64,000 bases of DNA from the IMG/VR virus record IMGVR_UViG_3300032315_001715, positions 124,001 through 188,000 of that record; one strand, 5' to 3'. How positions within the stretch are numbered: the first letter of the stretch is position 1; every line of letters begins with the position of its first letter. The notes beneath the pieces are model-generated. The model ran no database searches. It worked only from the letters and a program-made list of their open reading frames with translations, and was not told where the DNA came from. The position numbers and the translations under genes are program-made. This document shows positions 1-64,000 of the stretch, piece after piece.

Positions 1-33
1 CAGCAACCAAGCTTACGATGTATTCCCGTTCAA

Positions 34-1728
34 TCATGCCGGAGTACCATCGTCTAGGTTTATCCATGCGCCATTTTGATAGCCCTGGAATCTATTTGCC
101 GTGGTGTTATAGACCATGTCACCGTTGCTTGCCGTGATTAGATTTCTAGCGGTCGTGGTAAATGACGCCAGCCTAAACGGTGAGGATGTTACATCTACTC
201 GATTTGCTGCTGTAAGCAACAGATTGGTTGCCGACACGATTTCCGGTGTGCCAGCCGATGTGGTTATAACATTACCACCAACATAGAGATTTCCTGCGAT
301 ACCAACACCGCCTGCCACTTGCAGCGCACCGCTAGAGATGCTTGTTGACACCGTTGTGTTGCTGATGATTACTATGTTTGCGCCGTTAAATGTCCCGCTG
401 CCAGCTGGTCCGGTTGGTCCAGTTGCACCGCCGCTACCCGCTCCGCCGGCTGGCCCAGTTGGTCCAGTTGCACCGCCGCTACCCGCTCCGCCGGCTGGCC
501 CAGTTGGTCCAGTTGCACCCAGGCTTCCCGGTATGTTGATCACCTGCGGATCAAGCGTGATGTTGGTTGATCCAAGATCGATTACATTGAGAACCGTGTC
601 AAAAACGTCGCCAATGCTGGAACACAGTGATGTGCCTAAATCCCACAATATCGGGCTGTCAGACAGCGAAACACCGCAGTTCTTAAACGAGTTACCTATC
701 GATGTAATGCCCGGATTCGGGCTATACACCTGTATTCCTCCGGAATCAATCGTGTCAAACACCGACTGAGATACAGTTGTGTAAGAAGGACCGTCATACC
801 CCGTGGCAAGATAATCCGATCCCACGCAGATACCGGAATATAATTCGTAAAACCAACACCTCGACATCCTGGTGTGTTCTACCGGATCGTCTGCATAGAT
901 ACCATATGTGAAGTTGCCAAAGTCACAATCCACAAACTGTGAATCATAGGTAGGTGTTGCGTCGCCAATGCTTTGCAACCTCACCGCTGCATGCGCATCA
1001 GTTGTGAGATCGCCCGAAGAATACCCGCCGACAAATCGAATCGACTCAAGTCGAACTCCCTGGTATCTAACTAGATTACACGCATCGATCTTTAAACCGT
1101 CCGTGCTGAGTGTCATGTTTCCTAACAGGATCCGTGTTGGAAGCTGTGCGCTACCGAGGCCTATGTTAGCAGCGGTTTGACCGAGGCTGTCGGCGGTGAT
1201 AAACATTGATGATCCAGAAAAACCAGCATCTGCTACGATGATGGTTTTATCAATGCCGTCTCCTATCAACGTTACATATGGGTACAGTAATATTGGTTGT
1301 GAAATACGATAAATACCAGCCGGCATCCTAAGTAGAACGCGCAATCCGGCATTTGTTGGGGTTGTTGTGCCAGATCGTCCAAGCATCTCAGCAATAGCAG
1401 CATTGATAGCAATCGAATCGTCAGATTCTCCGTCGCCAGTAGCACCGAAATCTTTAACACTTGCTGCATCGTTGAGCTTTTGCCCAATCGACCGTATGGC
1501 GCTTGAATCCAAGGTCGTGTCAAAGGTACGGAACTTGGTTATGATTAGATCAGTGTTTGGACCGTGTTCTGTTAAAACCGCGGTATTTTGACCAAAGCCG
1601 GGTGCATTGCCAATGAAAAGTTCTCTGGTATCCAAGCACCAGCCGAACTCACCCTCGGCTAATGCCGGGGGCAAATCAGCCCTGAGACCTCGTCTCTGTT
1701 GCATTCTAGAGATTGATGTGATGGCCAT
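34..1728 (-). CDS. Tail fibre/spike-like protein: Mtd/hyaluronidase-type N-terminus, pectate-lyase-like beta-helix, collagen-like linker
   Basis: N-terminal RRGLRADLP..LAEGEFGWCLDTRELFIG; SVKDFGATGDGESDDSIAINAAI typical of pectate_lyase_3 beta-helices; GATGPTGPAG collagen-like repeats; TAAATA upstream. Confidence 0.7.
   Translation of the reverse strand: MAITSISRMQQRRGLRADLPPALAEGEFGWCLDTRELFIGNAPGFGQNTAVLTEHGPNTDLIITKFRTFDTTLDSSAIRSIGQKLNDAASVKDFGATGDGESDDSIAINAAIAEMLGRSGTTTPTNAGLRVLLRMPAGIYRISQPILLYPYVTLIGDGIDKTIIVADAGFSGSSMFITADSLGQTAANIGLGSAQLPTRILLGNMTLSTDGLKIDACNLVRYQGVRLESIRFVGGYSSGDLTTDAHAAVRLQSIGDATPTYDSQFVDCDFGNFTYGIYADDPVEHTRMSRCWFYELYSGICVGSDYLATGYDGPSYTTVSQSVFDTIDSGGIQVYSPNPGITSIGNSFKNCGVSLSDSPILWDLGTSLCSSIGDVFDTVLNVIDLGSTNITLDPQVINIPGSLGATGPTGPAGGAGSGGATGPTGPAGGAGSGGATGPTGPAGSGTFNGANIVIISNTTVSTSISSGALQVAGGVGIAGNLYVGGNVITTSAGTPEIVSATNLLLTAANRVDVTSSPFRLASFTTTARNLITASNGDMVYNTTANRFQGYQNGAWINLDDGTPA
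413..519. repeat. 45-nt perfect tandem repeat (~2.4 copies) encoding GATGPTGPAGGAGSG
   Basis: agttgcacc recurs at 421, 466 and 511; identity at period 45 from 413 to 519. Confidence 0.9.
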
Positions 1729-1755
1729 TTGTTTACTTCCTGGACGCGTATGGTA

Positions 1756-1761
1756 TATTTA
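1756..1761 (-). promoter_or_regulatory. T4-type late promoter motif TAAATA
   Basis: TAAATA 27 nt upstream of the 1728 start; the same motif precedes most structural genes. Confidence 0.6.
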
Positions 1762-1780
1762 GTTGAAAATCGTTTGTCGG

Positions 1781-1808
1781 TTGATCCTGTTCGAAAAGGT
1801 GCTATAAT
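1781..1808 (+). promoter_or_regulatory. sigma70-like promoter (TTGATC-16-TATAAT with extended -10 TG)
   Basis: ttgatc at 1781, TGcTATAAT at 1800-1808, then SD AAGGAG before the 1829 ATG. Confidence 0.6.
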
Positions 1809-1828
1809 TTGCGCAAGGAGATAGCGAC

Positions 1829-2968
1829 ATGGTTGCCAATATCATCACGACAGCGTTGCTTGAGCTGCAAACGCTGTTCAACGCAAAGGGATTTGACATC
1901 CGCTTGGTTGGCGGCTGCGTTCGTGATCTCATAGCCGGCGTTGCTCCCAAGGACGTGGACCTTTGCACGGATGCAGATCCGGCAGAGCAGGTGCAGATCT
2001 ACCAGGATGCTGGCATCCGCTACATCGAGACCGGTATCGAACACGGTACGGTAACCGTGGTGTTGGATGGTATCCAATACGAGATCACCAGCCTGCGCTT
2101 GGATGTTGAGACCGACGGCCGGCGAGCCACGGTGGCATACACGCGCGATTGGATCAAGGATCTCGAGCGACGGGATTTCACCATCAATGCCATGAGCCTC
2201 ACCTTTGACGGCGAGCTAATTGACCCATTCAATGGGCTCAAGGACCTTCGCGAAGGCTTGGTTGCATTCGTGGGCGATGCCGAAACACGAATCCGCGAGG
2301 ACTACCTGCGCATCCTGCGTTGGTTCCGTTTCCGTGGTCGCTTTGGCATGAGCATGAGCTACTCCGCCCGGCGTGCCATCGAAAAGCTGGCACCGGGGTT
2401 GCAGGGCATCAGCCGCGAGCGTGTGTGGAGCGAGGTCAGCAAGATCATCGCCGGCAAGGATGGTCCTTACATCATGCTGGAGATGCATCAGATGGGCGTG
2501 GCCCGGTATATCGATCTTCCGGACGAGGTGGATTGGATTCATTTTGCCGAGGAGGTATCCGAGATCACTCGAAATCCGGTTACGCTCATGGTCGCGTTCT
2601 ACGACGAGGAAGCCGAGCAAATCCTTCGCAAGTGGAAGGCCAGCGGCGCGGAAATCCGCCTGGCCGAAAAGCTGAGATGGAGCACCGGCAGCCGCAAGGA
2701 CGTCAGCCCGTTTTATGCCATGGCGGTTCTCGGTTGGACCCGAGAGGATGCCCTCGAGCTTGCTGCCATCATTCAGATGGATGCGTTTGAGCGTGCGGTG
2801 CTAGCAGAATGGCCGGTGCCGGTGTTCCCGGTCAGCGGCAACGATCTCCTTGCCGCAGGCCTTGCACCCGGTCCGGAGTTCAGCCGGCGCATCGGCATCA
2901 TGAAGAATCGATGGGCCGATACCGGCTATACGGCCAGCAAGCAAGACCTGATGATCTTGTTTGATTAA
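1829..2968 (+). CDS. cca: Class II tRNA nucleotidyltransferase (CCA-adding enzyme)
   Basis: Motif A GGCVRD..DVD, loop LRLDVETDGRRA, motif B RRDFTINA, motif D EDYLR, motif E SRERVWSE. Confidence 0.9.
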   Translation: MVANIITTALLELQTLFNAKGFDIRLVGGCVRDLIAGVAPKDVDLCTDADPAEQVQIYQDAGIRYIETGIEHGTVTVVLDGIQYEITSLRLDVETDGRRATVAYTRDWIKDLERRDFTINAMSLTFDGELIDPFNGLKDLREGLVAFVGDAETRIREDYLRILRWFRFRGRFGMSMSYSARRAIEKLAPGLQGISRERVWSEVSKIIAGKDGPYIMLEMHQMGVARYIDLPDEVDWIHFAEEVSEITRNPVTLMVAFYDEEAEQILRKWKASGAEIRLAEKLRWSTGSRKDVSPFYAMAVLGWTREDALELAAIIQMDAFERAVLAEWPVPVFPVSGNDLLAAGLAPGPEFSRRIGIMKNRWADTGYTASKQDLMILFD

Positions 2969-2974
2969 CCCATT

Positions 2975-3005
2975 GCAAGTGCGGGAGATTTTCTCCCGTA
3001 CTTGC
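2975..3005 (+). terminator. 14-bp hairpin after cca (probable terminator)
   Basis: gcaagtgcgggaga-ttt-tctcccgtacttgc (one G-U pair); weak U tract. Confidence 0.6.
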
Positions 3006-3042
3006 GGTGTTTGTCCTCTGGTAAATACCCACGGAGGATCAG

Positions 3043-3564
3043 TTGATGCGCATATCTGAGATACTAGAAACCGCCGGAGTTGGATTGGTTGTACCCGGTG
3101 TTAACATGCCGAAGGGCATGCACCCAGATGAGATCCGGAGACAGGCGGCTAAGTTTGGCAACCAAGTTAGCAAGGACGGAGTCCCTCCTATTGCCAGTAC
3201 CAATGGCGACGATGCCTTAGAGGAAATCACCGACGACGATGTGATCGAGGGCTGGAGCAAGAAATACAAAAACAGCATCAATTGCAGCAATCCAAAAGGT
3301 TTTAGCCAGCGTGCCCATTGTGCTGCACGTCGCAAGAGACAACGAGGTGAAGCAACCAGCAGCCGTAGCGTAAATGAAACCGCGGTTGATGAATCTAACA
3401 CGCTGGTTGAAAAAAAGAAAAAGCCCAAGCCTACCAATCCGGCACTGTGGAGCAGAGCTAAATCGGCCGCCCGAAGCAAGTTTGAGGTGTACCCGTCTGC
3501 CTATGCCAACGCATGGGCGTCTAAATGGTATAAGAATCACGGCGGTGGATGGAGAATGGGATGA
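3043..3564 (+). CDS. Basic modular protein, probable internal head protein
   Basis: N-terminal MRISEILE; modules SINCSNPKGFSQRAHC and YPSAYANAWASKWYK; TAAATA at 3022-3027. Confidence 0.6.
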   Translation: MMRISEILETAGVGLVVPGVNMPKGMHPDEIRRQAAKFGNQVSKDGVPPIASTNGDDALEEITDDDVIEGWSKKYKNSINCSNPKGFSQRAHCAARRKRQRGEATSSRSVNETAVDESNTLVEKKKKPKPTNPALWSRAKSAARSKFEVYPSAYANAWASKWYKNHGGGWRMG

Positions 3565-3857
3565 GGATTTCAGATATAGATCCGTTGTTCGAAGCATACC
3601 AAGGTGGATTGCGCAAGTGGTTTAAACAAAAATGGGTGAACATCGGCAAGAAGAAGGGCGGTAAACATCCTGAGTGCGGTACCAGTGGTGAGGACAAAGC
3701 TTATGCCAAATGCGTACCGGCCGCCAAAGCCGCATCGATGAGCAGCAAGGACAAAGCGTCAGCAGTTAGGCGAAAACGGGCCGCACAGTCTGCGGCTGGT
3801 AGGTCAGGCAAAGACAAGCCGGGAAGCGGTAAGAAACCAATAAGAGTTAGAACCTAA
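3561..3857 (+). CDS. Small Lys/Arg-rich protein, probable internal head protein (start moved to MRISDI)
   Basis: ATGA overlap with the previous stop; GGLRKWFKQKWVNI...CVP motif. Confidence 0.6.
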   Translation: MRISDIDPLFEAYQGGLRKWFKQKWVNIGKKKGGKHPECGTSGEDKAYAKCVPAAKAASMSSKDKASAVRRKRAAQSAAGRSGKDKPGSGKKPIRVRT

Positions 3858-4036
3858 TGAAGATACGAGATTTAATCGCCGAATCTGCATATGACGGATC
3901 AAACATCAGTGTCACTGGAACCGAAAAATCCATGTTACAACGTAAGTTAAACATACGCCCTGGTACTCCAGAATGGTTTAAGCTTTGGTTTTCTAGACCA
4001 TATCTAACCAATGAAAAACCGGTCGATGATAACTAA
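3857..4036 (+). CDS. 59-aa protein missed by the ORF track (MKIRDLIAE...RPGTPEWFKLWFSRPYL)
   Basis: TAATG overlap with the upstream gene; translated by hand to TAA at 4034-4036; CTS-like N-terminus. Confidence 0.7.
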   Translation: MKIRDLIAESAYDGSNISVTGTEKSMLQRKLNIRPGTPEWFKLWFSRPYLTNEKPVDDN

Positions 4037-4144
4037 ATCTTGGACTAATTTTTCAGCGATAACACCATTATCTTGCTAAATCATACCGCAATATAAACCC
4101 TCGTAAATTGACCCAATTAGCCACGTCCGATAATACTCATTTAC

Positions 4145-4735
4145 ATGCTTGAAGATCACAAAATCTGCTATTTTACAATAGAGTTGCCAAAGAACCCGAT
4201 ACGCCAGGGAACAACGTGGCCCGTTGCTGCGATCGGGAACAGCCTCGTGTCGAGGCATGGACAAGAGATTCTCTCGGATGAGATCAATGAAATATTTTCC
4301 AAATGCGGATTGATCCCGGATTCGGTATTGCTATGGACATGGAACAACCGTACCGACGGTTCTGATCATTATGCTATACACTCCGACGGACATTATACCA
4401 TGCACAATCAACGACATTGTGCGATGAACTGGCTTATCAGCGGAGCTAGCATGGTTGAATGGTGGAGCTTTAACGGAGCCACGCCAGTGTTGACCAATAA
4501 GGTCAACGAATCATTTTCATTAACGGAATGGCACTATAACAGCAGCGAGCCAACCAAGATCACCGAATGGAACGGTGAATCACCTGCGGTATTGAACATC
4601 AAACAACCGCACAGTGTTAGGGTGTTACCAAGCGCAACTGGTCCTAGAACCAGTGTAACCATTCGATTCAAGAAAAATCCACCAATTAGCGAAATGCTGC
4701 TGAGGCTTAATCAACGGATCATCAGGCTATCATGA
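4145..4735 (+). CDS. Putative 2OG-Fe(II)/cupin-fold oxygenase
   Basis: HSD (HxD) ... PHSV ... RTSVTIRF pattern. Confidence 0.5.
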   Translation: MLEDHKICYFTIELPKNPIRQGTTWPVAAIGNSLVSRHGQEILSDEINEIFSKCGLIPDSVLLWTWNNRTDGSDHYAIHSDGHYTMHNQRHCAMNWLISGASMVEWWSFNGATPVLTNKVNESFSLTEWHYNSSEPTKITEWNGESPAVLNIKQPHSVRVLPSATGPRTSVTIRFKKNPPISEMLLRLNQRIIRLS

Positions 4736-4743
4736 TCCGTTGA

Positions 4744-5430
4744 TCAGCCAACCTCATGATATTGTGCAACTCGTTGCCACCAAATATCGACATAAGTCTT
4801 AAACTCGTCACCTTGTAGAATCCAGCGTTGGGGTTCTAGGTCCTTTGAACACATGAGTATCACCCCCTGCTGTATGTCAGTTCCGTGGACCGCATTGTGT
4901 GCTGATGCATATGCAGCAAGCTGCACCTTGTAATCCTGGACCCTGTCATCGGTCTTGGGACGATTGGTTTGTTTGAAATCGATGATGCTGGGAATGCCTT
5001 GGTAGAGACCAACCATGTCAGTGGTACCAGCATATAATTCCGGGTAATATAACGGCGTTTCTAACCCCCATACCTCATCTAGGCATGGTTTGAGATATGT
5101 TTCCAATATCACTGCGGCCATTTTAAAACTATGACGATGATAAAAATTAGTACCCGGTATTGGATTTTCTCCGCGGAGATGTCGTTCTAAGAAACTATGC
5201 ATCAGGGTACCGCGAAAGGCCGCTTCCTGGGTGATCTCAGCGGCCTTTTTTTCGCCAATGCTTCGGCGCCAAGAAGCCAGTGCCTTTTTTGATTCCTCAG
5301 ATTTGGTTTTATCTAATATGGTAGTGACGCTCGGAAGTTTGTTACCGAAAGGATCTACATATTTTCGTCCGTCTGGACCGCCGTCTTCGCGTTTTAGTTT
5401 CGAATATGTGTGTCGTTCAACCAGTTTCAT
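4744..5430 (-). CDS. PD-(D/E)xK exonuclease (Cas4/MGME1-like)
   Basis: LPSVTTIL, RGTLMH, YAGTTD, IIDFKQ, QLAAYA motifs. Confidence 0.8.
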   Translation of the reverse strand: MKLVERHTYSKLKREDGGPDGRKYVDPFGNKLPSVTTILDKTKSEESKKALASWRRSIGEKKAAEITQEAAFRGTLMHSFLERHLRGENPIPGTNFYHRHSFKMAAVILETYLKPCLDEVWGLETPLYYPELYAGTTDMVGLYQGIPSIIDFKQTNRPKTDDRVQDYKVQLAAYASAHNAVHGTDIQQGVILMCSKDLEPQRWILQGDEFKTYVDIWWQRVAQYHEVG

Positions 5431-5451
5431 TTGTTGATTATACGATCCATT

Positions 5452-5973
5452 TCAGTCGAGCTGTAATATAAAACTCGCATTAAGACCATTTCTTCGTTGG
5501 CGTTCAAGCTCCTTAAACTCTCCCAAAGTTTTTACTCCGATATGTTGGCTCATCGACATCAGAGTTTGTGTTGTGTCGTTGTTAGATGTGATCGGAGAGT
5601 TAGTTAGATAGATGACCCCGCTAGCAAGCTGTGCCCAGTACCATCCTTCCTTGATTTCCAACAACGTTGACCCCGTTTTTAACCAGCCATCACCGATGCT
5701 AACGATCTTGAATACTTGGCATGATTGTTCGTCGCCGTTTGGTTGATCAACATGATCCCGTTGCATGAGATCGGCGACCTTTTCAGCTAGGGTGGCTTTC
5801 TTCTGTTCCTCTCCAAAAAGATTAATCAACAGCAAACCTCTTATCACGTCCGGTTTTTCATGTAATGCCCGGATATCGTCTTCGCTCATTGATCTAGATC
5901 TACGAATCAATTCCTGTATTCTTGGTTTCTTGCTGGCCAATAATAATTGATCAGGACCATACATGGATCTCAT
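5452..5973 (-). CDS. Hypothetical protein
   Basis: 173-aa ORF co-oriented and tightly packed. Confidence 0.55.
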   Translation of the reverse strand: MRSMYGPDQLLLASKKPRIQELIRRSRSMSEDDIRALHEKPDVIRGLLLINLFGEEQKKATLAEKVADLMQRDHVDQPNGDEQSCQVFKIVSIGDGWLKTGSTLLEIKEGWYWAQLASGVIYLTNSPITSNNDTTQTLMSMSQHIGVKTLGEFKELERQRRNGLNASFILQLD

Positions 5974-5977
5974 CGGA

Positions 5978-8470
5978 TTACCAAAGAATCTTCCACATTA
6001 TCGTTGCATTTGTCGACGGATTCGTTAAACGATTGATCTGATAACCTAGATTGGTAAAATACGTGATGATGGTATCCATCCTATCAATGTATGGTCTTGA
6101 CAGCTGATTGTTGCTGAGTTCCTGATTCTTCCACGCTTTAAAATAATCACGGCTATCTGGATATAGCCTAATACCAAATGTACCAACTCCGGCCCCAATT
6201 GATGCTGTTGCGGTTGATTGGATTCCGCCGGTGATTTGCGGCGGTGCAAGCGTTATGTTAGGTGTTGTTTCATATCCGTCACCGCCCGAAGTAACCGCAA
6301 TATTTGCAATGCTGTAGCCTCGCTGCGGTATCGTAACCGGAGGTACCGGAGTTCCGATTTGATACGGTCCTGGTATGAGATATACCGTTGGATCGGCTGT
6401 ATAGTTAACACCTTGATCAATTACCACGATACGATCTATGGTCGTTGCAGCCAGAACGGATACAGCAAGCGCGTCTCCGTCGATGGTCACCGCTGGAGGT
6501 ACATTGTAACCAGAACCGTTGGTCAACACTGAGATCGATTGTAATGTGGTCGATGCTAGCTCGCCGACAGCATCGGCGTCGATGCCGTCGCCAGCAATAG
6601 TGATGATCGGCAGATTGGTATAACCTGATCCAGGTGTTATCACGTCGATCGAAGTGATCTGGTCACCGACGATGTTTGCGGTTGCGGTGGCGTTTACCGA
6701 TGCACCGCCACCGGTTATGGTAACCGTGGCATAACTATAACCGGAACCCGTACTAATCATGTTTATCGAGAACAGTGAGGTCGGCGATAGAATTGCGGAC
6801 GCGGTTGCACCAGATCCGTTGGAAACGGTAACGTTTGGTATCGAGGTATAAAGGGTTCCCGGCACCAACACATCAAACGTCGATACATTACCGGATGATA
6901 GTACCGCACTAACCACCGCGGCTGTACCCCCCGTTAACGGCGGCTCAACTGCCACCACCGGCGGAACCGAATAACCCGACCCAGCCGTTAACACTCCGAC
7001 ATCGTTAACTCCCATAACAAGATTAAATGCAGCCAGTGTTCCGCTACCCCCGTTTACCGGATTTGATTCCAATCCCGGAAGGGCGGTATATGAACCGCCG
7101 GATTCCAGGGAATAGCTTTGTATTCTCCCTTGTGTATCAACCGCAGTAACACGTATGTAGGAATTTTCAGTTGCAACTCCGCCAGCTATCAACAGGTAGT
7201 CATCCTTGCTATAGTTGATACCGGATGATGTCATTTGTACAGAAACGACCTTCATTGATACCGTTCCCGCAGCGGCCCCTGATCCAACCGCTGTTATCGT
7301 CACCGATGGTACCGACACATAGTAATCATTCTCAACGATTTCTATAGAGTTGACGCTCGACGGGGTCATGCTAGCAATGGCAGTTGCACCATTACCGCTA
7401 TCAAAGGTCACCGAGGTTACTCCTACGTAACCATATCCGGTGTTGGTGATCAACACGGAGGTTACTGCTCCGCCGGTAACCATTGCTACCGCTTCGGCAC
7501 CGACACCGGATGGGTCCTGTATGACCACCCGCGGGGGTGCGGTGTAGCCGAGGCCCGCTGATGATATGGAAATTTCCTTGATACCCATTGTAAGATTAAC
7601 CGTAGCACCGGTGCCACCGCCGGGTAACACGGTTGTGGTTGCCCCGACTAGACCCGGTATGACCGTATAGTTACCAGGATTTGACAACACCAATGATTGT
7701 ATTTCACCGTTGGCATTAACACCTGATACCAGGGCCGTTGCAGCAACGCCAGTACCGCCTACTACCGTTATTATGTCGCCGAGATGATAGTCCATACCAG
7801 AGTTGTTAATGCTTATCCCAACCGCCGTGTATCTTACGGTATCGATGGTTGCACCAGATCCCTGGGCCACGATTTGTACCGTCGGTTGATCAGAATAACC
7901 TGCACCACCGGTGGTGTTTGCAATTGCAACAACGCTGCCCCATGATGCTAGGTATGCTCTCGCTGTTGCCGATACCGTTGGATTTCCACCGGATATGGTT
8001 ACCAACGGCGGTTGTATGTATCCGCTACCTTGTTCAGTAATGGTTATCGCTGTCAGACCCGACGTTACGTCAATCGGAACCGGACGGCCGGATAATGCAT
8101 CCGCATAGCTTGCGGCTAGCTTTATGTGATCAGGATCAACATATATCGCATAGTAATACGCATTGCTTTTTAGAGGTGCAGGAAGGGCTACCGTGCTCGA
8201 TAGGGTTATCGTATCTCCAGTTGAAAAATTATGATTCGGTATGTAAAGCTGATCAGTTAAAGGATCTATGGTCCATACCTGGTTGAACAACGCCGCACTG
8301 TTGGTCATCGGGGTATTGTTTGAAACCGTAGCTTCAAACAACCCCAGCTTAACGGCATCAAGTATTACTGATTCGATACCCCGTGCTTCGTCGTGTACGG
8401 CTCGATCTCGAAGAGGACTGTTCCTGGCTTCGTCGGCAGTGAGAAATACGCATGATCTAGACGTTGCCAT
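5978..8470 (-). CDS. Virion protein with many (I/V)TxxGSGYxxxPxVT repeats
   Basis: Many GSGY/GAGY/GLGY units between non-repetitive N- and C-termini. Confidence 0.65.
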   Translation of the reverse strand: MATSRSCVFLTADEARNSPLRDRAVHDEARGIESVILDAVKLGLFEATVSNNTPMTNSAALFNQVWTIDPLTDQLYIPNHNFSTGDTITLSSTVALPAPLKSNAYYYAIYVDPDHIKLAASYADALSGRPVPIDVTSGLTAITITEQGSGYIQPPLVTISGGNPTVSATARAYLASWGSVVAIANTTGGAGYSDQPTVQIVAQGSGATIDTVRYTAVGISINNSGMDYHLGDIITVVGGTGVAATALVSGVNANGEIQSLVLSNPGNYTVIPGLVGATTTVLPGGGTGATVNLTMGIKEISISSAGLGYTAPPRVVIQDPSGVGAEAVAMVTGGAVTSVLITNTGYGYVGVTSVTFDSGNGATAIASMTPSSVNSIEIVENDYYVSVPSVTITAVGSGAAAGTVSMKVVSVQMTSSGINYSKDDYLLIAGGVATENSYIRVTAVDTQGRIQSYSLESGGSYTALPGLESNPVNGGSGTLAAFNLVMGVNDVGVLTAGSGYSVPPVVAVEPPLTGGTAAVVSAVLSSGNVSTFDVLVPGTLYTSIPNVTVSNGSGATASAILSPTSLFSINMISTGSGYSYATVTITGGGASVNATATANIVGDQITSIDVITPGSGYTNLPIITIAGDGIDADAVGELASTTLQSISVLTNGSGYNVPPAVTIDGDALAVSVLAATTIDRIVVIDQGVNYTADPTVYLIPGPYQIGTPVPPVTIPQRGYSIANIAVTSGGDGYETTPNITLAPPQITGGIQSTATASIGAGVGTFGIRLYPDSRDYFKAWKNQELSNNQLSRPYIDRMDTIITYFTNLGYQINRLTNPSTNATIMWKILW

Positions 8471-8835
8471 TATATCTTGTCCCCTGCCTTAATAGCATTG
8501 GTAGCTACCTTTGCGGCTGTTTTTTCAACTTTTTCCTGATTTTTGGTCTTTTCATCCTTTGCAACCACTTCCGGTTCCTCTTTCTTAAGGATGATTTTCT
8601 CATTCGGAGGAATACCGTCGATCCGTTTGAAAACCTCGGAAAATCTTTCCGTTTGTAGGAGATCCTTGATCAGATTTGAATTGATCTGAAAATGCTGGCT
8701 GCGCAACATGGAAATAACGGTTGCCATGTCGAGCTCAGTTTTCTTATCCTGTAATGCTGTGATGATGAGATCCATTAGATCGATCGAAATCTCATCAGAC
8801 ACATCATCCTCAAATATGATCTCCTTGATCAACAC
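8470..8835 (-). CDS. Hypothetical, probable head-associated protein
   Basis: MLIKEIIFE N-terminus; operon position. Confidence 0.55.
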   Translation of the reverse strand: MLIKEIIFEDDVSDEISIDLMDLIITALQDKKTELDMATVISMLRSQHFQINSNLIKDLLQTERFSEVFKRIDGIPPNEKIILKKEEPEVVAKDEKTKNQEKVEKTAAKVATNAIKAGDKI

Positions 8836-8841
8836 GACCAG

Positions 8842-11800
8842 TTATCCTCGTGCAGCACGATTGATGGCGCTGGTAAAGCTTTCCGGTTCAATCATTCTTG
8901 GATTATTGATCATGTCGGCCTTGAGTTCAAGCCAGTATGCTCGTGCATCTGCACTTTCAAACATCTTCTTGCTCTTTCGACCGCTCTTGGTGGTATAGAT
9001 CACACCATATGGTGTAATGTTTTTGACTTCTTCCAGTGCGGCAGCCTTGTTGAGGCTTTCAATTGTTCGTAGCATGCCGATCACACCTTCTTGCATCTGC
9101 TGGCGAATGGTGTTCTTAGCTGCGGCAATCGTCTTGTTAACAACTGCGATCCTGTCTAGTATCGAGTCGCCTTCGAGACCGTATCCCATCTGTAGAGGAT
9201 CAGATGCCGTACCTTCCTTGAGCAACGACTTGAATTCATTGCGATGTGCAAGCATTTGAGCTTCAAGCTGCTGTAGCTCAACCTTGGCTTCAGCAAGTGC
9301 CTTTCCGGTACTTACAAAGCTTTCGTCCTTCTTGCCGAACTGCTTCCATGCAGTTGCATAAAGAACTTCCTGCCAGCGATTGCCATAACGCTTTTTGAAA
9401 TCATCCTTGTTGCTCTTGATGAAATCCTCGGCCTTCTTGCCAGGGGGTGCAGTTTCTTCGACCTCAGATTCGTTGACCTGCTTTGACAGCTTCTTTATTG
9501 CTGCCTTTGCGTTTGCGATTTCCTTGTTGAGATCCTTATTGCCTAGGTTTACACCGCTGGCCTTTTGCTTCTCAAGCTTCTTCAGTTCGGCCTTCTTGTT
9601 GTTGAGATCTCTTGTCGAGGCGCTGATCTCGGAGTCTAGTGCTTCGTCAACCTCTTCCTTCTTGGTGTTGTCTGCTTTCTTGTTCTTTGCCTTGGCCTTC
9701 ATCTTTTCGATGTTTTTCTTGAAAGCATCTGGTATCTTGCCCTCGGTTAGCCCTGGATTTGCACGCATGATGCGAGCCTTCGGTAGGGTCATTTCTGATC
9801 CATCTGGCTTCTTAAGGGTTATCTTGTCTCCGTCAATTTTAATGATCTCGTATCTCGGTGTTGCCTTTGGATTGGTCACATTGACCTTTTTACCAACAGC
9901 TAGGCTTTCGGCAACCTCATCCTTTTTAGCACGACCGAGAGGTTCGGTTTCACCCTGGGCTGCTGTTGGCCCAGTTTCAGTGCCAATTGCAGCTAGATCG
10001 GCTGATATGTCACTATCATCACCTTCTTCGCCGCCCTCGGTACCAGCGCTTTCAATGTCCGATGTAGCGGCAGGTATTCCTCCACTGTTAAGGGTATCGA
10101 TGGCTGCGTCCATCGTTTCTTTGGTGTTGGTAGTAACCTTCAACAGCTCGTCCAGCGCAGCTTTAACGGTGCTGTTGAATCCCATAGCAACTTCTTGGCC
10201 AAACTGGCTACGCATGATGTTAACTAGCGGCATTAGATCCTCAACGCTCATCTTGGCAACGTCTTCAGCAATATCCTGAACATTGGTGCTCATGTCCTTG
10301 GCTGCTAGTATCGTTGATGCTTTGGCGAGGTCTTCTTGTTCAGAAAGATTTTGAATTGATTCAACGACTTCCTTGCGAGTGGCCTTTATGCCGTCTGCAA
10401 AATGATCGTCCATCGCATGCTGCTCAAACTGCACATAATCCATGTAGTGCTTGCATGAGCTGATGCATTCGCTAGCCGTGGTCAGCTTCATTGCGACCCA
10501 TCCCTCGAGCTTGTCTCCTGGCTTGATCATTTCAAATAGCTTGATTGAGTACTCCATGATCAGCATGAGGTTCTGTCGAGAAACACCGCCGCTGGTCTCG
10601 CCAAGGCCAGCATCCTCATCACCCTCTGGAAGTTCTTCTGGCTCAAACTTCTTGTAGTAATCGAGGTAATGATATACCTTATCAAGCAAACCTGCAGCCT
10701 TGGTAAGTGCGCCAGCGATCCACGGCTGTACCTCAGCTTGCGGATCGATCTGCTTCAACATGCTCATGGCATACTTGGAGTTACGATAAAGCTCACTGCG
10801 AGACATGCTAGCCTGGTATTCATAATGATGCGCATGTCCAACGGCCTTCCCGCCCGCTGGTAAAGTTAGTTGGCCTGTTGCAGCAGGAGCACCAGACGGC
10901 TCATCGATCATGTTTTCCATTATCGATTCATCGCCAGCACTTTCCTTGTTGTATTCCTTGTCCTTGGTCTTGGCAATCGCAGCAGGCTTTGGCATTCCGC
11001 CGGCAACCATTCGGGCAATTTGCACATCAGCGAAATCCTTATCACCGTCCTTGTCTTGGTCGACGCTGGCCTCGCTAACGGTAAGTCCGGCCTTCTTTGC
11101 GGTATTGGACACTATGTTTTGAAGTCTTGTTAGATCAGCCGGATCTAGATTGATCTTGGATGCCACCCGTGGCATTGCCTTCATGATAACTTGTAGATCG
11201 CTCTTGGTAATCCCTGTTGGTCCAAACGAGGTCTTCAATGTGGTGATTTTATCCCCAACCTTGCTGATGGCATTTAGATCAGCCAACACCGTTTCGTCCT
11301 TGCCGCCCATCATCGATGCATCGATGCCGGGATTTTGGCTATAGTCCATCATGGCCCTACCAAGCTCAGCAAAGAGATCCAGCATCGATGCTTGTTCCGA
11401 AAGTCCGCTCGGTGACTCGCTAACGGCAGCTTGCTTTGCAAACATTGCCTTGGCGTATGCCTTGACCTTTTGTTCGTTAGCTGTCAACGGAGACTGGAAT
11501 GCAGTGCCTTGGTTCACTAGCTTTTCACCAACGCGACTAAATGCGTTCATTTTTCTAAGGGTAGCGTCGTCGGTACCCCGTTGATCCTGTGACCATTGCA
11601 TCATAGCACGGCCAAGCGATATGTTGTCATTGAGATCTGGGCTCATAGTTTCTTCCATGCTTGTTTCGGTTGATTCGGCCATCCTGCGGCGACGCCTCTT
11701 TGGCGCAAGCTCCGTAAGCATGATCCTAACGGCCTCTAGGATCAGCATGCTCTTGATGTATTCTGGATTTTGTTGGTAGCTGTTGAAGCTGCTTTCCGAA

Positions 11801-11991
11801 ACGATCTCATCACGCTTGGTTTCCCAAGACGTTTTGCATTCGTTGAGGAATTCTTCCGTAGACGGTGAATCTAGGTTAATGCTCATTTGGACCCCATAAA
11901 CGTTCTTAAGGGTCGATATTATCTGATTAAGCCTGGCCTCGCCCGACGTTTCAAAGTAGTTAAGATACATTCTAACAGAACTCCCGGCCAT
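8842..11991 (-). CDS. Large acidic multi-module head/core protein
   Basis: 1049 aa; duplicated W(I/V)A..LT.A...HY(L/M)DY module; KKRYG.RW.EVLYATAWK motif; TATAAATA at 12017-12024. Confidence 0.6.
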   Translation of the reverse strand: MAGSSVRMYLNYFETSGEARLNQIISTLKNVYGVQMSINLDSPSTEEFLNECKTSWETKRDEIVSESSFNSYQQNPEYIKSMLILEAVRIMLTELAPKRRRRRMAESTETSMEETMSPDLNDNISLGRAMMQWSQDQRGTDDATLRKMNAFSRVGEKLVNQGTAFQSPLTANEQKVKAYAKAMFAKQAAVSESPSGLSEQASMLDLFAELGRAMMDYSQNPGIDASMMGGKDETVLADLNAISKVGDKITTLKTSFGPTGITKSDLQVIMKAMPRVASKINLDPADLTRLQNIVSNTAKKAGLTVSEASVDQDKDGDKDFADVQIARMVAGGMPKPAAIAKTKDKEYNKESAGDESIMENMIDEPSGAPAATGQLTLPAGGKAVGHAHHYEYQASMSRSELYRNSKYAMSMLKQIDPQAEVQPWIAGALTKAAGLLDKVYHYLDYYKKFEPEELPEGDEDAGLGETSGGVSRQNLMLIMEYSIKLFEMIKPGDKLEGWVAMKLTTASECISSCKHYMDYVQFEQHAMDDHFADGIKATRKEVVESIQNLSEQEDLAKASTILAAKDMSTNVQDIAEDVAKMSVEDLMPLVNIMRSQFGQEVAMGFNSTVKAALDELLKVTTNTKETMDAAIDTLNSGGIPAATSDIESAGTEGGEEGDDSDISADLAAIGTETGPTAAQGETEPLGRAKKDEVAESLAVGKKVNVTNPKATPRYEIIKIDGDKITLKKPDGSEMTLPKARIMRANPGLTEGKIPDAFKKNIEKMKAKAKNKKADNTKKEEVDEALDSEISASTRDLNNKKAELKKLEKQKASGVNLGNKDLNKEIANAKAAIKKLSKQVNESEVEETAPPGKKAEDFIKSNKDDFKKRYGNRWQEVLYATAWKQFGKKDESFVSTGKALAEAKVELQQLEAQMLAHRNEFKSLLKEGTASDPLQMGYGLEGDSILDRIAVVNKTIAAAKNTIRQQMQEGVIGMLRTIESLNKAAALEEVKNITPYGVIYTTKSGRKSKKMFESADARAYWLELKADMINNPRMIEPESFTSAINRAARG

Positions 11992-12044
11992 GCAAGGCCA
12001 CTTGCTTGATGGTACTTATTTATACCAATCAAGAGAGATGTTAG

Positions 12045-12356
12045 TTAGATTGAAAAGCTATTACCACACCCGCAAGTGCCGGTTGCTGCCGGTATATCAA
12101 CGGTAAAATATGAACCATCCAAGCTGACCTTGTAATCGACGGTTGCTGTGTCAATTATATCCAGGCTTGACTGATCTACGATCAATGATCCGGTACCACA
12201 AGCAAACTCAACATCGTCATCTGACACAGATTGATCAAAATCCCAGACCTTGTTAAAGCCTTGGCATCCGCCGGATTCGACGGATAACCTAACTAGCTTG
12301 CCATGCTGGCGGCACAGATCATTAATTTTAGTTTTAGCCGAATCGGTGAGTATCAT
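12045..12356 (-). CDS. IscA/HesB-family Fe-S cluster carrier
   Basis: GGCQGF and TCGCGNSF three-Cys signature; start at MILTD overlapping the upstream stop. Confidence 0.85.
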   Translation of the reverse strand: MILTDSAKTKINDLCRQHGKLVRLSVESGGCQGFNKVWDFDQSVSDDDVEFACGTGSLIVDQSSLDIIDTATVDYKVSLDGSYFTVDIPAATGTCGCGNSFSI

Positions 12357-13000
12357 TTTACCAAATTCTTGATGTTCTTTTTCGCAGCCATGCAACGATC
12401 CAAGCTAGCTTGATATCTGCTTTCAAATATATCACGTTTTGATGCATCAACTGCTGTCGACATTTTCTTCTTGTACATCAAAGCGTCTACCTTGTGAGAA
12501 GAATACTGGTCATCCTGTTCGAACAGGGTGCGAACTTCTTGGCTGTTTGCAAATCGACCAGCGTTTAGCAATCTAACCACGCCAAGTGCCGTTTCGTACA
12601 GGCTTATGTCGTCGGCAATGGTGTCACTGGTCAGGCTGTTGTAGATGCTGTAAAACTGCTTACCAGCAATCCGTTTAGGATCATCTTTGATCATGATTTG
12701 ATATCTACCAACCTTAACGCCGGTTTCTAATCTCTCGGTATTAAGAGCTTCTGATATCTGCGGGGATGATGCACCTTCCGTGATCATACCGTCAACCACA
12801 TGATTGCTCAATGAATTGAGCCGCGTTAATACCGATGCCATTGCGTTTACATCTGACCGTGTTATCTGTCCAGGTCCGGCTAACTCAATTGCTGATTCAG
12901 CAAGCGCTGTTGATCTAGGAGCATCGGGCGGCGTTTCCCCGTTCATCAATTGCAGTATTCGAGCCATTGCATCTCGATCTTCCGGTGTTACGGCTGTCAT
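12353..13000 (-). CDS. Conserved-type hypothetical protein
   Basis: 215-aa ORF in the late operon. Confidence 0.6.
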   Translation of the reverse strand: MTAVTPEDRDAMARILQLMNGETPPDAPRSTALAESAIELAGPGQITRSDVNAMASVLTRLNSLSNHVVDGMITEGASSPQISEALNTERLETGVKVGRYQIMIKDDPKRIAGKQFYSIYNSLTSDTIADDISLYETALGVVRLLNAGRFANSQEVRTLFEQDDQYSSHKVDALMYKKKMSTAVDASKRDIFESRYQASLDRCMAAKKNIKNLVK

Positions 13001-13001
13001 A

Positions 13002-13232
13002 TTAGCTCTCCCATAGTTCCTCTAGATCATTGACCGTGAAGCACAGCTTATCCTCGAACATGATCCTCGTCAATAATCCCCGTCTAACCAATCCTCTTGC
13101 TAGCTCACTTTCGCGAGGATCGAGCAAATGTTTTGGCAATGGGTCAACGTGCCCTCGAACTCGTTCCATTACCACATTTTCTTCATTGCTGACCGGTTGT
13201 AATAGCCCGCCGCGTATTTCGATGAACTTCAT
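13002..13232 (-). CDS. Small hypothetical protein
   Basis: 76 aa, tight packing. Confidence 0.55.
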   Translation of the reverse strand: MKFIEIRGGLLQPVSNEENVVMERVRGHVDPLPKHLLDPRESELARGLVRRGLLTRIMFEDKLCFTVNDLEELWES

Positions 13233-13235
13233 CTA

Positions 13236-13940
13236 TCACTCCGTTGGCGGATTTATTGTTTTCATTTTTTCGGCTGTGTTCTTGAGTAACATACCGATGC
13301 CAGTGGCCATTTCGATCTTGTCGTAAAGATCGTCGCTAACCTTTCCCTTGATATTTGCTACCTGGCTTTGCAATCCGACCATGATATCTCCCATGGTGGC
13401 AATCCTAGCAGCAGTGGCATTGTTCTTGAAGTCTCCAAGAAAATGCTTGTTGAACAAACCTGTAAACATATCAGCTTCTTCAATGATGTCCTCGGCAACT
13501 GGCGCTTGTTCTTCAGAAATGCTCGGATCAATGGTTGTTGGATTTGAAATACCAGCAAGTTGCATCATTCGATTGATGGGATTTAAGGGGGTCATGCCGC
13601 CCATCACCCCTTCGTCGATCTTGGTCAGCTTGTTTTCCCTGACCATCTTGGTCTTGCCATCATAAATGATACCGATGCAGGAATTTGGTCCCCTGGGTAT
13701 CGATATCTCGACCTCAGAGCCCTCGTAAATCACGATCTCACCCTTTTCCCAATCCTGCGAAACTGCTCCTTTGTTGGGCAAGTTCATCGCATGCTTGGCC
13801 TTGCGGCTCCATCTATCCTCAACAGAATTCCAAAGGGCGTCATCCCCGTCATTTTGTTCGACCATGATGTGTGGTGGTTTCACGATTGCCTCCTGATTAT
13901 TACCAGAAATATCTGCCATGTATTCGATTAGGGTTTTCAT
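13236..13940 (-). CDS. Hypothetical, probable head protein
   Basis: MKTLIEY N-terminus; RMMQLAGI motif. Confidence 0.6.
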   Translation of the reverse strand: MKTLIEYMADISGNNQEAIVKPPHIMVEQNDGDDALWNSVEDRWSRKAKHAMNLPNKGAVSQDWEKGEIVIYEGSEVEISIPRGPNSCIGIIYDGKTKMVRENKLTKIDEGVMGGMTPLNPINRMMQLAGISNPTTIDPSISEEQAPVAEDIIEEADMFTGLFNKHFLGDFKNNATAARIATMGDIMVGLQSQVANIKGKVSDDLYDKIEMATGIGMLLKNTAEKMKTINPPTE

Positions 13941-14095
13941 TTTCTTTCCTTGCTTATTGGGAACAAGGGCTTTGCTCGCTGGTCATACTCCGGATCTTTA
14001 TGTATCGGTGCAGCCTTGTGCGAAAGAACACCATCCTTTCGAACGATGACGATCTGCTTGGGAGTTGATTTTGCAAAAAGTTGATCTAACAACAT
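13937..14095 (-). CDS. 52-aa protein missed by the ORF track (MLLDQLFAKSTPKQ...)
   Basis: Hand translation; ATGA overlap with the next gene; TAAATA at 14120-14125. Confidence 0.55.
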   Translation of the reverse strand: MLLDQLFAKSTPKQIVIVRKDGVLSHKAAPIHKDPEYDQRAKPLFPISKERK

Positions 14096-14135
14096 GACCT
14101 TGGCTCTTACTTGATGAGATATTTATTGCAAAGAC

Positions 14136-14164
14136 AAAAAGAAAGGCGCATCTCTGCGCCTTTC
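14136..14164 (-). terminator. Rho-independent terminator
   Basis: gaaaggcgca/tgcgcctttc 10-bp stem followed by TTTTT on the minus strand. Confidence 0.8.
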
Positions 14165-14190
14165 CTTCCTTGATTCCTTTTGGAAATCTA

Positions 14191-14814
14191 TTACAGCACT
14201 AGTGCGCGGATCGCGATGGTGTTGCGCAGGGTGGTTCCTGCACCGGTACCATCTGCATCGGTGTCGAAGGTTGTTCCGCCGAGTACCGGTGTTGCTAGAT
14301 CCTGCACTGTAACTCCGTTAAGAGCTGTCAACAGCTGATATCCCAGCTCGTTGCTCTGGGCAGCGCTGCTGACATTCCAGTAACCGGTCTTTTCCGTTGC
14401 GATCTTCACGGTAGTCACCGTGGCAGATGCGCTGTAAGTGTCGCCAAATGCCGTGCCGTTTAGATAGCCAGCATAGGTAGCAGTAGACGGGTTAGCGACG
14501 GTTGCAGCAGACACACTGATCGCAACTGGGTTCACGCGCTGTGCGAAGACCTGTAGCAACAGATCCAGGTTAGCCTGCTTGACCAGTGCATCCTCGTAGG
14601 TTGCCTGGGTTGAATAGGTCACCGGTGTACCTGCACCGTTGACCACGGTCACTGGCTGCCAGGTGGTGTACAGATTTTGGATGCCGCTTAGGTCAGCGAC
14701 TGGGGTGGTAACATTGGTCTGTGCCATCGGAACCAGGGTTGCGATTGCAAAGAAATCCATGTTACCAGTGAGGAATTCACCGGCCTGAACGCCGCCATTT
14801 ACCTTATCAGTCAT
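14191..14814 (-). CDS. Probable abundant structural (decoration-like) protein
   Basis: Own TAAATA (14854-14859), strong SD AAGGAG and own terminator; Ala/Thr-rich, with no Cys or His. Confidence 0.55.
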   Translation of the reverse strand: MTDKVNGGVQAGEFLTGNMDFFAIATLVPMAQTNVTTPVADLSGIQNLYTTWQPVTVVNGAGTPVTYSTQATYEDALVKQANLDLLLQVFAQRVNPVAISVSAATVANPSTATYAGYLNGTAFGDTYSASATVTTVKIATEKTGYWNVSSAAQSNELGYQLLTALNGVTVQDLATPVLGGTTFDTDADGTGAGTTLRNTIAIRALVL

Positions 14815-14874
14815 AGTTTATCTCCTTGTAAAGGTGCAATTTGCTTGCGTGATTATTTATGTCTGACGGTCCAT

Positions 14875-16686
14875 TTACTGGCGTTTAGACCTCTTCTTCT
14901 TGGTTTTCGTCGGTGCGGTCCCAGCTGGACCAAAGAAGCTCTGCCCAGCCGGCATGCGTCGTATTACTGGCATCATTGGGCCACCGAGGCCGCTTGCAAC
15001 GCTAGCAATGCTACCAGATGACGTTGATCCCGCAGAGGACATCTCCCGTAGATCAGCAGACTTTGCAAATCCGGGCTTTGGAGTAAACGGCGGCGACGAC
15101 GGATCATTTAGATTTTGCCACTTGTTATCACCAACCTTTTTCAGCCGAACATCCACGTCCTTGCCGGTCTTTGGATCCTTGATCGTTCTATTAACCACGG
15201 TACCGATGGGATCCGTTCCGCGATTAACCGCCGTTGACGTTTGATCCGATACCACTTTCTCCCAATAGGCAACAAATGCATCCTTGCCTTTTTCCTTGAA
15301 GATCTTCTCAGCAGCAGCATCAATATCCGCAACACCGCTTTTGAATGGAACCTCAGCAGCCGGTGACCCGGCGCCTAAATCGCTTGCTATGTCATTTTGA
15401 TCAACACCAACCTTGGTCAGCACACCTTTGATCAGATCGTCTGAAATGCCACCTCGGCGTAGTATCTTAACGATGTTTGCACTATCGATTGGTCGGCCAG
15501 CTGCATTCCACAGCTTTTCCAGCTTGTCAGCGGTAACCTTGGTGGTAATGTTTTTTCCAATCTGTGCTGCTTTAGCAGCAGCTTTACCTGCAAGACCTTT
15601 AAGCGCATCAAGCGGTCCTTCTGACATGGAAAAGATCTCAAGTACCTGGGATTCGCTAAGATTGCCTGGTTTGGTTCTATCAACCGATGTTGCAGCGGCT
15701 GTTGCTCCTTGCACACCGGCAACGATCTGTCCTATGACTTTTCTGGTATTAGCAATGTCATCTCTTGCCTGTGCATACAGAGTTTGATTGTTTATCAAGG
15801 CATCGTCGATGACCTTTTGTAGCTCCGCGTTGGTTAATATTTCCTTCAATCGAGCCAATCCATTTGCACCGCGATTGAAGTTACCGTTACGCATCTCTTC
15901 AACCGATGCGTTGAACAGCACGCGGACCCTGGTTTGTAGCTCGGCTGGAATGAAGGAATTGAATTCAAACATGGTAACACCGTTGACCACATATCTCATT
16001 TCAACCCGTCGCAGGGAAACATATCCTGGTATCTTCGCCACGTCTAGCGTTAGATTCGAGAACATCTCAGCAACACCTTTGGCACCGAGGCCGGCAATGT
16101 AACCTATCACCCCTGTCTTGGCACCCCGTCCGACGGCTGTTGATAGTTTTTCTCCCTTGAGCAGTTCAACCGAACCCCGTAGTATTTGACCGGCGATGGC
16201 GCCAGCACCCGGTCCGCCACTGACGCTGGCCACGGCTGTTAGCACACCAACGACGAACGCTGTTTTTCCGGGATTTTCCTTGGCAAACTTACCAAGCGCA
16301 TCAACGCTTTTGATAACAGCCGAATCCTCGCCAAGCTTGTCGGTGATGGTTGATTTTAGTTTCTCAAATTTTTGATCGAAAAATTTAACAGGTGCGGTAT
16401 CCTGCAGCCATTTTCCGGCGGTTGACAGCAATTCCTGCGCACGAGTACCGGCATCAACGGTTTTACCAGCAAGAGTTCGATTTTTTCCTAGATCAGTAAC
16501 GGTCCGTTCAACATCGGAAAACACGTCCTTGATCTGAGAAGGACTTAACGTGGCTTCAATTAGGGGTCTAAAATGATTATACAATCCCTCGATCACCAAC
16601 CGTTGATCGGGAGTGGTACCAACACATACCGTTTCTAACAGTGCTGCCTTTCTTGGATTTGATTCGATCAGATTTTGATATCTCAT
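14875..16686 (-). CDS. Hypothetical virion/internal protein
   Basis: 603 aa; MRYQNLIE N-terminus; hydrophobic AFVVGVLTAVASVSGG segment; basic C-terminal tail. Confidence 0.6.
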   Translation of the reverse strand: MRYQNLIESNPRKAALLETVCVGTTPDQRLVIEGLYNHFRPLIEATLSPSQIKDVFSDVERTVTDLGKNRTLAGKTVDAGTRAQELLSTAGKWLQDTAPVKFFDQKFEKLKSTITDKLGEDSAVIKSVDALGKFAKENPGKTAFVVGVLTAVASVSGGPGAGAIAGQILRGSVELLKGEKLSTAVGRGAKTGVIGYIAGLGAKGVAEMFSNLTLDVAKIPGYVSLRRVEMRYVVNGVTMFEFNSFIPAELQTRVRVLFNASVEEMRNGNFNRGANGLARLKEILTNAELQKVIDDALINNQTLYAQARDDIANTRKVIGQIVAGVQGATAAATSVDRTKPGNLSESQVLEIFSMSEGPLDALKGLAGKAAAKAAQIGKNITTKVTADKLEKLWNAAGRPIDSANIVKILRRGGISDDLIKGVLTKVGVDQNDIASDLGAGSPAAEVPFKSGVADIDAAAEKIFKEKGKDAFVAYWEKVVSDQTSTAVNRGTDPIGTVVNRTIKDPKTGKDVDVRLKKVGDNKWQNLNDPSSPPFTPKPGFAKSADLREMSSAGSTSSGSIASVASGLGGPMMPVIRRMPAGQSFFGPAGTAPTKTKKKRSKRQ

Positions 16687-17348
16687 GGGGTTGTTCCTTT
16701 GAGCTTGGCTAGCTCTTGTTTGATTTTATCGATCACGGTCTGGTCAAGCTTGCTAGCAGCAGGTTGGGGCTGCGTCGCCTCTGGTGATCTTGCTAGCTGT
16801 TGCTCTGGTTCATCGTCGGGCATTTCTTGTGATCGATCGCTACGTTCTAGCCATTTAATCGCACCCAGTTCTAGGAGATAGGTTACGGCAATTTCAGCAC
16901 GTTTTGCTGAATCCGTATCATCTGGTCCCCCGATCAGCTGCGAACTTTTAGACCAGGTCTGTTTCATCACATCGGTAGATATCCGCTGACTTGGTGCGGA
17001 TCCGCCGACTTGCTTGCTTGTTTGCTTGGAAATGAGATCAAGTATTTTTGATTGAACCGTTTGGTCCTTGAATATCTTGGTAATCTCGGTACCGGTTAAC
17101 CCGAGCTGATCAGGCATGGAAAGATACTTGTATAGAGTGTTCCATGTTACCGTGTCCCATTTTTGGCCATTACGGCCCATGTGCTGGGTGAAGTTTTTCT
17201 TAGCGTCAAGCAATACCTTTGAAACCTCAGCTTTTCCTCGATGACGCGCACTGACCACGCCGGCTAGGGCATTTCCAACCAATCCAACATAATCTTTCAG
17301 GCCTTCTTTAACCGACCCAGGATCCTCGCTAATTTGCCCGATTTTCAT
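16683..17348 (-). CDS. Hypothetical protein
   Basis: 221 aa; MKIGQISE N-terminus; ATGA overlaps. Confidence 0.6.
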   Translation of the reverse strand: MKIGQISEDPGSVKEGLKDYVGLVGNALAGVVSARHRGKAEVSKVLLDAKKNFTQHMGRNGQKWDTVTWNTLYKYLSMPDQLGLTGTEITKIFKDQTVQSKILDLISKQTSKQVGGSAPSQRISTDVMKQTWSKSSQLIGGPDDTDSAKRAEIAVTYLLELGAIKWLERSDRSQEMPDDEPEQQLARSPEATQPQPAASKLDQTVIDKIKQELAKLKGTTP

Positions 17349-17590
17349 TCAGATTTCCTCAATTCTTTGATCTTTCTCATAAATTTTCGATCATCCTCAC
17401 TGAGAATGCTTCGATGCAATCGTTTTACCAAGTCATCTGCAACATCACTTGGATAGCTTTCTCGTATTAATCTAGCAAGATTAACAGCTGATGCTATTAT
17501 ATGGGTAGCTCGACTTTCGATGATGGTATGCTTGCTCTTTGCCGGAACAATCGTGTCAAGCTCGTCGATGATGTTTTTTAATAAGTCCAT
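17345..17590 (-). CDS. Small hypothetical protein
   Basis: 81 aa; TAAATA at 17616-17621. Confidence 0.6.
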   Translation of the reverse strand: MDLLKNIIDELDTIVPAKSKHTIIESRATHIIASAVNLARLIRESYPSDVADDLVKRLHRSILSEDDRKFMRKIKELRKSE

Positions 17591-17676
17591 GATTAAATTC
17601 CGCGCGTTGGTTAAATATTTATCCTAAAGTTGCTCGTCGCATAAATAGTTCAAACGATCGTATCTGGAGATTACTG

Positions 17677-18471
17677 ATGAAACAACCGTTAGCAGAGGAC
17701 ATCCGAAGCATTCTTAATAAATTAGACGAGTATATCACCTCCGTGCAGGAAGATGACCGTGTTGATACCGACGAAACATTGGATGAACAAGGTGAGACTA
17801 GCAACCCAAAAAATCCAAAGGGCGATGATGCTGCAAATGAACCGGTGGACAAAATGCTCACCAAGCCAGCTGATCTAGAAAAGATCGTCGGAAACATCAA
17901 TGTCCAGTCATTGATCACCATGTTAGAGATTCCAGAAGACCATGTTGCCAATTTCAAGAGCGCAATAAACGCTCTCAGGCATGACGAGCCACGCCTCTCT
18001 CAAGCACAGGCCATGGCACTTGCCATCGCATTCAATCACATGATGACCCTCGGTTCTACCGAAAAGACCAAAATAGCGACCACAATCCGACCGGTCACGG
18101 GTGTTATCGAAAATTTGGATGATAATAAGCTCAAGTCTTACATTGCCAAGGATCAGTCGTCAGCTTCATCCCCCGATACCATTTCCCAAATGAAATCCAT
18201 GATCGATGCCGTGAAAAATCACGGCACTCCGACCGAGAAAAAAGAAATCGGTCTAAACGAAAACAGCGTTGAGATCATCGGCTATAACAGCGGACACGGC
18301 GAAAAGCTAGACGTGGTAGCACAGGATCCAAAGCGACGACGCAAGGTTGAAATGATCCAGCTACGACTGGGCGATCGCGGACAGCCAGAATTGGTATTCA
18401 AGGATACCGACGGAGACAAATACGTCGCCGATTGGAATACAAAATACGGATGGGTTGCAGATTTTGACTAA
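17677..18471 (+). CDS. Hypothetical, probable head protein
   Basis: TAAATA at 17642-17647, SD GGAG, acidic. Confidence 0.6.
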   Translation: MKQPLAEDIRSILNKLDEYITSVQEDDRVDTDETLDEQGETSNPKNPKGDDAANEPVDKMLTKPADLEKIVGNINVQSLITMLEIPEDHVANFKSAINALRHDEPRLSQAQAMALAIAFNHMMTLGSTEKTKIATTIRPVTGVIENLDDNKLKSYIAKDQSSASSPDTISQMKSMIDAVKNHGTPTEKKEIGLNENSVEIIGYNSGHGEKLDVVAQDPKRRRKVEMIQLRLGDRGQPELVFKDTDGDKYVADWNTKYGWVADFD

Positions 18472-18474
18472 AAG

Positions 18475-18499
18475 AAAACCGGAGCATTGCTCCGGTTTT
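18475..18499. terminator. Bidirectional terminator between convergent genes
   Basis: aaaaccggagc-att-gctccggtttt. Confidence 0.75.
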
Positions 18500-19914
18500 T
18501 ATCTCCTCACTAATGCCGTTAAGCTACTAAGATCCTTGATGCTCTTGGTAACATCCATCTTTGGCGGATCTTTTTCTTCCTTCTTCGCCGCAGCAGCATT
18601 CTTCCTGCGAAGATCGGTAAACACGTCTGCTGACTTTCCGCCACCATTTATTATCTGTACGTCTTCCTCGCTGTCAAAGATTCGAAGAGTATTTGGATCA
18701 AATCCTAGATTTACCTTGCTACCAACACCACTGGAACTTCTGGTCTTGAGAAACTGTATTTGATACTGTCCCCGTTCCTTCATTGCTGCACTGGCAAAGA
18801 TTGATATCACGTTGTCAGCAGTTTGGATCTTGGAAATACCACCCGAGATATGGCTGTGATCGTGCTCCTGTTCCTGTACCGCACCTCGATTCAACTGTGC
18901 CGCGGTTTGTCCAATCATCTGGCGCTCGACCATCAATCCCCGAAGCTCCTCGGTGACAAACTTATCCTTAACGAACAAATTGCTAGGATCGATCTTCTTG
19001 TTGTTAGGGAACAACAGATCTAGATAATCAACCACCAACACATCGGGTCTCTTGCCGGTTTCAATTTCATAGTTTTTGAGGTATGCCTTGATGTCGTTGC
19101 AGGTGCTACCCTGTGGCATCTGTTTGACATGCATGCTACCGCTTTTCTTACCAGCCTGGGCAACCTTGATTTCGACCTCATCAATCCTTCGAAAGATTTC
19201 TTTTGTTGATATCTCACTTAGCATCGAGTCCATTCGCATTGAGCACAGTTCTTCGCTAAGTTCCAGCGAGATGTAGATCGCGTTGAGTCCTTGCTTGGCA
19301 AAATTGATTGCGATGTTTTGCAGGAAGAGAGACTTACCGACACCGGAACCGGCACACCATATGGTTATTTCTCCTCGATTTACACCGCCGTATAGCTTGT
19401 CATCAACGGACTTCCATCCGGTACTAATCTGTCCATTTTTGTCCTTGATCCGCATGAGACGCGCTCGCGGATCCTCAAAATAGTTGGTACCAAGATCACT
19501 CTGCAGGCTAATCAAAATGGCTTCTCGCACACGCCGCTCCAATTCCCCGTATTGCCCCTTTTCAATTAGATCAGTTGCACCCAAAACCGCGTTTGCTAGT
19601 GCTCTGTTTTTACAAAACTCCTCTATTTCATCTAAGAATGATTCTTGATGCTGCACGGCTATATCAGCAACATGGATGAATTTTAGTCCAGTTTCTGCGT
19701 TAACCTGTTCAATCTTTGGTAGAACGCTGTATTTTTCCGCATGCTTCAGCATGAATCTAACGGCTGGTCTAAGCCTGTTAACAAAATATTTGTCATTTAA
19801 TATGTTCTGACAGCGAGCAAACACTTCTTCGCTGCTGAGCAACACATCTATCAGCAACTTCTGCTTCTCTTCGGAGTATTCCTTGATTTCTTCTGGATCA
19901 GTTGATATAGCCAT
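18499..19914 (-). CDS. gp41: Replicative DnaB-like helicase (T4 gp41-like)
   Basis: Walker A AGSGVGKS, VVDYLDLL, QLNR motifs. Confidence 0.92.
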   Translation of the reverse strand: MAISTDPEEIKEYSEEKQKLLIDVLLSSEEVFARCQNILNDKYFVNRLRPAVRFMLKHAEKYSVLPKIEQVNAETGLKFIHVADIAVQHQESFLDEIEEFCKNRALANAVLGATDLIEKGQYGELERRVREAILISLQSDLGTNYFEDPRARLMRIKDKNGQISTGWKSVDDKLYGGVNRGEITIWCAGSGVGKSLFLQNIAINFAKQGLNAIYISLELSEELCSMRMDSMLSEISTKEIFRRIDEVEIKVAQAGKKSGSMHVKQMPQGSTCNDIKAYLKNYEIETGKRPDVLVVDYLDLLFPNNKKIDPSNLFVKDKFVTEELRGLMVERQMIGQTAAQLNRGAVQEQEHDHSHISGGISKIQTADNVISIFASAAMKERGQYQIQFLKTRSSSGVGSKVNLGFDPNTLRIFDSEEDVQIINGGGKSADVFTDLRRKNAAAAKKEEKDPPKMDVTKSIKDLSSLTALVRR

Positions 19915-19915
19915 G

Positions 19916-20959
19916 TTATCCTCTTAATAGTTGTCGTGTAAAACCGATCTTAAGCTGGCTGCTAGTTTTTGCATCTAGTATGCTGGCTAACGTATAAAGC
20001 CTTCCGTATATCTTGGATGCATCGGCAGCATCCTTGATTTTTTCTTCCCAATCAGGGAAGCTTACGCTCCATCGTTGTTCTAAGGCAATGTCGATTAGAT
20101 CCTGATTTTTTGCCTGTCGATCAGGAACCACTATCTTCTCCTTGTCGGTACTGTTGAGCCATGCGATCTGAGATTTGTTCAATGTGCTACCAAGTGCCCC
20201 AACTCCATTGGTCGCTATAGCGTCAAATGGTCCCTCGTGTATCAATACAAATTTTCTATTTTTGGCAAATATAGCATCGCCATTAAACAGATAGCCCGAA
20301 GGGATATCACTGTTGTGATATTTTGAGATACCACTAGGAGGTTTTCCAAAATATCGACCAGTCCAACCGACGATCTTATTTTTGTGCTTGAATGGGATGA
20401 TGATCCTATGATGTAGGTTTACCTTTTTCCCTGCTATGCCGGGAAAGTTAGGAGACCAAAAATATTCCCAGTTTTCTGAGACCGCACGACCTCGACCTAT
20501 TAGGTATTCCAAACACGATACCATGGCATCGGGCGGAGACTCTTCTGCCACCCAATCTGCGAATAATCTGGCTTCGGTCGGAAGCTTGACCTCAGGAAAA
20601 TCCTCAATCTTAAACCAATTGTTTTCTTCAATGGTTTCAAGCTCGCCACTGAGTTTTTTGCTGAGTATTTCTAACTTAGCTTGCTGTATCTGTTCTTGTG
20701 GGACACCGAGCCATCCCATCCATGCCTCAAATTGATGGCCAACATCCCCGCCCTTATAGCCTGTCTTGAATCCACAGTTATAACAGTTATAGACCATGGT
20801 GCCATCTGGCAATGCTAGGAAATTACCCCTGCTTCTGGTTTCAACAGCGTGTCCCCGATGATGGCAACATACCGAATTAAACTGCCACCATCCCTTGGTG
20901 TTTTGCCGGCGTTTCGGTGGTAAGTTGGTCTGTACCAATTGATGTAATAGGAGTGCCAT
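19916..20959 (-). CDS. gp61: DNA primase (T4 gp61-like)
   Basis: Zn-ribbon CCHH...CYNC; TOPRIM HEGPFDA...PD. Confidence 0.88.
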   Translation of the reverse strand: MALLLHQLVQTNLPPKRRQNTKGWWQFNSVCCHHRGHAVETRSRGNFLALPDGTMVYNCYNCGFKTGYKGGDVGHQFEAWMGWLGVPQEQIQQAKLEILSKKLSGELETIEENNWFKIEDFPEVKLPTEARLFADWVAEESPPDAMVSCLEYLIGRGRAVSENWEYFWSPNFPGIAGKKVNLHHRIIIPFKHKNKIVGWTGRYFGKPPSGISKYHNSDIPSGYLFNGDAIFAKNRKFVLIHEGPFDAIATNGVGALGSTLNKSQIAWLNSTDKEKIVVPDRQAKNQDLIDIALEQRWSVSFPDWEEKIKDAADASKIYGRLYTLASILDAKTSSQLKIGFTRQLLRG

Positions 20960-20996
20960 AGGCGTATTTTATGTGCATCCTGTTGGTAGGCACAAG

Positions 20997-21815
20997 TTAG
21001 CTCTTGTATAGCACCTTGTCAAACGACCCCGTGTTAATAGGGTCAATCTTGTAAAACATTCGTATCCAATAATAATTTCCGGTCAGATTAAACACTTTGA
21101 TCCGTGGGCTATCCTGGGAAGTATATTGGAAGTAGTTGTTGATCGGCGTTAATGGTATATCAAACCAGTCACCAACCTGGGGTGCTTGGGTGGTTAGGCT
21201 GCCTTGTATCCAGAATTTTCCTTGAAAGTTGTTGGAAGTATATGCCACAATGGTGTGCATACCGTTGGTACGATTATCTTGTGCATCACCGACCAATGCA
21301 CCGGTGCTCCAAGTGTTTTCGTATTCTCCCATTGGGATCGGGGTAAAGGAAGTTGCCTTGATTTCCAGTGCAGGAGCCAACGATATGCTCATTCCTTCGA
21401 TCAATTCAAAGGTACCAAATGTGCTGCGATTGATATCAGTATAAAGATACTCTTGCTTACCGGTTACATCAGTTAACCGAATCGTATAACGATAATAGCC
21501 GGCTAGCCATGTTTCGATTTCACCAGTGTACAATGTTAACCGGCATTTACCGGTCTTATCATCGGTCGGTTGGACAGGCTTTTCAAGAAGAAGCTCCGGC
21601 TGCTCAACCCGTTGTATCAACGCTTCGATTTGGTACCCAACCAGATTTACTGGTTTGCGGTCATTGTTCCTCACTTGGAAATCAATGGTATTCGTTGCGC
21701 CTTTGTAAATCTTGGTGTTGTACTGTATCATCGGTCCATTTATGTTTGGGACATTCCTATCGGTTTGCCACAGCTGGACGTATTCCTTGAATTTGAATAA
21801 TACTTGGTCAGCCAT
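20997..21815 (-). CDS. Probable baseplate/structural beta-rich protein
   Basis: YKGATNTIDFQVRNNDRKP pattern; TAAATA at 21841-21846. Confidence 0.45.
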   Translation of the reverse strand: MADQVLFKFKEYVQLWQTDRNVPNINGPMIQYNTKIYKGATNTIDFQVRNNDRKPVNLVGYQIEALIQRVEQPELLLEKPVQPTDDKTGKCRLTLYTGEIETWLAGYYRYTIRLTDVTGKQEYLYTDINRSTFGTFELIEGMSISLAPALEIKATSFTPIPMGEYENTWSTGALVGDAQDNRTNGMHTIVAYTSNNFQGKFWIQGSLTTQAPQVGDWFDIPLTPINNYFQYTSQDSPRIKVFNLTGNYYWIRMFYKIDPINTGSFDKVLYKS

Positions 21816-21880
21816 GGTTTACCGTTTTGCCTCACTGGATTATTTATCCATAAATATCATCACATTATCGGCAGGCACCC

Positions 21881-22255
21881 ATGACACCAGAAACTCACAA
21901 GATCTTACAAGAGAAGTTCCCATTTCTAACCATAGTCACGTACTTAAACAAAGAATACATCGGAATCATGCAGCATTCAGATGACAGCTTTGTCAGCTTA
22001 TACGTGCTAGATGGCGGTTTTACCCAACAGATGAAAAAAGATTTTCTAACCTGTGGGGAAACTTGGTGGTGGGAAAGCAATAGAACCATCCCGATCAATC
22101 TATTCCTCAGGGAAAGATTTAGAACGTTCAAGCCTTGGTTACGGACTTTCGCTAAAAAAGAAACCACCGTGATTGAAGGCCCGACGATAAACATGTTAGA
22201 CCTAATCAATCGACGGTTGAAAAAAAGAACCATTCAGTTGGTTAAGAACCCGTAA
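21881..22255 (+). CDS. Conserved-type hypothetical protein
   Basis: WWWESNRTIPINLFL; TAAATA at 21851-21856. Confidence 0.6.
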   Translation: MTPETHKILQEKFPFLTIVTYLNKEYIGIMQHSDDSFVSLYVLDGGFTQQMKKDFLTCGETWWWESNRTIPINLFLRERFRTFKPWLRTFAKKETTVIEGPTINMLDLINRRLKKRTIQLVKNP

Positions 22256-22277
22256 TTAGTCCCCACCCAATTGCGAG

Positions 22278-22757
22278 TTAGTTTCCGAGTGACGTTACGG
22301 TCACAGTAGCCTTTAGCTTACCGTCCTTGTCAACAAAGACATTGGTCTTCTTACCGACCTTGGCTTCCTGCTTATGAGCATCTTCCAGCGCGTCGCTCCA
22401 CTTCTGCCAAATTTCCACGCTGCTCCATGCAAATAGCGCAGCGTCGTCTGGTTCAGCAAAACGCACCCAAGCTGTAACCACTTGCTTGCCATCCGTGTCA
22501 GATAGCTCTGCCGTGAGATTAAACTTGCCATTGCAGTTATACAGTGAATTAAACGTCGGTGCCCAGTCGTCCTTTTTGATTCCCGGACTACGAAATAAAT
22601 GTCCGGTCTTAATCTTGGTATCAAGACCGGCTAGAGGGTCTGCCGGATTGAATCCTTCAGTGAGGATCTCCTTGTAGGTGCCGCTGGTATTTGCCAGCGT
22701 GATGGTGGTACCAAACATATTGGTTTCGCGAACAAATTTAAGCTTCGAGGTTGCCAT
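22278..22757 (-). CDS. Hypothetical protein, probably early
   Basis: SD GGAG; perfect TTGACA -35 upstream. Confidence 0.55.
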   Translation of the reverse strand: MATSKLKFVRETNMFGTTITLANTSGTYKEILTEGFNPADPLAGLDTKIKTGHLFRSPGIKKDDWAPTFNSLYNCNGKFNLTAELSDTDGKQVVTAWVRFAEPDDAALFAWSSVEIWQKWSDALEDAHKQEAKVGKKTNVFVDKDGKLKATVTVTSLGN

Positions 22758-22783
22758 GATGATCTCCGTTTGTTTAACTTTAA

Positions 22784-23395
22784 CTAATCAGCGTGAAATG
22801 TCAATGCGTTTTCGACCAATAGATTAGCATGTACCTTGACCAACATGGCGTATGAAAATGCATGGGCTTTTTTAAAAGCATACGACCCGTCATTGGTTTC
22901 CGTCCAAATATCACCGGCTATTGACGAAAATCCCTCACGCTTGCATCGATCCACCAGGTGCTTTTTACCAGGTCGTATCAGCGCCAGTATCATGGCTATC
23001 TCCATAATGGATGCCGGTTTTAGATCCGATACCAGCTTATGGTGGTTACCAAGATGTATCAGCTGCGATGTGAACTCGTGGTGCTCCAGCAAGGTCCAAT
23101 CTAACTCCGCCGACATCAGTTCCAGCAAATGATTTTCGCTTTTGATCTTTTCGTAAACACCAACATTAAGTAGATCAAATTTGTACCAGCCGCGCTGCTC
23201 GGCAGTTTCATAGTGCATGCTAGCAAATCCGGTCATTGGATCGGTTGGAACTAGATGGAAGTAAACTCCGGTATTGTGTCGATCGATTTTGTTGTTTCGT
23301 ATCATGCTAGCCGGTGTGTGGTCAAGAACCGACAGTGCCTTGGTTCGATCAGCAAAATCGATATCGATATCGCCAGCATGGCGGGCGGTGGTCAT
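22784..23395 (-). CDS. Minimal DnaE-like (family C polymerase) catalytic-core protein
   Basis: GDIDIDF, H(N)TGVY, YKFDLL, LALIRPG and FKKAHAFSYA match DnaE motifs in order. Confidence 0.7.
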   Translation of the reverse strand: MTTARHAGDIDIDFADRTKALSVLDHTPASMIRNNKIDRHNTGVYFHLVPTDPMTGFASMHYETAEQRGWYKFDLLNVGVYEKIKSENHLLELMSAELDWTLLEHHEFTSQLIHLGNHHKLVSDLKPASIMEIAMILALIRPGKKHLVDRCKREGFSSIAGDIWTETNDGSYAFKKAHAFSYAMLVKVHANLLVENALTFHAD

Positions 23396-23694
23396 TGGTA
23401 ACTGATCTTGTTATCTAGCTCAGATACGGTTTCTGCAATCACACGATCCGTTCGATTGATCCTTGAGTGCAGTTGCCTAATCTCTTGTTCAAGTATAGAT
23501 ATTTTAGACTGCATGATCTTGACCATGTTCTCAACATCAACTATCACCGACGGATCAACCACAACAACCCGATTACCATCAATCGTTACCTCCGTTAGCT
23601 TACCGTTGCGGCGAAACAACGCACCTTTTTTTACGGCCATATGTTCCGTATCATCATCCATATCGTTATACATGCTGGCTAAGTTTTCGTCCAT
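23392..23694 (-). CDS. Hypothetical coiled-coil protein
   Basis: Heptad-like C-terminus; overlap with the next gene. Confidence 0.55.
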   Translation of the reverse strand: MDENLASMYNDMDDDTEHMAVKKGALFRRNGKLTEVTIDGNRVVVVDPSVIVDVENMVKIMQSKISILEQEIRQLHSRINRTDRVIAETVSELDNKISYQ

Positions 23695-23697
23695 CTG

Positions 23698-24384
23698 TTA
23701 CATCCCACTTTCTCTTAGTGCTGTTCGTATGAAATCACAGCTATCCGGATATCGATTGAATTTGATCTTCCACGGCCCAGGCGCTGCACATCCCTTGATC
23801 ATTGCTATCTGTTCCGGTGTACATCTTTCGAAAAGTTCCACGGCACTGTCAACATTATATAGCACCCATGGTGATATCCTGCCGCTTTTGATCCACATGG
23901 TTGCTTGATTTGGATTCACCTTTCGAAAAAAATCATACCAAGGTTCTCCGGTCTGCATGCTCCATTCGTTCATTAACAGGACATTTCTCTCTAATGCCTG
24001 TTCGGCGGTTTCCTGTCTGGTTAGCTCCCTGATATATTGCTCGTAAACAAAATCATGCGTCCATTTATCTATCGGAAGATTGTTTTTGATCACGTAATCA
24101 ATCAGCTTTGCGGGTTCAACGGCATTTAGATCTCGCATGTGTCGACCAAATTTCATGAAAGCGTTGTGGTACTGGCTGTCTATGAAATTGCGATAACTGC
24201 TGCGATATTCCTTGCTTTTGCCAAAGCTGTTAAGCTCATAAAATCGACTCCATGCCATGAATCCAAGCCGTGCATGCAGCTCATCCTTTTGGAACCATCG
24301 TCGTTTTTTTTCACAGCTATGATTTACCAAAGACATTTCTTTGACAAATTCTCTCTTGCAAAATTCGCAGGCGTGCTTGGTCAT
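23698..24384 (-). CDS. C2H2-type zinc-finger protein
   Basis: CEFCKREF...H.C; start at MTKH by ATGA overlap. Confidence 0.6.
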   Translation of the reverse strand: MTKHACEFCKREFVKEMSLVNHSCEKKRRWFQKDELHARLGFMAWSRFYELNSFGKSKEYRSSYRNFIDSQYHNAFMKFGRHMRDLNAVEPAKLIDYVIKNNLPIDKWTHDFVYEQYIRELTRQETAEQALERNVLLMNEWSMQTGEPWYDFFRKVNPNQATMWIKSGRISPWVLYNVDSAVELFERCTPEQIAMIKGCAAPGPWKIKFNRYPDSCDFIRTALRESGM

Positions 24385-24881
24385 GCCGTTTGCTTCTTCC
24401 AAGCCTCCACCAGTTCCTTGACCTTTGCATCATTTACACCGCTTGACTTGACGAATTCGGTCCAACTTTTGGTATCATGTTGCGACCGAATGATCTCAAG
24501 CTCGTCATCACTAAGATCCGGCCATATTTCCAATAACCAAGAATCAATCTTGCTACTGGTCCGTCGGCCTCGTTTGGTTGCCATCCAAGGTCGATATTGC
24601 TTGCCTCCAAGACCCGTTAAACACAGCAGGAGATGTTGCAATTCCGGATGCTTGCCGAGTTCCCAGAGACCAATGTTCACTAGATCATTTGTTGCAATGA
24701 TCGAATATGCTGCGTTGCTGTTTTGATCAGTTAACGAGCTCATGTACCGCATGAGGACCAGCGGGGAATAACCCTTCTTTTCTTCTTCCGTTAGCCGGGA
24801 ATAAAAACCGAGATCTCGTCGATCCAGTGCTTGTAATACCGACATTAAATCAAGCTTGTAAGCTTTTTTAGCTGCCATCAT
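24381..24881 (-). CDS. Putative clamp-loader small subunit (T4 gp62-like)
   Basis: YSPLVLMRYMS...N...QHLLL...KQYRPW pattern; replication neighbourhood. Confidence 0.45.
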   Translation of the reverse strand: MMAAKKAYKLDLMSVLQALDRRDLGFYSRLTEEEKKGYSPLVLMRYMSSLTDQNSNAAYSIIATNDLVNIGLWELGKHPELQHLLLCLTGLGGKQYRPWMATKRGRRTSSKIDSWLLEIWPDLSDDELEIIRSQHDTKSWTEFVKSSGVNDAKVKELVEAWKKQTA

Positions 24882-25090
24882 GATTTCCCATCATCAATAC
24901 GATCCCAGCAATCCCACCACGGACCGTGCATCGCCGTTCTTTCCCTTGATTCAACAGACACGGCCGAATCAAATTTGGTTTCAGGATCATCCAAATGTTT
25001 TGAAGCCTCTGCCCATGAGAGATCCTCGTGTATGATCTCTCGCCTGTCATCTCTGATATAATATCGAAAAATTTGAAACCTGTCTGGCAT
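24878..25090 (-). CDS. Small hypothetical protein
   Basis: 70 aa; ATGA overlap with the next gene. Confidence 0.5.
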   Translation of the reverse strand: MPDRFQIFRYYIRDDRREIIHEDLSWAEASKHLDDPETKFDSAVSVESRERTAMHGPWWDCWDRIDDGKS

Positions 25091-25252
25091 TTTAACACCT
25101 CATCGAAGCTACATTGTTACTTAAGGCCATTGATATCGCAAGAGCCAAATATCGGTACATTTATCTGTTGAGCAGCTAAATAGAATTAACGTTGTAACGA
25201 TTATGCGGTTCCCAGCCGCGTAGCCCTAGAACGGCAACAAAGGAGAAACAAC

Positions 25253-26347
25253 ATGGGACGCCCCGTTAACAAGAGATATATCGGCAACACCAGCCAGTCT
25301 GGACAGCAGATACAAGCCACCGCATATTTTGGCGGTGCCACCGGACCAGTGACCGCTTGGATCAACAAGCAGGTTGCTACCAATACCTATGAGATGATCG
25401 CCCAAGACGGACTGTCTAGGGGAAGAGTGCAGCTATCCCAGGGAGGAGTTGCATTGCAGCCGGGCGAGGCCAACATCACCGTGACGCCATACGGTGCCGG
25501 TGGGTCCGGAGCCGTAGCAGCAAATTCCAACCTCGGTGTCAACACAGCATCAGTGGCCACGGCCGGAACCGGTGATACCACACGCTTCTATGTTCCAGGA
25601 GAGATCATCTATCCAAGCAGCGGCACGGCATCTGCGCGAGCCAATCTAACCGTCTCCGGAGTAACCCTAGGCAGCGCAATCGCAAATGCCGGGTCCGGAC
25701 CTGGATACACCGCAGGGGATCAATTTATCTGGGGCTATGCCGGATACGAGACCCCAGTTGTTGTCACGGTTGCTAGCACCACCGGCAACGGCAACATAAA
25801 CGGATTAACATACACCACACCCGGGTATGTCACCAACGTCAGCGTGACCAATACCACACCTTATAGCAGCCGCGTTACCGCCAATGCATGGGCCACCGGC
25901 GCCACGTTTAATGTTCGCTGGGACGTTGCATCACTGTCCATCACCGATAGCGGCGACTACAGTTCTGCCCCAGCAAATCCCGTTGCCCTTACCGGCAGCG
26001 CCAAGGGAACCGGTGCAACCGCAACCGTTGGTTGGGAAGTTGCATCGGTAAGAATGACCAACGGCGGCAGCGGATATCAGTACGTTGTTGTTGATATTGC
26101 TGGCGATGCGCAAGCACTTGGCACCGTCAATGCAGCCGGAAGCGTAAGCGGTGTTACCGTTACACACCCAGGAAGTGGTTATACCAACTCGGCGCCGGCA
26201 GTTACGATTTCCCCGCTAGCAAGCGTTGAGTATGCCGCCGAGATAAGGAATCTCACGGTAACCACCTTTACTAACAATAACACATACGAGTGGGTCGATA
26301 GCACCGGTACGCCAACCAGCGGACAGGCCAAGCTGCAAACCTCGTAA
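25253..26347 (+). CDS. Virion protein with GSGY-type repeats
   Basis: MGRP.NKRY N-terminus; TAAATA at 25177-25182; strong SD AAGGAG. Confidence 0.65.
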   Translation: MGRPVNKRYIGNTSQSGQQIQATAYFGGATGPVTAWINKQVATNTYEMIAQDGLSRGRVQLSQGGVALQPGEANITVTPYGAGGSGAVAANSNLGVNTASVATAGTGDTTRFYVPGEIIYPSSGTASARANLTVSGVTLGSAIANAGSGPGYTAGDQFIWGYAGYETPVVVTVASTTGNGNINGLTYTTPGYVTNVSVTNTTPYSSRVTANAWATGATFNVRWDVASLSITDSGDYSSAPANPVALTGSAKGTGATATVGWEVASVRMTNGGSGYQYVVVDIAGDAQALGTVNAAGSVSGVTVTHPGSGYTNSAPAVTISPLASVEYAAEIRNLTVTTFTNNNTYEWVDSTGTPTSGQAKLQTS

Positions 26348-26385
26348 ACACATGCCCTGACCCAAAAGGTCCAGGCAGACTCGGC

Positions 26386-26426
26386 GAGCCCCCGATGATT
26401 AGCCCGAGCGAAATCATCGGGGGTTC
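26386..26426. terminator. 15-bp hairpin between convergent genes
   Basis: gagcccccgatgatt / aatcatcgggggttc with an 11-nt loop. Confidence 0.6.
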
Positions 26427-26432
26427 TGCTGA

Positions 26433-26933
26433 TTAGAACATTTTACGTATGTCTAGATTATCCGGAATCTTGTTGGTATCCTTGACAAAAAACGCACATA
26501 TTGGATTATCGCCTTCTTCAAGCGGTATGGTAAGCAGGTGACCATTTTTGAGCTTGGGAAAATACCATTTAACGTCTGGCCAGGTGTTGATTATTTCTAT
26601 CCTTAGAAATTTCGGCATGTATCCCTTGATCGGGTTAAAGCAAAATGCATCAAAATCCTTATCCATGAGATATACCAATGGCATGATTTCTAAATCTCCT
26701 AGATTCATATCGCCAATGATCAAGCTCCAATCAAGCGGCATCTGTATGTTATGATGCCCGATGCGCAGGTCTATGCAGGGACTATGGAAGCTCTCGAGAA
26801 AAATCAAAGGGAGAAAGTAATAGTCCACATCATGTTGATTTGAGTAGTCTAAAACACAGTATCGTACATCATCCACTTTATCTGGTATTTGATTTATCAA
26901 ATACGCCTTGTTTTCGTTGGTTAATATCCTAAT
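26433..26933 (-). CDS. Conserved-type hypothetical protein with a probable AUU start
   Basis: SD AGGAG 7 nt upstream of in-frame ATT (26933); TAAATA at 26982-26987; the ORF track start is TTG 26900. Confidence 0.65.
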   Translation of the reverse strand: MRILTNENKAYLINQIPDKVDDVRYCVLDYSNQHDVDYYFLPLIFLESFHSPCIDLRIGHHNIQMPLDWSLIIGDMNLGDLEIMPLVYLMDKDFDAFCFNPIKGYMPKFLRIEIINTWPDVKWYFPKLKNGHLLTIPLEEGDNPICAFFVKDTNKIPDNLDIRKMF

Positions 26934-27057
26934 GGTACGTCTCCTGCTAGATATAACTATAGCTTAAATGCCTAAGAATTATATTTACGCAGGTAAACGT
27001 ACCATCGGATGTTATATGGTCATCGATCTAACTGATCAAGCTGATAATTTTCAGAGG

Positions 27058-29607
27058 TTAATAGGTAATCTTTGTCTGGGTAAACGGATACTCAACCGAC
27101 TCGTAGAACTTCTTCCGCTTTAAAAGGTGGCGGTTAGAAAACTTGCACTTGCTTGATACGTCGAATATCTCAACGGCTTCCTTGTCATCAGCCTTTCGGA
27201 GTCCTCGTCCAATGCTCTGGATCACGCGCACAAAGCTCTTACCAGGTTCGATGAGAACCAAGTTGAATATTCGATTGATGCTGATGCCTGTGCTGGTGGT
27301 GCCATATGTGGCGATCATTATGGCATTATCAGCCAAGTTAATCTCCTTGTATGCCTCCTTGCGTTTGGTACTCTTCATCTGTCCACTAATAAAGGTCGAA
27401 CCATCGATGAGCTCGTGTAATATGTCACCGGTCTCGATCCTATCCACCAAGATCAGTGTGTTACCGCTTTCGGATATCTCCTGTATCTTTCCAGCCAGCC
27501 ACGTTAATCGATCTCGGTTGGTAACAAGATACTTGAGCTCGCTCTGATAGTCGTTGTAAACGACCGCATCCTGTGTTTGCAAGATGTTCACATGGCACTG
27601 GGCTAGATATCCTTTATCTTGCAATTCCTTGGCACTGAGCTTGCCAATGATTGGCCCGATGGCGCTGTAAAGACTGACCTGGTTGTATTCCTCTTCCGGA
27701 ATGGTACCAGTTAATCCCCAACGAATAGGTATGTTGGAAAATACCGTGGTTAATAGATTATGCAACACATTCATGTTCTTCACGCTGTGGACTTCGTCGC
27801 AAATTACCGCAACCAATCCGTCCAGAAACACCGTTAGCTGGTCGTCGTCAAGCGCATCCTTGCTTTTCTTGTCAAGGACCATGAGGCTCTGCCAGGTGCA
27901 GATCGTGTGCGTACGAGTGTATTCCTTGCGATCACCATATAGCACGCCAACGTCGAGACCGATGTTTCGATAATCCTCTTCCGTTTGCTGCACGAGATTT
28001 TTGTTCGGAACGATGACTATGGTACGCCCATATTGCTCGGCTAACTTGCTGAGGCTTGCGGTAATGATCGTATTATGAGTTACAACATATCCATCTGTTA
28101 GATATAGATGGTCTGGATGGTCGACCATAATACACCGAACCGGCTCGTTAGATACCTTTTTGATATCAATAATATGAAGCATTGGCGCCCGTCTCACAAC
28201 TCTAGATGATACACGGTCAATCTTCCTGGGCATTGTAACCAGTATACCAGGCGTTGGATGGTATATAGACACGTTATAAATATCCTTGCAAGGTGTCATT
28301 TCTCCCTTATAACGATACATCCGATTGGTGCCTGCGGTGACATTAGCAATACCCCCGATGCTATGGAGCAGTTTTGCAAATCCATCGGCCAATTGTTGGC
28401 TAGTTGTTGTGAACGAAATGCATCCACGTTTGTCAACATATCCGTCAGTATCCAGAAGACCTTGTACCAACGACAGTCTTTGCGAATAGCTACTATTGAG
28501 ATATATAGGCGGTATAAACTTGGTATGACTATACGCCCCCTTTAGGCCAAGTTCTTCGATACGTGCCTTGTAGATGTGGTATGTTGGTTTTTTGATATCG
28601 GGCTGTGCATTGATATCACGCATCCATTCAGATCTTGCTTCCATATGAAGCTCATTTGAGCCAAATGAAATACTATAATCATATCGATCCTTGTGTTTTA
28701 GAACATATCTTGGGTCAAGCTTAGATGAGATCTTATCGACAATGAACTGATCAGCCGTTGAGATGCCAAAATTATCTCTAAATGATCCATCTCCGAGTAA
28801 TGCTCCTAGTAAGTACGGATCAATTGGTAAGTCTATATCGTTCGTCGTATCGAATACCATCGTTGGTAACGGGACTGACAGCGTCCGTTGATTGGTCCGT
28901 TGATACTCAATGATCTCCTTCAAGGAGATCACCTTCCATTTTTCAGTCCAATTGTGATTATGTACCTTCCATAAGTGCTCATCGCATGATCGTACCTTGC
29001 GACCGTCCTCAAATGTGATCTCATACACATCCTTTGGATCATGATCAAAGATTCCACTGACAACAGCCGAAGATCCGTCGGGTATCGCGACGAGATCACC
29101 TATCATGATATCTCCCATTGCCTTCCAACCACCAGGAACCTTAACGAGGCTCGATAGAGGTTGAGCCTTACCTGCCGATGTTGGGGCAATGCTGATGCCT
29201 TGCAGATTGCCAACGCACTCATTGATGGCCTGTATTTGATAGTCTCGTAGCATGATCGGTTGGCCGGCCATTCGATGGTCCGCCGGCCAGTTGATATGGC
29301 TTAGAAAGTTCTCGTTAACCTCGTGGAATTCAAACTCGTGCTTGGCACGATGATCCTGTATTTCAATTTCGTACCCGTTGTCGATAACAACCGGCAATAT
29401 CTTATCCAACAGGTTAAGATAGGTGCGGCCACCTAGGGTGCAAAAGCTCTGGGTGCCGTCCCATCTGCCCAAACGATAAGCCGGGCTATATCTTGCATGT
29501 GGGAGGAAATACTTGACCGCGTTAACACACGCTCGCCTGGTTACAAGATCCAAGCCGTCAATCTTTGCTGTACATTCGTCGACTATGACTATTTCTGCTT
29601 TTTTCAC
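27058..29607 (-). CDS. uvsW: UvsW-like SF2 helicase containing an intein
   Basis: LRDYQ, APTSAGK|T Walker A, DEVH, GLTGT, QSIGRGLR motifs. Confidence 0.9.
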   Translation of the reverse strand: MKKAEIVIVDECTAKIDGLDLVTRRACVNAVKYFLPHARYSPAYRLGRWDGTQSFCTLGGRTYLNLLDKILPVVIDNGYEIEIQDHRAKHEFEFHEVNENFLSHINWPADHRMAGQPIMLRDYQIQAINECVGNLQGISIAPTSAGKAQPLSSLVKVPGGWKAMGDIMIGDLVAIPDGSSAVVSGIFDHDPKDVYEITFEDGRKVRSCDEHLWKVHNHNWTEKWKVISLKEIIEYQRTNQRTLSVPLPTMVFDTTNDIDLPIDPYLLGALLGDGSFRDNFGISTADQFIVDKISSKLDPRYVLKHKDRYDYSISFGSNELHMEARSEWMRDINAQPDIKKPTYHIYKARIEELGLKGAYSHTKFIPPIYLNSSYSQRLSLVQGLLDTDGYVDKRGCISFTTTSQQLADGFAKLLHSIGGIANVTAGTNRMYRYKGEMTPCKDIYNVSIYHPTPGILVTMPRKIDRVSSRVVRRAPMLHIIDIKKVSNEPVRCIMVDHPDHLYLTDGYVVTHNTIITASLSKLAEQYGRTIVIVPNKNLVQQTEEDYRNIGLDVGVLYGDRKEYTRTHTICTWQSLMVLDKKSKDALDDDQLTVFLDGLVAVICDEVHSVKNMNVLHNLLTTVFSNIPIRWGLTGTIPEEEYNQVSLYSAIGPIIGKLSAKELQDKGYLAQCHVNILQTQDAVVYNDYQSELKYLVTNRDRLTWLAGKIQEISESGNTLILVDRIETGDILHELIDGSTFISGQMKSTKRKEAYKEINLADNAIMIATYGTTSTGISINRIFNLVLIEPGKSFVRVIQSIGRGLRKADDKEAVEIFDVSSKCKFSNRHLLKRKKFYESVEYPFTQTKITY
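28072..29166 (-). mobile_element. 365-aa class 3 (Ala1, WCT) intein with LAGLIDADG homing endonuclease
   Basis: Starts AQPL after GK; HLW in block B; VRC in block F; ends VVTHN followed by +1 Thr; LGALLGDGS and GLLDTDGY motifs. Confidence 0.88.
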
Positions 29608-29663
29608 CGTTCAATCCTCACAATCACTGTAGTATTATATAGTGCTTGCTGGATATAAGCGAC

Positions 29664-30698
29664 TTACACAGCCTTTAGCACGTTCTTGTCGGCAAACTTG
29701 CGCCATCGATCTGGCATGGCCTTGCGGAGATCAGCGGTTTTCAAGATCGATCTAAGGCTTACTTCTCGTAGGCGATCAGCATTGCTGATCACATACTCCA
29801 TGACCTCTTCGGTTTCAGAAGGACCAAATCCATGTCCACCGAGCATGTTATTGCTGTCAACCACATTGCGGATGTGTATCATCTTTTCACGGATGGTCTT
29901 GATACCCAGGCTCATGTAGTGGCAGCGTGATACGATAGCTTCGAGATGATTTTGTATCCTCGGGCTCCGCACATGATTAAAATCGATATTGGTGATGAAA
30001 ATGATCGAACCTCGATATTCAAAGCTGTTGGGGATATCCTTGCGATCCAGAACATAGCTGTTGGTATTCCAATGTATGGTACGAACAGCTTTGCTATCCA
30101 GGGCAGCTTTGAGAATGTTCAGCGCATCCTCATCGTACAATATGCCATCGCAGTCATCAAATACCAGCACGTTGCAAGTGTCCTTGTGATGCCAGAGCTT
30201 TTCGTAAAGCACGCTAGCACTCATAGCCCCGTGGAAAAATTCATACATGCTGGGTGTACCACGTAGAGCAGCCAAGGTTTCTAGCTCCCCCTTGAGGGTG
30301 TGTTCAACCGTATGGCTCTTACCAACGCCGGCTGGTCCGCTCACTACCAATCCCTTGACAATCCCTGATGCAATCGCGGTGGTCATGTCTCGAAGGATTT
30401 CAAATGTTTCATTGATCTCAGTTCGGATCTCGTCGTCGGTCTTGTCGACCACAGCAGCATCACCCGATGCAGAAGCCGTTTCTAGATCGGTTTTCTCGGC
30501 CGGTTCATAGCTTTCCACACCGTTGGTTAGATATACCCGGGCTCTTCCATTTCGCATGTCCTGGTATGTGGACCCATCAACGACAATGTAGGTACCGTCA
30601 CGATCCTTGTTTGGCTGCTGTAACAGCATAAACACCCGGCCGCTAACATCCAGATCTTGTCTGGTTCTTCCAGAAATAACTCGAACGTAGAGTTGCAT
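29664..30698 (-). CDS. AAA+-type ATPase
   Basis: GPAGVGKS Walker A and VLVFDDCD Walker B; start moved to MQLY by SD AGGAG. Confidence 0.75.
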   Translation of the reverse strand: MQLYVRVISGRTRQDLDVSGRVFMLLQQPNKDRDGTYIVVDGSTYQDMRNGRARVYLTNGVESYEPAEKTDLETASASGDAAVVDKTDDEIRTEINETFEILRDMTTAIASGIVKGLVVSGPAGVGKSHTVEHTLKGELETLAALRGTPSMYEFFHGAMSASVLYEKLWHHKDTCNVLVFDDCDGILYDEDALNILKAALDSKAVRTIHWNTNSYVLDRKDIPNSFEYRGSIIFITNIDFNHVRSPRIQNHLEAIVSRCHYMSLGIKTIREKMIHIRNVVDSNNMLGGHGFGPSETEEVMEYVISNADRLREVSLRSILKTADLRKAMPDRWRKFADKNVLKAV

Positions 30699-30740
30699 TG
30701 TGATTTTGTCTCCTAGACTAGTTGTCACTGTTGAAGTTCA

Positions 30741-30768
30741 ATTCTAGTGCCGGATCTCGGCTAGTCAA
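30741..30768 (-). promoter_or_regulatory. sigma70-like promoter TTGACT-16-TAGAAT
   Basis: agtcaa at 30763-30768 and attcta at 30741-30746 on the plus strand. Confidence 0.55.
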
Positions 30769-31186
30769 CCAACAACTTGGTTTTCCTTGGATCTGGTAAA
30801 CCGAGATACCTACAAAGCTCGTGGTCGGTTGGTATTATATCCCTGCGACCGTTGAAGAAAATCTCATAGCTATCGCTGCCATATCGTCCGATGCCATACA
30901 GCTTCGTAGCATCAATACCGTCCCAGGTTTTCCAGTCCTCGCTCATACGACGTAGTGTATTTGCACGTCGATTGTACATACCCAACGGTTTGATAACCTC
31001 GATTACATACCCAACACCGGCAACCAAGAACTCGTCAGCGGTTGACCATTTATGCAAAAACTCCGGTAACACGGTTTTGACCTGTTTGCGTCCGGTTTGG
31101 TTCAGCATGATCACGGCAACGAAATGTTGCCATGTCCCGGATATTTGTTCCTGCACCATTAGATCATCGCGCAATGGTTTAATCAT
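30761..31186 (-). CDS. MBD4-like HhH DNA glycosylase
   Basis: IMLNQT...PLGMYNRRA...LYGIGRYGSDSYEIF parallels MBD4 GIGKYGNDSYRIF. Confidence 0.75.
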   Translation of the reverse strand: MIKPLRDDLMVQEQISGTWQHFVAVIMLNQTGRKQVKTVLPEFLHKWSTADEFLVAGVGYVIEVIKPLGMYNRRANTLRRMSEDWKTWDGIDATKLYGIGRYGSDSYEIFFNGRRDIIPTDHELCRYLGLPDPRKTKLLVD

Positions 31187-31650
31187 CCGCCCTTGGTCCC
31201 TAGATTAACGTCTTCCATGCCGACGATACGAAGCTTGGTGATGTTACCAATTTGGTAGTGTTTGATCTCAAGACCTTTCATCACCGCTAGATACTTGTTT
31301 CGTATCAGGCTAACTTCGTTGATCAACACGCTCATGCTGCCTATATCATCCTCGCCATCGATGTATTTTTCAATGGCACGATCAGATAGGTCACGTTGAT
31401 ATCTCTCGAGATATCGTCGATAATGATCACTGCGCATCTTGTCATACTTGACGTTGAGATGCTTGAGTATTGCTTCAATTTCTTGCAACTGCCCAAATCT
31501 GTAGGAAGTTATGCCGCTTAATTCCTGCGCATTTTTCTCTAGACTACCGGAAATCCTTGTTTCATTTTTAGCTAAATTGAGCTCATTCTCATAATAAGAA
31601 ATCGCAGCAGGGATTTCTCCAAAATCGTTGACTACGCGGGAATACCACAT
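31183..31650 (-). CDS. uvsY: UvsY recombination mediator
   Basis: YLERYQRDLSDRAIEKYIDGE pattern; upstream-linked to uvsX. Confidence 0.75.
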   Translation of the reverse strand: MWYSRVVNDFGEIPAAISYYENELNLAKNETRISGSLEKNAQELSGITSYRFGQLQEIEAILKHLNVKYDKMRSDHYRRYLERYQRDLSDRAIEKYIDGEDDIGSMSVLINEVSLIRNKYLAVMKGLEIKHYQIGNITKLRIVGMEDVNLGTKGG

Positions 31651-31656
31651 GCTATC

Positions 31657-31884
31657 TTACTTTATAAATTTGCTATAAATTTCCCACATCTTCCAATCTA
31701 GCATTTTAAGCATGATAAGAGATCTAGTGTGGACCTCAAGCTGTAACCATGGTAAAGAATCTGCGTCCTTTTCTTCGATGGCCGTCTTGATCCGATCAAC
31801 GAGTTCGTCTATATTTGACCAATCGTCCCTGGTTGATTTTTCAATTCCAGCCAAATTCTTAGATTTCTTAAAATCAGTCTTCAT
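31657..31884 (-). CDS. Small hypothetical protein
   Basis: 75 aa, tight packing. Confidence 0.5.
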   Translation of the reverse strand: MKTDFKKSKNLAGIEKSTRDDWSNIDELVDRIKTAIEEKDADSLPWLQLEVHTRSLIMLKMLDWKMWEIYSKFIK

Positions 31885-32107
31885 ATTCTATCCCATTGTC
31901 ATAATCTTGATCATCGTCGGCAAAATGCTCTAACGCATGATCAATGTGTTCGTCCTCTCCCCTAATATCTTCCAGATCAGATATTTCTATTTCCTGATCC
32001 AAAAATATCTTGAGATATTTTACGGCAAGATCATTTCTCTTTGATGCTGGGAGCTGTTCCATGAACAGCTCCCAGATCTCAAGAACAACTTCTTCTGAGA
32101 TTTCCAT
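31874..32107 (-). CDS. Small acidic hypothetical protein
   Basis: 77 aa directly after uvsX. Confidence 0.6.
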   Translation of the reverse strand: MEISEEVVLEIWELFMEQLPASKRNDLAVKYLKIFLDQEIEISDLEDIRGEDEHIDHALEHFADDDQDYDNGIEYED

Positions 32108-32118
32108 TTGTTGATTCC

Positions 32119-33192
32119 TTATTCAGAACTTGTATCAGTATCGCTTGGTTCTGACTCCTGAATCTCTACTACCTTGGTCTCATCCCATTCATTCATGATG
32201 AGATCGAGCAGTTCATTCGGGATGGCAGAACGGAAATACTTATGCTCTTTGCCGGACCTGTCAATATATTTCATCTTGGTAGAATCCTTGGCCAAGATAC
32301 CTTTCTTCTCGAAGAGGTCGATGAGCCCGCTGTAGGGATCCATACCTGTTTCCCAGGGAATCTTGATCTCAACGTTTTCGAACGGCTTGTTATACCTGGT
32401 CTTCATGATCTTGCAAGCTGCTCGAATACCACGAACGTCGGTAACCTTCTTACCGTCCTCGTCTTCCTTCAGTTTTCTCTTCTGCATGGCCACTACGATC
32501 GAGCTCGCATAAACAAAGCCTTGTCCACCAGAAATCTTGTCATCTGGATCAAACATGTCTTGGCTTGCATAGCTATGGTTCGTTACGGCTAGACCGACTT
32601 CGTATTCACCAAACATGTTCACACAGTTGCGCACCAGTGCTGCAAGTGCCTTGGGCTTACGTCCCATATCACCCTTGAGCTCTCCGGCTTCAAACTGATT
32701 CACGTCGGTAGGTGTAAGCAACATCCCAAGGCTATCTAGAACGAATAGGATCTTCGGCCTCTGGCTTTCCTCAACACTGTCGTATCTAGCCTTGTAATCC
32801 TTCATGAAGTCGCTCATCAACCTAGCAACATCATCAATCATGGCCATGTTGACCTTGAGCAGCTTTTCTTCCGAAGTATCAACACCCAGTGCTAGCAGCC
32901 ACTTTTCATCAAGAGCGTTTTCGGTATCAATCAACACAACAAATATACCCTGTTGCTGTGCAGCTCTAACCATGTTGCCCGAACAGATAAAGCTCTTACC
33001 GGAGCCGCTCTGTCCAGCAAACATGGTTACCTTACCGAGAGGAATACCGTGCTTAAAATTGCTAGAAATACAATAGTTTAGGGCATAATTGCCCGTGCTG
33101 ATCCACACCTTTGGATCATGGAATCCCAGCGAAATGCCGGGAATATTCTTAGTCAGATCCTTGCGGAACTTTGATAAATCAAACGGACGCAT
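32119..33192 (-). CDS. uvsX: RecA-like recombinase UvsX
   Basis: AGQSGSGKS, IDTENA, LDSLGML, SGGQGFVYASS motifs. Confidence 0.92.
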   Translation of the reverse strand: MRPFDLSKFRKDLTKNIPGISLGFHDPKVWISTGNYALNYCISSNFKHGIPLGKVTMFAGQSGSGKSFICSGNMVRAAQQQGIFVVLIDTENALDEKWLLALGVDTSEEKLLKVNMAMIDDVARLMSDFMKDYKARYDSVEESQRPKILFVLDSLGMLLTPTDVNQFEAGELKGDMGRKPKALAALVRNCVNMFGEYEVGLAVTNHSYASQDMFDPDDKISGGQGFVYASSIVVAMQKRKLKEDEDGKKVTDVRGIRAACKIMKTRYNKPFENVEIKIPWETGMDPYSGLIDLFEKKGILAKDSTKMKYIDRSGKEHKYFRSAIPNELLDLIMNEWDETKVVEIQESEPSDTDTSSE

Positions 33193-33276
33193 GTCTTTCC
33201 TTTCGTTGTTGTTGTGCCAATCGTCTAGCTTCCTTGAAACAAGTTATGATCAGATCTAGCGGTCTTACTAAAAGAC

Positions 33277-33300
33277 GTGGGGGATGCATGCATCCCCCAC
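33277..33300 (-). terminator. Perfect 24-bp palindrome after gene 32 (hairpin terminator)
   Basis: gtgggggatgcatgcatcccccac followed by gtctttt on the minus strand. Confidence 0.7.
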
Positions 33301-33308
33301 TGATCTGT

Positions 33309-34406
33309 TTACTTCTGTTGCTGGCGCTTGCGGATGGCAGCAAGAATGTCTTCTGGAGACTGCATCTTCGGCTTTTCGGCCTGTGCTACGGGTTCAGATG
33401 ACTTTTCTTCCCACGGTACGGTAACGCTTTCCTCGGCCATCGGCTTGTTGGCAACCCTGTTCAGGATGCTAGCTGCGGTCACTGCTGGTGCTGGTGCTGG
33501 TGCCGGAGCAGGATTAACCGAACGTGCTGCCATCTGCACGGTGGTTCGACCAGTTGCCTCACCGGAATCGCCGTTGTTATCCAGTCGCATACCGTTTGGA
33601 CGATAGAACTGTCCCCAACGATCAGCATCATACAGTTCCTCATTTACCGATGCGGTAAACAGTTCCATGATAGCATTGAGATGGTCCTCGTCGGGCTTCT
33701 TTGGCATGTACTGGGAAAGATTCCACAGCCCGTGCGTGCTGATTGCAGCCCGTTCAGACTCGGTTAGGGGACGAGAACGAGGGCTCAAGCTTCCCGGCTT
33801 GATCCAGCCGCTGTCGTCGTAGTTAGCCCACTGTCCCTGCTTCTTCTTTGCCAAGAAGAAGTCCATGCCATGATCGTAGTCAACCGGGCTGTGCTCGATC
33901 TCCTGGACCATGAGGATCTTCTTGATGCATTCAAAGATGCTGGGATTGATGATAAATCTACGGATTGGATTTTCCGGGGTTTGATCCTGTTGGTTTGGAT
34001 TGTCTGTGACAAATCCCTGGAAGAGAAAGCTCTTCTTGCGATAATACTTGCGAGCCATGTCTTCAAGACTCTTGTCCTTCCACCAAGGCCGAATCTCGGC
34101 ATTGATCGGACAGCTACCAGCCTTCCACATGTCAGTGCAAGGGACCTGAACTTCAACCGGCTTACCGTCATTCTGGCCCTTGACGCCAGGGAACGGAAGC
34201 TTGATGATCAGTCTTTCCAACCAGAAGAAATCATTGTTTTCATCTCCATCGGGTAGAAGACGTAGCGTTGCTACGGTATTATCGGGATTGTTCCAAAAAG
34301 GATATACGGCATTGTCGCCGCCAAAGCTACCGCCATTCTTAGCGCGGTCCTTGTTTGCTTGCTGCGCAAGCAGCTTTGCTTGTATTTCTTTAAGTGTGAG
34401 TGCCAT
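33309..34406 (-). CDS. gp32: ssDNA-binding protein (T4 gp32-like)
   Basis: LRLLPDGD..N.FFW, CPI, GMDFFLAK..QGQWANYD; position upstream of uvsX. Confidence 0.85.
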   Translation of the reverse strand: MALTLKEIQAKLLAQQANKDRAKNGGSFGGDNAVYPFWNNPDNTVATLRLLPDGDENNDFFWLERLIIKLPFPGVKGQNDGKPVEVQVPCTDMWKAGSCPINAEIRPWWKDKSLEDMARKYYRKKSFLFQGFVTDNPNQQDQTPENPIRRFIINPSIFECIKKILMVQEIEHSPVDYDHGMDFFLAKKKQGQWANYDDSGWIKPGSLSPRSRPLTESERAAISTHGLWNLSQYMPKKPDEDHLNAIMELFTASVNEELYDADRWGQFYRPNGMRLDNNGDSGEATGRTTVQMAARSVNPAPAPAPAPAVTAASILNRVANKPMAEESVTVPWEEKSSEPVAQAEKPKMQSPEDILAAIRKRQQQK

Positions 34407-34489
34407 TTTATGTGCCTTTCATGTGCCTATTATGAGTTTGGATGCCAGGGAGTCATCTTTCTGTCTCCCTGGTAACAGCTTTATTTATA
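34407..34489 (-). promoter_or_regulatory. Gene 32 leader: TATAAATA, 8-bp hairpin and AGGCACAT direct repeat
   Basis: TATAAATA at 34482-34489; CCAGGGAG/CTCCCTGG; AGGCACAT at 34410-34417 and 34421-34428. Confidence 0.55.
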
Positions 34490-34526
34490 CCGCTAGCTCC
34501 AGTCAATTAACGATCTGGAACATTTT

Positions 34527-36437
34527 TTAGATTCCGGCAAGATTTCTGAGTCTGGTCAAGAAGGAAACCTCATTAACGCTGCCCTCTTCTGACATGATCA
34601 TACCATGTGTTTCCATGTAATCCATGACATCGTCTGATGAGATACCTAGGTACAACTTTTCAATTGACCCTGCATAGTTATGTGCCTGGGCCATGGTGAT
34701 CGGTGCCGTTACTCCCAGCTCTTTTAGATGCAGCTCAATGTTAGCTTCCGTTGCTTCGGCCCTCTGAGAATCAAGATGATCAGGATCCTCGTCCCATTCG
34801 GACATCGCGTCGTGTTCCGCAACGCTCGGCTCTGCCGTGCTGCCATACTTGGTTCGAAACTTTTCGATGGCAATGTTACCCCGGCGGTCATACGGTTCGT
34901 TAATGTTTTCGATGTGCTTCCATCCGGATCCCTGCTGCTGGTACACGTCGTATTCGTGCTTGACCACATCACCGTAGTCGTCCTCGTCGTGCATGAGGAC
35001 ATACTCACCAACACGATCGATGATTTCGCCTGGGATTCCTGGAATGTAAATCTGGCGTTCTGCTTCGCTCATGGTATCGTGTGCTTCTTGTTCAGCATCC
35101 GCCGAATCCATTCCGGTGCTTTCTAGATCAGATACCTCATCCTGCTCGGCATCCTCTGAAAAGATCGACTCCAGGGAATATGATGACAAGAATTCCTCAA
35201 GTTCAACTTCTTCTGGCATTGACGATTCCCTGGGAATAAAGCTCATGCCGCTGGCAAATGCTTCCTTGACCATTGCTAGATCGCTTTCGCACGGCTCGTC
35301 TCCATTTGAAATCATCTCAGCGATTTCCGACAATCTCGCTGACACTCTAGCATCGGAACATGCATCAGCAAGCTCCATGATCTGGTGGTACATCCGCTCA
35401 GCTGCACTAGGTTGCACAGCAGTTGATAGATCAGGTTGGCGATTCCACGAAAAGGTCATAGGAGTCAGCTCCGGTTGAGGAGTCTTGACGATATAAGATG
35501 CTGCTTTACCAAAATCACCGTACCGAGGATCTTCTTGGTCACAGCCGCATGTTTTGGCCAACGTCTCATGTAGGCGTTCGATTGCTGCAAGATCAACCAC
35601 CGCGCTTTCATCCAACAGCTCTTGGGTTGCTGTGGCATATCCCTTTGGCCCGTGCATGCTCTTTAGTCGCCGATTGATTGCGTCCATGCTTTCTCGTATA
35701 GAAAGCACCCAGGTTGATGCTCCTTCAAACAATCTAAGTTCGTTTTTGGATCTACGCAAGCTGCTGTAATCTTCGCTCAATGAAAAGATCTTTTGTGCCA
35801 CCGCATCGTGATTGGTACCACCGTTGCTGATATGCCTAGCAAATGCTCGAGCACCGGCCATGTGCAGGTGCGGATAGGCAAATCGTTCCCCAAGCCTGTT
35901 TTCAACAAACAGTGCTCGTATGTGTCGCGTGCGAGCACCGTGTTTTTCCTCGTTAACCGTTTCGGTATGACGTATGATTAGCTTGGCGTCTCCGATGCGC
36001 TGGAAGGAGCTTTTTGTGGTGCCAAACACCTTGCTAACGTCCTTGCTTTCCTTGATGTTGTTCACTGCTTCCTCCCTGGGATCTATTGCTTTATCGAAAT
36101 CTTGCCAATTAACCTTGATACCTTCCCTTTGTCCGACAGCAAGCCTGATATGGCCGATCAGTTTTTTGACCATTTCAAAATCACGATCATCCTTGATTTC
36201 TGGTGTTTTGATATCAACGTGGCTACTTTGACCCTCGTCCCTGATTGCAACCAAAACCGTAAAGGTTTCCAAATCTGCACTTTTGCTTTCAAAGGTGGGC
36301 AAAAACCGATTTGCTTTGGTTGGTTCAAGGGTTTCTCTGCCCTGTTCGTCATACATTGGCAGCTTCACCAAACCACGACCGGGGGCCTTGATGATCCCGT
36401 AAAGCTTTTTTCGTATGAGTTTCCAGTTGAAAGCCAT
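34527..36437 (-). CDS. Hypothetical virion protein next to terminase
   Basis: 636 aa; TAAATA at 36462-36467; C-terminal RLRNLAGI. Confidence 0.6.
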   Translation of the reverse strand: MAFNWKLIRKKLYGIIKAPGRGLVKLPMYDEQGRETLEPTKANRFLPTFESKSADLETFTVLVAIRDEGQSSHVDIKTPEIKDDRDFEMVKKLIGHIRLAVGQREGIKVNWQDFDKAIDPREEAVNNIKESKDVSKVFGTTKSSFQRIGDAKLIIRHTETVNEEKHGARTRHIRALFVENRLGERFAYPHLHMAGARAFARHISNGGTNHDAVAQKIFSLSEDYSSLRRSKNELRLFEGASTWVLSIRESMDAINRRLKSMHGPKGYATATQELLDESAVVDLAAIERLHETLAKTCGCDQEDPRYGDFGKAASYIVKTPQPELTPMTFSWNRQPDLSTAVQPSAAERMYHQIMELADACSDARVSARLSEIAEMISNGDEPCESDLAMVKEAFASGMSFIPRESSMPEEVELEEFLSSYSLESIFSEDAEQDEVSDLESTGMDSADAEQEAHDTMSEAERQIYIPGIPGEIIDRVGEYVLMHDEDDYGDVVKHEYDVYQQQGSGWKHIENINEPYDRRGNIAIEKFRTKYGSTAEPSVAEHDAMSEWDEDPDHLDSQRAEATEANIELHLKELGVTAPITMAQAHNYAGSIEKLYLGISSDDVMDYMETHGMIMSEEGSVNEVSFLTRLRNLAGI

Positions 36438-36464
36438 GTTAAACTCCGTAAATGCGTTGGATAT

Positions 36465-38066
36465 TTAGCTAATCATTATCGAGAACGGCATTGGGTCACG
36501 ATGATCGTTGGCTTCATCGCCATCAAACACATCTTTCATCATTTCGCCAACACGATCGTCCCAGTTGGTGACCATCTGCATCATTCGAACACACAGCATG
36601 GTGCTCATCACGCAGTCATCATTCTCTCCGGATTTAGCCGCAAAACTGTCTCCCTTTGCTACAAAGAACTTGAGCTGGCGTACCAACATCTTGCTTTGTA
36701 TCTTAAGCTTGTTGCTTTCGACCAAGCTTTTCAGCTTGGTACAAGCACTGGATTTGCTTCGACCATTGGTATTGAGCCCCTTGCGTAGTCTCACCGTACC
36801 CGGACGCCGGGGCTCGTGTAGGAATTGACCGCTGAAATTTTCCTCGCCGATGTCGCTGACGGTTTGCAATGCAGCTTCGCCCCATGAGTTGTTTTCCAGG
36901 GTGAAGTATATTTCCGGTTCTCCCTTGAATCCAGTTTTCTTGATTTCCTGGTAAATGGCATTGATGATGGTTTGCATGGTTCGAACTTGATTTGGTATGC
37001 CAACCTTGTTGGAATTCCATTCAGCTATCTGCATCATATCAGGTAGGCTCCATACCTGTATGCAAGCACCATCCTTGCCGACTCCGGCACTGGGATCCAA
37101 GCTTACGAGATAAATGCGATCCGATGTTACCTTGTCATACCACCGAACGTCGCCGTGGGTCTTGAGTATCGGATCAACCCCTCGCAATCGTTGCAGCGTT
37201 AGGCTGCTGATAAGCGAACTCTCTTCACCTGCAAACACACATTCGTATTCTCGTTGGAACTTTTCCAGTCCTATTTTTGCACGCTCGGTTGCTGCCCATT
37301 GTTCATCTCGACCCGGGACTTCGCTGTAGTGTGCCGTGACCGCCTTGAATCCATTAACTCCCATGCCGCCCGGTATGTCATTGCCGTCCTCATCAACCGT
37401 TGCTGTAGCACCGTGCCATATCTCAGCAAACATGTCCTCATCAGACGCCGGTGTTGATGTAATGATGCATTTACCACCAGTTGCTAGGGTCGGTGCCATT
37501 GCTGACCAAAATTCGGTTGCCATCCTTGGCTTAACGAACGCAAACTCGTCCAAATAAAGCAAGCTAATCGCCAATCCTCGACCAGAGTCCGGAGTTGTAG
37601 TCGTTGCGATTATTCGACTGCCGTTGTCAAATCGTATGCTGGTCACGTTATATTCAACAACGCCCGGCCGTATATAATTTGGTAACTCCTCGTATGCATA
37701 CTTGATGCGCATCATGATCTCATTAGCAGCCTTGAACTTGTTTGCTGCGATCAGCACGGTTACATCCGGGTTAAACGATGCATACCAAAGCAGGTATCCC
37801 GCCGCGGTTGTTGTCTTGCCACTCTGTCGCGGGATCATTGCGATGGTATTTCTAAATGACCAATATGTTTTTACTAAATCTTTTTGGAATGGATATGCTT
37901 CAAACGGTATCTTACCCTTGGTAGGATGCTGGATGAACATGTGCTTTTCCATGAAATAGATCGGATCCTGCGCGCAGCGGACGAATTCCTGTATCTGTTC
38001 CGGAGTGTATGTCGTTGGTTGATTTGCGGGCTTGAGCTTCTCAAAGTCCGTGTTATTCTTTGCCAT
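36465..38066 (-). CDS. gp17: Terminase large subunit (T4 gp17-like)
   Basis: PRQSGKT, LLYLDEFAF, SLDPSAG, NDDCVM motifs. Confidence 0.93.
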   Translation of the reverse strand: MAKNNTDFEKLKPANQPTTYTPEQIQEFVRCAQDPIYFMEKHMFIQHPTKGKIPFEAYPFQKDLVKTYWSFRNTIAMIPRQSGKTTTAAGYLLWYASFNPDVTVLIAANKFKAANEIMMRIKYAYEELPNYIRPGVVEYNVTSIRFDNGSRIIATTTTPDSGRGLAISLLYLDEFAFVKPRMATEFWSAMAPTLATGGKCIITSTPASDEDMFAEIWHGATATVDEDGNDIPGGMGVNGFKAVTAHYSEVPGRDEQWAATERAKIGLEKFQREYECVFAGEESSLISSLTLQRLRGVDPILKTHGDVRWYDKVTSDRIYLVSLDPSAGVGKDGACIQVWSLPDMMQIAEWNSNKVGIPNQVRTMQTIINAIYQEIKKTGFKGEPEIYFTLENNSWGEAALQTVSDIGEENFSGQFLHEPRRPGTVRLRKGLNTNGRSKSSACTKLKSLVESNKLKIQSKMLVRQLKFFVAKGDSFAAKSGENDDCVMSTMLCVRMMQMVTNWDDRVGEMMKDVFDGDEANDHRDPMPFSIMIS

Positions 38067-38078
38067 GAGTCCTCGTCA

Positions 38079-38330
38079 TTACGAATTTAAGTTGATGATC
38101 TCATCAACCGAGCGCCAAGTTTTACGGCGCCCATCAGCTATACTTAGCAGCACTTCGAATATGACAGCATCTATGTTGTGTTTCCAATGATATAGGAAAC
38201 GATTGGTTCGTAAAAGATCGGGAAGGTGATCCTCATAACCCCACGTAAATTCTTGCAACAAAGTGGGATGCTTTGGCATGTAATATATTATCTGTAATAA
38301 TACAGGCCTTACGTTGGTTATAAGCATCAC
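38079..38330 (-). CDS. Usg-family protein
   Basis: IIYYMPKHPTLLQEFTW..D..P.L.....FL.HW matches my recollection of the Usg pattern. Confidence 0.65.
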   Translation of the reverse strand: MMLITNVRPVLLQIIYYMPKHPTLLQEFTWGYEDHLPDLLRTNRFLYHWKHNIDAVIFEVLLSIADGRRKTWRSVDEIINLNS

Positions 38331-38347
38331 TCCTCCATTTTCTTGTC

Positions 38348-38917
38348 CTATTTCAGCGCCGGCTGGCGCTTGATGGTGCTCATTGGGCTGTGGCTGCCGT
38401 CATCAACGACTGGCTTACCGGCCAACGGATCTTTGTCGAAATCCTCAATGTCGGGATCGCTCAGCGGGCTCATAATGCCGTCGTCGTTTTCCCGCGACTC
38501 TTCAGCTAGAAACAATCGATATGCGTCTGATAGATTCATATAAATTGATCGTGCTGCTTCGTTGATCGGATCGTTTAGAGTATTGTCTCCATTCTTACCG
38601 AAGTGCTGAGGCAGGCGATCAGCGGTCCATGTGTAGGTATCTGCATCAACCTCATTACCGGTATCAGACTGTCTGTTATGGCCATAATCAAACTCCGCCG
38701 TTTCTTCAGCGAGGTCGTCACCCATATCATCAACAGCGGTTGGCGCAGCCGGAGGATCCACCGGCTCCATGACCGGAGGTGCTGACATCGGTACTGCTAC
38801 CGGTGCGGCCTTTAGACCTGCTAGCTGCACTATGCGTGCAACTTCGTCAGCGTCAACGCTGTCAACATCAATATTAGTTGTATCGCTCGTTACTTTGAGC
38901 TGATAATGTCTGTCCAT
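38348..38917 (-). CDS. Acidic hypothetical, probable head protein
   Basis: RIVQLAGL motif; low complexity. Confidence 0.6.
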   Translation of the reverse strand: MDRHYQLKVTSDTTNIDVDSVDADEVARIVQLAGLKAAPVAVPMSAPPVMEPVDPPAAPTAVDDMGDDLAEETAEFDYGHNRQSDTGNEVDADTYTWTADRLPQHFGKNGDNTLNDPINEAARSIYMNLSDAYRLFLAEESRENDDGIMSPLSDPDIEDFDKDPLAGKPVVDDGSHSPMSTIKRQPALK

Positions 38918-38918
38918 G

Positions 38919-39710
38919 TCACTTTTTCTCCATTGGCTTTAGCACCTGCTCGGCCTTGCCGGTCTTCGGGTCCTTGAAGAACTTGACCTGCGGGATAGCG
39001 TCATCAGACATGGTGCCTGTATTGTTCAACCACTTGCTGTCAACCGGGGTAGAATCATCTCCCTTGGTGATTGGCATTGGTGCACCCTTGATGTGGGTAT
39101 TGAAATTTGTGGTATCCTGACGTGGCTCACCCGGCGCGATGTCCTCCATCTGTATCCAACTAAACAACGGAGCTGGCGGATCAACTTCCATCGTTGGACG
39201 AGAATCTGCAACTCCTGCTAGATATGTCAGCAGCTTGTTGTTGTATTCATTGCCAAACAAGTCGTCGGTCTTTGGTTGCTCAGCATCAGTATATTCGCGA
39301 TCGGTGCTGAGACGTGCTGCTGATATTTCGTTCTTTTTATCCGCCTCCGCATTTGCCTTGCGTTCCCAGGCATCAAACTGAGAATACATCTCAATTGGTT
39401 CGTTTTGGCTTCGAACAACCATCATCTTTTCACTGACGTTTGCAGCATCCTTGAGATCCTGCAATAAAATGTATTGGCTTATCGGTACTCCGAGAACAAC
39501 CTTCATTGAATGCACATTGCGATTTTGTACGTCTATGAAATCCTTGTGATTATCGTCAACCACAACCGGCGCTATCAGTTCCTTGAGATCGTATTTTTTT
39601 AGCCACGATTCGATGGTCCCAACCTGTTCGTCAGCAGGCTTGGTTGCAAACTTGATAAAATAAACGTAGGACTTGGCGCTTTCTGCGAGATAATCCCTGA
39701 AATTCTTCAT
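38919..39710 (-). CDS. Hypothetical head protein with T4-like capsid-targeting N-terminus
   Basis: MKNFRDYLAE versus T4 IPIII MKTYQEFIAE; TAAATA at 39733-39738. Confidence 0.6.
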   Translation of the reverse strand: MKNFRDYLAESAKSYVYFIKFATKPADEQVGTIESWLKKYDLKELIAPVVVDDNHKDFIDVQNRNVHSMKVVLGVPISQYILLQDLKDAANVSEKMMVVRSQNEPIEMYSQFDAWERKANAEADKKNEISAARLSTDREYTDAEQPKTDDLFGNEYNNKLLTYLAGVADSRPTMEVDPPAPLFSWIQMEDIAPGEPRQDTTNFNTHIKGAPMPITKGDDSTPVDSKWLNNTGTMSDDAIPQVKFFKDPKTGKAEQVLKPMEKK

Positions 39711-39731
39711 ATGCTTAGGCTCCTATGTCCT

Positions 39732-40205
39732 TTATTTATCACCACCATTCATTTGACGGAGGTGTTTTAGTATTTCGTTTCTATCGAGAGCAACTGCTGT
39801 ACCTTCAACCGTGTTACCGTTGTCCTGCCCGCCCATTCGATCTATCCGCATTTTATCAAGCTGTAGCTTGAGCATTTTGAGCTTCTTTTCTACCTTGAGA
39901 TTCTTAGCATCAACGGCTATCTTCAACATTTGGCTTGATGAGCTGAATATCTCTCCAGCATGCTTGACCTCAACGTTCATACCAAGTTCCTGCAGATCCT
40001 TGTGTGCTTGCTTGGCAAGCTCAGCTAATTCGTCCATTTCCTCGTCGTGCTGATCAAAATGGTCGATCTTGTCAAACTCTTTACCGATCTCTTCAGCATG
40101 CTCCAACGCAGCATGCACGTCCTCGCTGGTAGCAGGTAACTCTTTGACCAGATCTAAGTCCGGTAGTTCGAATATTTCTTCTAGCTTGTCGAATTGCTTG
40201 CTCAT
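39732..40205 (-). CDS. Putative terminase small subunit (gp16-like)
   Basis: Helical acidic N-terminus, central helices and a C-terminal beta-strand followed by RNEIL; near gp4 and gp17. Confidence 0.4.
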   Translation of the reverse strand: MSKQFDKLEEIFELPDLDLVKELPATSEDVHAALEHAEEIGKEFDKIDHFDQHDEEMDELAELAKQAHKDLQELGMNVEVKHAGEIFSSSSQMLKIAVDAKNLKVEKKLKMLKLQLDKMRIDRMGGQDNGNTVEGTAVALDRNEILKHLRQMNGGDK

Positions 40206-40305
40206 GGGATTTCTTCTTTGGGTTATATAGCCGTTGGTATTTACGACAAATACATCACCAACACGCTACGACCGGCACATATCAGGAATCAAACCCAACT
40301 GCTGC

Positions 40306-40752
40306 TTATTTTCTTTTGATCTGGGAACCCTTCTTGATGTAGATATCGTCTTCGGTTAATATTCGGAATACCAACCCATTCTTTTTACAATACATCATTG
40401 CTGCTGCCCATTTAGCGGTATTGACCAGCAATGCCGCTTTATCTCGCTTGCTTTTGGCATTTTCAGCAATGGCTTCTTTTTTCGGCTTAACTTCGACCAG
40501 CTCGGCTCGACGCTTACCAAATTTATCCTGATAAACGATCAAAAAATCCGGTATGTACATGCTTTTCCTACCGGTCAACGGATGAACATACGGTATTGAT
40601 ATGCTTTCACTGGCCCAGTTAATCACGTTTGGATGTTGATCTAGTAATGTCATGACCGTTAATTCCCACGAGCTTCGGTAGAACGGTCTTGCGTTGCCGA
40701 TCAGCTTTTGTGGATTTTTGGGTATGAATGCGTCTTGGCTATATTTGCTCAT
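40306..40752 (-). CDS. gp4: Head completion nuclease (T4 gp4-like)
   Basis: YRSSWE...WASE..IPY...YIPDF...VEVKP...N.AKW.AA...C. Confidence 0.88.
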   Translation of the reverse strand: MSKYSQDAFIPKNPQKLIGNARPFYRSSWELTVMTLLDQHPNVINWASESISIPYVHPLTGRKSMYIPDFLIVYQDKFGKRRAELVEVKPKKEAIAENAKSKRDKAALLVNTAKWAAAMMYCKKNGLVFRILTEDDIYIKKGSQIKRK

Positions 40753-41228
40753 GGTTCATCCGTTATAGCTGCCGATATGCTGCCTCGCAGAGTTGGATTG
40801 TTGGTCCAGCTCGGTACTCTTACTGATTGCAATACTCCGACCTGTGATCCTTTTGGCTTAAACGAATTATATGCCTGTATCAGTTCCAAGCTTATTGAGT
40901 CGTTGGTCAACAGCGTGCTCACTGATACACCGCGCACGGCAGAAACATATGCAGCAACGGATGCGATGGCTTCTACCATTTCGGGCGGCACGTTTGACCT
41001 CGAATAGTATCCCCGAGCAGCATCCAATGCTCGAGACTTTATCTTTGGATCATTAACCCGTTGCGGGTTGGCAAGTAGGCTCGATGATGCCGGTAATGCA
41101 TCTATGCTCTTTCCGGTTAGATCATCAACGAACTGCCATCCACCGTTGTCTTGGGTTACCGATATCTGACCGCTGCGCTGTGCTAGCTGTTGGGTAATGG
41201 TCTGTGAGGTAAAATTTGTGGTTGCCAT
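40749..41228 (-). CDS. Hypothetical protein
   Basis: 159 aa between gp4 and the tube-like gene. Confidence 0.55.
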   Translation of the reverse strand: MATTNFTSQTITQQLAQRSGQISVTQDNGGWQFVDDLTGKSIDALPASSSLLANPQRVNDPKIKSRALDAARGYYSRSNVPPEMVEAIASVAAYVSAVRGVSVSTLLTNDSISLELIQAYNSFKPKGSQVGVLQSVRVPSWTNNPTLRGSISAAITDEP

Positions 41229-41242
41229 GGTTCGCGCCTTTA

Positions 41243-42658
41243 TTAGCCAGCTATCAGTTGTCTGAGCCGATTTACCCTATCTTGGTCTTCGGCAGAAAGT
41301 GTTGGCCTAATCGTTCGGCCATCGACCGTTACGCTTGTTACTATGTTACCGCCAACGATGTTTCCGGAAATGCGCGATGCTCGGGTTCCCGGAGGTATTA
41401 GCCCGGCTGCAACAGCAGCTTCATTAAGCAGCTCGACCTGCCGGCGCGTTTCGGCACTCCGTTGGGCTATCTGACGATCTATGGATGCACCGAGTCCGGA
41501 ATTTACATTTGATCGCACCGGTGCTACGGGATTGGCAGGCGGTATTGGTTCCGTACCGGTAACATTTCCCAGGGGATCATATGTAGGCCTCATCGGAGTA
41601 CCGGGAACAACCGTCGATGATCTCGGCGGGATAGGCCGTCCTGGTTCCGTACCAGTGACATTTCCCAGGGGATCATAGTTGATGATTGGTGGTCCGAATT
41701 CTGGAACTCCGGCGCCTGCGATTGATCCGTTTGGTAGTGTCGGTGTTACCAACAATGCATTCTCATCGGGTGCTGTACCGGCTGCCCCTCGCTGCTGTGT
41801 GTCCAGAAATGCATTCTCGTCTGGCGCCGTGCCAGCTGCTCCGCGTTGAGATCTAACGGCTGGTTGGGTTGAAAATATGCGAGGTTGGGGCGGTGTTGGT
41901 ATATTTGGGAGAACCCCTGGTATGTCCAATGAATCAATTGGTTGCCATCCAAATACTGTCGAATCCACAACCGGTTGACCAAATGCTTCGTATTCAATGG
42001 CCTCGTATTTGAAGCTTATATTAACCTCTTCTGGTTCTTCGCTGGAATAGTCCCGTTGCTGCCAGTCGATGGTTGTTATTTTTGGATTGATGTAGCTAAA
42101 TGCTGTGTAGGTATTGGCATAAAATCCATAAACCGTGATACGATCAAAGAATTGGGTATCGTTGCTAAGGGGTCTCAGGCCCCATCCACTATCGTCGGTA
42201 AATTTTGCATCAACCGGACTTTGGCTGTAGGCATTTTGATTTCTCTTTACTCGGCTATCACCAAAATAAAATGTGAAATAGTCTATCCATGTTGCTAGAA
42301 CCGAATCATCAACTGAATCATACAGTCGTATCGATGCTTCGCCATAATCAATCTTGGTATATATCACCTTTTTCTTGTTATAGTGATTAAGCTCCTGTGT
42401 GGTAAGCGTTATCTTTGGTTTATCAACCTGCTTTACCTTGAAACTTAGGCTTCTATTACCATCATAGCCGTTTAACACCGCATTATTGGTCATGGATTTG
42501 CCGGCCGCCGACAGCTCAAACTTCGTATAAAACATGAACCGCATGCGAGGGACCGCAGTAACCAGTTGACCCGGATTGTTTAATCCAAAAACTCTGGATG
42601 CTATCCTAGGTGATCGAAGCCTTATTTTGCCGTCAGTTTGGGAAAGATTAGCTACCAT
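41243..42658 (-). CDS. Tail-tube-like (gp54/gp48-type) protein with Pro/Gly-rich C-terminal repeats
   Basis: VDKPKI...NHYNKK..IYTKIDY...I.LYD tube-fold pattern; duplicated QRGAAGTAPDENA and YDPLGNVTGTEP; start moved to MVANL. Confidence 0.65.
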   Translation of the reverse strand: MVANLSQTDGKIRLRSPRIASRVFGLNNPGQLVTAVPRMRFMFYTKFELSAAGKSMTNNAVLNGYDGNRSLSFKVKQVDKPKITLTTQELNHYNKKKVIYTKIDYGEASIRLYDSVDDSVLATWIDYFTFYFGDSRVKRNQNAYSQSPVDAKFTDDSGWGLRPLSNDTQFFDRITVYGFYANTYTAFSYINPKITTIDWQQRDYSSEEPEEVNISFKYEAIEYEAFGQPVVDSTVFGWQPIDSLDIPGVLPNIPTPPQPRIFSTQPAVRSQRGAAGTAPDENAFLDTQQRGAAGTAPDENALLVTPTLPNGSIAGAGVPEFGPPIINYDPLGNVTGTEPGRPIPPRSSTVVPGTPMRPTYDPLGNVTGTEPIPPANPVAPVRSNVNSGLGASIDRQIAQRSAETRRQVELLNEAAVAAGLIPPGTRASRISGNIVGGNIVTSVTVDGRTIRPTLSAEDQDRVNRLRQLIAG

Positions 42659-42676
42659 ATAGATATTTATCATGGT

Positions 42677-42704
42677 AAGGGCGGTGTAAAAATACACCGC
42701 CCTT
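42677..42704. other. 12-bp perfect hairpin without a U tract downstream of the tail tube gene
   Basis: aagggcggtgta-aaaa-tacaccgccctt. Confidence 0.6.
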
Positions 42705-42748
42705 GCTATACACACACCAAATTTTTATTAAGTCTAATGAAATACTAA

Positions 42749-43363
42749 TTAGCCATTAACAAAAAGAGGAACAGCCAATTCATTACCTTGAGTTGCGTTG
42801 TCGTAGCGAATTGTCAAAGTAATCATTGTCGGGTCAGAGCTAGAATAATCCATTTGATCATACTGTACCTGCTCAAGGAAGCAGCCCTCGAGGAACCATT
42901 CTTCAATAACGTTGGCAGGATATGCCATGGTACCATCGAGAGTTTGCATCAAGCATCCAAACTTGTAATTAACATGGGAACGAGCAGCACTCTGGCTAAA
43001 ATGATTCATCTGCTTTTGCAGTTGAGCGCTCACCAACCCAGAAACGCTATTGGTAATGTCGTCACGAAGGGCTATCTCAACGGTCTGCCATTCTGGCTTG
43101 TTAGCATAGTATGCAATGTTGTTGTAGCTGTGCAAGGCGGTATTGTTGTGCTGTAGCTGTGGTCGACCAGCTGTAGCAACCTGTTTGGTAAAATCGATCG
43201 GATTAATACCAGTTTGGCCAAAGCCCAACATCTGAACCCTGAACCGATGCTTTAGTTTTGGCATCAAGATCCCGCCTGTTAGGCCGGCCGAGTTACTAGG
43301 TACCCCGAATCGATTTAAGGTTCCGGTTTGCGTTATCGGATTTTGATTTGGAATGAGTGACAT
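42749..43363 (-). CDS. gp19: Tail tube protein (gp19-like)
   Basis: MPKLKHRFRV, YANKPEWQTV.I.LRDD, W.LEGCF...Y...DYSSSD...I.LTIRYD; TAAATA at 43394-43399. Confidence 0.85.
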   Translation of the reverse strand: MSLIPNQNPITQTGTLNRFGVPSNSAGLTGGILMPKLKHRFRVQMLGFGQTGINPIDFTKQVATAGRPQLQHNNTALHSYNNIAYYANKPEWQTVEIALRDDITNSVSGLVSAQLQKQMNHFSQSAARSHVNYKFGCLMQTLDGTMAYPANVIEEWFLEGCFLEQVQYDQMDYSSSDPTMITLTIRYDNATQGNELAVPLFVNG

Positions 43364-43417
43364 GGTATTAACCTCCGTGTGTATGTTGTAAGTTATTTAT
43401 TCCAGGAGGTGTTTTTA

Positions 43418-44017
43418 TCACCGGCTGCTTGACAGGTCTGGATCGCAAGTGAGGGCAACAGGGTTCCCATTAGACTTCATCAATCGATCCCAGGTGGTTG
43501 CATGGCACAGATCGAGGATTATGTGTGTTCGTATTTCATTGCCGTTGTTCACCGCGCTGTGCTGCGTTCGATTATTGATCTCGTAGATATGCCCGGGTTC
43601 TAGATGCTGGGAAAAATCCCTCCATAGTTGCAGGCATTTTTCATTGGTTTTTACCGGAACATGTATCCTATGGCAGTGCTCGTGGAACCATGCTGGATCT
43701 CGATGCCATCCCAGCTGAACCCCTGGCATCAATGTAGCAACTTCCCCTCGTAAAAACACATGGTTGTCAAACATGGATATCACTTGATCGCATACCGGTT
43801 TGCACAATTCAAGCAGGGTTCGTTGATCATCGGTAAGGTGATAATCTCTCGACTTGATCGGAAACGGAAACACCACCAACTTTCCGTCCTTTAATGGCGG
43901 TTCGTGTCTAGCATATTCCTCTTGTATCCAGTTCATCATGTTGCATTGATGAGCAATCGGTTCTATAATTGATATGTCAATCGTTGTTAGGTGCTTAACA
44001 AAGCCATCAAAATCCAT
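43418..44017 (-). CDS. AspH/LpxO-like 2OG-Fe(II) hydroxylase
   Basis: LMPG..LGWHRD...RIHVPV.TN...EINN...HSAVN.G...RTHIILD. Confidence 0.8.
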   Translation of the reverse strand: MDFDGFVKHLTTIDISIIEPIAHQCNMMNWIQEEYARHEPPLKDGKLVVFPFPIKSRDYHLTDDQRTLLELCKPVCDQVISMFDNHVFLRGEVATLMPGVQLGWHRDPAWFHEHCHRIHVPVKTNEKCLQLWRDFSQHLEPGHIYEINNRTQHSAVNNGNEIRTHIILDLCHATTWDRLMKSNGNPVALTCDPDLSSSR

Positions 44018-44654
44018 GGAAATCTCCGATCAAAACTTCTCAAGTATATATGAATGCGAACAGATAGCAAGTGATAACATCACACAATCAACATGGAATG
44101 ATTTGGTACGATTTGTAGAATTACAAACGTCTAAGTCTCCCAACCATGTTGCATTGTCGAACATGACCAACGAAGCACCGGCAGGTTTGCTGCATAATAT
44201 CGCGTCGAAAGCACGATGGACCAGCGACGTCGGAGAAATCGCACTGTTGCGGGCAAATGGTCAAATCATTGGGATCAGCTGCGTTGAATTCAGCGAGCTG
44301 CATTGCCAGCTTTCAGTCGGCGGAGCTAGATGTTGGCTGGATGATCAACATCGATCAAAACAGCTGATGAGCAGATATCTGTTAGACGCTAATCTGCGAT
44401 GGAGCCAAAATCGCCAATTATCAGGCATGCTGCTGACCTTTAACCATTACAATAAATGGATATATAATGGCATCAATCGAGCTGCTAATGGAAAAGCCGT
44501 TGGCATTGGATCGGTTTGGAGCAATTGGTGGGACGATTGCAAACCATTACCAAATCCAATAACCGTAAGATACACCAAACAATGGTGTGTGATCAAACCG
44601 CTAGCTAACCACGGACTAGACAACATCATCCAGGAGATTTTGAATTCCCAATGA
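44016..44654 (+). CDS. Putative GNAT-fold acyltransferase (alternative start 43974)
   Basis: LL..NGQIIGIS...RCWL...HRSKQL resembles GNAT motif A. Confidence 0.45.
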   Translation: MEISDQNFSSIYECEQIASDNITQSTWNDLVRFVELQTSKSPNHVALSNMTNEAPAGLLHNIASKARWTSDVGEIALLRANGQIIGISCVEFSELHCQLSVGGARCWLDDQHRSKQLMSRYLLDANLRWSQNRQLSGMLLTFNHYNKWIYNGINRAANGKAVGIGSVWSNWWDDCKPLPNPITVRYTKQWCVIKPLANHGLDNIIQEILNSQ

Positions 44655-45595
44655 CTGATCTGTATTCAAAATTTGAACTATCAAAAAATAACCATATTCG
44701 ATATTGGTTTAATAACGATTGTAATCAAATATATAGGAATCTCGCCAATGAAAGCTCGCACATGAGCCTCGGCGGCGCCATTAGCAAGACAACCGTTTCA
44801 TTTCTAGACTCATTAATGAATTCTGCCCGAGAAATTGGTGGAAAACATCATGGTGAGTTCCATCTGTTTCTCAGTGGCGGTCTTGACAGCGAGTTAGCAT
44901 TTCGATCATTCATTAGAGCCGGTGTTAGATTTCGTCCAGTGATTGTAAAATTTTCAAATAATCTCAACATCGAGGATGTTGTTGGTGCGATTACATTGTG
45001 TGCAACAGCTAACAAGGATCCTATCATTGTTGATTTTGATCCACTTGAGTTTTTTCTATCTGAAGATTGGAAGCGGATTGCTGTTAGCTACCAAGCACAC
45101 ACGTTTTATCAACAACTATTGATAAAGATCGCTGAGAATCTAGCCGCACCAATGATAACCATCGATGAGATTGAGATCAGCCGGGGTGACAGGGGTATTT
45201 GGAAATTCGTAAAGAAGGAGGACCAAGACGGTTGTTGGCATCGATTCGTCGAAAAAACCGGAATTCCGGCATACAATAATTTCTACACATACGATCCTCG
45301 TACCATCATCGCATTCATGTCTAGCCGTCGAATCAAATCTCTAATCAACAACGATGTTCACGGAAAGCTATCTTGGAACAGCAGCAAAAATGAGGTATAT
45401 TTCGAGTTGACAAGATTAAATATGGCCAAAAGACACAAGCGCCATGGCATGGAAAGAATGATGCATATCTGGGAATACGTTGAGAACGCAACATGTTTAT
45501 TAATGCCCGGCAGCCCGAGGACGTTTGAATATTCGGCCATACCTCTCCAAGCCAATCTACGAACCATGGAAGAGATGACATGCAATACCATATAA
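44651..45595 (+). CDS. PP-loop ATP pyrophosphatase, asparagine-synthetase-like, without glutaminase domain
   Basis: HLFLSGGLDSE. Confidence 0.7.
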   Translation: MTDLYSKFELSKNNHIRYWFNNDCNQIYRNLANESSHMSLGGAISKTTVSFLDSLMNSAREIGGKHHGEFHLFLSGGLDSELAFRSFIRAGVRFRPVIVKFSNNLNIEDVVGAITLCATANKDPIIVDFDPLEFFLSEDWKRIAVSYQAHTFYQQLLIKIAENLAAPMITIDEIEISRGDRGIWKFVKKEDQDGCWHRFVEKTGIPAYNNFYTYDPRTIIAFMSSRRIKSLINNDVHGKLSWNSSKNEVYFELTRLNMAKRHKRHGMERMMHIWEYVENATCLLMPGSPRTFEYSAIPLQANLRTMEEMTCNTI

Positions 45596-46152
45596 GATGG
45601 ATCACCCACAACGATGCCAATAATGTTATGGCATTGTCTAAACACATATATGAAACCGACAAGGAATCATATCCCACCAATCTCAACGTATCCAACCCAA
45701 ACATTCTATCTGCATTTTTCGTATCAGAAGACATCACCGGATCATATAATCGCCGCGCTATTGGAATCTTCGACAACAACCAACGCCTTGTTGCTGCTAC
45801 CGGTACCAGGAAGATGGATTTCATACCGGTCTGGGTCCTAAGCTGGACACTGAGCAGCATTAAAACCGCACAGTTTGGATCCATCTGGCAAAAACAGCTT
45901 GGAATGCTTACGGACGATTTTGAAAGTCGAGGTATTAACGAATTTTACGTGGTAAGCCCTGCTAGCAGGGAGCTTGCTTACAAGAAAATGATGAGATTCA
46001 TGAGAAAACGCTACTGGACCTTCGCCGAGCTTAACATCAGTGCTGGTACCAAGCCTTCCCACGGATTGCATTGGATTATCATGGGAAATCAACTGTATTC
46101 GTATGATATAAACATTCGACGATATATCTTAAAAAGGGGGGACAATGATTAA
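45580..46152 (+). CDS. Putative GNAT-like protein
   Basis: AIGIFD..QRLVAATG beta-hairpin and alpha/beta pattern; weak call. Confidence 0.35.
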   Translation: MQYHIRWITHNDANNVMALSKHIYETDKESYPTNLNVSNPNILSAFFVSEDITGSYNRRAIGIFDNNQRLVAATGTRKMDFIPVWVLSWTLSSIKTAQFGSIWQKQLGMLTDDFESRGINEFYVVSPASRELAYKKMMRFMRKRYWTFAELNISAGTKPSHGLHWIIMGNQLYSYDINIRRYILKRGDND

Positions 46153-47011
46153 CTGGATCAAATACACATGGCAAACATATAAGGTTACCGGGCAGATCCC
46201 ATACATTATTTCAATTTGGTTGCCTTTTCATCTTCTTTTAGTAGCTGGTATTGTTTTAGCCATCACAGCGTGGTCGTGGACTTATCTGGTGTATTTTGTA
46301 ATCGGATGGACCATTTTTGGTGGTCTCGGCACGGCAGTGATGCTGCATCGCCACGTGTCCCATCGTTCGATCGTCGTTAGAACCTGGATGAAACCAGGCT
46401 TATATTGGATCGGATGCTTGGCTGCACAGGGATCACCAATTTGGTGGGCCGCGTTGCATCGAGGCTACCATCACGCACATTCTGATAAAGACAAGGACAT
46501 ACACAGCCCAATCAATGGGTTCTGGCATGCATACATGGGCTGGATGTTTGGAATCAAACACGATTCAGTTAACCTCAAATACGGAGTCGAGCTGCTGAGA
46601 GATAAGCAGTTAATATGGTTCCATAAGAACTACAACATGGTGGTATGGGGATCAATTGTCGTGATGGCACTGATAGACCCTATGTTTTGTCTGTGGTTTT
46701 ATATCATACCAGCTATGGTTGGTTTACATACTGATAGCCTTGTAAACAGCGTGTGTCACACCATGGGTGCCGGATATCGACCGTTCGACACCAAGGATCG
46801 TAGCCAAAATGTTTGGTATCTCGGATATCTAGGCTGGGGCCAAGGTTGGCACAATAATCATCATTCTGATCCAAGAAGCTATGACTTTGGTACCACCGTT
46901 AGCAAAAAATGGTGGGAATTTGATCCGTGCATGTTATGGGTTCCAATCATATCGCCCTGGGCAGAAACTAAGAAAATTTGGGCACAATGGAGGAATTCAT
47001 GCGCTGGATAG
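46145..47011 (+). CDS. Membrane fatty-acid (delta-9-type) desaturase
   Basis: His boxes HRHVSH, HRGYHH, HNNHH; transmembrane segments; HSD.DKD.HSP. Confidence 0.9.
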   Translation: MINWIKYTWQTYKVTGQIPYIISIWLPFHLLLVAGIVLAITAWSWTYLVYFVIGWTIFGGLGTAVMLHRHVSHRSIVVRTWMKPGLYWIGCLAAQGSPIWWAALHRGYHHAHSDKDKDIHSPINGFWHAYMGWMFGIKHDSVNLKYGVELLRDKQLIWFHKNYNMVVWGSIVVMALIDPMFCLWFYIIPAMVGLHTDSLVNSVCHTMGAGYRPFDTKDRSQNVWYLGYLGWGQGWHNNHHSDPRSYDFGTTVSKKWWEFDPCMLWVPIISPWAETKKIWAQWRNSCAG

Positions 47012-47628
47012 CAATAGGAGCTACCGTTGAAAACGTTGTAATTGCTGCACACGACGAAATAACACTGCTAGAAACCATAGCCGAGCATGATTTCGACGTC
47101 ATCGTAAAGATATATGGATTGTCTGATGGTGAGTATAACGAAATCAAATCAGGCAACTATGAGTATCGAATTCGATTCAATAATCTAAGAAGCGTTTATC
47201 TTGAACGCATTGGTCGCAGCGAGGAAACCAAACAGCTATCTAGAATTTATACCAAACGAATACAACAAATGGTTGCAATGCGGGGTCGATACGAACATGC
47301 GTTCAACAAACACCGAGCGTTGCTGAGCCAGCAGTATGAAATTTATGAATCCAAGGCCATGGAAGCCAAGGACATCATCAACAACCAGAATAGCGCATTT
47401 TTTCTCGATGGGTATGTTAAGGATTATGCCGAGGAAGCCAACATGGATGTGTTGGCAGCAGCAACACTGATCTGGGCCAAATACACCAACTGGCACGAAT
47501 ATCTTCGAAAGATCGAGCGACTTCGCCTGCGGCATTTCAATGCACTCAAGACCGCCAAGACTGATGAGGATTTCCTTGCGCTTGCTGCCCAGGTCGACAA
47601 AGACTTCTTTATTAACATGCTGATGTAA
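46999..47628 (+). CDS. Hypothetical protein with a tail-fibre-assembly-like helical C-terminus
   Basis: QQYEIY..K..EA...A.....A..I..K...W.....IE..R pattern; SD GGAGG sets the start at 46999. Confidence 0.4.
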   Translation: MRWIAIGATVENVVIAAHDEITLLETIAEHDFDVIVKIYGLSDGEYNEIKSGNYEYRIRFNNLRSVYLERIGRSEETKQLSRIYTKRIQQMVAMRGRYEHAFNKHRALLSQQYEIYESKAMEAKDIINNQNSAFFLDGYVKDYAEEANMDVLAAATLIWAKYTNWHEYLRKIERLRLRHFNALKTAKTDEDFLALAAQVDKDFFINMLM

Positions 47629-47638
47629 AGGAACGGCC

Positions 47639-48718
47639 ATGGAATTAGTTTATTACACCCCTAACAAGCTGTATTCTTATCAAGATATTCGAAGGATTGA
47701 TCCGATGCAGGTGTCGTTTTCACAGATGTTTAATCCAAGCATCAGCTTGATGGATCGAACAGGATCAATTAATTGTCCACCTGTGTCGGTTAAGATCCTA
47801 GATAGTTTCCCGGAATGGACATCGCCGCCAAGCTTCGAGGAACTATGTTACTCGAGGTATGATTCGATATTGCAGCAAGCATTATCCTCCAACAAGACCG
47901 TGGTGATCTTCTATTCCGGTGGGATCGACAGCACGCTGATAGCGGCATTAGCAATCGCACATCCGGATTTCCATCGCCATCGAAATAATCTGCTGTTGGC
48001 GTTTAGCGAGGAAAGCATCAAAGAAAATCCAAAATTTTGGTATGACCGATTGTTGCCAGCGTTTGGGCATCGGATCATAAATTCAAACGGATATCATACG
48101 CATATATCTGACCCAAACAATGTATGCATCACCGGTGAATTTGCTGACAACATTTTTGGTAGCCTAACGGTTAAAAGCTACATGGATGTTAGTGGCGACT
48201 TTGATGCTATACAAAAGCCTTTTGCAGATACTGGAAGATTTTGGCTCTTAAAGAAAATCACCAGTCCTGCTGATCGAGATCGATGTGGTGATATGATGGA
48301 CAAGATCTTCGCAACCAGTCCCAGACCAATGGTGTCAAATCATGATTGCCTGTGGTGGTTGAATTTTGTGCTAAAGTGGCAAGCTGTTAAATTCAGGCTA
48401 GCTAGCCATGCACCTACACCCGATATGGTTGATCTCATGGCTAAAAATGTGGTCCATTTTTTTGAAACCAAGGAGTTTCAAAACTGGGCGGTGATGACCG
48501 ATGAACCAAAGGTTGAAAAGGATTGGTACAGCTATAAGCTGCCAGCAAAGAAGCTAATACATTCAATCAATGGCGACGATTATTATCTACGCTGGAAGAC
48601 CAAGTATCCTAGCATACCCGGATTGACCAGGTATGCTAATACACACGATTTCATATATTGGGACGAACCCAATGATCGATATGTTGCATCAAAGGATTAT
48701 CTATTACCTCTGAAGTGA
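47639..48718 (+). CDS. Second PP-loop asparagine-synthetase-like protein, without glutaminase domain
   Basis: VIFYSGGIDST and ITGEFADNIFG (AsnB-like SGEGADELFG). Confidence 0.75.
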   Translation: MELVYYTPNKLYSYQDIRRIDPMQVSFSQMFNPSISLMDRTGSINCPPVSVKILDSFPEWTSPPSFEELCYSRYDSILQQALSSNKTVVIFYSGGIDSTLIAALAIAHPDFHRHRNNLLLAFSEESIKENPKFWYDRLLPAFGHRIINSNGYHTHISDPNNVCITGEFADNIFGSLTVKSYMDVSGDFDAIQKPFADTGRFWLLKKITSPADRDRCGDMMDKIFATSPRPMVSNHDCLWWLNFVLKWQAVKFRLASHAPTPDMVDLMAKNVVHFFETKEFQNWAVMTDEPKVEKDWYSYKLPAKKLIHSINGDDYYLRWKTKYPSIPGLTRYANTHDFIYWDEPNDRYVASKDYLLPLK

Positions 48719-49446
48719 TCGTAAAGGCCGGTTCGATTTAAAAAGTCATCTGAGAACACGCCGTCGATCCTTAGGCTCCAATTGGCAAACTGGCAGGGTT
48801 CTGAACCGTGCCAGTTTGCGTTATCAAAATATATCACCCGAGAATCGGTATAGTGTTTGGTACCGTCGTTATCTAACACGAAGAATCGCTTGAGGGAGTT
48901 CAAGGTTAACCATATGAATTCGTTTCGATGGCTTCGAGGATTGGGATAATCCCGATGTGTTACGGTTTTAACGCCCGGTTCGTTGATGAACATCACCACA
49001 CGACCGTATTCGTTAAATACATTTTGGGAATCAATCCATTCAAATAGAAATTTGAAATCATTGGTAACGGGGGTATCAATGCAACTATCGTGCAGATGTT
49101 TCGTGCTGTAATGGTCCTGTTTCATCACACGGATATACATCGCTTGGTTCAAGCTAACCACCGGATGCATGTATTTGCAATAGGTGTAAAATCTACCAAG
49201 GCTTCCCAGCTTCGTGGCAATCTGTCTTGCATCTGAGGTTGGATCCCCTACCAAACCTTTTGCAAAGTCACCAAGCTCAATTTGTGTTTGATCATATAGA
49301 TTTGCTTGCACACCAACCAAACTGGTATAAATTTGTTCAGGATATTTGGCAATGGCATATGCAAACGCAGATTGGTGCTGTTCAAGCGCAGAAATATCTA
49401 TGTGGGTTGATAGATCAACCCACGGTTGATCGTTGACAAGATGCAT
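48697..49446 (-). CDS. Putative 2OG-Fe(II) oxygenase
   Basis: THRD ... NWHG ... SLRIDG; start moved to MHLV by SD GGAGAG. Confidence 0.6.
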   Translation of the reverse strand: MHLVNDQPWVDLSTHIDISALEQHQSAFAYAIAKYPEQIYTSLVGVQANLYDQTQIELGDFAKGLVGDPTSDARQIATKLGSLGRFYTYCKYMHPVVSLNQAMYIRVMKQDHYSTKHLHDSCIDTPVTNDFKFLFEWIDSQNVFNEYGRVVMFINEPGVKTVTHRDYPNPRSHRNEFIWLTLNSLKRFFVLDNDGTKHYTDSRVIYFDNANWHGSEPCQFANWSLRIDGVFSDDFLNRTGLYDHFRGNR

Positions 49447-49529
49447 GTTACTCTCCGAAATTGATGTTGACTTTTGGCATGTCTGCCTACATCGTTTATA
49501 ATTAAATACATACAGATAAGTCAAACCAG

Positions 49530-50555
49530 ATGTCATTAATCATTGATCCACGTAGTTATCATCAACAAGAAGACCACACACAATGGCCTTCTAGATTCCC
49601 AGCATGGTTGACTACAACGCAGGATTTATCCCCCGGAAGCTATGTGGTTCCTGATCACGATCACTCGATAGTCATGTTGGGAGGAGAACAACCTCGATGC
49701 ATGGCCAACGTCTGTACTCACAAACGATCCGTCATTCTCAAGGGAAGGGGACAGATCGGATCGGTGATGACCTGCCCGATACATAAATGGACATGGAGCT
49801 TAACCGGAAAGCTACGCGGCGCTAGGGGTTTTGAAAAAAGCTGCGAAATGGATCTCGAGGAACACCCGATACACACATGGCAAAGCCATATTTTTGGCGG
49901 AAATCAAAGCTGGCAAGAGGACATTGGATCTCTTGGCGATCTTGCCAAATGGTTGGATATACAGGACTATCAGTGGCATAGCGGATCAAGATTAAGCTAC
50001 GCATTTGATTGGAAGATTTTCATGGAAATCTTCCTAGATCTCTACCATGTTGCACCGTATCATCCTGGACTTCGAAGCTTAACCGATTGCAACACATTTG
50101 ATTGGATATTTGGCAAGCATTGGAGCTGTCAAACCGCTAAGTTTAACAGGGATTGGCCAAATGAGCTTGGTTATAGGGAGTTGTATAAGCTTTATCAGAA
50201 ATCAGGTCACTACGATTCGGCGATATATGGTGCGGTATGGTTGGGAATCTATCCAAACATCATGATCGAATACTATCCGGGATCAATCGTTGTTAGTACG
50301 GTATGGCCTGACGGACAAGGTAAGTGCGTTAACCATCTTGATTTTTATTATGAAACGTGGTTGTTGGAAAAATTTCCAGAGTTTCCTGCGGTATTCCAAA
50401 ATACGTTCATGACAACCGCCGACGAGGATGAAGAAATCGGGCTTAGGATGCAAGAAGGGTTATCATTGACCAAGACCCCATTTAAATCAATGAACCACAA
50501 GATTGAGGAAGCTGGGTATCAGCATTTCCATCAATGGTTACAAACGTATCTTTAG
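49530..50555 (+). CDS. Rieske non-heme iron oxygenase alpha subunit (choline monooxygenase/CntA-like)
   Basis: NVCTHK...CPIHKW Rieske ligands; WKIFMEIFLDLYHV..YH mononuclear iron motif; TAAATA at 49503-49508. Confidence 0.88.
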   Translation: MSLIIDPRSYHQQEDHTQWPSRFPAWLTTTQDLSPGSYVVPDHDHSIVMLGGEQPRCMANVCTHKRSVILKGRGQIGSVMTCPIHKWTWSLTGKLRGARGFEKSCEMDLEEHPIHTWQSHIFGGNQSWQEDIGSLGDLAKWLDIQDYQWHSGSRLSYAFDWKIFMEIFLDLYHVAPYHPGLRSLTDCNTFDWIFGKHWSCQTAKFNRDWPNELGYRELYKLYQKSGHYDSAIYGAVWLGIYPNIMIEYYPGSIVVSTVWPDGQGKCVNHLDFYYETWLLEKFPEFPAVFQNTFMTTADEDEEIGLRMQEGLSLTKTPFKSMNHKIEEAGYQHFHQWLQTYL

Positions 50556-51097
50556 ATAGAGCAAGCTACCAAATGTATTCGAGGTGTCCATCCGCCGTTG
50601 AAAACAAAGTGCTCTTTGGCGGTATGGACCCTGTACCAGTGACCATCAGATGGTAAATGATAACATATTGATCTTATTGAACTTTTTTCAAAGCATTCGC
50701 CAAATATTGCATTAAGGTTAGTGTCGATCGCTAGGTGATATCTATATCCGTCGTCCTTATGCATCGTTAGTCCGGTCTTGGGCATTAGTCGCATGAATCT
50801 AACCCTGCCCCATTTTACCCCAAGTGTCGATGAGAGATTTTTCAGTACACCCCTGGTATAATCAGGACATTGATCGTTCCATTGATCAAAATCAGATTCA
50901 ACGGCTAAGGTCTTTTTGGCAACGGTATCATATATCCACCCAGTGCAGTCTTTCCATTGGTCTGATGCATTAATTCGATGCCTAAGCCCAATTTGATTAT
51001 TTGATTCCCACGATGTCATTGACAACATCCGTTGAAGATCAGAACGAATCTGATCAAGATCAACGGTACCTTCTATTTTTTTGATAAAATCACTCAT
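50552..51097 (-). CDS. AspH-like 2OG-Fe(II) hydroxylase
   Basis: RFMRLMP...MHKD...YHLAIDTN...HFVFNGG..PRIHLV. Confidence 0.75.
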   Translation of the reverse strand: MSDFIKKIEGTVDLDQIRSDLQRMLSMTSWESNNQIGLRHRINASDQWKDCTGWIYDTVAKKTLAVESDFDQWNDQCPDYTRGVLKNLSSTLGVKWGRVRFMRLMPKTGLTMHKDDGYRYHLAIDTNLNAIFGECFEKSSIRSICYHLPSDGHWYRVHTAKEHFVFNGGWTPRIHLVACSI

Positions 51098-51677
51098 GAT
51101 TCTTTCTACCTATGATCATGTATCTAGAAAAATTCCACGTCGGATAATTGAAATCAAGCTGGCCTTTATACATCATCGGGGATAGACCATAGTTTGAGAC
51201 AAATGATTCTAGATCATCATAGCAATCATGATGATCGTCATGCGGCATGTTATTGCTTTGCAATACCATCATGGTACCAGACGGTATGCGATCATACCAA
51301 TCCCTGGAATGAAAATGTTCGGTGCTGGTATTAATCACGATATCCGGTGGTGGTCCATATTCTCCGCTGATTGGATCTATGGAATTACAGTCTCGGGTAA
51401 ATGCCTTGAATTTCCAACCTTGCCATATCCAATTTTCCATCAGGCTATCAGCTGTTGATTCACAGCTCGGATCAACATCAAAGCTCCTGATGTGTGATAT
51501 TGGCATGATCTGCCTTGCTAGCAACAGCATTCCGGTCATAGCGTGCCATCCACCGTATAACCAAATTATCTGCGGGCGATCGTACTGCATCCGTTCCAAT
51601 TGAGAACAAAGCCATAACTTGCTTGATATCTGGCCGCTGCTAAAAGCATCCCTACTGACAAGAAACTGATCAGCCAT
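51090..51677 (-). CDS. Class I SAM-dependent methyltransferase-like protein
   Basis: LYGGWHA, IRSFDVDP, DIVINTSTEH. Confidence 0.6.
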   Translation of the reverse strand: MADQFLVSRDAFSSGQISSKLWLCSQLERMQYDRPQIIWLYGGWHAMTGMLLLARQIMPISHIRSFDVDPSCESTADSLMENWIWQGWKFKAFTRDCNSIDPISGEYGPPPDIVINTSTEHFHSRDWYDRIPSGTMMVLQSNNMPHDDHHDCYDDLESFVSNYGLSPMMYKGQLDFNYPTWNFSRYMIIGRKNHE

Positions 51678-51966
51678 GACCGACCTGGCCGTACGTATTA
51701 TAGCTCACTTTTTCAATTGTCGACGAGAAGCTCTTTTCGAATATTGTCTGGGCTACCCGGAGATACTCGTTGCGATATTTTTCGGGTATCTGTCCAATGA
51801 TCAGCCCTAAATTTGTAGCAACCGCAGATACAACAACACCAATGGACTGATCCGGTGGGATCGTTTCGATCATCTGCTGATATAACTCTGATATGTATTC
51901 ATACATATCCTCATTTATCGCGAGTTGGATATCCGTAATGTCACTATGATCGTCGTTAGTTGCCAT
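51670..51966 (-). CDS. Small hypothetical protein
   Basis: 98 aa, overlapping the next gene. Confidence 0.5.
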   Translation of the reverse strand: MATNDDHSDITDIQLAINEDMYEYISELYQQMIETIPPDQSIGVVVSAVATNLGLIIGQIPEKYRNEYLRVAQTIFEKSFSSTIEKVSYNTYGQVGHG

Positions 51967-51969
51967 TGT

Positions 51970-52173
51970 CTATTGCTTCTTCTTTTTGTAACGAGTTAGC
52001 AAGGCTGATATAGTTTCAGCATTTCCTTGCTCTTCAGGGTGATTCTGTAATAACCATTCTTCAACTTCCATGCAGGTACGTTGATTTGTTGCTACCAGTC
52101 GAAGCATTTGGATCGCTTCTTCAAGTCGTAATTCTAAGATTTGTATTTTGCTTTCAGGAGACTTCTTAACCAT
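51970..52173 (-). CDS. Small hypothetical protein
   Basis: 67 aa, tight packing. Confidence 0.5.
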   Translation of the reverse strand: MVKKSPESKIQILELRLEEAIQMLRLVATNQRTCMEVEEWLLQNHPEEQGNAETISALLTRYKKKKQ

Positions 52174-52211
52174 AAACAGATTATTACCGTCTGATCAAGG
52201 AAAATCAACCT

Positions 52212-52239
52212 TAAAAAAAGGGTCCTTTCGGACCCTTTT
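52212..52239 (-). terminator. Rho-independent terminator after the sheath gene
   Basis: aaaagggtcc-gaaa-ggaccctttt followed by further T's on the minus strand. Confidence 0.85.
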
Positions 52240-52244
52240 CTTTG

Positions 52245-55200
52245 TTACGCAGAACCTCCTGGTAGAGGATCGCCAGTATTGAGTATCCTGATCGGGATAT
52301 AGATGAACTCAATCGCCTTTTCTGGCTTGATCGCAATATCAATCCACAGCTCGTTCCTGTCAATTCTTTCAGCGGTGTTGTTGCTGTCGTCGCAAACCAC
52401 GGCAAAGTCGTACACTGCCCGCAGAGTTTGCAGGTTGCGCATGAAGGAATTAAACGTAGCAACGACGTTCTGGCGCGTTTGCTGATCGTTAGGCTCAAAG
52501 AGGAACGGTTTTGCAAGTATATCTAGGTTGTATTTGAGATAGTTAATCAGCCGTACAACGTTGATTCGATCCAGTGCCGTGGGCACCGGGCTTAGGGTCT
52601 TCTGACCATATACCACAAGTCCTCGACCTGGAATGAACGCGATCGGATTGATCTTGTTGGCGTAGAGAACATCGCGCTGGCCTTGATTCAACCGGACCAC
52701 GCTGTATTCTTCCTCGGCATTGAGATATCCAACGCTTGCTACACCGGTAACCAATCCTCGGTTGAATCCTGCCGGAGCAAACCACGGATATGCAACCTGA
52801 TCGCTGTATGCTATGGTACGAAGGGCCATCATCGCCGCCGGTACCATTACTTCATTACCGTTGAGATCCGTTCCAAGACCCCAAGGATAGTAAAGGGCTG
52901 CATACGGAGTGCTGCTGGTTAGTCCATCTGGACCATTGCTTGCTGCACCGTTCTGATTGTTAGCCCATTCCGTGAACGCGGTGCCAGTTGGTTCTAGCGT
53001 TGCAGGTGTGTCAGCTACGATAAACGCAACTTCCTTCTTGTCAACATTTAGGGTGATCATTTCATCCAAGCATTCAACATATCCGGGGGTTGAAATGAGG
53101 TTGAAATAGGTTTCTTCGGCACGTGCTTCCTCGTTACCACTAATCGCACCCTGCAACCCGCGCACGATGACAGCCCTCTGTGCTGCATCGCCCATGTACG
53201 GTGCACCGTTGAGCTGATTGCCACTTTCGGTAACCCAACGGTCACGATAAGAATATGTCGTCGGTAGGTAGTTCTTTCGGAACACCTTGACGTTGTTGGT
53301 GCTGTAACGGGTATTAAACAACATCATACCGGCTGGATACAACATTGCATCTGGGCAATCTGGATCAACATAATCGCTGGTAACCATATCACTTTCAATT
53401 TGGCTGCCAGTTGCGGTGCCGTTAGCATTTGGACGTGCATCGGCAAACACGATCCCCTTGCTGGTGGTTCGATCGGTGTTATCGACCAACACCCAGCTTG
53501 CATCCATGCTGCTGTATCGATAGATTGCCGGATATGTCGATACGTTGGTATCAATCCAGATATCGTAATCAACCAATGCACCAAGAGTGCTTTGCTCAAG
53601 AGGAGCCTCGCTTGACAATATCGGTCCGTTTGGATCAGTTGCTGGATATGCATTCCTATAGCCAAGCCACTGTGTTCCGTTATTGACCATGATATCGGCA
53701 CGCAACGTTGTATTGTACCAAAGTGTGCCATCAACCGGAGTACCGCTCGGAGCAGACGCTGATGGAGTATAATCTAGGTCAACCCACGAAGTTCCATCCC
53801 ATTCCTTGATGACATGCGATGCTTCGGCCGGAGATGTGTTGTCGCTGTTATACAGCACAAACACGCTGCCGATTTGCTTGAGACTACCAAATGCAACATC
53901 AGCTGCCGACGTCGACGAATACATGGGAACCGTACCGGTGTTCGGCCTAATGTTTAGGGACCGCCATGCAGCTCCGGTATAGGTCTTAACCGAGTAGTTT
54001 GCACCTTGGTTTCCCGGCGTGGTGTTGATCCACACATTGGTAGCAGCGATGCTGGATAGATCAGACGGTACAGTTAACCCTGGTGAATAACCCTGGTAAA
54101 CCAGCGAACGACCAAAGGTTACACCTGCAGCAATTCCGGCTCCTGCCAATGGGCTTTCCCTGATATCCTCAAGGATAAAACTGGTGCCATTGGTGTTGGT
54201 AAGTTTCAGCATGTTGTCGGTGGTCTTGCTTGCTACGATCGGACCGTTAGGGAATCCAACCGTATTGATTTCTGCAATCAATCCATCCAAGGTATTGTTA
54301 GGAAGGGCCGGAACGTGGATTATCACCGGGCCGCTGCCTGCGTCAATGCTGAAACTCACGCTCTGCAACCAGTCATCTATAAGATTAAACGTTGCGCCGA
54401 CTCCACCACCGGTGACCGACACCGGATTAGTTGGGTATATCGTATAGCTACCAGGAGTGGTAACAGTTACAGTGTTTACACCCCATACCAAGTCAACCGT
54501 TGCACTATCTCCGCCGCCGGAGGTCGAAGTTGCTGATACGTTTGTGGTAGGAGCAACAGCACCGGTATATTGACCAGCCTGGACAATGCTCAGCCCGGTA
54601 ATACCGTTCGATCCATCAATGCTGTCAACCTTCAATATCACCGGTGTTGCAAATCCAGCTCCGCTAAAGGTCAGCGTGTCATTAACATCGTATCCGCTAC
54701 CTGGGACGTTTGGAGTGCCTCCGACGACCTTAATGCTAGCGACTGTCAATACCGTTGCCGTGCTAAAGGTACCTCCAGCAACCGTCAACGCATCACTAAC
54801 CGCGTATCCGCTGCCAGCTGCTACCGAGGTAGCGCTTGCGGTCTTCAGCGTTGCTGCGGTAAACGTTGGATTGCTAACGGTGCCGGTTACGCTGGCCCAA
54901 TAGGTGTTGGTAGGAAGTATTCCTGCATTCCTCCACGGTGTTCCGACGCCATACTGATCACTGAGATCATTAACGATGATGTCGGTCGAATCATAGTTGG
55001 TTATGCGTAGATATTTTTGGCTACCAACGGTGTACACAGATGCCACGGCATTAACACTGGCCGTGTTAAGTGCAGTGTTGATTGCACCGACAAATCCAGT
55101 CAGCGTGCCACCAGATGGTACCGTAATCGTTGCTGTGCTCACTGCACCGATCGTGATCTTGCACTGAGTGCCGGCGGTAAATGTTGGATTTGCAACGGTT

Positions 55201-56279
55201 CCAGTTAACACACGCGGAGCAGCTTCTCGCCATCCGTATCCAGGATATGTATCATCGGTGCTGCCAACCTTGAACCACCAATTAGCCGTACCAGTGTTGG
55301 TGTTGACAGATATCTTTTCCCAGATCTCATTCTTGTAGCTACCGTCAGCCGCTTCGAGGGTATTCACGGCAAAATCACCAGAGGCGCCAAAGATCGTGGT
55401 AGGTAACACAACGTTGTCAGGCAGTGCTGTAAATCCTAAATCGGTTAGGATTCCGGCGGTTGAGCCGCCAAGAACAATGTCCTGTATCATGTTCGAGGTA
55501 ACCAGCCTTAGGCTAAACACGTCCCCGTAATCAGACGCCGATGGCGAATACTTTTCAGATCGAACAAAGACCTGTGCGCGAACCTGCTGTGTAGCAAGTG
55601 CTGGACTTCCGTTGATCTTGCTAGCCACGGTCGAAATGCTCATCCCTGCGGTTAGTGGCAAGGAAACACCGTTAACAATGAGATTTCCGTTGGCATTAAT
55701 GCAGCTACCAGATCCGCTGGTAATCTTCACAGTTGCATTACCTTGCACGATCTTTTCGAGATTTAAGCTAGAATTAATAACCAATGGCGTGCGGGCCTGC
55801 CAGCTAAATGCCGGGTTTGGATTACCATTGCTACGGAAGATGCCAAACGTGGACGAGCTTAGGTCAAGCCAATTTTGTCCGGCAGTTACAGGACCGGTCG
55901 GTTCGGTCGAAGTTGGGATCAACTGTCCAAGATCAACATTGGCGCGGACCACATATGCTTGATTGGCAATTCCGAGGTACTCATACAAGGTGAAAAGTCC
56001 AAGCTCGTTAAGCTGATTGCCCTGCTGCACGGTGCCAGCTGAGCTGTAAAACTGCGGATTGCCAAACGTCTGCAACGCATCTCGCTGGCTGGTAATCAAC
56101 CATAGCTTGCCGGCATTTTCTGCGGTGGTTCCAGGAGCAACGGACGTCGCACTACCTGGTTGCAGCTTGTTCTGCTTGGTAGCGATTACGATAAATGGTA
56201 CGGTGCCCGGTCCAGCTGGGCCATATTGGCTTTCGTCGGTTACGGTAACGCTTACACCTGGAGAAACTAAAATAGCCAT
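52245..56279 (-). CDS. gp18: Tail sheath protein (gp18-like) with large insertions
   Basis: LVSPGVSVTVTDES start; WFAPAGFNRG, LYANKINPI, GQKTL, DRINVVRL, FLFEPND, CDDSNNT, PEKAIEFIYIPI; TAAATA at 56312-56317. Confidence 0.93.
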   Translation of the reverse strand: MAILVSPGVSVTVTDESQYGPAGPGTVPFIVIATKQNKLQPGSATSVAPGTTAENAGKLWLITSQRDALQTFGNPQFYSSAGTVQQGNQLNELGLFTLYEYLGIANQAYVVRANVDLGQLIPTSTEPTGPVTAGQNWLDLSSSTFGIFRSNGNPNPAFSWQARTPLVINSSLNLEKIVQGNATVKITSGSGSCINANGNLIVNGVSLPLTAGMSISTVASKINGSPALATQQVRAQVFVRSEKYSPSASDYGDVFSLRLVTSNMIQDIVLGGSTAGILTDLGFTALPDNVVLPTTIFGASGDFAVNTLEAADGSYKNEIWEKISVNTNTGTANWWFKVGSTDDTYPGYGWREAAPRVLTGTVANPTFTAGTQCKITIGAVSTATITVPSGGTLTGFVGAINTALNTASVNAVASVYTVGSQKYLRITNYDSTDIIVNDLSDQYGVGTPWRNAGILPTNTYWASVTGTVSNPTFTAATLKTASATSVAAGSGYAVSDALTVAGGTFSTATVLTVASIKVVGGTPNVPGSGYDVNDTLTFSGAGFATPVILKVDSIDGSNGITGLSIVQAGQYTGAVAPTTNVSATSTSGGGDSATVDLVWGVNTVTVTTPGSYTIYPTNPVSVTGGGVGATFNLIDDWLQSVSFSIDAGSGPVIIHVPALPNNTLDGLIAEINTVGFPNGPIVASKTTDNMLKLTNTNGTSFILEDIRESPLAGAGIAAGVTFGRSLVYQGYSPGLTVPSDLSSIAATNVWINTTPGNQGANYSVKTYTGAAWRSLNIRPNTGTVPMYSSTSAADVAFGSLKQIGSVFVLYNSDNTSPAEASHVIKEWDGTSWVDLDYTPSASAPSGTPVDGTLWYNTTLRADIMVNNGTQWLGYRNAYPATDPNGPILSSEAPLEQSTLGALVDYDIWIDTNVSTYPAIYRYSSMDASWVLVDNTDRTTSKGIVFADARPNANGTATGSQIESDMVTSDYVDPDCPDAMLYPAGMMLFNTRYSTNNVKVFRKNYLPTTYSYRDRWVTESGNQLNGAPYMGDAAQRAVIVRGLQGAISGNEEARAEETYFNLISTPGYVECLDEMITLNVDKKEVAFIVADTPATLEPTGTAFTEWANNQNGAASNGPDGLTSSTPYAALYYPWGLGTDLNGNEVMVPAAMMALRTIAYSDQVAYPWFAPAGFNRGLVTGVASVGYLNAEEEYSVVRLNQGQRDVLYANKINPIAFIPGRGLVVYGQKTLSPVPTALDRINVVRLINYLKYNLDILAKPFLFEPNDQQTRQNVVATFNSFMRNLQTLRAVYDFAVVCDDSNNTAERIDRNELWIDIAIKPEKAIEFIYIPIRILNTGDPLPGGSA

Positions 56280-56406
56280 TTGTTACCTCATTGAAAATGG
56301 AGTTGTGCTATTATTTAGTAAACCACCACTAAAAACCGGCGTCATTTCCAAATGTCTTTCCAAAGCTATGTTGATTACCAACTTCTAAATAAGACAAAAT
56401 CATGTC

Positions 56407-57015
56407 ATGAGCAAAAATCTAATCGGACTGGTTGGTTTCATCGGTAGCGGCAAGGGCACCGTTGGTGATCATCTCGTAGTAACCCACGGATATCAATCGG
56501 CTAGCTTTGCTAGTTCCCTTAAGGATGCCGTATCGTCGATCTTTTCGTGGCCAAGGCACCTATTGGAAGGCGACAACACTGAAAGCCGAGAATGGCGAGA
56601 GCGTGAGGATCAATATTGGTCAACCCAGTTACAAAAACGCATAACCCCTAGATGGGTATTGCAATACATGGGCACAGATGTACTTCGAAATAATTTTCAT
56701 GAAGATATTTGGTTACATAGCCTAGAGAAGAGATTAATCGATTCAAGCAAACCAACAGTCATTACCGATGTGCGATTCCCAAATGAAATTTCAATGGTCA
56801 CACGGCTTGGCGGTGAAATCTGGTGGATCAAACGAGACCCAGGACCAGTATGGGAATATACCGCTGTCACTGATAAAAGGCTGATGAAATCAGTTTATCC
56901 AGAGGTTCATTCTAGCGAGTACGAATGGCTGGGTACGACCGATCTGAAGATCCTAGAGAACAACGGTTCGATAGAAGATCTACATTCCAATATCGATCAG
57001 TATCTCGCAAAATGA
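56407..57015 (+). CDS. Deoxynucleoside monophosphate kinase (T4 gp1-like)
   Basis: GFIGSGKGT, FASSLKD, TPRWVLQ.MGTD, ITDVRFPNE. Confidence 0.88.
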   Translation: MSKNLIGLVGFIGSGKGTVGDHLVVTHGYQSASFASSLKDAVSSIFSWPRHLLEGDNTESREWREREDQYWSTQLQKRITPRWVLQYMGTDVLRNNFHEDIWLHSLEKRLIDSSKPTVITDVRFPNEISMVTRLGGEIWWIKRDPGPVWEYTAVTDKRLMKSVYPEVHSSEYEWLGTTDLKILENNGSIEDLHSNIDQYLAK

Positions 57016-57575
57016 CCGGATTATGCTTTAGCGGGGGAGCTAAGGGAGCCGATCATGCATGGGGGTTGATGGCACTTGATCGAGGACATGATCTCATACA
57101 TTTCACCTTTCAAGGGCATTCTTCCGTTGACAAGGATCATTCCAACACTCTCACAAGAGCCGAACTTGATAGCGCAGACGAGCATGTTGCACTTGCAGCT
57201 AAGAGCATGAAACGCAAATGGCCTAGCAAGAATCCACACGTAAATGATCTGTTGCGGCGCAACTACTCCCAGATTCGCTGGGCTGAACGAGTCTATGCCA
57301 TTGCTAATTTGATGCCAGATGACAAGAGTATGTTGAGAATTTCTGGAGGAACCGCATGGGCATGCCAGATGTATGTGGATCGCTGGTACAGCGGTCGAGA
57401 TCTCAAGGAATGTGAGCTATATTTTTACGATATGGAATCCAACAAGTGGATGCAATGGTGGGAGACCTGGAAGGCGATTGAACGCCCTCCGGTCCCCCAC
57501 GGTCGTTACGCCGCGATCGGTAGCCGAGAAATGACCGATGCTGGGATACGTGCGATCTTTGACGCCTACGGGTGA
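57012..57575 (+). CDS. SLOG-superfamily (YpsA/DprA-like) nucleotide-binding protein
   Basis: CFSGGAKGADHAW, LLRRNY, GGTAWA; ATGA overlap sets the start. Confidence 0.6.
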   Translation: MTGLCFSGGAKGADHAWGLMALDRGHDLIHFTFQGHSSVDKDHSNTLTRAELDSADEHVALAAKSMKRKWPSKNPHVNDLLRRNYSQIRWAERVYAIANLMPDDKSMLRISGGTAWACQMYVDRWYSGRDLKECELYFYDMESNKWMQWWETWKAIERPPVPHGRYAAIGSREMTDAGIRAIFDAYG

Positions 57576-58051
57576 AGATTAAGGCCCTCAAACAGGCAGC
57601 AAAAGCGGATGTCGTTGCGATCACCGCAGAACCATGCGCAGGTGACTTCCTCACGAACCATGAGGATTTTGCCATCCGACATCTTCTTAATGGCCTTGGC
57701 CGCTGACTCGGGAATGAGATCAGCAACCTCGGCATTCTCAACGAAGAACGGATAACTGGGGTCCGTCACAGTGTTGAACACCACCACGTCATCGCCGGCA
57801 TTCTCCGCCTCCTGTCCGCGCTGGATGATGTCAGACAGGGTTGCACCAAGGACCAAGGTGGTGTTAAAGTAGACCGCACCTTGGGCAATACCGTCCTTCA
57901 CATAGTCTTGCACCAGCTGTCGCTTGCCATGCTTGGCCATCATCTGGACGCCGGCATGATGCACCTGTGCAGCAGCCTTGCCCGGATTCATGCTGGGCAG
58001 ATCGGTCCTCAACAGGACATACACTACCAACTCCTTTGTATTTTCTTCCAT
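57566..58051 (-). CDS. Peptidyl-tRNA hydrolase 2 (Pth2)-like protein
   Basis: VYVLLRTDLPSMNPGKAAAQVHHA matches the Pth2 N-terminal signature. Confidence 0.7.
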   Translation of the reverse strand: MEENTKELVVYVLLRTDLPSMNPGKAAAQVHHAGVQMMAKHGKRQLVQDYVKDGIAQGAVYFNTTLVLGATLSDIIQRGQEAENAGDDVVVFNTVTDPSYPFFVENAEVADLIPESAAKAIKKMSDGKILMVREEVTCAWFCGDRNDIRFCCLFEGLNLHP

Positions 58052-58109
58052 GTTATTCTCCTATCAATTTTCAAAGAATAACACGGATCATTATATCGGT
58101 CAACCGGAT

Positions 58110-58862
58110 TTATCCAATGACGATCATCGGTGGCATCGAGCTATCAATGTAGAGATCGATTTCTTTCTCGAGCTGTTCAAACATTGCGGCTGCTTCCTGC
58201 TTTAGGGCATCACCTTTGAGTGTGGTGCCGCCTTGCGGACCAATGATGGTGTTGAACTTGCTGTATGCCTCGCCTAGCATTTGCTTGCACCAAGCGAGCG
58301 TATAACTGCGGATCCATGGTCGTATGTACGGATCCTGTAGGATCTGATCATCTGGTTTGACCTTCATGACCCAGAGCACAACTGTTTCGCCGCCGGTTGG
58401 TTTGCGGATCAGCTGTAGCTTCTTGGTAACAGGGTCAAACGTAAAGTTCATGTGTGCTCCAAACATCCTACCAGCCTGCTTGAGATAGTCGTTAAACAGT
58501 TCGTATGTCAACAACCCTGCTGTGTAGCCGCCGCCCGCACCAGCTTGCAGCAAATACAGATTGGTATATGCCAACGAGAATGGGTCAAGAGATGTGCCGC
58601 CTCCGACCTCACCGAGCCCACGACGAAATACCTGCCGCACCTGCACGATCTCATCTGGCAATGTGTAGACATTGACCTCGTAGAGGATCTTGAGGAACAT
58701 ATAAGCCTCTTCCATGGAGTTACCTGCTCGCTGACGATAACGATCAAACGCAAGATTTGCCGCGGTCTCGAAATGCTCAGGATCAAGCTCAATGTCGACC
58801 ATCTGGCCACCCATCATTAACCTGACCTCGTTTATCAATTGTTGTCGTAATGGTGTTGCCAT
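58110..58862 (-). CDS. gp13: Neck protein (T4 gp13-like)
   Basis: MGGQMVDIELDPEH...KQMLGEAYSKF..I.GPQGG.TL.G; start at MATP; TAAATA at 58880-58885. Confidence 0.8.
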   Translation of the reverse strand: MATPLRQQLINEVRLMMGGQMVDIELDPEHFETAANLAFDRYRQRAGNSMEEAYMFLKILYEVNVYTLPDEIVQVRQVFRRGLGEVGGGTSLDPFSLAYTNLYLLQAGAGGGYTAGLLTYELFNDYLKQAGRMFGAHMNFTFDPVTKKLQLIRKPTGGETVVLWVMKVKPDDQILQDPYIRPWIRSYTLAWCKQMLGEAYSKFNTIIGPQGGTTLKGDALKQEAAAMFEQLEKEIDLYIDSSMPPMIVIG

Positions 58863-58926
58863 GATAAGCCCCTTTCCGTTATTTATTGGGCTCGATAAAT
58901 AACAGACAACTAAAAAGGAGCCGCCC

Positions 58927-60045
58927 GTGCCACCACTCTCTTTATGGAAAGGCCTAGCTGTAAAAACCAATGACTACAAGTTCATTGATCGCATCGTGGC
59001 AGAGCAATATTCGGTCGGAGGGACGGAATTTTACATACACAAGTATCTGGGAGTTGCTGACCAGGGCACTGCTGATAATTTAAGCCTTAATGTGGATCAA
59101 AGCGGGGGCAATGATCCAACATTAACCATACAGGATGTTCTCAACATGGAGATCAGGGATCGAAAATATGACAGCGACGTGTATAGCATGAAGGGCCATT
59201 ACACCGTATCTGACACGGAATTTGATCTACGCCAGTTTGGATTGTTCCTCAGCAATGAAACCATATTCCTAACATTTCATCTCAACAGGATGGTTGATCA
59301 GATTGGTCGAAAGCTGATGTCAGGCGATGTGATCGAGATATTGCATCAACGCGACGATTTGGTGCTGGGTTCACCAGCTGCAATCAGCAAGTTTTATGTT
59401 GTTGAAGAAGGCACACGCCCGGCCGAGGGCTACAGCCCAACGTGGTGGCCGCACTTATGGCGAGTCAAATGCAATCCAATAACCGATAGCCAGGAATTCC
59501 GAGATATCATGGATCGTCCAATACTGGATGCCAGCGGAGATCTCATACCAAGCGGTGATTGTGACGGAGGCTTCCTAACCAACAAGGATGCCATGAGCAC
59601 CAAGCCAGCCGAGGATCAGATCTCCGACGCCATTGTCGAAGCAGCTGAGCAAGAAGTTCCGTTTCGATATTTTCAATCACAGCATTTTTATATCCTACCA
59701 GGACAGAATCCAAATTTTCTGGGGCAGGACATATGGACCGGAGATGGCATACCACCAAACGGCAGCGCACCAGTGGCCAGTGGCAGCACCTGGCCTGCTA
59801 CACCTCTTAACGGCGATTACTTTCTTCGAAATGATTATAATCCTCCGCAACTGTTCCAAAGAGAAAGCGGGAAATGGGTGCGTGTACAGACCAACTGGCG
59901 CAACAAGTGGCAGCCGGCCACGCAGACCTTGGTCAGCTTCATCAACAATACCAACACCACCGTGCTAACTGACGGGACAACCATACAGCAACAACAAAAT
60001 CTACGCACGGCAATCAAGCCAAAGCTTGATCCAGACATCATTTAA
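58927..60045 (+). CDS. gp14: Neck protein (T4 gp14-like)
   Basis: GGTEFYIHKYLG, RDRKYD, DLRQFGLF, GRKLMSGDVIE; TAAATA at 58896-58901. Confidence 0.7.
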   Translation: MPPLSLWKGLAVKTNDYKFIDRIVAEQYSVGGTEFYIHKYLGVADQGTADNLSLNVDQSGGNDPTLTIQDVLNMEIRDRKYDSDVYSMKGHYTVSDTEFDLRQFGLFLSNETIFLTFHLNRMVDQIGRKLMSGDVIEILHQRDDLVLGSPAAISKFYVVEEGTRPAEGYSPTWWPHLWRVKCNPITDSQEFRDIMDRPILDASGDLIPSGDCDGGFLTNKDAMSTKPAEDQISDAIVEAAEQEVPFRYFQSQHFYILPGQNPNFLGQDIWTGDGIPPNGSAPVASGSTWPATPLNGDYFLRNDYNPPQLFQRESGKWVRVQTNWRNKWQPATQTLVSFINNTNTTVLTDGTTIQQQQNLRTAIKPKLDPDII

Positions 60046-60057
60046 AAGGAAACCATC

Positions 60058-60681
60058 ATGTCTTTTGTTTTCGATTTCACACCAGAAAAGCTATCCAAGT
60101 GCATCAACAATCCAAATGCCGAGAAATGGTTTGCTGCGTTATATGAAATATTACCGACCTATCAAATCAACACCAAGCTGCGAGTAGCAGGTTGGCTTAG
60201 CCAGACAGGACATGAGAGTGGAGATTTCCGTGCCGTGCAAGAGAATCTCAACTATGGTGCCAAGGGATTACGGGCGACATTTCCCAAGTATTTTCCAACT
60301 GACGACCTTGCCGCAACGTATCAACGCCAGCCAGAAAAGATCGCCAACAAGGTATATGGTGGCCGCATGGGCAACGGTCCAGAAAGCAGCGGAGACGGAT
60401 GGAAATTCCGCGGTAGAGGACTGATACAGGTTACCGGAAAGGAAAACTATCTACGTTGTTCACAAGCATTATATGGTACTGACATGCTCATGCAGACTCC
60501 CGAGCTGTTGCAGGACATTGATGGAGCCGTGCGGTCAGCCTGCTGGTACTGGAATAGCCGAAACATCAACGTTGACGCTGATCGATCTGATGTGATGGCA
60601 ATGACCAAGAAGATCAACGGCGGCACCCACGGCCTTGATGATCGCCAGCGTCGATATGCCATCTGCATGCAAGTTCTGTAA
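60058..60681 (+). CDS. GH19 chitinase-like endolysin
   Basis: QTGHES...ENLNY...GDGWKFRGRGLIQVTGKENY...INGG..GL.DR. Confidence 0.9.
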   Translation: MSFVFDFTPEKLSKCINNPNAEKWFAALYEILPTYQINTKLRVAGWLSQTGHESGDFRAVQENLNYGAKGLRATFPKYFPTDDLAATYQRQPEKIANKVYGGRMGNGPESSGDGWKFRGRGLIQVTGKENYLRCSQALYGTDMLMQTPELLQDIDGAVRSACWYWNSRNINVDADRSDVMAMTKKINGGTHGLDDRQRRYAICMQVL

Positions 60682-60726
60682 AATTTTACAGAAACTCCGT
60701 CGCTAATAGGTTCGGTAAATACCAGC

Positions 60727-62382
60727 ATGCAATATTGGTATTCAGCGCAGCTACGGCAGTATCGACTTCAGTTTATCCGGGCATTCAGCGGGTTTAACGT
60801 TAAGACCGGCAGAAACGGTCCAAACAACACCGAGGAACTCATCAAGGTTCCCTGTCGGTACGGCGATCCATCAAGGATCGCCGCATCGATAGTCAAGGGT
60901 AACAGTGAAAACAAGGTACTATCAGTACCATTCATTACCTGTTTTATCAGCTCGTTGAACATGAACGCATCTCGGCGGCAAGATCCACAGTTAGTACAAA
61001 AGGTGCAGGTAAACGAGCGCCTATATGACGAAGAACTAGGCCGATACACCAACGAGATAGGCAATCGCTATACTGTGGAGCGGCACATGCCAGTCCCGTA
61101 TGACGTCACCATGCAGGTCGACATATGGACCAACAATCTCGACATCAAGGAGCAGCTACTAGAGCAGATAATCGTTCTTTATAACCCGGCCATTGACATA
61201 CAGACCTCCGTAAATCCACTTGATTGGACGGTTCTCAGCTATATTGAAATGCAGGACAACATCACATGGACCAGCCGATCGATCCCAGTTGGTACCGAAA
61301 ATCCAATTGATGTGGCAACTTTTATGTTCAAGGTTCCGATATGGATCAACCCTCCGGCCAAGGTCAAGAAGCAATCCTTGATACATCAAATCGTTACCAA
61401 CATAGTGCAGGGAGAGAAAAATCCCAGGGCAATGGAATGGACCGAATACGAGTTTTTCTCAAGAACCATAACCACACCGGGCGATGCAACCATCAAGGTC
61501 CATCCAAACTTGGATGGCACTTATCGAGTGTTGTTGTGTGATAGCTCTGGATCGACCGTTGACAAGGAAAGGTTGCCAACGGTAACATTTTCGATGGATT
61601 CTCCGCAGTTCACCTCAGGACTGAGTTTTAAATGGAATGATCACACATGCATCATCACCAGCAGTGACATCAATCAAGTTGTCAAGGATATCCGCACGGC
61701 AATAATCGGTAGCGATCTGAACTGTGTCATTTACAACGACACCTCTTTGCAGTTTATCAACACGGTAGGTGGTGATAATACCTTTGCGGACATCGCTCCG
61801 GGCAGCCTTGCTGCACTGGGATTGCAAGCCGTTACCTATCCAGGAGGTAACTTAGCTTGGTGGAGATTGCTGACCTTGTACGGCAGCATCAAACCATACA
61901 GCAGTTATGGATCAAACGCTAGCCAGATACGCCTAAAGACCATTGAAGACATAGATCAAACCAACACCGATGTCGTTGGATGGATAGATATAGATACGGT
62001 TGATCAAAATCAAATCATATGGACACCGGACTCTGAAACATACCCAACACCGACATTGCCTGCCGTTAGTGCCATTGTTGACCCACACACCAGCGGGCCA
62101 AACATAAACCTACCAGAAGCCGCCATTGGCCAACGATATCTGTTAACCGAGGATGCATCAGAAAGCAGCGTTGCGTGGGGTGCAATGACCAGCAAGGCCA
62201 ACGATATCGTGGAATTTAACGGATCAAACTGGCAAGTGTCGTGGAATGCCGGAGATAACGCCAGTGCATTGGAGTACGTGTTAAACACGAGATCCAATCG
62301 AACATACAGATGGCTTAATGGTTATTGGACCACTGTCATCGAGCCAAAGTATCTGCAAGGGTACTGGAGGATCAGCATGTGA
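60727..62382 (+). CDS. gp15: Tail sheath stabiliser/terminator (gp15-like) with C-terminal extension
   Basis: QY.Y..QLRQY.LQF, VP.RYGD, MPVPYD, IWT.N...K.QLLEQI..L.NP. Confidence 0.75.
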   Translation: MQYWYSAQLRQYRLQFIRAFSGFNVKTGRNGPNNTEELIKVPCRYGDPSRIAASIVKGNSENKVLSVPFITCFISSLNMNASRRQDPQLVQKVQVNERLYDEELGRYTNEIGNRYTVERHMPVPYDVTMQVDIWTNNLDIKEQLLEQIIVLYNPAIDIQTSVNPLDWTVLSYIEMQDNITWTSRSIPVGTENPIDVATFMFKVPIWINPPAKVKKQSLIHQIVTNIVQGEKNPRAMEWTEYEFFSRTITTPGDATIKVHPNLDGTYRVLLCDSSGSTVDKERLPTVTFSMDSPQFTSGLSFKWNDHTCIITSSDINQVVKDIRTAIIGSDLNCVIYNDTSLQFINTVGGDNTFADIAPGSLAALGLQAVTYPGGNLAWWRLLTLYGSIKPYSSYGSNASQIRLKTIEDIDQTNTDVVGWIDIDTVDQNQIIWTPDSETYPTPTLPAVSAIVDPHTSGPNINLPEAAIGQRYLLTEDASESSVAWGAMTSKANDIVEFNGSNWQVSWNAGDNASALEYVLNTRSNRTYRWLNGYWTTVIEPKYLQGYWRISM

Positions 62383-63140
62383 TGCAGACATCCCTGTTTG
62401 AAATCAAAGGATCAATAGATGCCGAGTCGTTCGGCGCGATCTTCACACCAAATATCAAAAAAGTCATTAGGGTGGTAAGAAAGTACGGATTTGATATTCG
62501 CGTGATCGGAGGGGCCGTTAGGGACTTTCTTCGCGGCAAAATGCCAAGAGATGTGGATTTTGCGACCAATGCCGAGCCGGCTGAACTGATGTTCATTTTT
62601 GATCTCGAGGGCATCGAACATGACGATTGGGGCATTGCACACGGTACCATCAAGGCTGTTTTTGGTGATGAGGTGATTGATGTGACGTCAATCACGTATA
62701 AGCTGCGAATTTCCGGTGATCGTATCAAGATAGATCGCAAGGCATCCTGGGAAACTGATGCTGCACGCAGGGATCTAACCATCAACGCAATGAGCGTTGA
62801 TATGTACGGTAATTTATATGATTATCGAAACGGCCAAAAGGATTTAGCCGAACAATTGGTTAAATTCAATCCCGATGCGCAGGACAAGATCGACCAGGAC
62901 CCATATACCATATTGCGATGGTTCAAGGCACTGGATTTGTTTGACGATCCAAAGTGGTTGAAAAAAGACAAGATGATCATCATGTCAAATGCCAGCAAGG
63001 TTTCGCGGGTTAAAAAAGAAAAACGCACGAGCAAGCTGCTAGCGTCACTGAAGCAGTCCAAAAAATGGCCAAAAATTCTCAAGCTCATGTGCGATACCGG
63101 GGTTGCAAAACAACTTGATCTAACTTGCACCGATGAATAA
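62382..63140 (+). CDS. Second class II nucleotidyltransferase (CCA/poly(A) polymerase family) with degenerate motifs D and E
   Basis: GGAVRD..DVD and RRDLTINA intact; QDPYT replaces EDxxR; TGATG overlap sets the start. Confidence 0.8.
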   Translation: MQTSLFEIKGSIDAESFGAIFTPNIKKVIRVVRKYGFDIRVIGGAVRDFLRGKMPRDVDFATNAEPAELMFIFDLEGIEHDDWGIAHGTIKAVFGDEVIDVTSITYKLRISGDRIKIDRKASWETDAARRDLTINAMSVDMYGNLYDYRNGQKDLAEQLVKFNPDAQDKIDQDPYTILRWFKALDLFDDPKWLKKDKMIIMSNASKVSRVKKEKRTSKLLASLKQSKKWPKILKLMCDTGVAKQLDLTCTDE

Positions 63141-63159
63141 CAATTGATATACTTGGTCC

Positions 63160-64000
63160 ATGGCGGACCGCACACAGCAAGATCTCATCATTTCAGCATA
63201 TACCAACTATGATTGGTCAAAACTAAAGTATTGGGCAAACAGCATCGATCGATGCGGGTTTACCGGGGATAAGGTCATGATCGTTTATAACAGCGATCCG
63301 GCAACAGTGCAAAAATTAGTTGATCTTGGATTTAAGATCTGGGCCTTTAATCGAGATTCAACTACCGGTAATTTTTTCTGGCCAACCGAACTAATCATAG
63401 TGGTGCAGAGATTTTACCATATGTGGTATTATCTAAATCAGCTTCCAGACGACCATTATCGATATGTCATTACCACCGATGCCAAGGATGTAGTATTCCA
63501 AACCAATCCGGTAAAATGGCTGGAAAACAATCTAGGCAACAAGGACATCGTGGCTAGCTGCGAAAGCATTCGCTACATGCACGAACCATGGGGCGATGAC
63601 AACCTAAATGGTAGCTATCCCATGGTACACCAACAGATGAGAAAAAATCCAATCTGGAATTGCGGAGTACAAGCAGGCCGACAGCGTGCTATCAAGGAGC
63701 TATGGCTACATATATGGTTAATGTGCAAGGCTGGCGGTAGGCCAAATCCTGACCAAGCCGCATATAACGTTCTTCTGGATACCAAAGCATGGAGCGAAAT
63801 AACCAAGTTCTCGATGAGCGAGGATGGGTGGGCTTGCCAGGCAGGTACCACCGTTGATCCAAAAAAGATCAATGATTATCGGTCACATCTGCTGGAAGCA
63901 GAACCAGTTTGGCACGACGGGCTTGCCAAGACCAGCCAGAATCATACACATTCCATCCTGCATCAGTGGGATCGCATACCAACATGGCTTCCGGATATTG
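63160..64000 (+). CDS. Partial glycosyltransferase-like (GT-A) protein, truncated by the window end and missed by the ORF track
   Basis: Hand translation MADRTQQDLIISAYTNY...VITTDAKDVVFQTNP...NCGV.AG...PDQAAYN...ILHQWDR; open to the window end. Confidence 0.65.
   Translation, partial: MADRTQQDLIISAYTNYDWSKLKYWANSIDRCGFTGDKVMIVYNSDPATVQKLVDLGFKIWAFNRDSTTGNFFWPTELIIVVQRFYHMWYYLNQLPDDHYRYVITTDAKDVVFQTNPVKWLENNLGNKDIVASCESIRYMHEPWGDDNLNGSYPMVHQQMRKNPIWNCGVQAGRQRAIKELWLHIWLMCKAGGRPNPDQAAYNVLLDTKAWSEITKFSMSEDGWACQAGTTVDPKKINDYRSHLLEAEPVWHDGLAKTSQNHTHSILHQWDRIPTWLPDI

Follow-up and report, generated by a model that had tools for sequence, protein, structure and literature searches.

We found that N-termini resembling the capsid targeting sequence (CTS) of phage T4 recur, well above chance, on otherwise unrelated late proteins of a T4-like jumbo phage with a genome of 452,799 bp, of which the window analyzed here, a stretch of 64,000 nucleotides, is a part. 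We consider it probable that these late genes encode head cargo, and that their tag corresponds to the T4 CTS. By analogy with T4, we infer core binding, cleavage, head location and injection: a newly made tagged protein would dock onto the scaffolding core during prohead assembly, a gp21-type protease would cleave behind the Glu in the terminal [L/I]-x-E of the tag, and the mature protein would remain inside the head together with the DNA, where it would belong to an inner body or leave along with the DNA. Within the window, genes 3046, 3857, 16686 and 39710 are well-supported members, and genes 8835, 13940, 17590, 17677 and 3561 are possible variants (Table 1).

Table 1. Genes and promoter motifs in the window. 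Genes are named in the text by the coordinate of their start; for minus-strand genes this is where the start codon begins.
Coordinates	Strand	Feature	N-terminus or position	Standing as tag bearer
3021..3027	+	late-promoter-like GTAAATA	18 nt upstream of 3046 start	
3046..3564	+	172-aa basic protein, pI 9.7	MRISEILE followed by T; 8-mer	strong candidate
3561..3857	+	98-aa very basic protein, pI 10.4	MRISDIDPLFE	weak; possible variant
3857..4036	+	59-aa protein	MKIRDLIAE followed by S; 9-mer	strong candidate
8470..8835	-	121-aa acidic protein	GTG start, (M)LIKEIIFE	plausible variant
13236..13940	-	234-aa acidic protein	MKTLIEYMAD; T4-type 10-mer, Asp at position 10	plausible variant
14875..16686	-	603-aa protein	MRYQNLIE followed by S; 8-mer	strong candidate
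16683..17348	-	221-aa protein	MKIGQISE; fits 8-mer	doubtful
17345..17590	-	81-aa protein	MDLLKNIIDE	possible variant
17616..17622	-	ATAAATA late-promoter motif	heads minus-strand late operon	
17641-17647		late promoter	upstream of 17677 gene	
17677..18471	+	264-aa acidic protein	MKQPLAE; 7-mer	weak to moderate variant
38919..39710	-	263-aa protein	MKNFRDYLAE followed by S	strong
39733-39739		late promoter	upstream of 39710 gene	
62382..63140	+	252-aa tRNA nucleotidyltransferase paralogue (PHROG 2244, Pfam PolyA_pol)	MQTSLFE	rejected

An earlier note had proposed a family of ten proteins in the window, all the genes of Table 1 except 17590, that share a CTS-like N-terminus, and had named (I/L)xE as the cleavage site of T4 gp21. 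All ten peptides begin exactly where the note had placed them, and each of the ten start codons has a Shine-Dalgarno-like sequence or overlaps a stop codon; alternative upstream starts are TTG 3043 for 3046, ATG 3549 for 3561 and TTG 62325 for 62382. The T4 sequence used for comparison, MKTYQEFIAE, was verified from NC_000866. The loose (I/L)xE motif, however, did not hold up as a criterion. With Glu at residues 5-12, it was found in 67 of 562 gene calls of the genome (11.9%, against ~7.7% of internal windows; the calls came from a home-made caller) and in 19 of the 68 genes of the window, a gp41-like helicase and a gp32-like SSB among them. It is unspecific and barely over background (1.5-fold). 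A stricter description, M-[KR]-(x)-Φ-x-[EDQN]-Φ-Φ-(x)-E in 8-10 residues, unifies the tag. Ten N-termini in the genome match it, with 0.21 expected; the 8-mer M[RK]xxx[LI]xE matches 8 (0.7-0.8 expected), or 7 (0.1 expected) when the hydrophobic and polar positions are specified. The strict tag was 10- to 70-fold over internal-sequence and column-shuffle expectations. These patterns were refined after inspection of the data; for the 8-mer, confirmation followed from a separate genome, that of Agrobacterium phage Atu_ph07. Of the ten proteins in the earlier note, only about half carry the specific tag: 3046, 3857, 16686, 17348 and 39710 fit, and the other five do not.

The bearers of the tag showed no mutual similarity by BLASTP, and the ten listed proteins gave no matches among themselves at E<0.01; the sole exception to unrelatedness was 62382, whose paralogue in the window is the tRNA nucleotidyltransferase encoded at 1829-2968. 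Two further genes of the genome start MRISEILE and MRIFEILE with codons other than those of 3046. Synonymous codons differ among the three copies of MRI(S/F)EILE, and selection on the tag acts at the peptide level. In a tagged Fe/Mn-SOD homologue, the tag forms a 12-residue extension before the Pfam domain.

The tagged genes are late genes, as judged by their promoters. ATAAATA occurs 100 times in the genome and lies no more than 45 nt upstream of the start of 47 genes (~2.4 expected), and it behaves as the late promoter; in several late genes it stands just 4-8 nt ahead of the ATG. The looser TAAATA core was directly upstream of 7/12 tagged genes versus 66/550 others (p=2e-4), and most of the remaining tagged genes are located inside late operons. 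In the window, GTAAATA heads a run of three small genes (3046, 3561 and 3857) whose stops and starts overlap. The minus-strand operon headed by ATAAATA includes 17590, 17348, 16686, 13940 and 8835, and more copies of the motif are at 14854-14860, 14120-14126 and 12017-12023.

Atu_ph07, with which the window is syntenic, provided an independent test. Sixteen of its 17 genes with M[KR]xxx[LI]xE encode proteins of the published virion proteome (background 131/719; Fisher p≈1e-11), a set of 131 proteins detected by mass spectrometry (PMC6102473 Table S5) in PEG-purified particles, with a RecA-like protein, an SSB and a ribonucleotide reductase as likely contaminants, and reported as 'virion', neither 'head' nor 'cleaved'. 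Paralogues make up 11 of the 17 matches; grouped by BLAST, the 17 genes form 7 families, 6 of which are represented in virions. When [LI]xE was sorted by the position of its Glu, Glu8 alone was associated with virion presence in Atu_ph07 (17/131 vs 4/588), and the loose motif with Glu at other positions showed no virion association. These data from a relative support virion packaging of such tagged proteins, and because the labelled proteins of the related phage are almost all in virus particles, the label probably serves to direct cargo to the head. At the locus of the tagged virion array gp53-gp63 of Atu_ph07, the window has the 603-aa and 221-aa genes, without sequence similarity to the array. 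The cargo at this locus varies and the tag alone is retained, as at the T4 internal-protein loci.

The genome encodes a gp21-type prohead protease (PF03420 match, genome 202757-203404) and also a scaffold, a gp23 capsid protein and a portal of the T4 type. The protease starts MRNQNLLIE-9, resembling T4 gp21, which has LIE-9 (PMC9026906), and the scaffold starts MEKEIKDLLE-10, with [LI]xE likewise near the start. The capsid protein has I-L-F-E and then NATPG ~11 residues ahead of the Pfam Gp23 model start, its L-F-E site lying a little ahead of the region that aligns to that start. One tagged gene, at genome 198421-199287, adjoins the head module.

The best match to the T4 tag is that of 39710, in which all ten residues are of the same kind as in MKTYQEFIAE, including residues 4, 7, 8 and 10, the positions for targeting and processing in T4 (PMC9026906). 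The 39710 family consists of conserved virion proteins found clade-wide in Atu_ph07/RaK2-type jumbo phages and annotated as virion structural protein; the Atu_ph07 homologue, gp113, is abundant in virions (11 peptides, 61.7% coverage). Overall identity in the family is just 19-27%, and the N-terminus is its best-conserved stretch. The tag is a short helix, with the folded domain beginning near residue 15. Homologues found without tag seeding start MKTLQDYLTES and MKDLNTILTES, and those in Phosso and Hallingskeid have Ser or Asp instead of Glu10. The tag expansion was not found in Phosso, Hallingskeid or Vibrio 2.275.O, three relatives with the same protease, each of which has 1-2 matches to the unified tag.

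Among the plus-strand genes, 3046 has orthologues that start MRISDILE and MRLFELIGE. Many phages carry its C-terminal modules, the C-terminal domain being present on >590 viral contigs, several of which have M-x-x-x-[DQ]-[LI]-[LF]-E-N starts of their own. With one residue left out of the T4 tag, MK(T)YQEFIAE, the 9-mer of 3857 can be aligned to it at every position. The start of 3561 is tag-like without Glu8, having LFE at 9-11; its module is fused to a 3046-type module in other phages, and an orthologue search for conservation of its tag recovered none. For 17677, [LI]-[AS]-E-D is conserved in four orthologues, and Glu at position 7 had no virion association in Atu_ph07. The gene 62382 was rejected as a chance match: it encodes a paralogue of the CCA-adding enzyme, and its Atu_ph07 homologue is not among the proteins mapped to the virion proteome.

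In the minus-strand operon, the tag of the 603-aa protein (16686) resembles the protease's own MRNQNLLIE, which is followed by T. This protein has Gly-rich hydrophobic segments, and its residues 541-579, including an L-R-E site, match the N-arm and presumed maturation site of the capsid protein (19/40 identical, E 1e-4). One orthologue starts (V)RYQSLIES, and more distant ones lack the tag. Gene 17348 is doubtful because its tag is not conserved in a 65%-identical orthologue, which starts MKIKHITKQ and has lost the tag Glu. The first gene after the promoter, 17590, matches a PHROG virion structural protein, and orthologues keep its I-x-E at 8-10. Gene 8835 lacks K/R at position 2, and its [IL]xE at 7-9 is kept in the orthologues VLIREIITE and VLIKELLKE; it is flanked by two virion structural genes (PHROG virion proteins, Atu_ph07 gp44 homologue). 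Orthologues of 13940 start MKRLIEYINE, with Glu10, and MKTSHDYLRSLSE; in T4, Asp10 blocks processing and still allows targeting (PMC9026906).

The tag may be real and head-directing and the cargo structural, forming an inner body or core that organizes the very long genome rather than injected anti-defence or takeover effectors, a reading to which we give a substantial chance, somewhat short of even. The RaK2-type relatives phAPEC6 and 121Q have an inner body of 91 x 18 nm (PMC7247149), which may be an equally good destination for tagged cargo. Several of the tag bearers are small proteins of very high pI (9.7, 10.4, 11.9), as would be expected of DNA-associated packing proteins, and the clade-wide 39710 family with its structural annotation is unlike the hypervariable T4 internal proteins. 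Against this, the locus beside the helicase is hypervariable between relatives, as arms-race cargo would be, and enzyme-like domains occur among tagged proteins (the SOD homologue, DUF5591, and a sub-threshold ADP-ribosyltransferase match in tagged Atu_ph07 gp381). The structural and ejected roles are not mutually exclusive, because the inner-body proteins of phiKZ are also ejected.

It is unlikely that the tag serves virion incorporation by a route other than that of T4, such as tail, whisker or fibre recruitment or an assembly chaperone, with no prohead-protease cut. The elaborate whiskers and many unplaced virion proteins in Atu_ph07 (PMC6102473) and RaK2-type phages (PMC7247149) would suit such a route, as would a proteome that resolves just 'virion-associated', but the [LI]xE motif of the protease closes the tag at a constant spacing from Met1 with Glu8 alone virion-associated, the tag resembles the N-terminus of the protease and the T4 tag, one bearer adjoins the head module, and a copy of the capsid maturation site is present in the 603-aa protein. 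Chance, general N-terminal composition (Lys/Arg at position 2 and early codons rich in A/T) or a translation signal in the mRNA of late, partly leaderless transcripts probably explains 62382 and part of 3561 and 17677, and perhaps 17348, and it would fit the weak enrichment of the loose motif, its presence in replication proteins, its lack of virion association in Atu_ph07 except at position 8, and the promoters close to the ATG; as an account of the shared N-termini it is very improbable, given the excess of the strict tag, the differing synonymous codons and the prediction of virion presence in an independent genome.

The T4-CTS-like head tag that we favor has its closest parallel in the T4 internal proteins IPII and IPIII (MKTYQEFIAE) and IPI, from which the CTS is removed by the prohead protease gp21. 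Shared with T4 are a short N-terminal tag on unrelated bearers, Lys2, hydrophobic or aromatic targeting positions, the [I/L]-x-E end, a gp21-family protease, late genes, and a cargo locus that varies in all but the tag. Most tags of this phage, at 8 or 9 residues (M[KR]ΦxEΦΦE), differ in length from the T4 CTS (10-19-mers), and the tagged genes number ~10 in this phage and at least 17 in Atu_ph07, versus three internal proteins in T4. The mature parts had no detectable homology to T4 internal proteins; a weak Foldseek match to T-even Ip7 was the only one. T4 Alt, gp24, gp67/68, gp22 and gp21 have short propeptides cut by gp21, and here the protease and scaffold have N-terminal [LI]xE in like manner; the match in gp381 recalls Alt. 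Unlike that set, the tagged proteins are not homologues of it, the protease, scaffold and capsid protein excepted.

RaK2-type phages (phAPEC6, 121Q) belong to the same broad clade and have the 39710-type virion protein in common with this phage; their inner body is a radiation-sensitive protein rod within the DNA (PMC7247149). In Hallingskeid, the sole RaK2-type genome tested, the unified tag is not expanded, unlike in this phage. The inner-body proteins of phiKZ have no known sequence relationship to proteins of RaK2-type phages (PMC7247149). In phiKZ and SPN3US, a T4-related protease cuts behind Glu in many ejection proteins and proteins of the head interior, and paralogue arrays have identical N-termini (PMC5694885). 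Their sites are (S/A/G)-x-E with propeptides mostly of >100 residues, whereas this phage has short, T4-like tags with [L/I]-x-E at the end.

The 64-kb window covers bases 124001-188000 of one viral record of 452,799 bp and carries the genes of a T4-type myovirus. PHROG and Pfam scans found a gp41-like helicase, a gp61-like primase, UvsX and a gp32-like SSB, together with a large terminase, a tail tube, a 1344-aa tail sheath and a gp15-like sheath stabiliser; the window gave no matches to Rfam and no tRNAs. A single head module lies elsewhere in the genome, at 200-208 kb, and encodes a prohead protease, a coiled-coil scaffold, the Gp23 capsid protein and the portal. The protease belongs to the gp21 family (Peptidase S77, PF03420, 90 bits) and the capsid protein scored 323 bits with Gp23, as expected of a phage with T4-type capsid targeting sequence (CTS) cargo. 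Megablast with 50 kb of the window found no close DNA relative in the phage collection, and relatives were therefore sought through proteins. Among cultured phages, Agrobacterium phage Atu_ph07 and Sinorhizobium phage Phosso (470-490 kb) are the nearest, with RaK2-type phages next, and the window is syntenic with bases ~25-108 kb of Atu_ph07.

Three other features of the window were recorded (coordinates in the table). The helicase exceeds its Atu_ph07 homologue (506 aa) by ~340 aa, and its residues ~120-520 match PHROG families that carry terminase, primase or helicase-loader annotations; an inserted domain or element is possible. What looks like an inserted island separates the tail tube gene from the tail sheath gene: a run of genes of lower G+C (0.43-0.44) without BLASTP homologues in Atu_ph07. 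Two paralogous tRNA nucleotidyltransferases of the CCA-adding type are encoded 60 kb apart with 36% identity, and the second is without the C-terminal part.

The earlier note had described ten unrelated proteins of the window as one family with a CTS-like N-terminus. All ten peptides were found where it had placed them, half of them on the minus strand, and every start is credible. BLASTP found no similarity among the ten, but the protein starting at 62382 has a paralogue in the tRNA nucleotidyltransferase encoded at 1829-2968. The motif by which they had been gathered, (I/L)xE in roughly the first eleven residues, occurs in 11.9% of the 562 gene calls vs ~7.7% of internal sequence windows. 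We rejected it as a classifier, since in the window it also catches the helicase and the SSB, and in Atu_ph07 virion association was seen only for Glu8.

An all-vs-all comparison of N-termini brought out a narrower group, made up of MRI(S/F)EILE, MRFQHILE, MRYQNLIE, MKINEIISE and MKIRDLIAE. The pattern M[RK]xxx[LI]xE occurred 8 times in this genome against 0.7-0.8 expected from the internal rate and from column shuffles, 7 times against 0.1 when hydrophobic and polar positions were also fixed, and, as a unified 8-10-mer M[KR](x)Φx[EDQNH]ΦΦ(x)E, 10 times against 0.21. The three copies of MRI(S/F)EILE use differing synonymous codons, so what is selected is the peptide and not a DNA repeat, and the tag bearers of this genome have no BLASTP similarity to one another, so that the tag stands on unrelated mature parts. 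The strict tag is real. The family of the earlier note reflects a real phenomenon, and about half of its ten proteins belong to a T4-like, probably head-targeting tag family, but its definition was too loose. Taking an N-terminal peptide of about 10-19 aa that ends in (L/I)-x-E as the mark of a CTS, we found such a short peptide, as an 8-10-mer, on the proteins starting at 3046, 3857, 16686, 17348 and 39710. Variants of it are found at 8835, 13940 (Asp10), 17677 and 3561. The peptide at 62382 has the loose form only and was dismissed as a chance match on an enzyme paralogue, whose Atu_ph07 homologue is not among the proteins mapped to the virion proteome. A gene at genome position 268391 (MRFKLLLE) fits the 8-mer and was excluded, because its start was probably mis-called upstream of a signal-peptide-like Met. 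An expansion of the tag across the clade was also rejected: the unified pattern is not expanded in Phosso, Hallingskeid or Vibrio phage 2.275.O, and the 8-mer alone occurs 6 times in Vibrio phage 2.275.O vs 0.6 expected.

Because the tag patterns had been tuned after inspection of the same data, we sought an independent test in Atu_ph07, whose virion proteome is published. Its genome was gene-called with the same script, and the 131 virion proteins (PMC6102473, Supplementary Table S5) were placed on the gene calls through molecular weight, most agreeing within 0.01 kDa; the sample consisted of PEG-purified particles with probable contaminants. M[RK]xxx[LI]xE begins 17 genes of Atu_ph07 (expected 0.95 from the internal rate and ~2 from column shuffles), and 16 of these 17 encode virion proteins vs a background of 131/719 (Fisher p≈1e-11). 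Eleven of the bearers, the gp53-gp63 array plus two more, are paralogues; grouped into BLAST families, the 17 reduce to seven, six of them present in virions. Glu at position 8 was found in 17/131 virion proteins vs 4/588 non-virion proteins, with the remaining positions at background. The Atu_ph07 paper makes no mention of cleavage, proheads or internal proteins (PMC6102473).

The Atu_ph07 homologue of the protein starting at 39710, gp113, was detected in virions by 11 peptides (61.7% coverage). The deposited CDS of gp113 begins too far downstream: the true, conserved start, MKTLQDYLTES, is found 29 codons further upstream with a late-promoter-like motif ahead of it, so the annotation hides a T4-like tag. 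Conservation within this family is highest at the N-terminus; the tag had served as the seed for finding some members, and the subset found without such seeding is the unbiased one. The AlphaFold model of the 39710 protein is of low confidence overall (pLDDT 56) and only residues ~15-100 fold, the tag being predicted as a short helix preceding a domain whose start is near residue 15. A BFVD search with this model returned uncharacterised phage proteins and a weak match to Ip7, tblastn of the N-terminal domain found jumbo-phage homologues only, and a Protein Atlas look-up gave nothing beyond unnamed viral clusters. T4 gp2, the DNA-end protector, had been considered for this gene from its size and its position near a gp4 homologue, and was dismissed for lack of profile similarity (hhalign probability 0.3).

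The tagged genes were also examined for late expression signals. The genome has 100 copies of ATAAATA, and one lies no more than 45 nt upstream of the start in 47 genes vs ~2.4 expected, the tail tube and portal genes among them, suggesting that the motif acts as the late-promoter core. The looser core TAAATA stands directly upstream of 7/12 tagged genes vs 66/550 others (p=2e-4, for the promoter motif only), and tagged genes without a TAAATA of their own lie mostly inside late operons. The spacing of ATAAATA is of two kinds, one of 22-37 nt with a Shine-Dalgarno sequence, the other of only 4-8 nt ahead of the ATG, and the latter suggests leaderless or near-leaderless late mRNAs.

Features of the window, the genome and relatives (window coordinates unless stated; L numbers are locus labels)
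Feature	Coordinates	Strand	Size	Remarks
Tagged protein	3046		172 aa, basic	strong member; orthologues begin MRISDILE, MRLFELIGE
Listed protein	3561			weak; tag-like start without Glu8
Tagged protein	3857		59 aa	strong by sequence
Listed protein	8835			variant outside pattern; [IL]xE conserved in orthologues
Listed protein	13940			variant outside pattern; [IL]xE conserved in orthologues
603-aa protein	14875-16686 (start 16686)	-	603 aa	strong member; tag kept in 68% orthologue, absent from 30% orthologues
Listed protein	17348		221 aa	doubtful; 8-mer fits, 65% orthologue reads MKIKHITKQ
PHROG virion protein	17345-17590		81 aa	start MDLLKNIIDE; not among the ten listed
Listed protein	17677			variant outside pattern; [IL]xE conserved in orthologues
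Tagged protein	38919-39710 (start 39710)		263 aa	strong member
tRNA nucleotidyltransferase	1829-2968	+		
tRNA nucleotidyltransferase paralogue	62382-63140	+		
Helicase	27058-29607	-	849 aa	
Low-G+C gene run	43974-50555	+		
ATAAATA copy	39733-39739	-		
ATAAATA copy	17641-17647	+		
ATAAATA copy	17616-17622	-		
ATAAATA copy	14854-14860	-		
ATAAATA copy	43394-43400	-		
Tagged gene	genome 22465			
Tagged gene	genome 82955			
Tagged gene	genome 198421			beside capsid gene; DUF5591
Capsid gene	genome 200317-201519			
Tagged gene	genome 304410			
Tagged gene	genome 338877-339425 (L139)			Fe/Mn-SOD homologue, both Pfam SOD domains; tag MRFQHILE as 12-residue extension ahead of domain
gp113	Atu_ph07 (MF403008) 84393-85148; L019:4001-4756			
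gp381	Atu_ph07 290373-290885; L036:10373-10885			tagged virion protein; start MKWQDLSE
Extra gene of IMG/VR relative	L130:4970-5164		64 aa	start MRIMEILCE

In the tagged protein of 603 aa, residues 541-579 align with the presumed maturation site and N-arm of the capsid protein (19/40 identical, E 1e-4), DLRE/MSSAGSTSSGS...PMMPVIRRMP vs ILFE/NATPGSTSAGN...VILPVIRRVMP in the capsid protein, the site in the 603-aa protein being L-R-E. Just two proteins of the genome contain this motif, the capsid protein and the 603-aa protein (C-terminal residues 541-603), and the capsid-like module, PHROG 17311, is also found on a small ORF of Erwinia phage Hallingskeid. An IMG/VR relative with neighbour genes 51% identical has an extra tagged gene at the same locus, between the orthologue of the 603-aa gene and a gp50 homologue, which shows that small tagged genes are gained and lost there. 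The C-terminal modules of the 3046 protein occur in >590 viral contigs, some with similar starts of their own, e.g. MKLVDILEN. As a head-cargo candidate, the Fe/Mn-SOD homologue outside the window would be unusual, being enzyme-like.

By analogy with T4, and with support from the proteome of the relative, we infer that the tag directs proteins to the head by a T4-like mechanism. Two roles can be considered for the cargo. It could consist of arms-race proteins, as the T4 internal proteins do: the helicase-adjacent locus carries non-homologous tagged genes in this phage, its metagenomic relatives and Atu_ph07, and Atu_ph07 gp381 has a sub-threshold Pfam match to ART-PolyVal, an ADP-ribosyltransferase found in polyvalent proteins (21.7 bits, cut-off 31.2; E 4e-4), which recalls T4 Alt as a lead only. 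The cargo could instead be structural, since several of its members are either conserved or small and very basic, and a capsid inner body is present in RaK2-type relatives (PMC7247149). It is possible, though we think it rather unlikely, that the tag labels the complete head-internal proteome of Atu_ph07-type giant phages, inner body and ejected proteins alike, with enzymes and small basic DNA-binding proteins entering the host with the DNA and the 603-aa protein using its C-terminal copy of the maturation site and N-arm to attach to the capsid lattice or to be processed together with it. Since the tag predicts virion association in published proteomics, likely head cargo can be read from sequence in uncultured giant phages, and the tag nominates candidate inner-body proteins of RaK2-type phages. 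Among the matches listed, no paper linked a capsid targeting sequence with the RaK2-type phages searched by name.

The T4 CTS is the classic peptide for loading a phage head with proteins and the basis of T4 protein-delivery vectors. IPII and IPIII of T4 start with MKTYQEFIAE and IPI with MKTFKEF... (NC_000866). The first ten residues are enough for targeting; residues 4 and 7 matter in targeting and 8 and 10 in processing, Asp10 blocks processing while targeting is kept, and gp21 itself has LIE-9 (PMC9026906). In the head module of this phage the protease starts with MRNQNLLIE-9, the scaffold with MEKEIKDLLE-10, and in the capsid protein I-L-F-E and then NATPG stand a short way ahead of the start of the Pfam Gp23 model, making an [L/I]-x-E specificity of its protease plausible. 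The tags do not fall into the phiKZ/SPN3US class of processed head and ejection proteins, which are cleaved at an (S/A/G)-x-E motif and have long propeptides at the N-terminus (PMC5694885), whereas those here are 8-10 residues long and end in [L/I]-x-E. Homology to the T4 internal-protein family (IPI/IPII/IPIII and Ip variants) was not found: PHROG and Pfam gave no match to internal proteins; the only likeness is the weak Foldseek match of the low-confidence 39710 model to Ip7 (TM 0.46 by target, E 2e-3). MKNFRDYLAE (39710) has F4/Y7/L8/E10 against Y4/F7/I8/E10 in T4 and is of a kind with the T4 peptide at each position; MKIRDLIAE (3857), which is one residue shorter, matches when shifted by one residue, and the 8-mers lose one further residue ahead of Glu and retain Φ3, Φ6, Φ7 and E8, so that the hydrophobic or aromatic targeting residues and the I/L and E processing residues are all present. 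The tag of these 450-490-kb T4-like phages appears equivalent to the T4 CTS, but it is shorter and is carried by many more proteins.

What the first reader, a model, noticed from the sequence alone, without database searches (positions are those of the whole stretch)
43418..52173. Candidate undescribed phage biosynthetic/tailoring island between tail tube and tail sheath
Seen: 12 tightly overlapping genes in four alternating transcription units separate gp19 from gp18. They comprise 3 HxD..H oxygenases, 2 GNAT-like proteins, 2 PP-loop ligases, a His-box desaturase, a Rieske oxygenase, a methyltransferase-like protein and small ORFs. Known: gp18 and gp19 are adjacent in T4. Acylation (GNAT), ATP-dependent amide formation, desaturation, hydroxylation and methylation are the chemistry of secondary-metabolite and amino-lipid pathways; for example, OlsB is a GNAT and OlsC/LpxO are AspH-family hydroxylases. 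Inference: this is one pathway that makes a desaturated, hydroxylated N-acyl amide or amino-lipid, or that decorates virion proteins or the host envelope. I know of no characterised phage pathway with this enzyme set.
Basis: partly seen in the sequence, partly recalled or inferred. Interest (0 to 1): 0.85.

Follow-up and report, generated by a model that had tools for sequence, protein, structure and literature searches.

The report
Conserved enzyme module in huge phages
A freshwater huge phage carries, between its tail-sheath and tail-tube genes, a tightly packed set of oxygenases, a membrane fatty-acid desaturase, two ATP-dependent amide-forming enzymes and acyltransferase-like proteins; the set recurs in hundreds of uncultured phages, so it probably works as one pathway, most likely on a lipid-like molecule, though its product is unknown.

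Summary
The genes are real. There are 13 intact ORFs in five strand blocks at 43418-52173, almost all overlapping, between the tail tube (42749-43363) and a 1344-aa sheath (52245-56279). Shown: two AspH-family cupins (g01, g10), a third HxD..H protein (g08), an SCD1-type membrane desaturase (g05), a CntA/GbcA-like Rieske oxygenase (g09) and two SGGxDS PP-loop proteins (g03, g07). g07 models as a glutaminase-less AsnB-type synthetase. The GNAT (g02, g04) and methyltransferase (g11) calls rest on weak evidence only.

IMG/VR holds 263 g07 relatives. At least 26 of 30 full-flank loci keep most of g02-g07, an AspH and g11 together in at least four gene orders. Extras include FA hydroxylase, TauD, radical SAM, an ACP and a thioesterase.

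The sheath-tube position is incidental. That gap is a hot spot (58 bp to 8.9 kb), and the module usually sits beside ThyX. g12-g13 belong to the backbone.

Best reading, inferred: a lipid or N-acyl-amide tailoring pathway. The product is unknown. No cultured phage has g03, or a g07 relative above 26% identity. g06, the constant partner of g07, has no solved-structure match.

The parts
42749..43363 (-). Tail tube protein (flank, not part of the module)
   Evidence: tblastn 51% identity to the PA5oct/Cassandra tail tube proteins
43418..44017 (-). g01: AspH-family (cupin) Fe(II)/2OG oxygenase, H105-R-D107 motif; found only in the closest relatives
   Evidence: Pfam PF05118 32.4 bits against cutoff 22.6; motif; absent from L078; hit in 10 of 79 module loci
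44016..44654 (+). g02: GNAT-fold-like protein (the ORF opens at 43974; likely start at 44016)
   Evidence: Atlas score 0.96 to clusters partly carrying PF00583, and the Atlas record starts at residue 15; weak hhalign to a bona fide GNAT at the same position in L085; no Pfam hit
44651..45595 (+). g03: stand-alone PP-loop ATPase of the Asn-synthase/QueC type (SGGLDS at residue 75)
   Evidence: Motif; Atlas 0.99 to viral ~300-aa 'Asn synthase domain' clusters; 86 homologues, all unannotated
45580..46152 (+). g04: possible GNAT-like protein, always between g03 and g05
   Evidence: Atlas 0.97, nearest cluster 20% PF00583; hhalign to a GNAT negative; synteny
46145..47011 (+). g05: membrane di-iron desaturase of the stearoyl-CoA (delta-9) type; the only membrane protein of the island
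   Evidence: Pfam FA_desaturase E 2e-14; SCD1 4ymk E 1e-15; His boxes HRHVSH, HRGYHH, HNNHH and two hydrophobic hairpins
46999..47628 (+). g06: protein of unknown fold, constant neighbour of g07
   Evidence: AF2 pLDDT 92; no PDB match, best E 0.7; only uncharacterised viral matches; adjacent to g07 in phages, CPR bacteria and a Polynucleobacter prophage
47639..48718 (+). g07: glutaminase-less AsnB-type adenylating amide synthetase (SGGIDS at residue 93)
   Evidence: AF2 pLDDT 94.6; best Foldseek hits TsnB9, ASNS, AsnB, CarA and beta-lactam synthetase; 118 homologues
48697..49446 (-). g08: putative Fe(II)/2OG oxygenase of an undescribed family (HRD..H..R); the ORF extends to 49536 but the likely start is M31
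   Evidence: Invariant H194, D196, H243 and R256 in the alignment of four orthologues, numbered from the long ORF; no Pfam or PDB hit
49474..49502 (+). Best sigma-70-like promoter match, in the only real intergenic gap of the island, upstream of g09
   Evidence: TTGGCA-17-TATAAT, 11 of 12; consensus match only. The region as a whole has fewer such sites than shuffles
49530..50555 (+). g09: Rieske non-haem iron oxygenase alpha subunit, closest to CntA, GbcA and Stc2
   Evidence: Pfam Rieske and Ring_hydroxyl_A; PDB 6y9c E 1.6e-11; NCBIfam GbcA; motifs; present in only 5 of 79 module loci
50552..51097 (-). g10: AspH-family Fe(II)/2OG oxygenase (H113-K-D115)
   Evidence: Pfam PF05118 35.5 bits against cutoff 22.6; present in 48 of 79 module loci
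51090..51677 (-). g11: conserved protein with Rossmann/SAM-methyltransferase-like motifs (unproven). It occurs without the enzymes next to the sheath in relatives, and with the module elsewhere
   Evidence: Alignment; weak hhalign to a Methyltransf_24 protein; 51 of 79 module loci; alone in L008 and L045
51670..51966 (-). g12: small backbone ORF (98 aa, one hydrophobic stretch); not part of the enzyme module
   Evidence: Present with the sheath in relatives that lack the enzymes; hydropathy
51970..52173 (-). g13: small backbone ORF (67 aa); not part of the enzyme module
   Evidence: Present with the sheath in relatives that lack the enzymes
52216..52239 (.). Perfect 10-bp-stem hairpin between the sheath stop and g13
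   Evidence: Terminator-like scan
52245..56279 (-). Tail sheath, 1344 aa (flank, not part of the module)
   Evidence: Pfam Phage_sheath_1C E 2e-17

Best explanation
The island is a lineage-specific copy of a conserved, mobile multi-enzyme module of freshwater huge phages. In this clade it landed in the sheath-tube hot spot. I think it most likely tailors a lipid-like substrate: an N-acyl amide or amino-lipid, or acyl chains of host envelope lipids.

Shown: g05 is an integral-membrane SCD-type di-iron desaturase. g03 and g07 carry the PP-loop motif. g07 (by model) and probably g03 (by language-model neighbours) are AsnB-type synthetase domains without a glutaminase domain. g01 and g10 are AspH-family oxygenases, g08 carries the same metal triad, and g09 is a Rieske oxygenase.

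Inferred roles. g02 and g04 (GNAT-like) make the N-acyl link. g05 puts a cis double bond in the acyl chain. g01, g10 and g08 hydroxylate the chain or head group, as LpxO, OlsC and OlsD do. g09 oxidises or demethylates an amine-type head group. g03, and g07 together with g06, activate a carboxylate as acyl-AMP and couple it to ammonia or an amine. g11 may methylate.

Electron donors for g05 and g09, and 2-oxoglutarate, would come from the host. A likely pay-off is altered envelope properties or a phosphorus-free lipid during infection, but this is speculation.
For: One unit. IMG/VR holds 263 g07 relatives. Within 10 kb in the best 79 loci, g05 is found in 61, g03 in 56, g06 in 51, g11 in 51, g04 in 48, an AspH in 48 and g02 in 47. 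At least 26 of 30 full-flank loci keep most of the set in at least four gene orders. The block is collinear at 35-85% identity in L075, L078, L079, L081, L084 and L085. Its core is as conserved as the sheath: dN is 0.08-0.10 with saturated dS.

Lipid theme. The desaturase is the most constant partner and is membrane-bound. FA_hydroxylase is present in 46 of 79 loci. L084 adds an ACP with a DSL site, a 4HBT thioesterase and TauD. A Bdellovibrio MAG cluster adds an acyl-AMP ligase, an SDR and a BKACE. AspH-type, FA_hydroxylase-type and methyltransferase enzymes are the families that modify ornithine lipids and lipid A (review PMC12971839).

Amide chemistry. The g07 model has pLDDT 94.6, and its best PDB matches are TsnB9, AsnB, CarA and beta-lactam synthetase.
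Against: No product, substrate or expression data exist, and no RNA run was listed. No gene matches a specific lipid enzyme such as OlsB, OlsC or LpxO beyond superfamily level. The GNAT and methyltransferase calls are weak. AsnB-type enzymes are not known in lipid pathways. The g06-g07 pair also occurs without any desaturase in CPR bacteria, in one locus near a YcaO/nitroreductase set, and in a lambda-like prophage with a radical SAM and a cupin. ThyX accompanies the module in four arrangements, which the lipid reading does not explain. The desaturase and AspH genes also occur without the PP-loop genes.
Confidence: 0.42

Rival explanations
1. Peptide or protein maturation. The module modifies a ribosomal peptide (RiPP-like) or a phage or host protein, possibly a tail protein. 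The AsnB-type enzymes would amidate or cyclise Asp/Glu or C-terminal carboxylates. The AspH-type, TauD and Rieske oxygenases would hydroxylate residues, and the GNAT and methyltransferase would decorate them.
For: Radical SAM/SPASM genes sit in some module versions. Radical SAM trios and B12-radical SAM genes occupy the same hot spot in relatives. In one CPR locus the g06-g07 pair lies near YcaO, nitroreductase and a 64-aa ORF. In a Polynucleobacter prophage it follows the tail-fibre genes, with a radical SAM and a cupin. From general knowledge, AsnB homologues act as lasso cyclases and as thiopeptide C-terminal amidotransferases.
Against: No precursor-like small ORF travels with the module. 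g12 and g13 are backbone genes. g06 has no invariant residue that could serve as an acceptor. The most constant partners are membrane di-iron lipid-type enzymes, which have no known role in peptide maturation. Most copies are not near structural genes.
Confidence: 0.2
2. A soluble small-molecule pathway, not a membrane lipid. The module makes or degrades an amino-acid-derived or quaternary-amine metabolite (signal, siderophore-like, beta-lactam-like or hydroxamate-like). The desaturase would act on a short acyl side chain.
For: The closest solved relatives of g07 are secondary-metabolite enzymes: TsnB9, carbapenam synthetase and beta-lactam synthetase. g09 is closest to the carnitine, glycine-betaine and stachydrine oxygenases. 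The Bdellovibrio cluster has BKACE, TRAP-type binding proteins, an acyl-AMP ligase and an SDR. The CPR loci have a sodium:solute symporter next to g07.
Against: g05 and FA_hydroxylase are integral-membrane enzymes of families that act on long acyl chains. The Rieske gene is present in only 5 of 79 loci. There is no core scaffold enzyme (NRPS, PKS, NIS) in any locus seen.
Confidence: 0.15
3. Nucleotide or nucleic-acid modification linked to ThyX. The PP-loop enzymes, acyltransferases, methyltransferase and oxygenases would build a hypermodified base.
For: A canonical ThyX (RHR-x7-S motif) lies inside or next to the module in four different arrangements and in 52 of 79 loci. PP-loop enzymes are common in base modification. 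Some neighbours of g03 carry weak QueC hits.
Against: The window's copy has no ThyX within 64 kb. No DNA transglycosylase, kinase or pyrophosphorylase of known hypermodification pathways was seen. g07 models as an AsnB-type enzyme, and TilS, QueC, MnmA and ThiI are absent from its 50 best PDB matches. A membrane desaturase has no place in such a pathway. ThyX may only mark an early nucleotide-metabolism region, since ribonucleotide reductase lies next to it in L086.
Confidence: 0.1
4. No common function. Unrelated auxiliary genes have piled up in a recombination hot spot.
For: The sheath-tube gap ranges from 58 bp to 8.9 kb and holds unrelated cargo: a homing endonuclease in PA5oct, a Ro-like protein in Phosso, and radical SAM or sugar-nucleotide genes in others. 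The island has lower GC than its flanks, about 43% against 48%. Desaturase and AspH genes occur alone elsewhere.
Against: The same 8-10 families stay together in at least 26 of 30 full-flank loci, in several orders and at a different genomic site. They overlap one another. dN is low for all.
Confidence: 0.08

Closest known systems
Ornithine-lipid and lipid A modifying enzymes (OlsC/OlsD/LpxO, OlsE, OlsG, with the OlsB N-acyltransferase)
   Same: Same enzyme superfamilies: AspH-type Fe(II)/2OG hydroxylases (g01, g10), di-iron FA_hydroxylase (in most module versions), a possible methyltransferase (g11) and GNAT-like acyltransferases (g02, g04). Families as described in PMC12971839.
   Different: No orthology is shown; the hits are at superfamily level only. 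The module also has two AsnB-type amide synthetases, an SCD-type desaturase, g06 and, in this clade, a Rieske oxygenase. None of these is part of the known amino-lipid pathways. No O-acyltransferase (OlsA) was seen.
Cyanophage and pelagiphage lipid desaturase and AspH auxiliary genes
   Same: Phage-borne stearoyl-CoA/DesC-type desaturases and AspH-like genes are described as auxiliary metabolic genes (PMC5776448, listed; PMC7029224; PMC7678222). Pelagibacter phage Mosig has both.
   Different: There they are single genes. In Mosig they lie about 32 kb apart. Here they are embedded in an overlapping operon-like module with PP-loop, GNAT-like and unknown proteins that cultured phages lack.
Asparagine synthetase B family synthetase domains (AsnB, TsnB9, carbapenam synthetase CarA, beta-lactam synthetase)
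   Same: g07 has the PP-loop SGGxDS motif and a confidently modelled fold whose best PDB matches are these enzymes, over about 320 aligned columns.
   Different: There is no N-terminal glutaminase domain. TM-scores are low (0.32-0.40) and identity is 10-14%. The Pfam Asn_synthase hit is below cutoff (20.7 against 21 bits). g07 always pairs with g06, which has no solved analogue.
Quaternary-amine Rieske oxygenases (CntA, GbcA, Stc2)
   Same: g09 has the Rieske and catalytic domains with complete metal motifs, and these are its best solved and NCBIfam matches.
   Different: E-values are modest (1e-11 to 1e-7) and scores are far below the equivalog cutoffs (32 against 670 bits). No reductase partner is in the island. 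The substrate is unknown.

Membership tests
Membrane fatty-acid desaturase, stearoyl-CoA (delta-9) type | Three His boxes (HX4H, HX2-3HH, HX2HH) that supply the di-iron ligands | tested here: met
   g05: HRHVSH at 68, HRGYHH at 105, HNNHH at 236
Membrane fatty-acid desaturase, stearoyl-CoA (delta-9) type | Sequence membership in PF00487 and similarity to SCD1 | tested here: met
   Pfam 54.2 bits against cutoff 29.7; 4ymk E 1.2e-15. The NCBIfam DesA equivalog score is far below its cutoff
Membrane fatty-acid desaturase, stearoyl-CoA (delta-9) type | Four transmembrane helices in two hairpins | tested here: met
   Hydrophobic stretches at residues 18-67 and 164-194; hydropathy only
Membrane fatty-acid desaturase, stearoyl-CoA (delta-9) type | Desaturation of an acyl-CoA or acyl-lipid at delta-9 | not testable with these tools
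   Needs an enzyme assay or lipidomics
Aspartyl/asparaginyl beta-hydroxylase family (PF05118; includes LpxO, OlsC, OlsD) | Pfam score above the gathering cutoff | tested here: met
   g01 32.4 bits and g10 35.5 bits against 22.6. g08 has no hit
Aspartyl/asparaginyl beta-hydroxylase family (PF05118; includes LpxO, OlsC, OlsD) | HxD/E...H iron triad | tested here: met
   g01 H105-R-D107, g10 H113-K-D115, g08 H164-R-D166. In g08 the distal His and an Arg are invariant in four orthologues
Aspartyl/asparaginyl beta-hydroxylase family (PF05118; includes LpxO, OlsC, OlsD) | Orthology to the lipid hydroxylases LpxO, OlsC or OlsD | not tested
   No reference sequences of these were at hand. The resemblance is at family level, from the literature
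Asparagine synthetase B-type synthetase (PP-loop ATP pyrophosphatase) | SGGxDS PP-loop motif | tested here: met
   g03 SGGLDS at 75, g07 SGGIDS at 93; invariant in 39 and 58 homologues
Asparagine synthetase B-type synthetase (PP-loop ATP pyrophosphatase) | Fold of the AsnB C-terminal synthetase domain | tested here: met
   g07 model (pLDDT 94.6): the best PDB matches are AsnB-family enzymes at probability 0.95-1.0, but TMq is only 0.32-0.40. For g03 there are only indirect Atlas neighbours
Asparagine synthetase B-type synthetase (PP-loop ATP pyrophosphatase) | N-terminal class II glutaminase domain | tested here: not met
   g03 (314 aa) and g07 (359 aa) have no such domain, and no GATase Pfam hit. 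They are therefore not asparagine synthetases proper
Asparagine synthetase B-type synthetase (PP-loop ATP pyrophosphatase) | Pfam Asn_synthase score above the cutoff | tested here: not met
   g07 20.7 bits against 21; g03 has no hit
Rieske non-haem iron oxygenase, alpha subunit | CxH...CxxH [2Fe-2S] motif and the (E/D)x3Dx2Hx4H catalytic iron motif | tested here: met
   g09: CTH at 62, CPIH at 82, EIFLDLYHVAPYH at 166; Pfam Rieske and Ring_hydroxyl_A above cutoffs
Rieske non-haem iron oxygenase, alpha subunit | A dedicated reductase or ferredoxin partner | tested here: not met
   None in the island. No ferredoxin or reductase family appeared among 46 other window ORFs. The host may supply one
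GNAT acyltransferases | Pfam or profile membership and the acyl-CoA binding motif A (Q/RxxGxG/A) | tested here: inconclusive
   No Pfam hit for g02 or g04. Atlas neighbours are partly GNAT. hhalign of g02 against a GNAT gives E 0.007 over the beta4-alpha3 region; g04 is negative. By eye, no glycine-rich motif A in the sequences
Class I SAM-dependent methyltransferases | Profile membership; glycine-rich motif I and an acidic residue after beta2 | tested here: inconclusive
   g11: invariant GGW and D67 in matching register. hhalign to a Methyltransf_24 protein gives E 0.08. No Pfam, PDB or PHROG hit
RiPP biosynthetic clusters | A precursor peptide gene that travels with the maturases | tested here: not met
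   No spare small ORF in the island. g12 and g13 stay with the sheath in relatives that lack the enzymes

The most novel reading that the evidence does not exclude
Huge phages of lakes carry a self-contained pathway, absent from cultured phages, that makes a previously unseen desaturated and hydroxylated N-acyl amide lipid in the infected cell. It uses a new class of two-component amide synthetase: a glutaminase-less AsnB-type enzyme (g07) plus a protein of novel fold (g06). This two-gene unit is shared with CPR bacteria, Bdellovibrionota and small temperate phages.
Probability: 0.25. Interest if true: 0.85.

Novelty: new variant of a known kind. Interest (0 to 1): 0.62.

Why it matters
Single lipid desaturase or hydroxylase genes in phages are known as auxiliary metabolic genes. 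My searches found no description of a conserved module of about ten enzymes. It is present in at least 263 viral contigs, is under selection as strong as that on the tail sheath, and is missing from cultured phages and from PHROGs for 12 of its 13 genes. If it makes or remodels a lipid, it would show that large phages rebuild the host envelope with their own multi-step chemistry. This would be relevant to phosphorus economy, superinfection exclusion and membrane properties in lakes. The g06-g07 pair would then define an uncharacterised amide-forming enzyme system that is also found in CPR and predatory bacteria.

Tried and rejected
Searches that gave nothing.
- Megablast of the island against GenBank phages found no match.
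- PHROGs had no family for 12 of the 13 genes.
- Sequence-profile searches of the PDB for g03, g07, g08, g11 and the u324b/u231 proteins gave only PP-loop-motif hits or nothing.
- Foldseek of g06 against the PDB gave no match.
- Literature searches for jumbo or huge phages with desaturases, AspH or biosynthetic clusters found only single-gene reports.
- No RNA sequencing run was listed, so transcription units could not be checked, and read laying was not used.
- No flanking direct or inverted repeats mark an insertion.

Ideas rejected.
- The sheath-tube position is functional. Rejected because only 5 of 79 module loci lie there.
- g03/g07, and g02/g04, are recent paralogues. Rejected because they show no detectable similarity beyond the PP-loop.
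- g12 or g13 is an acyl carrier protein or a precursor peptide. Rejected: they have no DSL motif and they stay with the backbone.
- 'Acinetobacter phage MD-2021a' is a phage relative with a desaturase and a Rieske gene. Rejected: those records are bacterial chromosome.

Left open. My guess that the u324b/u231 proteins of other module versions are GT-A glycosyltransferases (DxD-like motifs) found no support in Pfam, PHROGs or the PDB. It remains an untested lead.

Full report
**Where the window comes from**

The tail tube protein (42749-43363, minus strand) is 51% identical to the tubes of Pseudomonas phage PA5oct and its kin, and 43-48% identical to those of Agrobacterium phage Atu_ph07 and Sinorhizobium phage Phosso. 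Identical DNA lies on a 452,799-bp IMG/VR contig and on a 170-kb one. DNA runs that hold parts of the island are lake and freshwater metagenomes. The rest of the window is ordinary for a huge myovirus: terminase, gp15-like sheath stabiliser, DnaB, RecA, gp32, two CCA-adding-like enzymes and no tRNA.

**The observation**

Between the tube and a 1344-aa sheath (52245-56279; Pfam sheath domains) lie 13 ORFs. They sit in five strand blocks and almost all overlap by 2-22 nt. The only real intergenic space is 83 bp before g09. That space holds the best sigma-70-like match of the region, 11 of 12 positions at 49474-49502.

Two starts are probably shorter than the longest ORFs:
- g02 starts at 44016.
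- g08 starts at 49446, because orthologues begin there.
- g06 starts at 46999.

The island has lower GC than its flanks, about 0.42-0.45 against 0.47-0.51. Against the 77%-identical relative L075, synonymous sites are saturated while dN is 0.08-0.25 for the enzymes. These are therefore functional genes, and g05-g08 are as constrained as the sheath (dN 0.07).

**What each gene is**

| Gene | Call | Evidence |
|---|---|---|
| g01, g10 | AspH family (PF05118) | Scores above the gathering cutoff; HxD motifs |
| g08 | Likely Fe(II)/2OG oxygenase of an undescribed family | No database hit; invariant H-x-D...H...R across four orthologues down to 28% identity |
| g05 | SCD1-type membrane desaturase | Pfam; PDB 4ymk E 1e-15; three His boxes and two hydrophobic hairpins; the only membrane protein in the island |
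| g09 | Rieske oxygenase alpha subunit | Complete metal motifs; nearest solved and curated relatives are carnitine, glycine-betaine and stachydrine oxygenases at modest scores |
| g07 | AsnB-type synthetase domain without a glutaminase domain | 118 homologues gave an AlphaFold model at pLDDT 94.6; best PDB matches are TsnB9, human and E. coli AsnB, carbapenam synthetase and beta-lactam synthetase, with low TM-scores of 0.32-0.40 |
| g03 | PP-loop protein, probably also AsnB-like | Invariant SGGxDS; nearest Atlas clusters are viral ~300-aa 'Asn synthase domain' proteins |
| g06 | Unknown fold | Models confidently (pLDDT 92); no PDB counterpart; only uncharacterised viral look-alikes |
| g02, g04 | GNAT-like, weak | Language-model similarity; g02 has a weak profile match to a true GNAT at the same position in L085; g04 has none |
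| g11 | Methyltransferase-like, unproven | Rossmann/SAM-like motifs in the right register; no significant match; 357 homologues carry no Pfam domain |

**Is it one unit?**

The closest relatives keep the block:
- L075 has all 13 genes in order.
- L078 (50-64% identity) has g02-g07 and g09-g13.
- L077 has g07 and g09-g13 up to its contig end.

More distant huge phages carry the same families tightly linked at another genomic site. These are contigs of 86-332 kb with g07 at 29-54% identity.

A scan of IMG/VR with the g07 profile found 263 relatives. Counts within 10 kb in the best 79 loci, many of them truncated, are below.

| Gene or family | Loci of 79 |
|---|---|
| g05 desaturase | 61 |
| g03 | 56 |
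| ThyX | 52 |
| g06 | 51 |
| g11 | 51 |
| u324b, u231 (two paralogous unknown proteins) | 50, 49 |
| g04 | 48 |
| AspH (g10-like) | 48 |
| g02 | 47 |
| FA_hydroxylase | 46 |
| g08 | 25 |
| Rieske (g09) | 5 |
| Sheath and tube | 5 |

Of the 30 loci with full flanks, at least 26 keep most of the set, in at least four different gene orders. Extras in some versions are:
- TauD.
- An ACP with a DSL site and a 4HBT thioesterase.
- Radical SAM/SPASM.

**The position**

The sheath-tube gap in 71 related loci ranges from 58 bp to 8.9 kb. Its contents vary:
- PA5oct has a homing endonuclease there.
- Phosso has a Ro-like protein.
- The nearest relative without the enzymes has only g13, g12 and g11 (L008).
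- Others hold three radical SAM genes, or B12-radical SAM plus desaturase plus AspH, or AspH plus aminotransferase-like, UDP-glucose dehydrogenase, epimerase and desaturase genes.

The gap is therefore a hot spot, g12-g13 are backbone genes, and the module landed there only in the window's clade. g11 occurs without the enzymes next to the sheath, and with the module elsewhere.

**Beyond phages**

The g06-g07 pair occurs in several other settings:
- A complete Kaiserbacteria chromosome and other CPR genomes, in one Moranbacteria locus near a YcaO/nitroreductase set, and next to a solute symporter.
- Bdellovibrionales MAGs. One contig also has two desaturases, g08-, g02- and AspH-like genes, an acyl-AMP ligase, an SDR, a BKACE and a B12-radical SAM.
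- A lambda-like prophage of a cultured Polynucleobacter strain, after the tail-fibre genes, with a radical SAM and a cupin.

Cultured phages lack g03 altogether. Their only g07-like genes (Pseudomonas phage Cygsa01) are 24-26% identical. They have no Rieske gene of this type.

**Mechanism**

What is shown: one membrane di-iron desaturase, three or four iron oxygenases, two adenylating PP-loop enzymes and a constant unknown partner (g06) are inherited together.

What I infer: the substrate carries an acyl chain. Four lines of evidence point that way.
- The desaturase is the most constant partner.
- FA_hydroxylase is the usual second membrane enzyme.
- An ACP and a thioesterase join in one lineage.
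- AspH-type, FA_hydroxylase-type and methyltransferase enzymes are the families that modify ornithine lipids and lipid A (OlsC, OlsD, LpxO, OlsE, OlsG; PMC12971839).

In this reading the AsnB-type enzymes would convert a carboxylate to an amide through an acyl-AMP.

This reading leaves three things unexplained: the ThyX linkage, the desaturase-free g06-g07 pairs, and the radical SAM partners. These keep a peptide/protein-maturation reading, a soluble-metabolite reading and, less likely, a nucleotide-modification reading alive. The 'unlinked genes in a hot spot' reading is largely excluded by the synteny data.

**Comparison and novelty**

Single phage desaturase and AspH genes are already described (PMC5776448, PMC7029224, PMC7678222). 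My searches found no description of the multi-enzyme module, its AsnB-type pair or g06. PHROGs has no family for 12 of the 13 genes. I class it as a new variant of a known kind, namely phage auxiliary metabolic or biosynthetic gene sets. The product is undetermined, and two component calls (GNAT, methyltransferase) remain unproven.

Noticed in passing
window 40306-40752 (-): A TnsA-like endonuclease N-terminal domain protein (Pfam E 2e-22) sits inside the neck/tail gene block. It is conserved at about 80% identity in 67 related loci, which is unusually strong for a nuclease-like gene among structural genes.
   Followed up: partly
window 12045-12395 (-): A small ORF with a C...CGC tail looks like an A-type iron-sulphur cluster carrier. 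A Pfam Fe-S_biosyn hit occurs among the window ORFs. It could serve the phage's Fe-S or Rieske enzymes.
   Followed up: no
window 52245-56279 (-) and 52216-52239: The sheath is 1344 aa, but only its last ~230 residues match the sheath Pfam models, so most of it is uncharacterised insertion. A perfect 10-bp-stem hairpin follows its stop codon.
   Followed up: no
L047 2005-7218; L026 3239-9863: In related phages the same sheath-tube hot spot holds three radical SAM genes (L047), or B12-radical SAM plus two further radical SAM genes, a desaturase and two AspH-like genes (L026).
   Followed up: partly
L053 6082-9886 (518-kb phage contig): Next to the tail tube lie AspH, an aminotransferase-like gene, UDP-glucose dehydrogenase, an NAD-dependent epimerase/dehydratase and a desaturase. 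The sugar-nucleotide set is reminiscent of lipid A aminoarabinose enzymes. This is a lead only.
   Followed up: no
L186 7492-11825 (Polynucleobacter sp. JS-Safj-400b-B2 contig): A lambda-like prophage of a cultured freshwater bacterium carries radical SAM, a 116-aa ORF, g06-like, g07-like and cupin genes right after its tail-fibre genes. This is a tractable system for the g06-g07 pair.
   Followed up: partly
L185 4703-11801 (Moranbacteria MAG); L087 9303-13942 (Kaiserbacteria chromosome): In CPR bacteria the g06-g07 pair lies next to a sodium:solute symporter. In L185 it also lies near YcaO, nitroreductase and a 64-aa ORF. In L087 a further PP-loop gene lies nearby.
   Followed up: partly
L084 853-5173 and the matching genes in about 50 module loci: Two paralogous unknown proteins (324 and 231 aa, with FISYDEP...VDAD motifs) and two further unknown proteins travel with the module in most phages, but are absent from the window. 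There is no Pfam, PHROG or PDB match.
   Followed up: partly
L106 and hits H22-H30 ('Acinetobacter phage MD-2021a' records): These records in the phage collection carry trpBC, btuB, baeSR and antA. They look like bacterial chromosome, so their desaturase and Rieske hits are not phage genes.
   Followed up: yes
L105 7007-9156 (Pseudomonas phage Cygsa01): Two PP-loop genes annotated as MnmA lie beside the baseplate genes. They are distant g07 relatives (24-26% identity), so the MnmA annotation is doubtful.
   Followed up: no

What the first reader, a model, noticed from the sequence alone, without database searches (positions are those of the whole stretch)
44651..48718. Two glutaminase-less asparagine-synthetase-like ligases in one operon
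Seen: SGGLDS (314 aa) and SGGIDS plus TGEFADNIFG (359 aa), both too short to hold the Ntn glutaminase domain. Known: AsnB-fold enzymes without a working glutaminase domain (beta-lactam synthetase, lasso cyclase) adenylate a carboxylate and couple it to a non-ammonia amine. Inference: these perform two sequential amide or lactam-forming steps on an unknown substrate. The first ligase is flanked on both sides by GNAT-like genes. No precursor peptide was seen in the window.
Basis: partly seen in the sequence, partly recalled or inferred. Interest (0 to 1): 0.65.

Follow-up and report, generated by a model that had tools for sequence, protein, structure and literature searches.

The report
Two short AsnB-like ligases in phage cassette
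A 453-kb T4-like jumbo phage carries two asparagine-synthetase-like ATP-dependent ligases that lack the glutamine-splitting domain; they sit in a gene cassette, conserved in hundreds of uncultured phages, with a membrane lipid desaturase, iron/2-oxoglutarate hydroxylases and probable acyltransferases, and the cassette's product is unknown.

Summary
ORFs 44651-45595 (314 aa, SGGLDS) and 47639-48718 (359 aa, SGGIDS, TGEFADNIFG) give confident models (pLDDT 93-94). Their five best structural matches are all AsnB-type synthetase domains (Z 10-15), above generic PP-loop enzymes (Z 8.8 or less). Neither has room for an Ntn glutaminase domain, and the whole genome encodes none.

The window is part of a 452.8-kb T4-like phage, and the genes lie in an island between the tail-tube and tail-sheath genes. 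They belong to a cassette found in 249 IMG/VR contigs:
- an unknown Rossmann-like protein
- Fe/2OG cupins
- a GNAT-like protein, the 314-aa ligase and a second GNAT-like protein
- an SCD1-type delta-9 desaturase
- a helical 216-aa protein and the 359-aa ligase

Relatives of the 314-aa ligase occur fused to true GNAT domains. The 359-aa ligase and its helical partner also occur in CPR and Bdellovibrionales MAGs, next to solute transporters and acyl-handling enzymes. No lasso or RiPP partner genes exist.

Most likely these are two carboxylate-adenylating amide ligases in a small-molecule pathway, possibly one that makes an amino-lipid. The substrate is inferred, not shown. I rate it a new variant of a known kind, of moderate to high interest.

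The parts
43418..44017 (-). 199-aa Fe(II)/2OG cupin of the AspH/LpxO family (here called cupin199). Present only in the closest relatives.
   Evidence: Pfam PF05118 Asp_Arg_Hydrox, E 1e-7, 32.4 bits against a cut-off of 22.6. tblastn finds relatives in 10 of 81 loci.
43974..44654 (+). 226-aa protein (u226), possibly GNAT-like. The true start is probably Met15, at about 44016.
   Evidence: Family A3 is conserved in 27 of 38 full-flank loci. Evidence for GNAT is weak: best PDB hit a GNAT at E 0.36, and Atlas neighbour clusters with Acetyltransf_1 in 15% of members. The Atlas holds the sequence from residue 15 on.
44651..45595 (+). 314-aa glutaminase-less AsnB-type PP-loop ligase (PP314), with SGGLDS at residues 75-80.
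   Evidence: Model pLDDT 92.8. VIA matches: ASNS Z 15.0, AsnB 14.9, beta-LS 13.9, CarA 13.1, TsnB9 10.3, against 8.8 or less for other PP-loop enzymes. The family has 1655 cluster representatives at E<=1e-3. GNAT fusions occur.
45580..46152 (+). 190-aa protein (u190), possibly GNAT-like. Its ORF overlaps both neighbouring ORFs, suggesting translational coupling.
   Evidence: Family A4/A8 is present in 31 of 38 full-flank loci. The top Atlas neighbour cluster has Acetyltransf_1 in 20% of members, and DUF1999 also appears. No Pfam or PDB hit.
46145..47011 (+). 288-aa membrane di-iron desaturase of the SCD1/DesC (delta-9) type (FAD288).
   Evidence: Pfam PF00487, E 2.4e-14, 54.2 bits against a cut-off of 29.7. 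phmmer to mouse and human SCD1 (4ymk, 4zyo), E 1e-15, with the HRxxSHR, HRxxHH and HNNHH boxes aligned. Present in 33 of 38 full-flank loci.
46978..47628 (+). 216-aa helical protein (u216), the constant partner of the 359-aa ligase. The likely start is at about 46999.
   Evidence: Adjacent to the PP359 gene in 36 of 38 full-flank phage loci and in most CPR and Bdellovibrionales loci. No family or PDB hit. Homologue alignments begin at MRWIA.
47639..48718 (+). 359-aa glutaminase-less AsnB-type PP-loop ligase (PP359), with SGGIDS at 93-98 and TGEFADNIFG at 165-174.
   Evidence: Model pLDDT 93.6. VIA matches: TsnB9 Z 13.0, beta-LS 11.4, ASNS 10.9, CarA 10.0, AsnB 8.7, against 8.1 or less for others. 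Pfam Asn_synthase scores 20.7 bits against a cut-off of 21. The motif matches E. coli AsnB SGEGSDEVFGG. 249 relatives in IMG/VR.
48697..49536 (-). 279-aa protein (u279) with a 2-His-1-carboxylate motif, a probable Fe/2OG dioxygenase.
   Evidence: Family A9 has invariant H194, D196, H243 and R256. It is present next to the ligase gene in 26-27 loci. No Pfam hit.
49530..50555 (+). 341-aa Rieske non-haem iron oxygenase alpha subunit of the CntA/GbcA/Stc2 type. Present only in the closest relatives.
   Evidence: Pfam Ring_hydroxyl_A E 1e-27 and Rieske E 9e-10. Nearest solved structure is carnitine monooxygenase CntA, E 1.6e-11. Found in 4 loci only.
50552..51097 (-). 181-aa Fe(II)/2OG cupin (u181) of the AspH/LpxO type.
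   Evidence: Family A6 has invariant H113, D115, H163 and R173. The L001 homologue passes Pfam PF05118, 24.9 bits against a cut-off of 22.6. Present in 31 of 38 loci.
51090..51677 (-). 195-aa protein (u195). It corresponds to the C-terminal half of a protein of about 390 aa in most other phages. It has a GGWxG...DxD...EH pattern; its fold was not established.
   Evidence: Family A7. Present in 33 of 38 loci. It is also adjacent to the GNAT::PP314 fusion in L088. No Pfam or PDB hit.

Best explanation
The two proteins are catalytically competent AsnB-type adenylating ligases that lost the glutaminase domain. Each would bind ATP through its PP-loop, turn a substrate carboxylate into an acyl-adenylate with release of PPi, and pass the acyl group to a nitrogen nucleophile that enters directly. 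That nucleophile would be a substrate amine or free ammonia.

They are parts of a mobile metabolic cassette carried by large aquatic myoviruses. The 314-aa ligase works with GNAT-type acyltransferases, an AspH/LpxO-type Fe/2OG hydroxylase and the u195 protein. The 359-aa ligase works with a dedicated helical 216-aa partner. An SCD1-type membrane delta-9 desaturase links the two blocks.

The most likely product is a small, N-acylated, hydroxylated, amide-linked molecule made in the infected cell. The most plausible candidate is an amino-acid-containing (amino)lipid or another amphiphile whose head-group carboxylate is amidated.

Shown: fold, motifs, absence of a glutaminase domain, cassette conservation, GNAT fusions.
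Inferred: catalytic activity, small-molecule or lipid substrate, shared pathway.
For: Fold and motifs:
- The five top structural matches of each model are AsnB-family synthetase domains, clearly above other PP-loop enzymes.
- The nearest non-viral ESM Atlas clusters are Asn_synthase families, TM 0.55-0.58.
- The PP-loop and the second acidic motif are invariant in both families. PP359 matches the E. coli AsnB SGEGSDEVFGG motif.

No glutaminase: the complete genome has no class II GATase domain.

Cassette:
- In 38 IMG/VR loci with full flanks, u216 occurs in 36, PP314 in 33, the desaturase in 33, u195 in 33, u181 in 31 and u190 in 31. PP359 identity across these loci ranges from 100% down to 27%.
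- Genes that neighbour the cassette in other phages (Thy1, family F7) lie elsewhere in this genome, which defines the core.

Rosetta-stone fusions: P0227, P0254 and P0270 carry GNAT N-terminal to a PP314 domain, and P0323 carries it C-terminal. In L088 the fusion sits between u195-like and u181-like genes.

Lipid link:
- The desaturase aligns to SCD1 with all His boxes. Viral delta-9 lipid desaturases are experimentally known (PMC5776448).
- PF05118 is the LpxO/OlsC/OlsD family of lipid acyl hydroxylases (PMC12971839).
- A PF04116 FA_hydroxylase gene neighbours the cassette in 46 loci.

Small-molecule link: cellular relatives sit beside SSF and TRAP solute transporters, AMP-binding ligases, an amidase, a GDSL hydrolase, an SDR and a BKACE enzyme.
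Against: - No biochemical data exist for any family member.
- Neither ligase reaches a curated family threshold.
- The GNAT assignment of u226 and u190 is statistically unsupported.
- u216 and u195 have no assigned fold, and the complex prediction gave no verdict.
- The desaturase could be an independent membrane-fluidity gene that is merely syntenic.
- The two ligases occur apart in some lineages, so they need not share a substrate.
- The cellular contexts are heterogeneous MAG neighbourhoods, and some of them may be prophage or mis-binned DNA.
- The cassette has no carrier protein, acyl-ACP enzyme or exporter.
Confidence: 0.4

Rival explanations
1. Both enzymes are plain ammonia-dependent amidotransferases. 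They adenylate a common metabolite carboxylate (for example Asp to Asn, or another acid to its amide) and use free NH3, serving as an auxiliary nitrogen-metabolism function for the phage.
For: The isolated AsnB synthetase domain is known to use NH3 (established knowledge of AsnB). No glutaminase domain is encoded in cis or elsewhere. PP359 relatives occur in CPR bacteria and Bdellovibrionales, which scavenge metabolites. NH3-dependent NAD/NMN synthetases are the best PDB sequence hits of PP314 (3fiu, E 7.8e-6).
Against: Two very divergent ligases, a dedicated helical partner, GNAT fusions and tight linkage to hydroxylases and a desaturase are not needed for simple Asn synthesis. Outside the ATP-binding motifs there is no detectable sequence similarity to AsnB.
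Confidence: 0.15
2. The cassette modifies a macromolecule: a tRNA or DNA base, or a protein such as a virion or translation component. The PP-loop enzymes would adenylate a base or side-chain position, as TilS, QueC or Dph6 do. GNAT, cupin and methyltransferase-like partners would add further groups.
For: PP-loop enzymes, GNATs and cupin/JmjC hydroxylases all occur in tRNA and protein modification pathways (established knowledge). In this lineage the cassette lies between tail genes, and it lies beside tail or baseplate genes in Cygsa01. Thy1 is an internal neighbour in the major clade. Jumbo phages with aaRS genes carry PP314::GNAT fusions.
Against: The structural matches are to AsnB-type carboxylate ligases, not to TilS, QueC, MnmA or ThiI (Z 8.2 or less). 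Thy1 is unlinked in this genome. A membrane acyl desaturase and solute transporters in cellular contexts fit small molecules better. No nucleic-acid-binding domain was detected.
Confidence: 0.15
3. They are intramolecular cyclases of the lasso-peptide, beta-lactam or carbapenam type, forming a macrolactam or lactam.
For: Beta-lactam synthetase and carbapenam synthetase are among the top structural matches.
Against: The whole genome has no lasso B protease (PF13471) or PqqD RRE. No conserved small ORF belongs to the core cassette. The N-terminal domain that lasso cyclases, beta-LS and CarA retain is missing. ASNS and AsnB score as high or higher.
Confidence: 0.04
4. The two ligases belong to two independent functional modules that merely travel together. 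Module A is u195, cupin, GNAT and PP314. Module B is u216 and PP359. They act on different substrates.
For: Within the 8-kb flanks of L088, module A is present but no PP359 or u216. Module B occurs alone or duplicated in distant phages, CPR and Bdellovibrionales. The two blocks are inverted relative to each other between clades.
Against: They co-occur in 33 of 38 full-flank loci over a wide divergence range. In this phage they lie in one tightly packed co-directional block. Bdellovibrionales and some CPR loci also carry PP314-like genes near PP359.
Confidence: 0.25

Closest known systems
Asparagine synthetase B / human ASNS (class II glutamine amidotransferase, Pfam PF00733)
   Same: Same synthetase-domain fold (Z 15.0 and 14.9 for PP314; 10.9 and 8.7 for PP359). 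SGGxDS PP-loop present. PP359 keeps the (S/T)GExxDxxFG motif.
   Different: No N-terminal Ntn glutaminase domain and no ammonia tunnel partner. About 10-15% identity. Below the Pfam and NCBIfam thresholds. PP314 has a degenerate second motif (TIDEIE). The genomic context is a multi-enzyme cassette, not amino-acid biosynthesis.
TsnB9 hydroxyamidotransferase, beta-lactam synthetase, carbapenam synthetase (AsnB-family enzymes that adenylate non-Asp carboxylates)
   Same: Among the top structural matches (TsnB9 Z 13.0 for PP359; beta-LS Z 13.9 and CarA Z 13.1 for PP314). They are precedents for AsnB-fold enzymes that activate other carboxylates and use other nucleophiles.
   Different: Those enzymes keep a full N-terminal domain, active or vestigial, and sit in actinomycete or enterobacterial natural-product clusters. 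The proteins here have only about 50-65 N-terminal residues and are phage-borne.
Aerobactin-type (iucABCD) logic: two amide ligases, a GNAT-type acyltransferase and a hydroxylase
   Same: Same pathway logic of hydroxylation, N-acylation and two ATP-dependent amide-bond formations on a small molecule. This is a comparison from my own knowledge, not a test.
   Different: The enzyme families are unrelated (IucA/IucC NIS synthetases and a flavin N-hydroxylase, against AsnB-type ligases and Fe/2OG cupins). No siderophore transport genes are present.
Ornithine-lipid synthesis and modification (OlsB, OlsC/OlsD, OlsE, OlsG, orphan ATP-dependent taurine transferase)
   Same: The cassette and its neighbours contain LpxO/OlsC-family Fe/2OG oxygenases, di-iron membrane enzymes, possible acyltransferases and ATP-dependent carboxylate-amine ligases. 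The review PMC12971839 states that the ATP-dependent enzyme adding taurine to the ornithine-lipid carboxyl is still unidentified.
   Different: No OlsB, OlsA or OlsF homologue was detected by Pfam. The desaturase is SCD-type, not OlsE-type. The link rests on family-level analogy only.
Cyanophage delta-9 lipid desaturases (vFAD; PMC5776448)
   Same: A phage-encoded PF00487 desaturase with delta-9-type His boxes. It is a precedent for phages remodelling host membrane lipids.
   Different: This genome has no psbA. The desaturase here is embedded in a multi-gene cassette; in a term search of that paper I found no mention of neighbouring genes.

Membership tests
PP-loop ATP pyrophosphatase superfamily | SGGxDS PP-loop at the end of the first beta strand of a Rossmann-like alpha/beta domain | tested here: met
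   SGGLDS (residues 75-80) and SGGIDS (93-98) are invariant in alignments A2 and A1. The fold matches all PP-loop families.
Asparagine synthetase B family (PF00733 / TIGR01536) | C-terminal synthetase-domain fold | tested here: met
   The top 5 structural hits of both models are AsnB-family enzymes, Z 8.7-15.0 with 209-271 aligned residues.
Asparagine synthetase B family (PF00733 / TIGR01536) | N-terminal Ntn glutaminase domain with catalytic Cys | tested here: not met
   Only about 50-65 residues precede the PP-loop domain. PF13537 is absent from the whole genome.
Asparagine synthetase B family (PF00733 / TIGR01536) | Curated family score threshold | tested here: not met
   PP359 scores 20.7 bits against a cut-off of 21 in Pfam, and 16.3 against 267 in TIGR01536. 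PP314 has no hit. A genome search gave 23.6 bits for the PP359 frame when neighbouring segments were included.
Asparagine synthetase B family (PF00733 / TIGR01536) | SGEGxDExFGG motif (Mg/ATP and catalytic Glu) | tested here: met
   PP359 has TGEFADNIFGS against E. coli AsnB SGEGSDEVFGG, with G166, E167, D170 and G174 invariant. PP314 has only TIDEIE, with T170 and D172 invariant; its equivalence to the AsnB motif is inferred.
Lasso peptide cyclase (C protein) | Co-occurrence with a precursor peptide, a transglutaminase-like B protease and a PqqD-like RRE | tested here: not met
   PF13471 and PF05402 are absent from the 452.8-kb genome. The core cassette has no conserved small ORF.
Beta-lactam / carbapenam synthetase | Retained (inactive) N-terminal domain plus a Tyr/Glu/Lys catalytic set | tested here: not met
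   The N-terminal domain is absent. The catalytic residues could not be mapped because no structure-based residue alignment was available.
tRNA / queuosine PP-loop enzymes (TilS, MnmA, ThiI, QueC, LarE) | Best structural or sequence match to these families | tested here: not met
   Z is 8.8 or less for these families against 10-15 for AsnB-type enzymes. The only sequence hits are sub-threshold PP-loop hits. The 'MnmA' annotation of the Cygsa01 homologues is probably a motif-level call.
GNAT acyltransferases (u226, u190) | Significant match to a GNAT profile or structure | tested here: inconclusive
   No Pfam or PDB hit at E<0.1. hhalign to the GNAT domains of the fusion proteins is not significant. 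Atlas feature neighbours partly carry PF00583. Positional analogy to the GNAT::PP314 fusions. No folding quota was left.
SCD1/DesC-type delta-9 acyl desaturase (FAD288) | PF00487 membership, three His boxes and N-terminal TM helices | tested here: met
   54.2 bits against a cut-off of 29.7. Aligned to SCD1 at E 1e-15 with the His boxes matching. Regiospecificity and substrate cannot be tested here.
AspH/LpxO Fe(II)/2OG oxygenases (cupin199, u181) | PF05118 match and an HxD...H...R triad | tested here: met
   cupin199 scores 32.4 bits against a cut-off of 22.6. The u181 homologue scores 24.9 bits, and H113, D115, H163 and R173 are invariant.

The most novel reading that the evidence does not exclude
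The two ligases are the missing type of enzyme that amidates the head-group carboxylate of amino-acid lipids, as in the ATP-dependent taurine transfer to ornithine lipid whose gene is still unknown (PMC12971839). The phage cassette would then be a complete virus-encoded pathway to build and decorate a phosphorus-free aminolipid in the host membrane during infection. The same ligase and partner pair would be used by lipid-scavenging CPR bacteria and Bdellovibrionales.
Probability: 0.1. Interest if true: 0.85.

Novelty: new variant of a known kind. Interest (0 to 1): 0.6.

Why it matters
AsnB-fold enzymes are known as glutamine-dependent amidotransferases or as rare natural-product ligases. Here two large subfamilies that I found nowhere described consist of the bare synthetase domain. 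One has 1655 cluster representatives at 50% identity.

They sit in a cassette that is widespread in uncultured aquatic myoviruses. One ligase and its partner are shared with CPR bacteria and Bdellovibrionales.

If the cassette makes an amide-linked lipid or metabolite, it would be one of the few multi-step biosynthetic pathways carried by phages. It would add a new way for viruses to remodel host membranes or metabolism. It would also supply candidate genes for orphan ATP-dependent amide-forming activities. Even the minimal result would be useful for annotation, because the only homologues found in an isolate phage (Cygsa01) are currently labelled MnmA.

Tried and rejected
DNA and protein searches against phage isolates:
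- blastn of the island against 50,697 isolate phage genomes gave no match.
- tblastn of PP314 gave none. PP359 hit only Pseudomonas phage Cygsa01.

Family and profile searches:
- Pfam, NCBIfam and PHROGs gave only sub-threshold PP-loop hits for the ligases and nothing for u226, u190, u216, u279, u181 (window copy) and u195.
- PDB profile searches for u226, u190, u216 and u195 were not significant.
- hhalign of u226 against u190, and of each against the GNAT domains of the fusion proteins, was not significant.
- hhalign of A1 and A2 against E. coli AsnB aligned only the PP-loop, so Asp-binding residues could not be mapped.
- A word search with the u190 profile returned 47 relatives, none with a Pfam domain.

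Other attempts:
- Complex prediction for PP359 with u216 gave no verdict (scores 0.00, 0.48, 0.00). This is evidence neither for nor against binding.
- The sigma-70 promoter and terminator scan found fewer sites than in shuffles and was uninformative.
- A genome-contig scan with the PP314 profile found no relative with the two patterns used.
- No psbA was found, so I do not call this a cyanophage.
- My first guess that u195 is a cupin was wrong. Its motifs look Rossmann- or methyltransferase-like, but no search supports any family.
- Literature searches found no description of this cassette.

Not done:
- No alternative genetic code was applied.

Full report
**Setting**

The window is bases 124,001-188,000 of a single 452,799-bp virus record that CheckV rates 100% complete. 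PHROG scans identify T4-like structural and replication genes:
- tail tube, 42749-43363 (-)
- a second tube-like protein, 41243-42715 (-)
- large terminase, 36465-38066 (-)
- gp32-type SSB and a UvsX recombinase
- a 1344-aa tail sheath, 52245-56279 (-)

The finding lies in an 8.3-kb island (43418-51677) inserted between the tube and sheath genes. The genome has no psbA and the window has no tRNA.

**The observation**

Both ORFs are real. The 314-aa protein (PP314) has SGGLDS at residues 75-80. The 359-aa protein (PP359) has SGGIDS at 93-98 and TGEFADNIFG at 165-174. SGG.DS occurs three times in the six-frame translation of the window, against a mean of 0.09 in shuffles.

Curated libraries see only the PP-loop. 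PP359 scores 20.7 bits against Pfam Asn_synthase (cut-off 21), and PP314 has no hit.

Each protein has many uncharacterised relatives: 118 and 86 clusters at 90% identity, nearly all 'hypothetical'. The PP-loop and a second acidic motif are invariant in both family alignments. The two families resemble each other only around the PP-loop.

**Fold**

AlphaFold2 models built on these alignments are confident, with pLDDT 93.6 for PP359 and 92.8 for PP314. I ran an exhaustive structural comparison against 48,161 PDB representatives.

| Match | PP314 Z | PP359 Z |
|---|---|---|
| human ASNS | 15.0 | 10.9 |
| E. coli AsnB | 14.9 | 8.7 |
| beta-lactam synthetase | 13.9 | 11.4 |
| carbapenam synthetase | 13.1 | 10.0 |
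| TsnB9 | 10.3 | 13.0 |
| best other PP-loop enzyme (LarE, NAD/NMN synthetase, TilS, GMP synthetase and others) | 8.8 | 8.1 |

Foldseek gives a similar picture. The ESM Atlas search with the PP359 model finds Asn_synthase clusters as its nearest non-viral neighbours.

Both proteins are therefore AsnB-type synthetase domains. Only 50-65 residues precede the domain, so the Ntn glutaminase domain is absent. No class II GATase domain exists anywhere in the genome. The single class I GATase ORF lies about 90 kb from the island (genome position about 79 kb against 167-176 kb).

PP359's VCITGEFADNIFGSL lines up with E. coli AsnB MVLSGEGSDEVFGGY. PP314 has the looser PMITIDEIEISRG.

**The cassette**

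A scan of IMG/VR found 249 contigs that encode a PP359 relative. I compared the island genes with 79 fetched loci, first by tblastn and then with profile HMMs. In the 38 loci with at least 7 kb on both sides of the PP359 gene, the other genes occur as follows:

| Gene | Loci (of 38) |
|---|---|
| u216 | 36 |
| PP314 | 33 |
| desaturase (FAD288) | 33 |
| u195 | 33 |
| u181 | 31 |
| u190 | 31 |
| u226 | 27 |

PP359 identity across these loci runs from 100% to 27%. The order u195-u181-u226-PP314-u190-desaturase is kept as one block, and u216-PP359 (often followed by u279) as a second. The two blocks are inverted relative to each other between clades.

Genes that lie inside or beside the cassette in the major clade are not all linked here. 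Thy1 and three paralogous proteins of about 320 aa lie elsewhere in this genome, and the PF04116 FA_hydroxylase has no match in it at all. This defines the core cassette. The Rieske gene and cupin199 occur only in the closest relatives.

**The other cassette proteins**

- FAD288 passes Pfam FA_desaturase. It aligns to SCD1 (4ymk, E 1.2e-15) with the HRxxSHR, HRxxHH and HNNHH boxes. Phage delta-9 lipid desaturases have been shown to be active (PMC5776448).
- cupin199 and the u181 family are AspH/LpxO-type Fe/2OG oxygenases, shown by PF05118 hits and invariant HxD...H...R.
- u279 has the same triad by motif only.
- The Rieske oxygenase is closest to carnitine monooxygenase CntA and to Stc2-type demethylases.
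- u195 is the C-terminal half of a protein of about 390 aa in other phages. It has a GGWxG...DxD...EH pattern but no family hit.
- u216 is helical and has no detectable relatives of known function.

**The GNAT question**

u226 and u190 give no significant hit to any GNAT profile or structure. Language-model neighbours include clusters that partly carry Acetyltransf_1 or DUF1999.

Stronger evidence, though indirect, comes from an exhaustive profile search with the PP314 family. It found 1655 cluster representatives at E<=1e-3. Of the ten longer proteins I tested:
- three have a GNAT match N-terminal to the PP314 domain (P0227, E 8e-12, and P0254, E 4e-11, both clearly significant; P0270, E 7.5e-4, just below the Pfam cut-off)
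- one has it C-terminal (P0323)
- two are tandem duplications of the ligase domain

In locus L088 the GNAT::PP314 fusion sits between a u195-like gene (E 8e-46) and a u181-like cupin (E 1e-15). This reproduces the window's sub-module with the acyltransferase fused. The functional link between GNAT and this ligase family is therefore real, even though the fold of the two flanking window proteins remains unproven.

**Distribution outside phages**

PP359 relatives at 28-32% identity occur in MAGs of several groups:
- CPR bacteria, including a complete Kaiserbacteria chromosome
- Bdellovibrionales
- Burkholderiales
- a contig of a Polynucleobacter isolate assembly

A u216 homologue is adjacent in most of these loci. 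PP359 is often duplicated in tandem, and PP314-like genes lie nearby in several.

Neighbouring genes include SSF symporters (4 loci), Cupin_2 proteins (5), AMP-binding ligases (3), an amidase, a GDSL hydrolase, TRAP solute-binding proteins, an SDR, a BKACE enzyme, a B12-radical SAM enzyme, and in two Bdellovibrionales loci the same desaturase family. These point to small carboxylate or acyl substrates rather than nucleic acids. The neighbourhoods are heterogeneous, however, and MAG contigs can contain viral DNA.

Among 50,697 isolate phages, only Pseudomonas phage Cygsa01 has homologues. It carries two tandem copies annotated as MnmA.

**Interpretation**

What is shown:
- two divergent AsnB-type synthetase domains with intact ATP-binding motifs and no glutaminase domain
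- a conserved multi-enzyme cassette
- an obligate PP359-u216 pairing
- a fusion-level link between the PP314 family and GNAT domains

What is inferred:
- Each enzyme adenylates a carboxylate and forms an amide with an amine or with ammonia.
- The pathway acts on a small molecule.
- Three enzyme families known to modify lipid acyl chains or amino-lipid head groups are in or beside the cassette: the SCD-type desaturase, LpxO/OlsC-type oxygenases and, in the major clade, FA_hydroxylase. The product is therefore plausibly an amino-acid-containing lipid or another amphiphile.

A 2026 review notes that ornithine lipids are modified by LpxO-family hydroxylases, a di-iron hydroxylase, an N-methyltransferase and an ATP-dependent taurine transfer to the head-group carboxyl whose gene is unknown (PMC12971839). 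That is the most novel reading my data do not exclude. It rests on analogy only.

**Rivals**

- Simple NH3-dependent amidation fits the missing glutaminase domain but not the cassette.
- Macromolecule modification fits the enzyme types but not the structural matches or the desaturase.
- Lasso or lactam cyclisation is disfavoured, because the partner genes are absent genome-wide and the N-terminal domain is missing.
- The two ligases may serve different substrates, since each sub-module occurs alone in some lineages.

**Verdict**

This is not a member of the AsnB family in the strict sense, because the glutaminase domain and the curated thresholds are not met. It is a new, widespread, phage-centred variant of the AsnB-type adenylating ligase, set in an uncharacterised cassette. 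The substrate remains unknown. I give confidence 0.4 to the small-molecule or lipid amide-ligase model.

Noticed in passing
window 41243-42715 (-): A second, 490-aa tail-tube-like protein lies next to the canonical 204-aa tube protein. Its C-terminal half carries short direct peptide repeats (QRGAAGTAPDENA twice, YDPLGNVTGTEP twice) that are not part of the tube fold.
   Followed up: no
window 52245-56279 (-): The tail sheath protein is unusually long at 1344 aa. The sheath PHROG matches cover only residues from about 750 to 1336, so the N-terminal half is an unexplained extension or insertion.
   Followed up: no
window 27058-29607 (-): An 849-aa DNA helicase also matches 'terminase large subunit' and primase PHROGs over residues from about 144 to 520. 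This could be an inserted element such as an intein, or mixed PHROG families.
   Followed up: no
window 49530-50555 (+): A Rieske oxygenase is closest to carnitine monooxygenase CntA and to Stc2/GbcA-type quaternary-amine demethylases. It is found only in the four closest relatives of this phage and hints at a betaine-like substrate in this lineage.
   Followed up: partly
G000 (whole genome) around 105,536 (-) and 375,610 (-), outside the window: Two further ORFs with SGGxDS PP-loops (LVGVSGGMDSMVLL and GMMLSGGIDSGILL) bring the genome to four PP-loop enzymes. The first motif looks TilS-like by eye.
   Followed up: no
L083 (Pseudomonas phage Cygsa01, PP179332.1) 9007-9915 and 10200-11156: Two tandem PP359-family genes are annotated as tRNA 2-thiouridylase MnmA. 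They lie after baseplate and probable tail-fibre genes. The annotation probably reflects only the PP-loop.
   Followed up: partly
L091 (Kaiserbacteria CP066682.1), L084/L094 (Moranbacteria), L093: In CPR genomes the u216-PP359 pair sits next to a sodium:solute symporter. In two of them it is also near a PQQ-like beta-propeller protein with a phosphoribosyltransferase-like N-terminus. A YcaO, nitroreductase and 64-aa ORF set lies 3-5 kb upstream in the Moranbacteria contig.
   Followed up: partly
P0223, P0266 (661-662 aa): These proteins consist of two or three tandem PP314-like domains. They mirror the tandem gene duplications seen for PP359.
   Followed up: no
window 43974-44017 and 46978-47011: The listed start codons probably overextend two genes. 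u226 most likely starts at Met15 (about 44016), which would place its start back to back with the divergent cupin199 start. u216 most likely starts at about 46999 (MRWIA...).
   Followed up: partly
window 51090-51677 (-), 51670-52173 (-): u195 is only the C-terminal half of the protein of about 390 aa found in most other phages. In this lineage two small ORFs (98 and 67 aa, conserved in 5 loci) occupy the place of the missing N-terminal half.
   Followed up: partly
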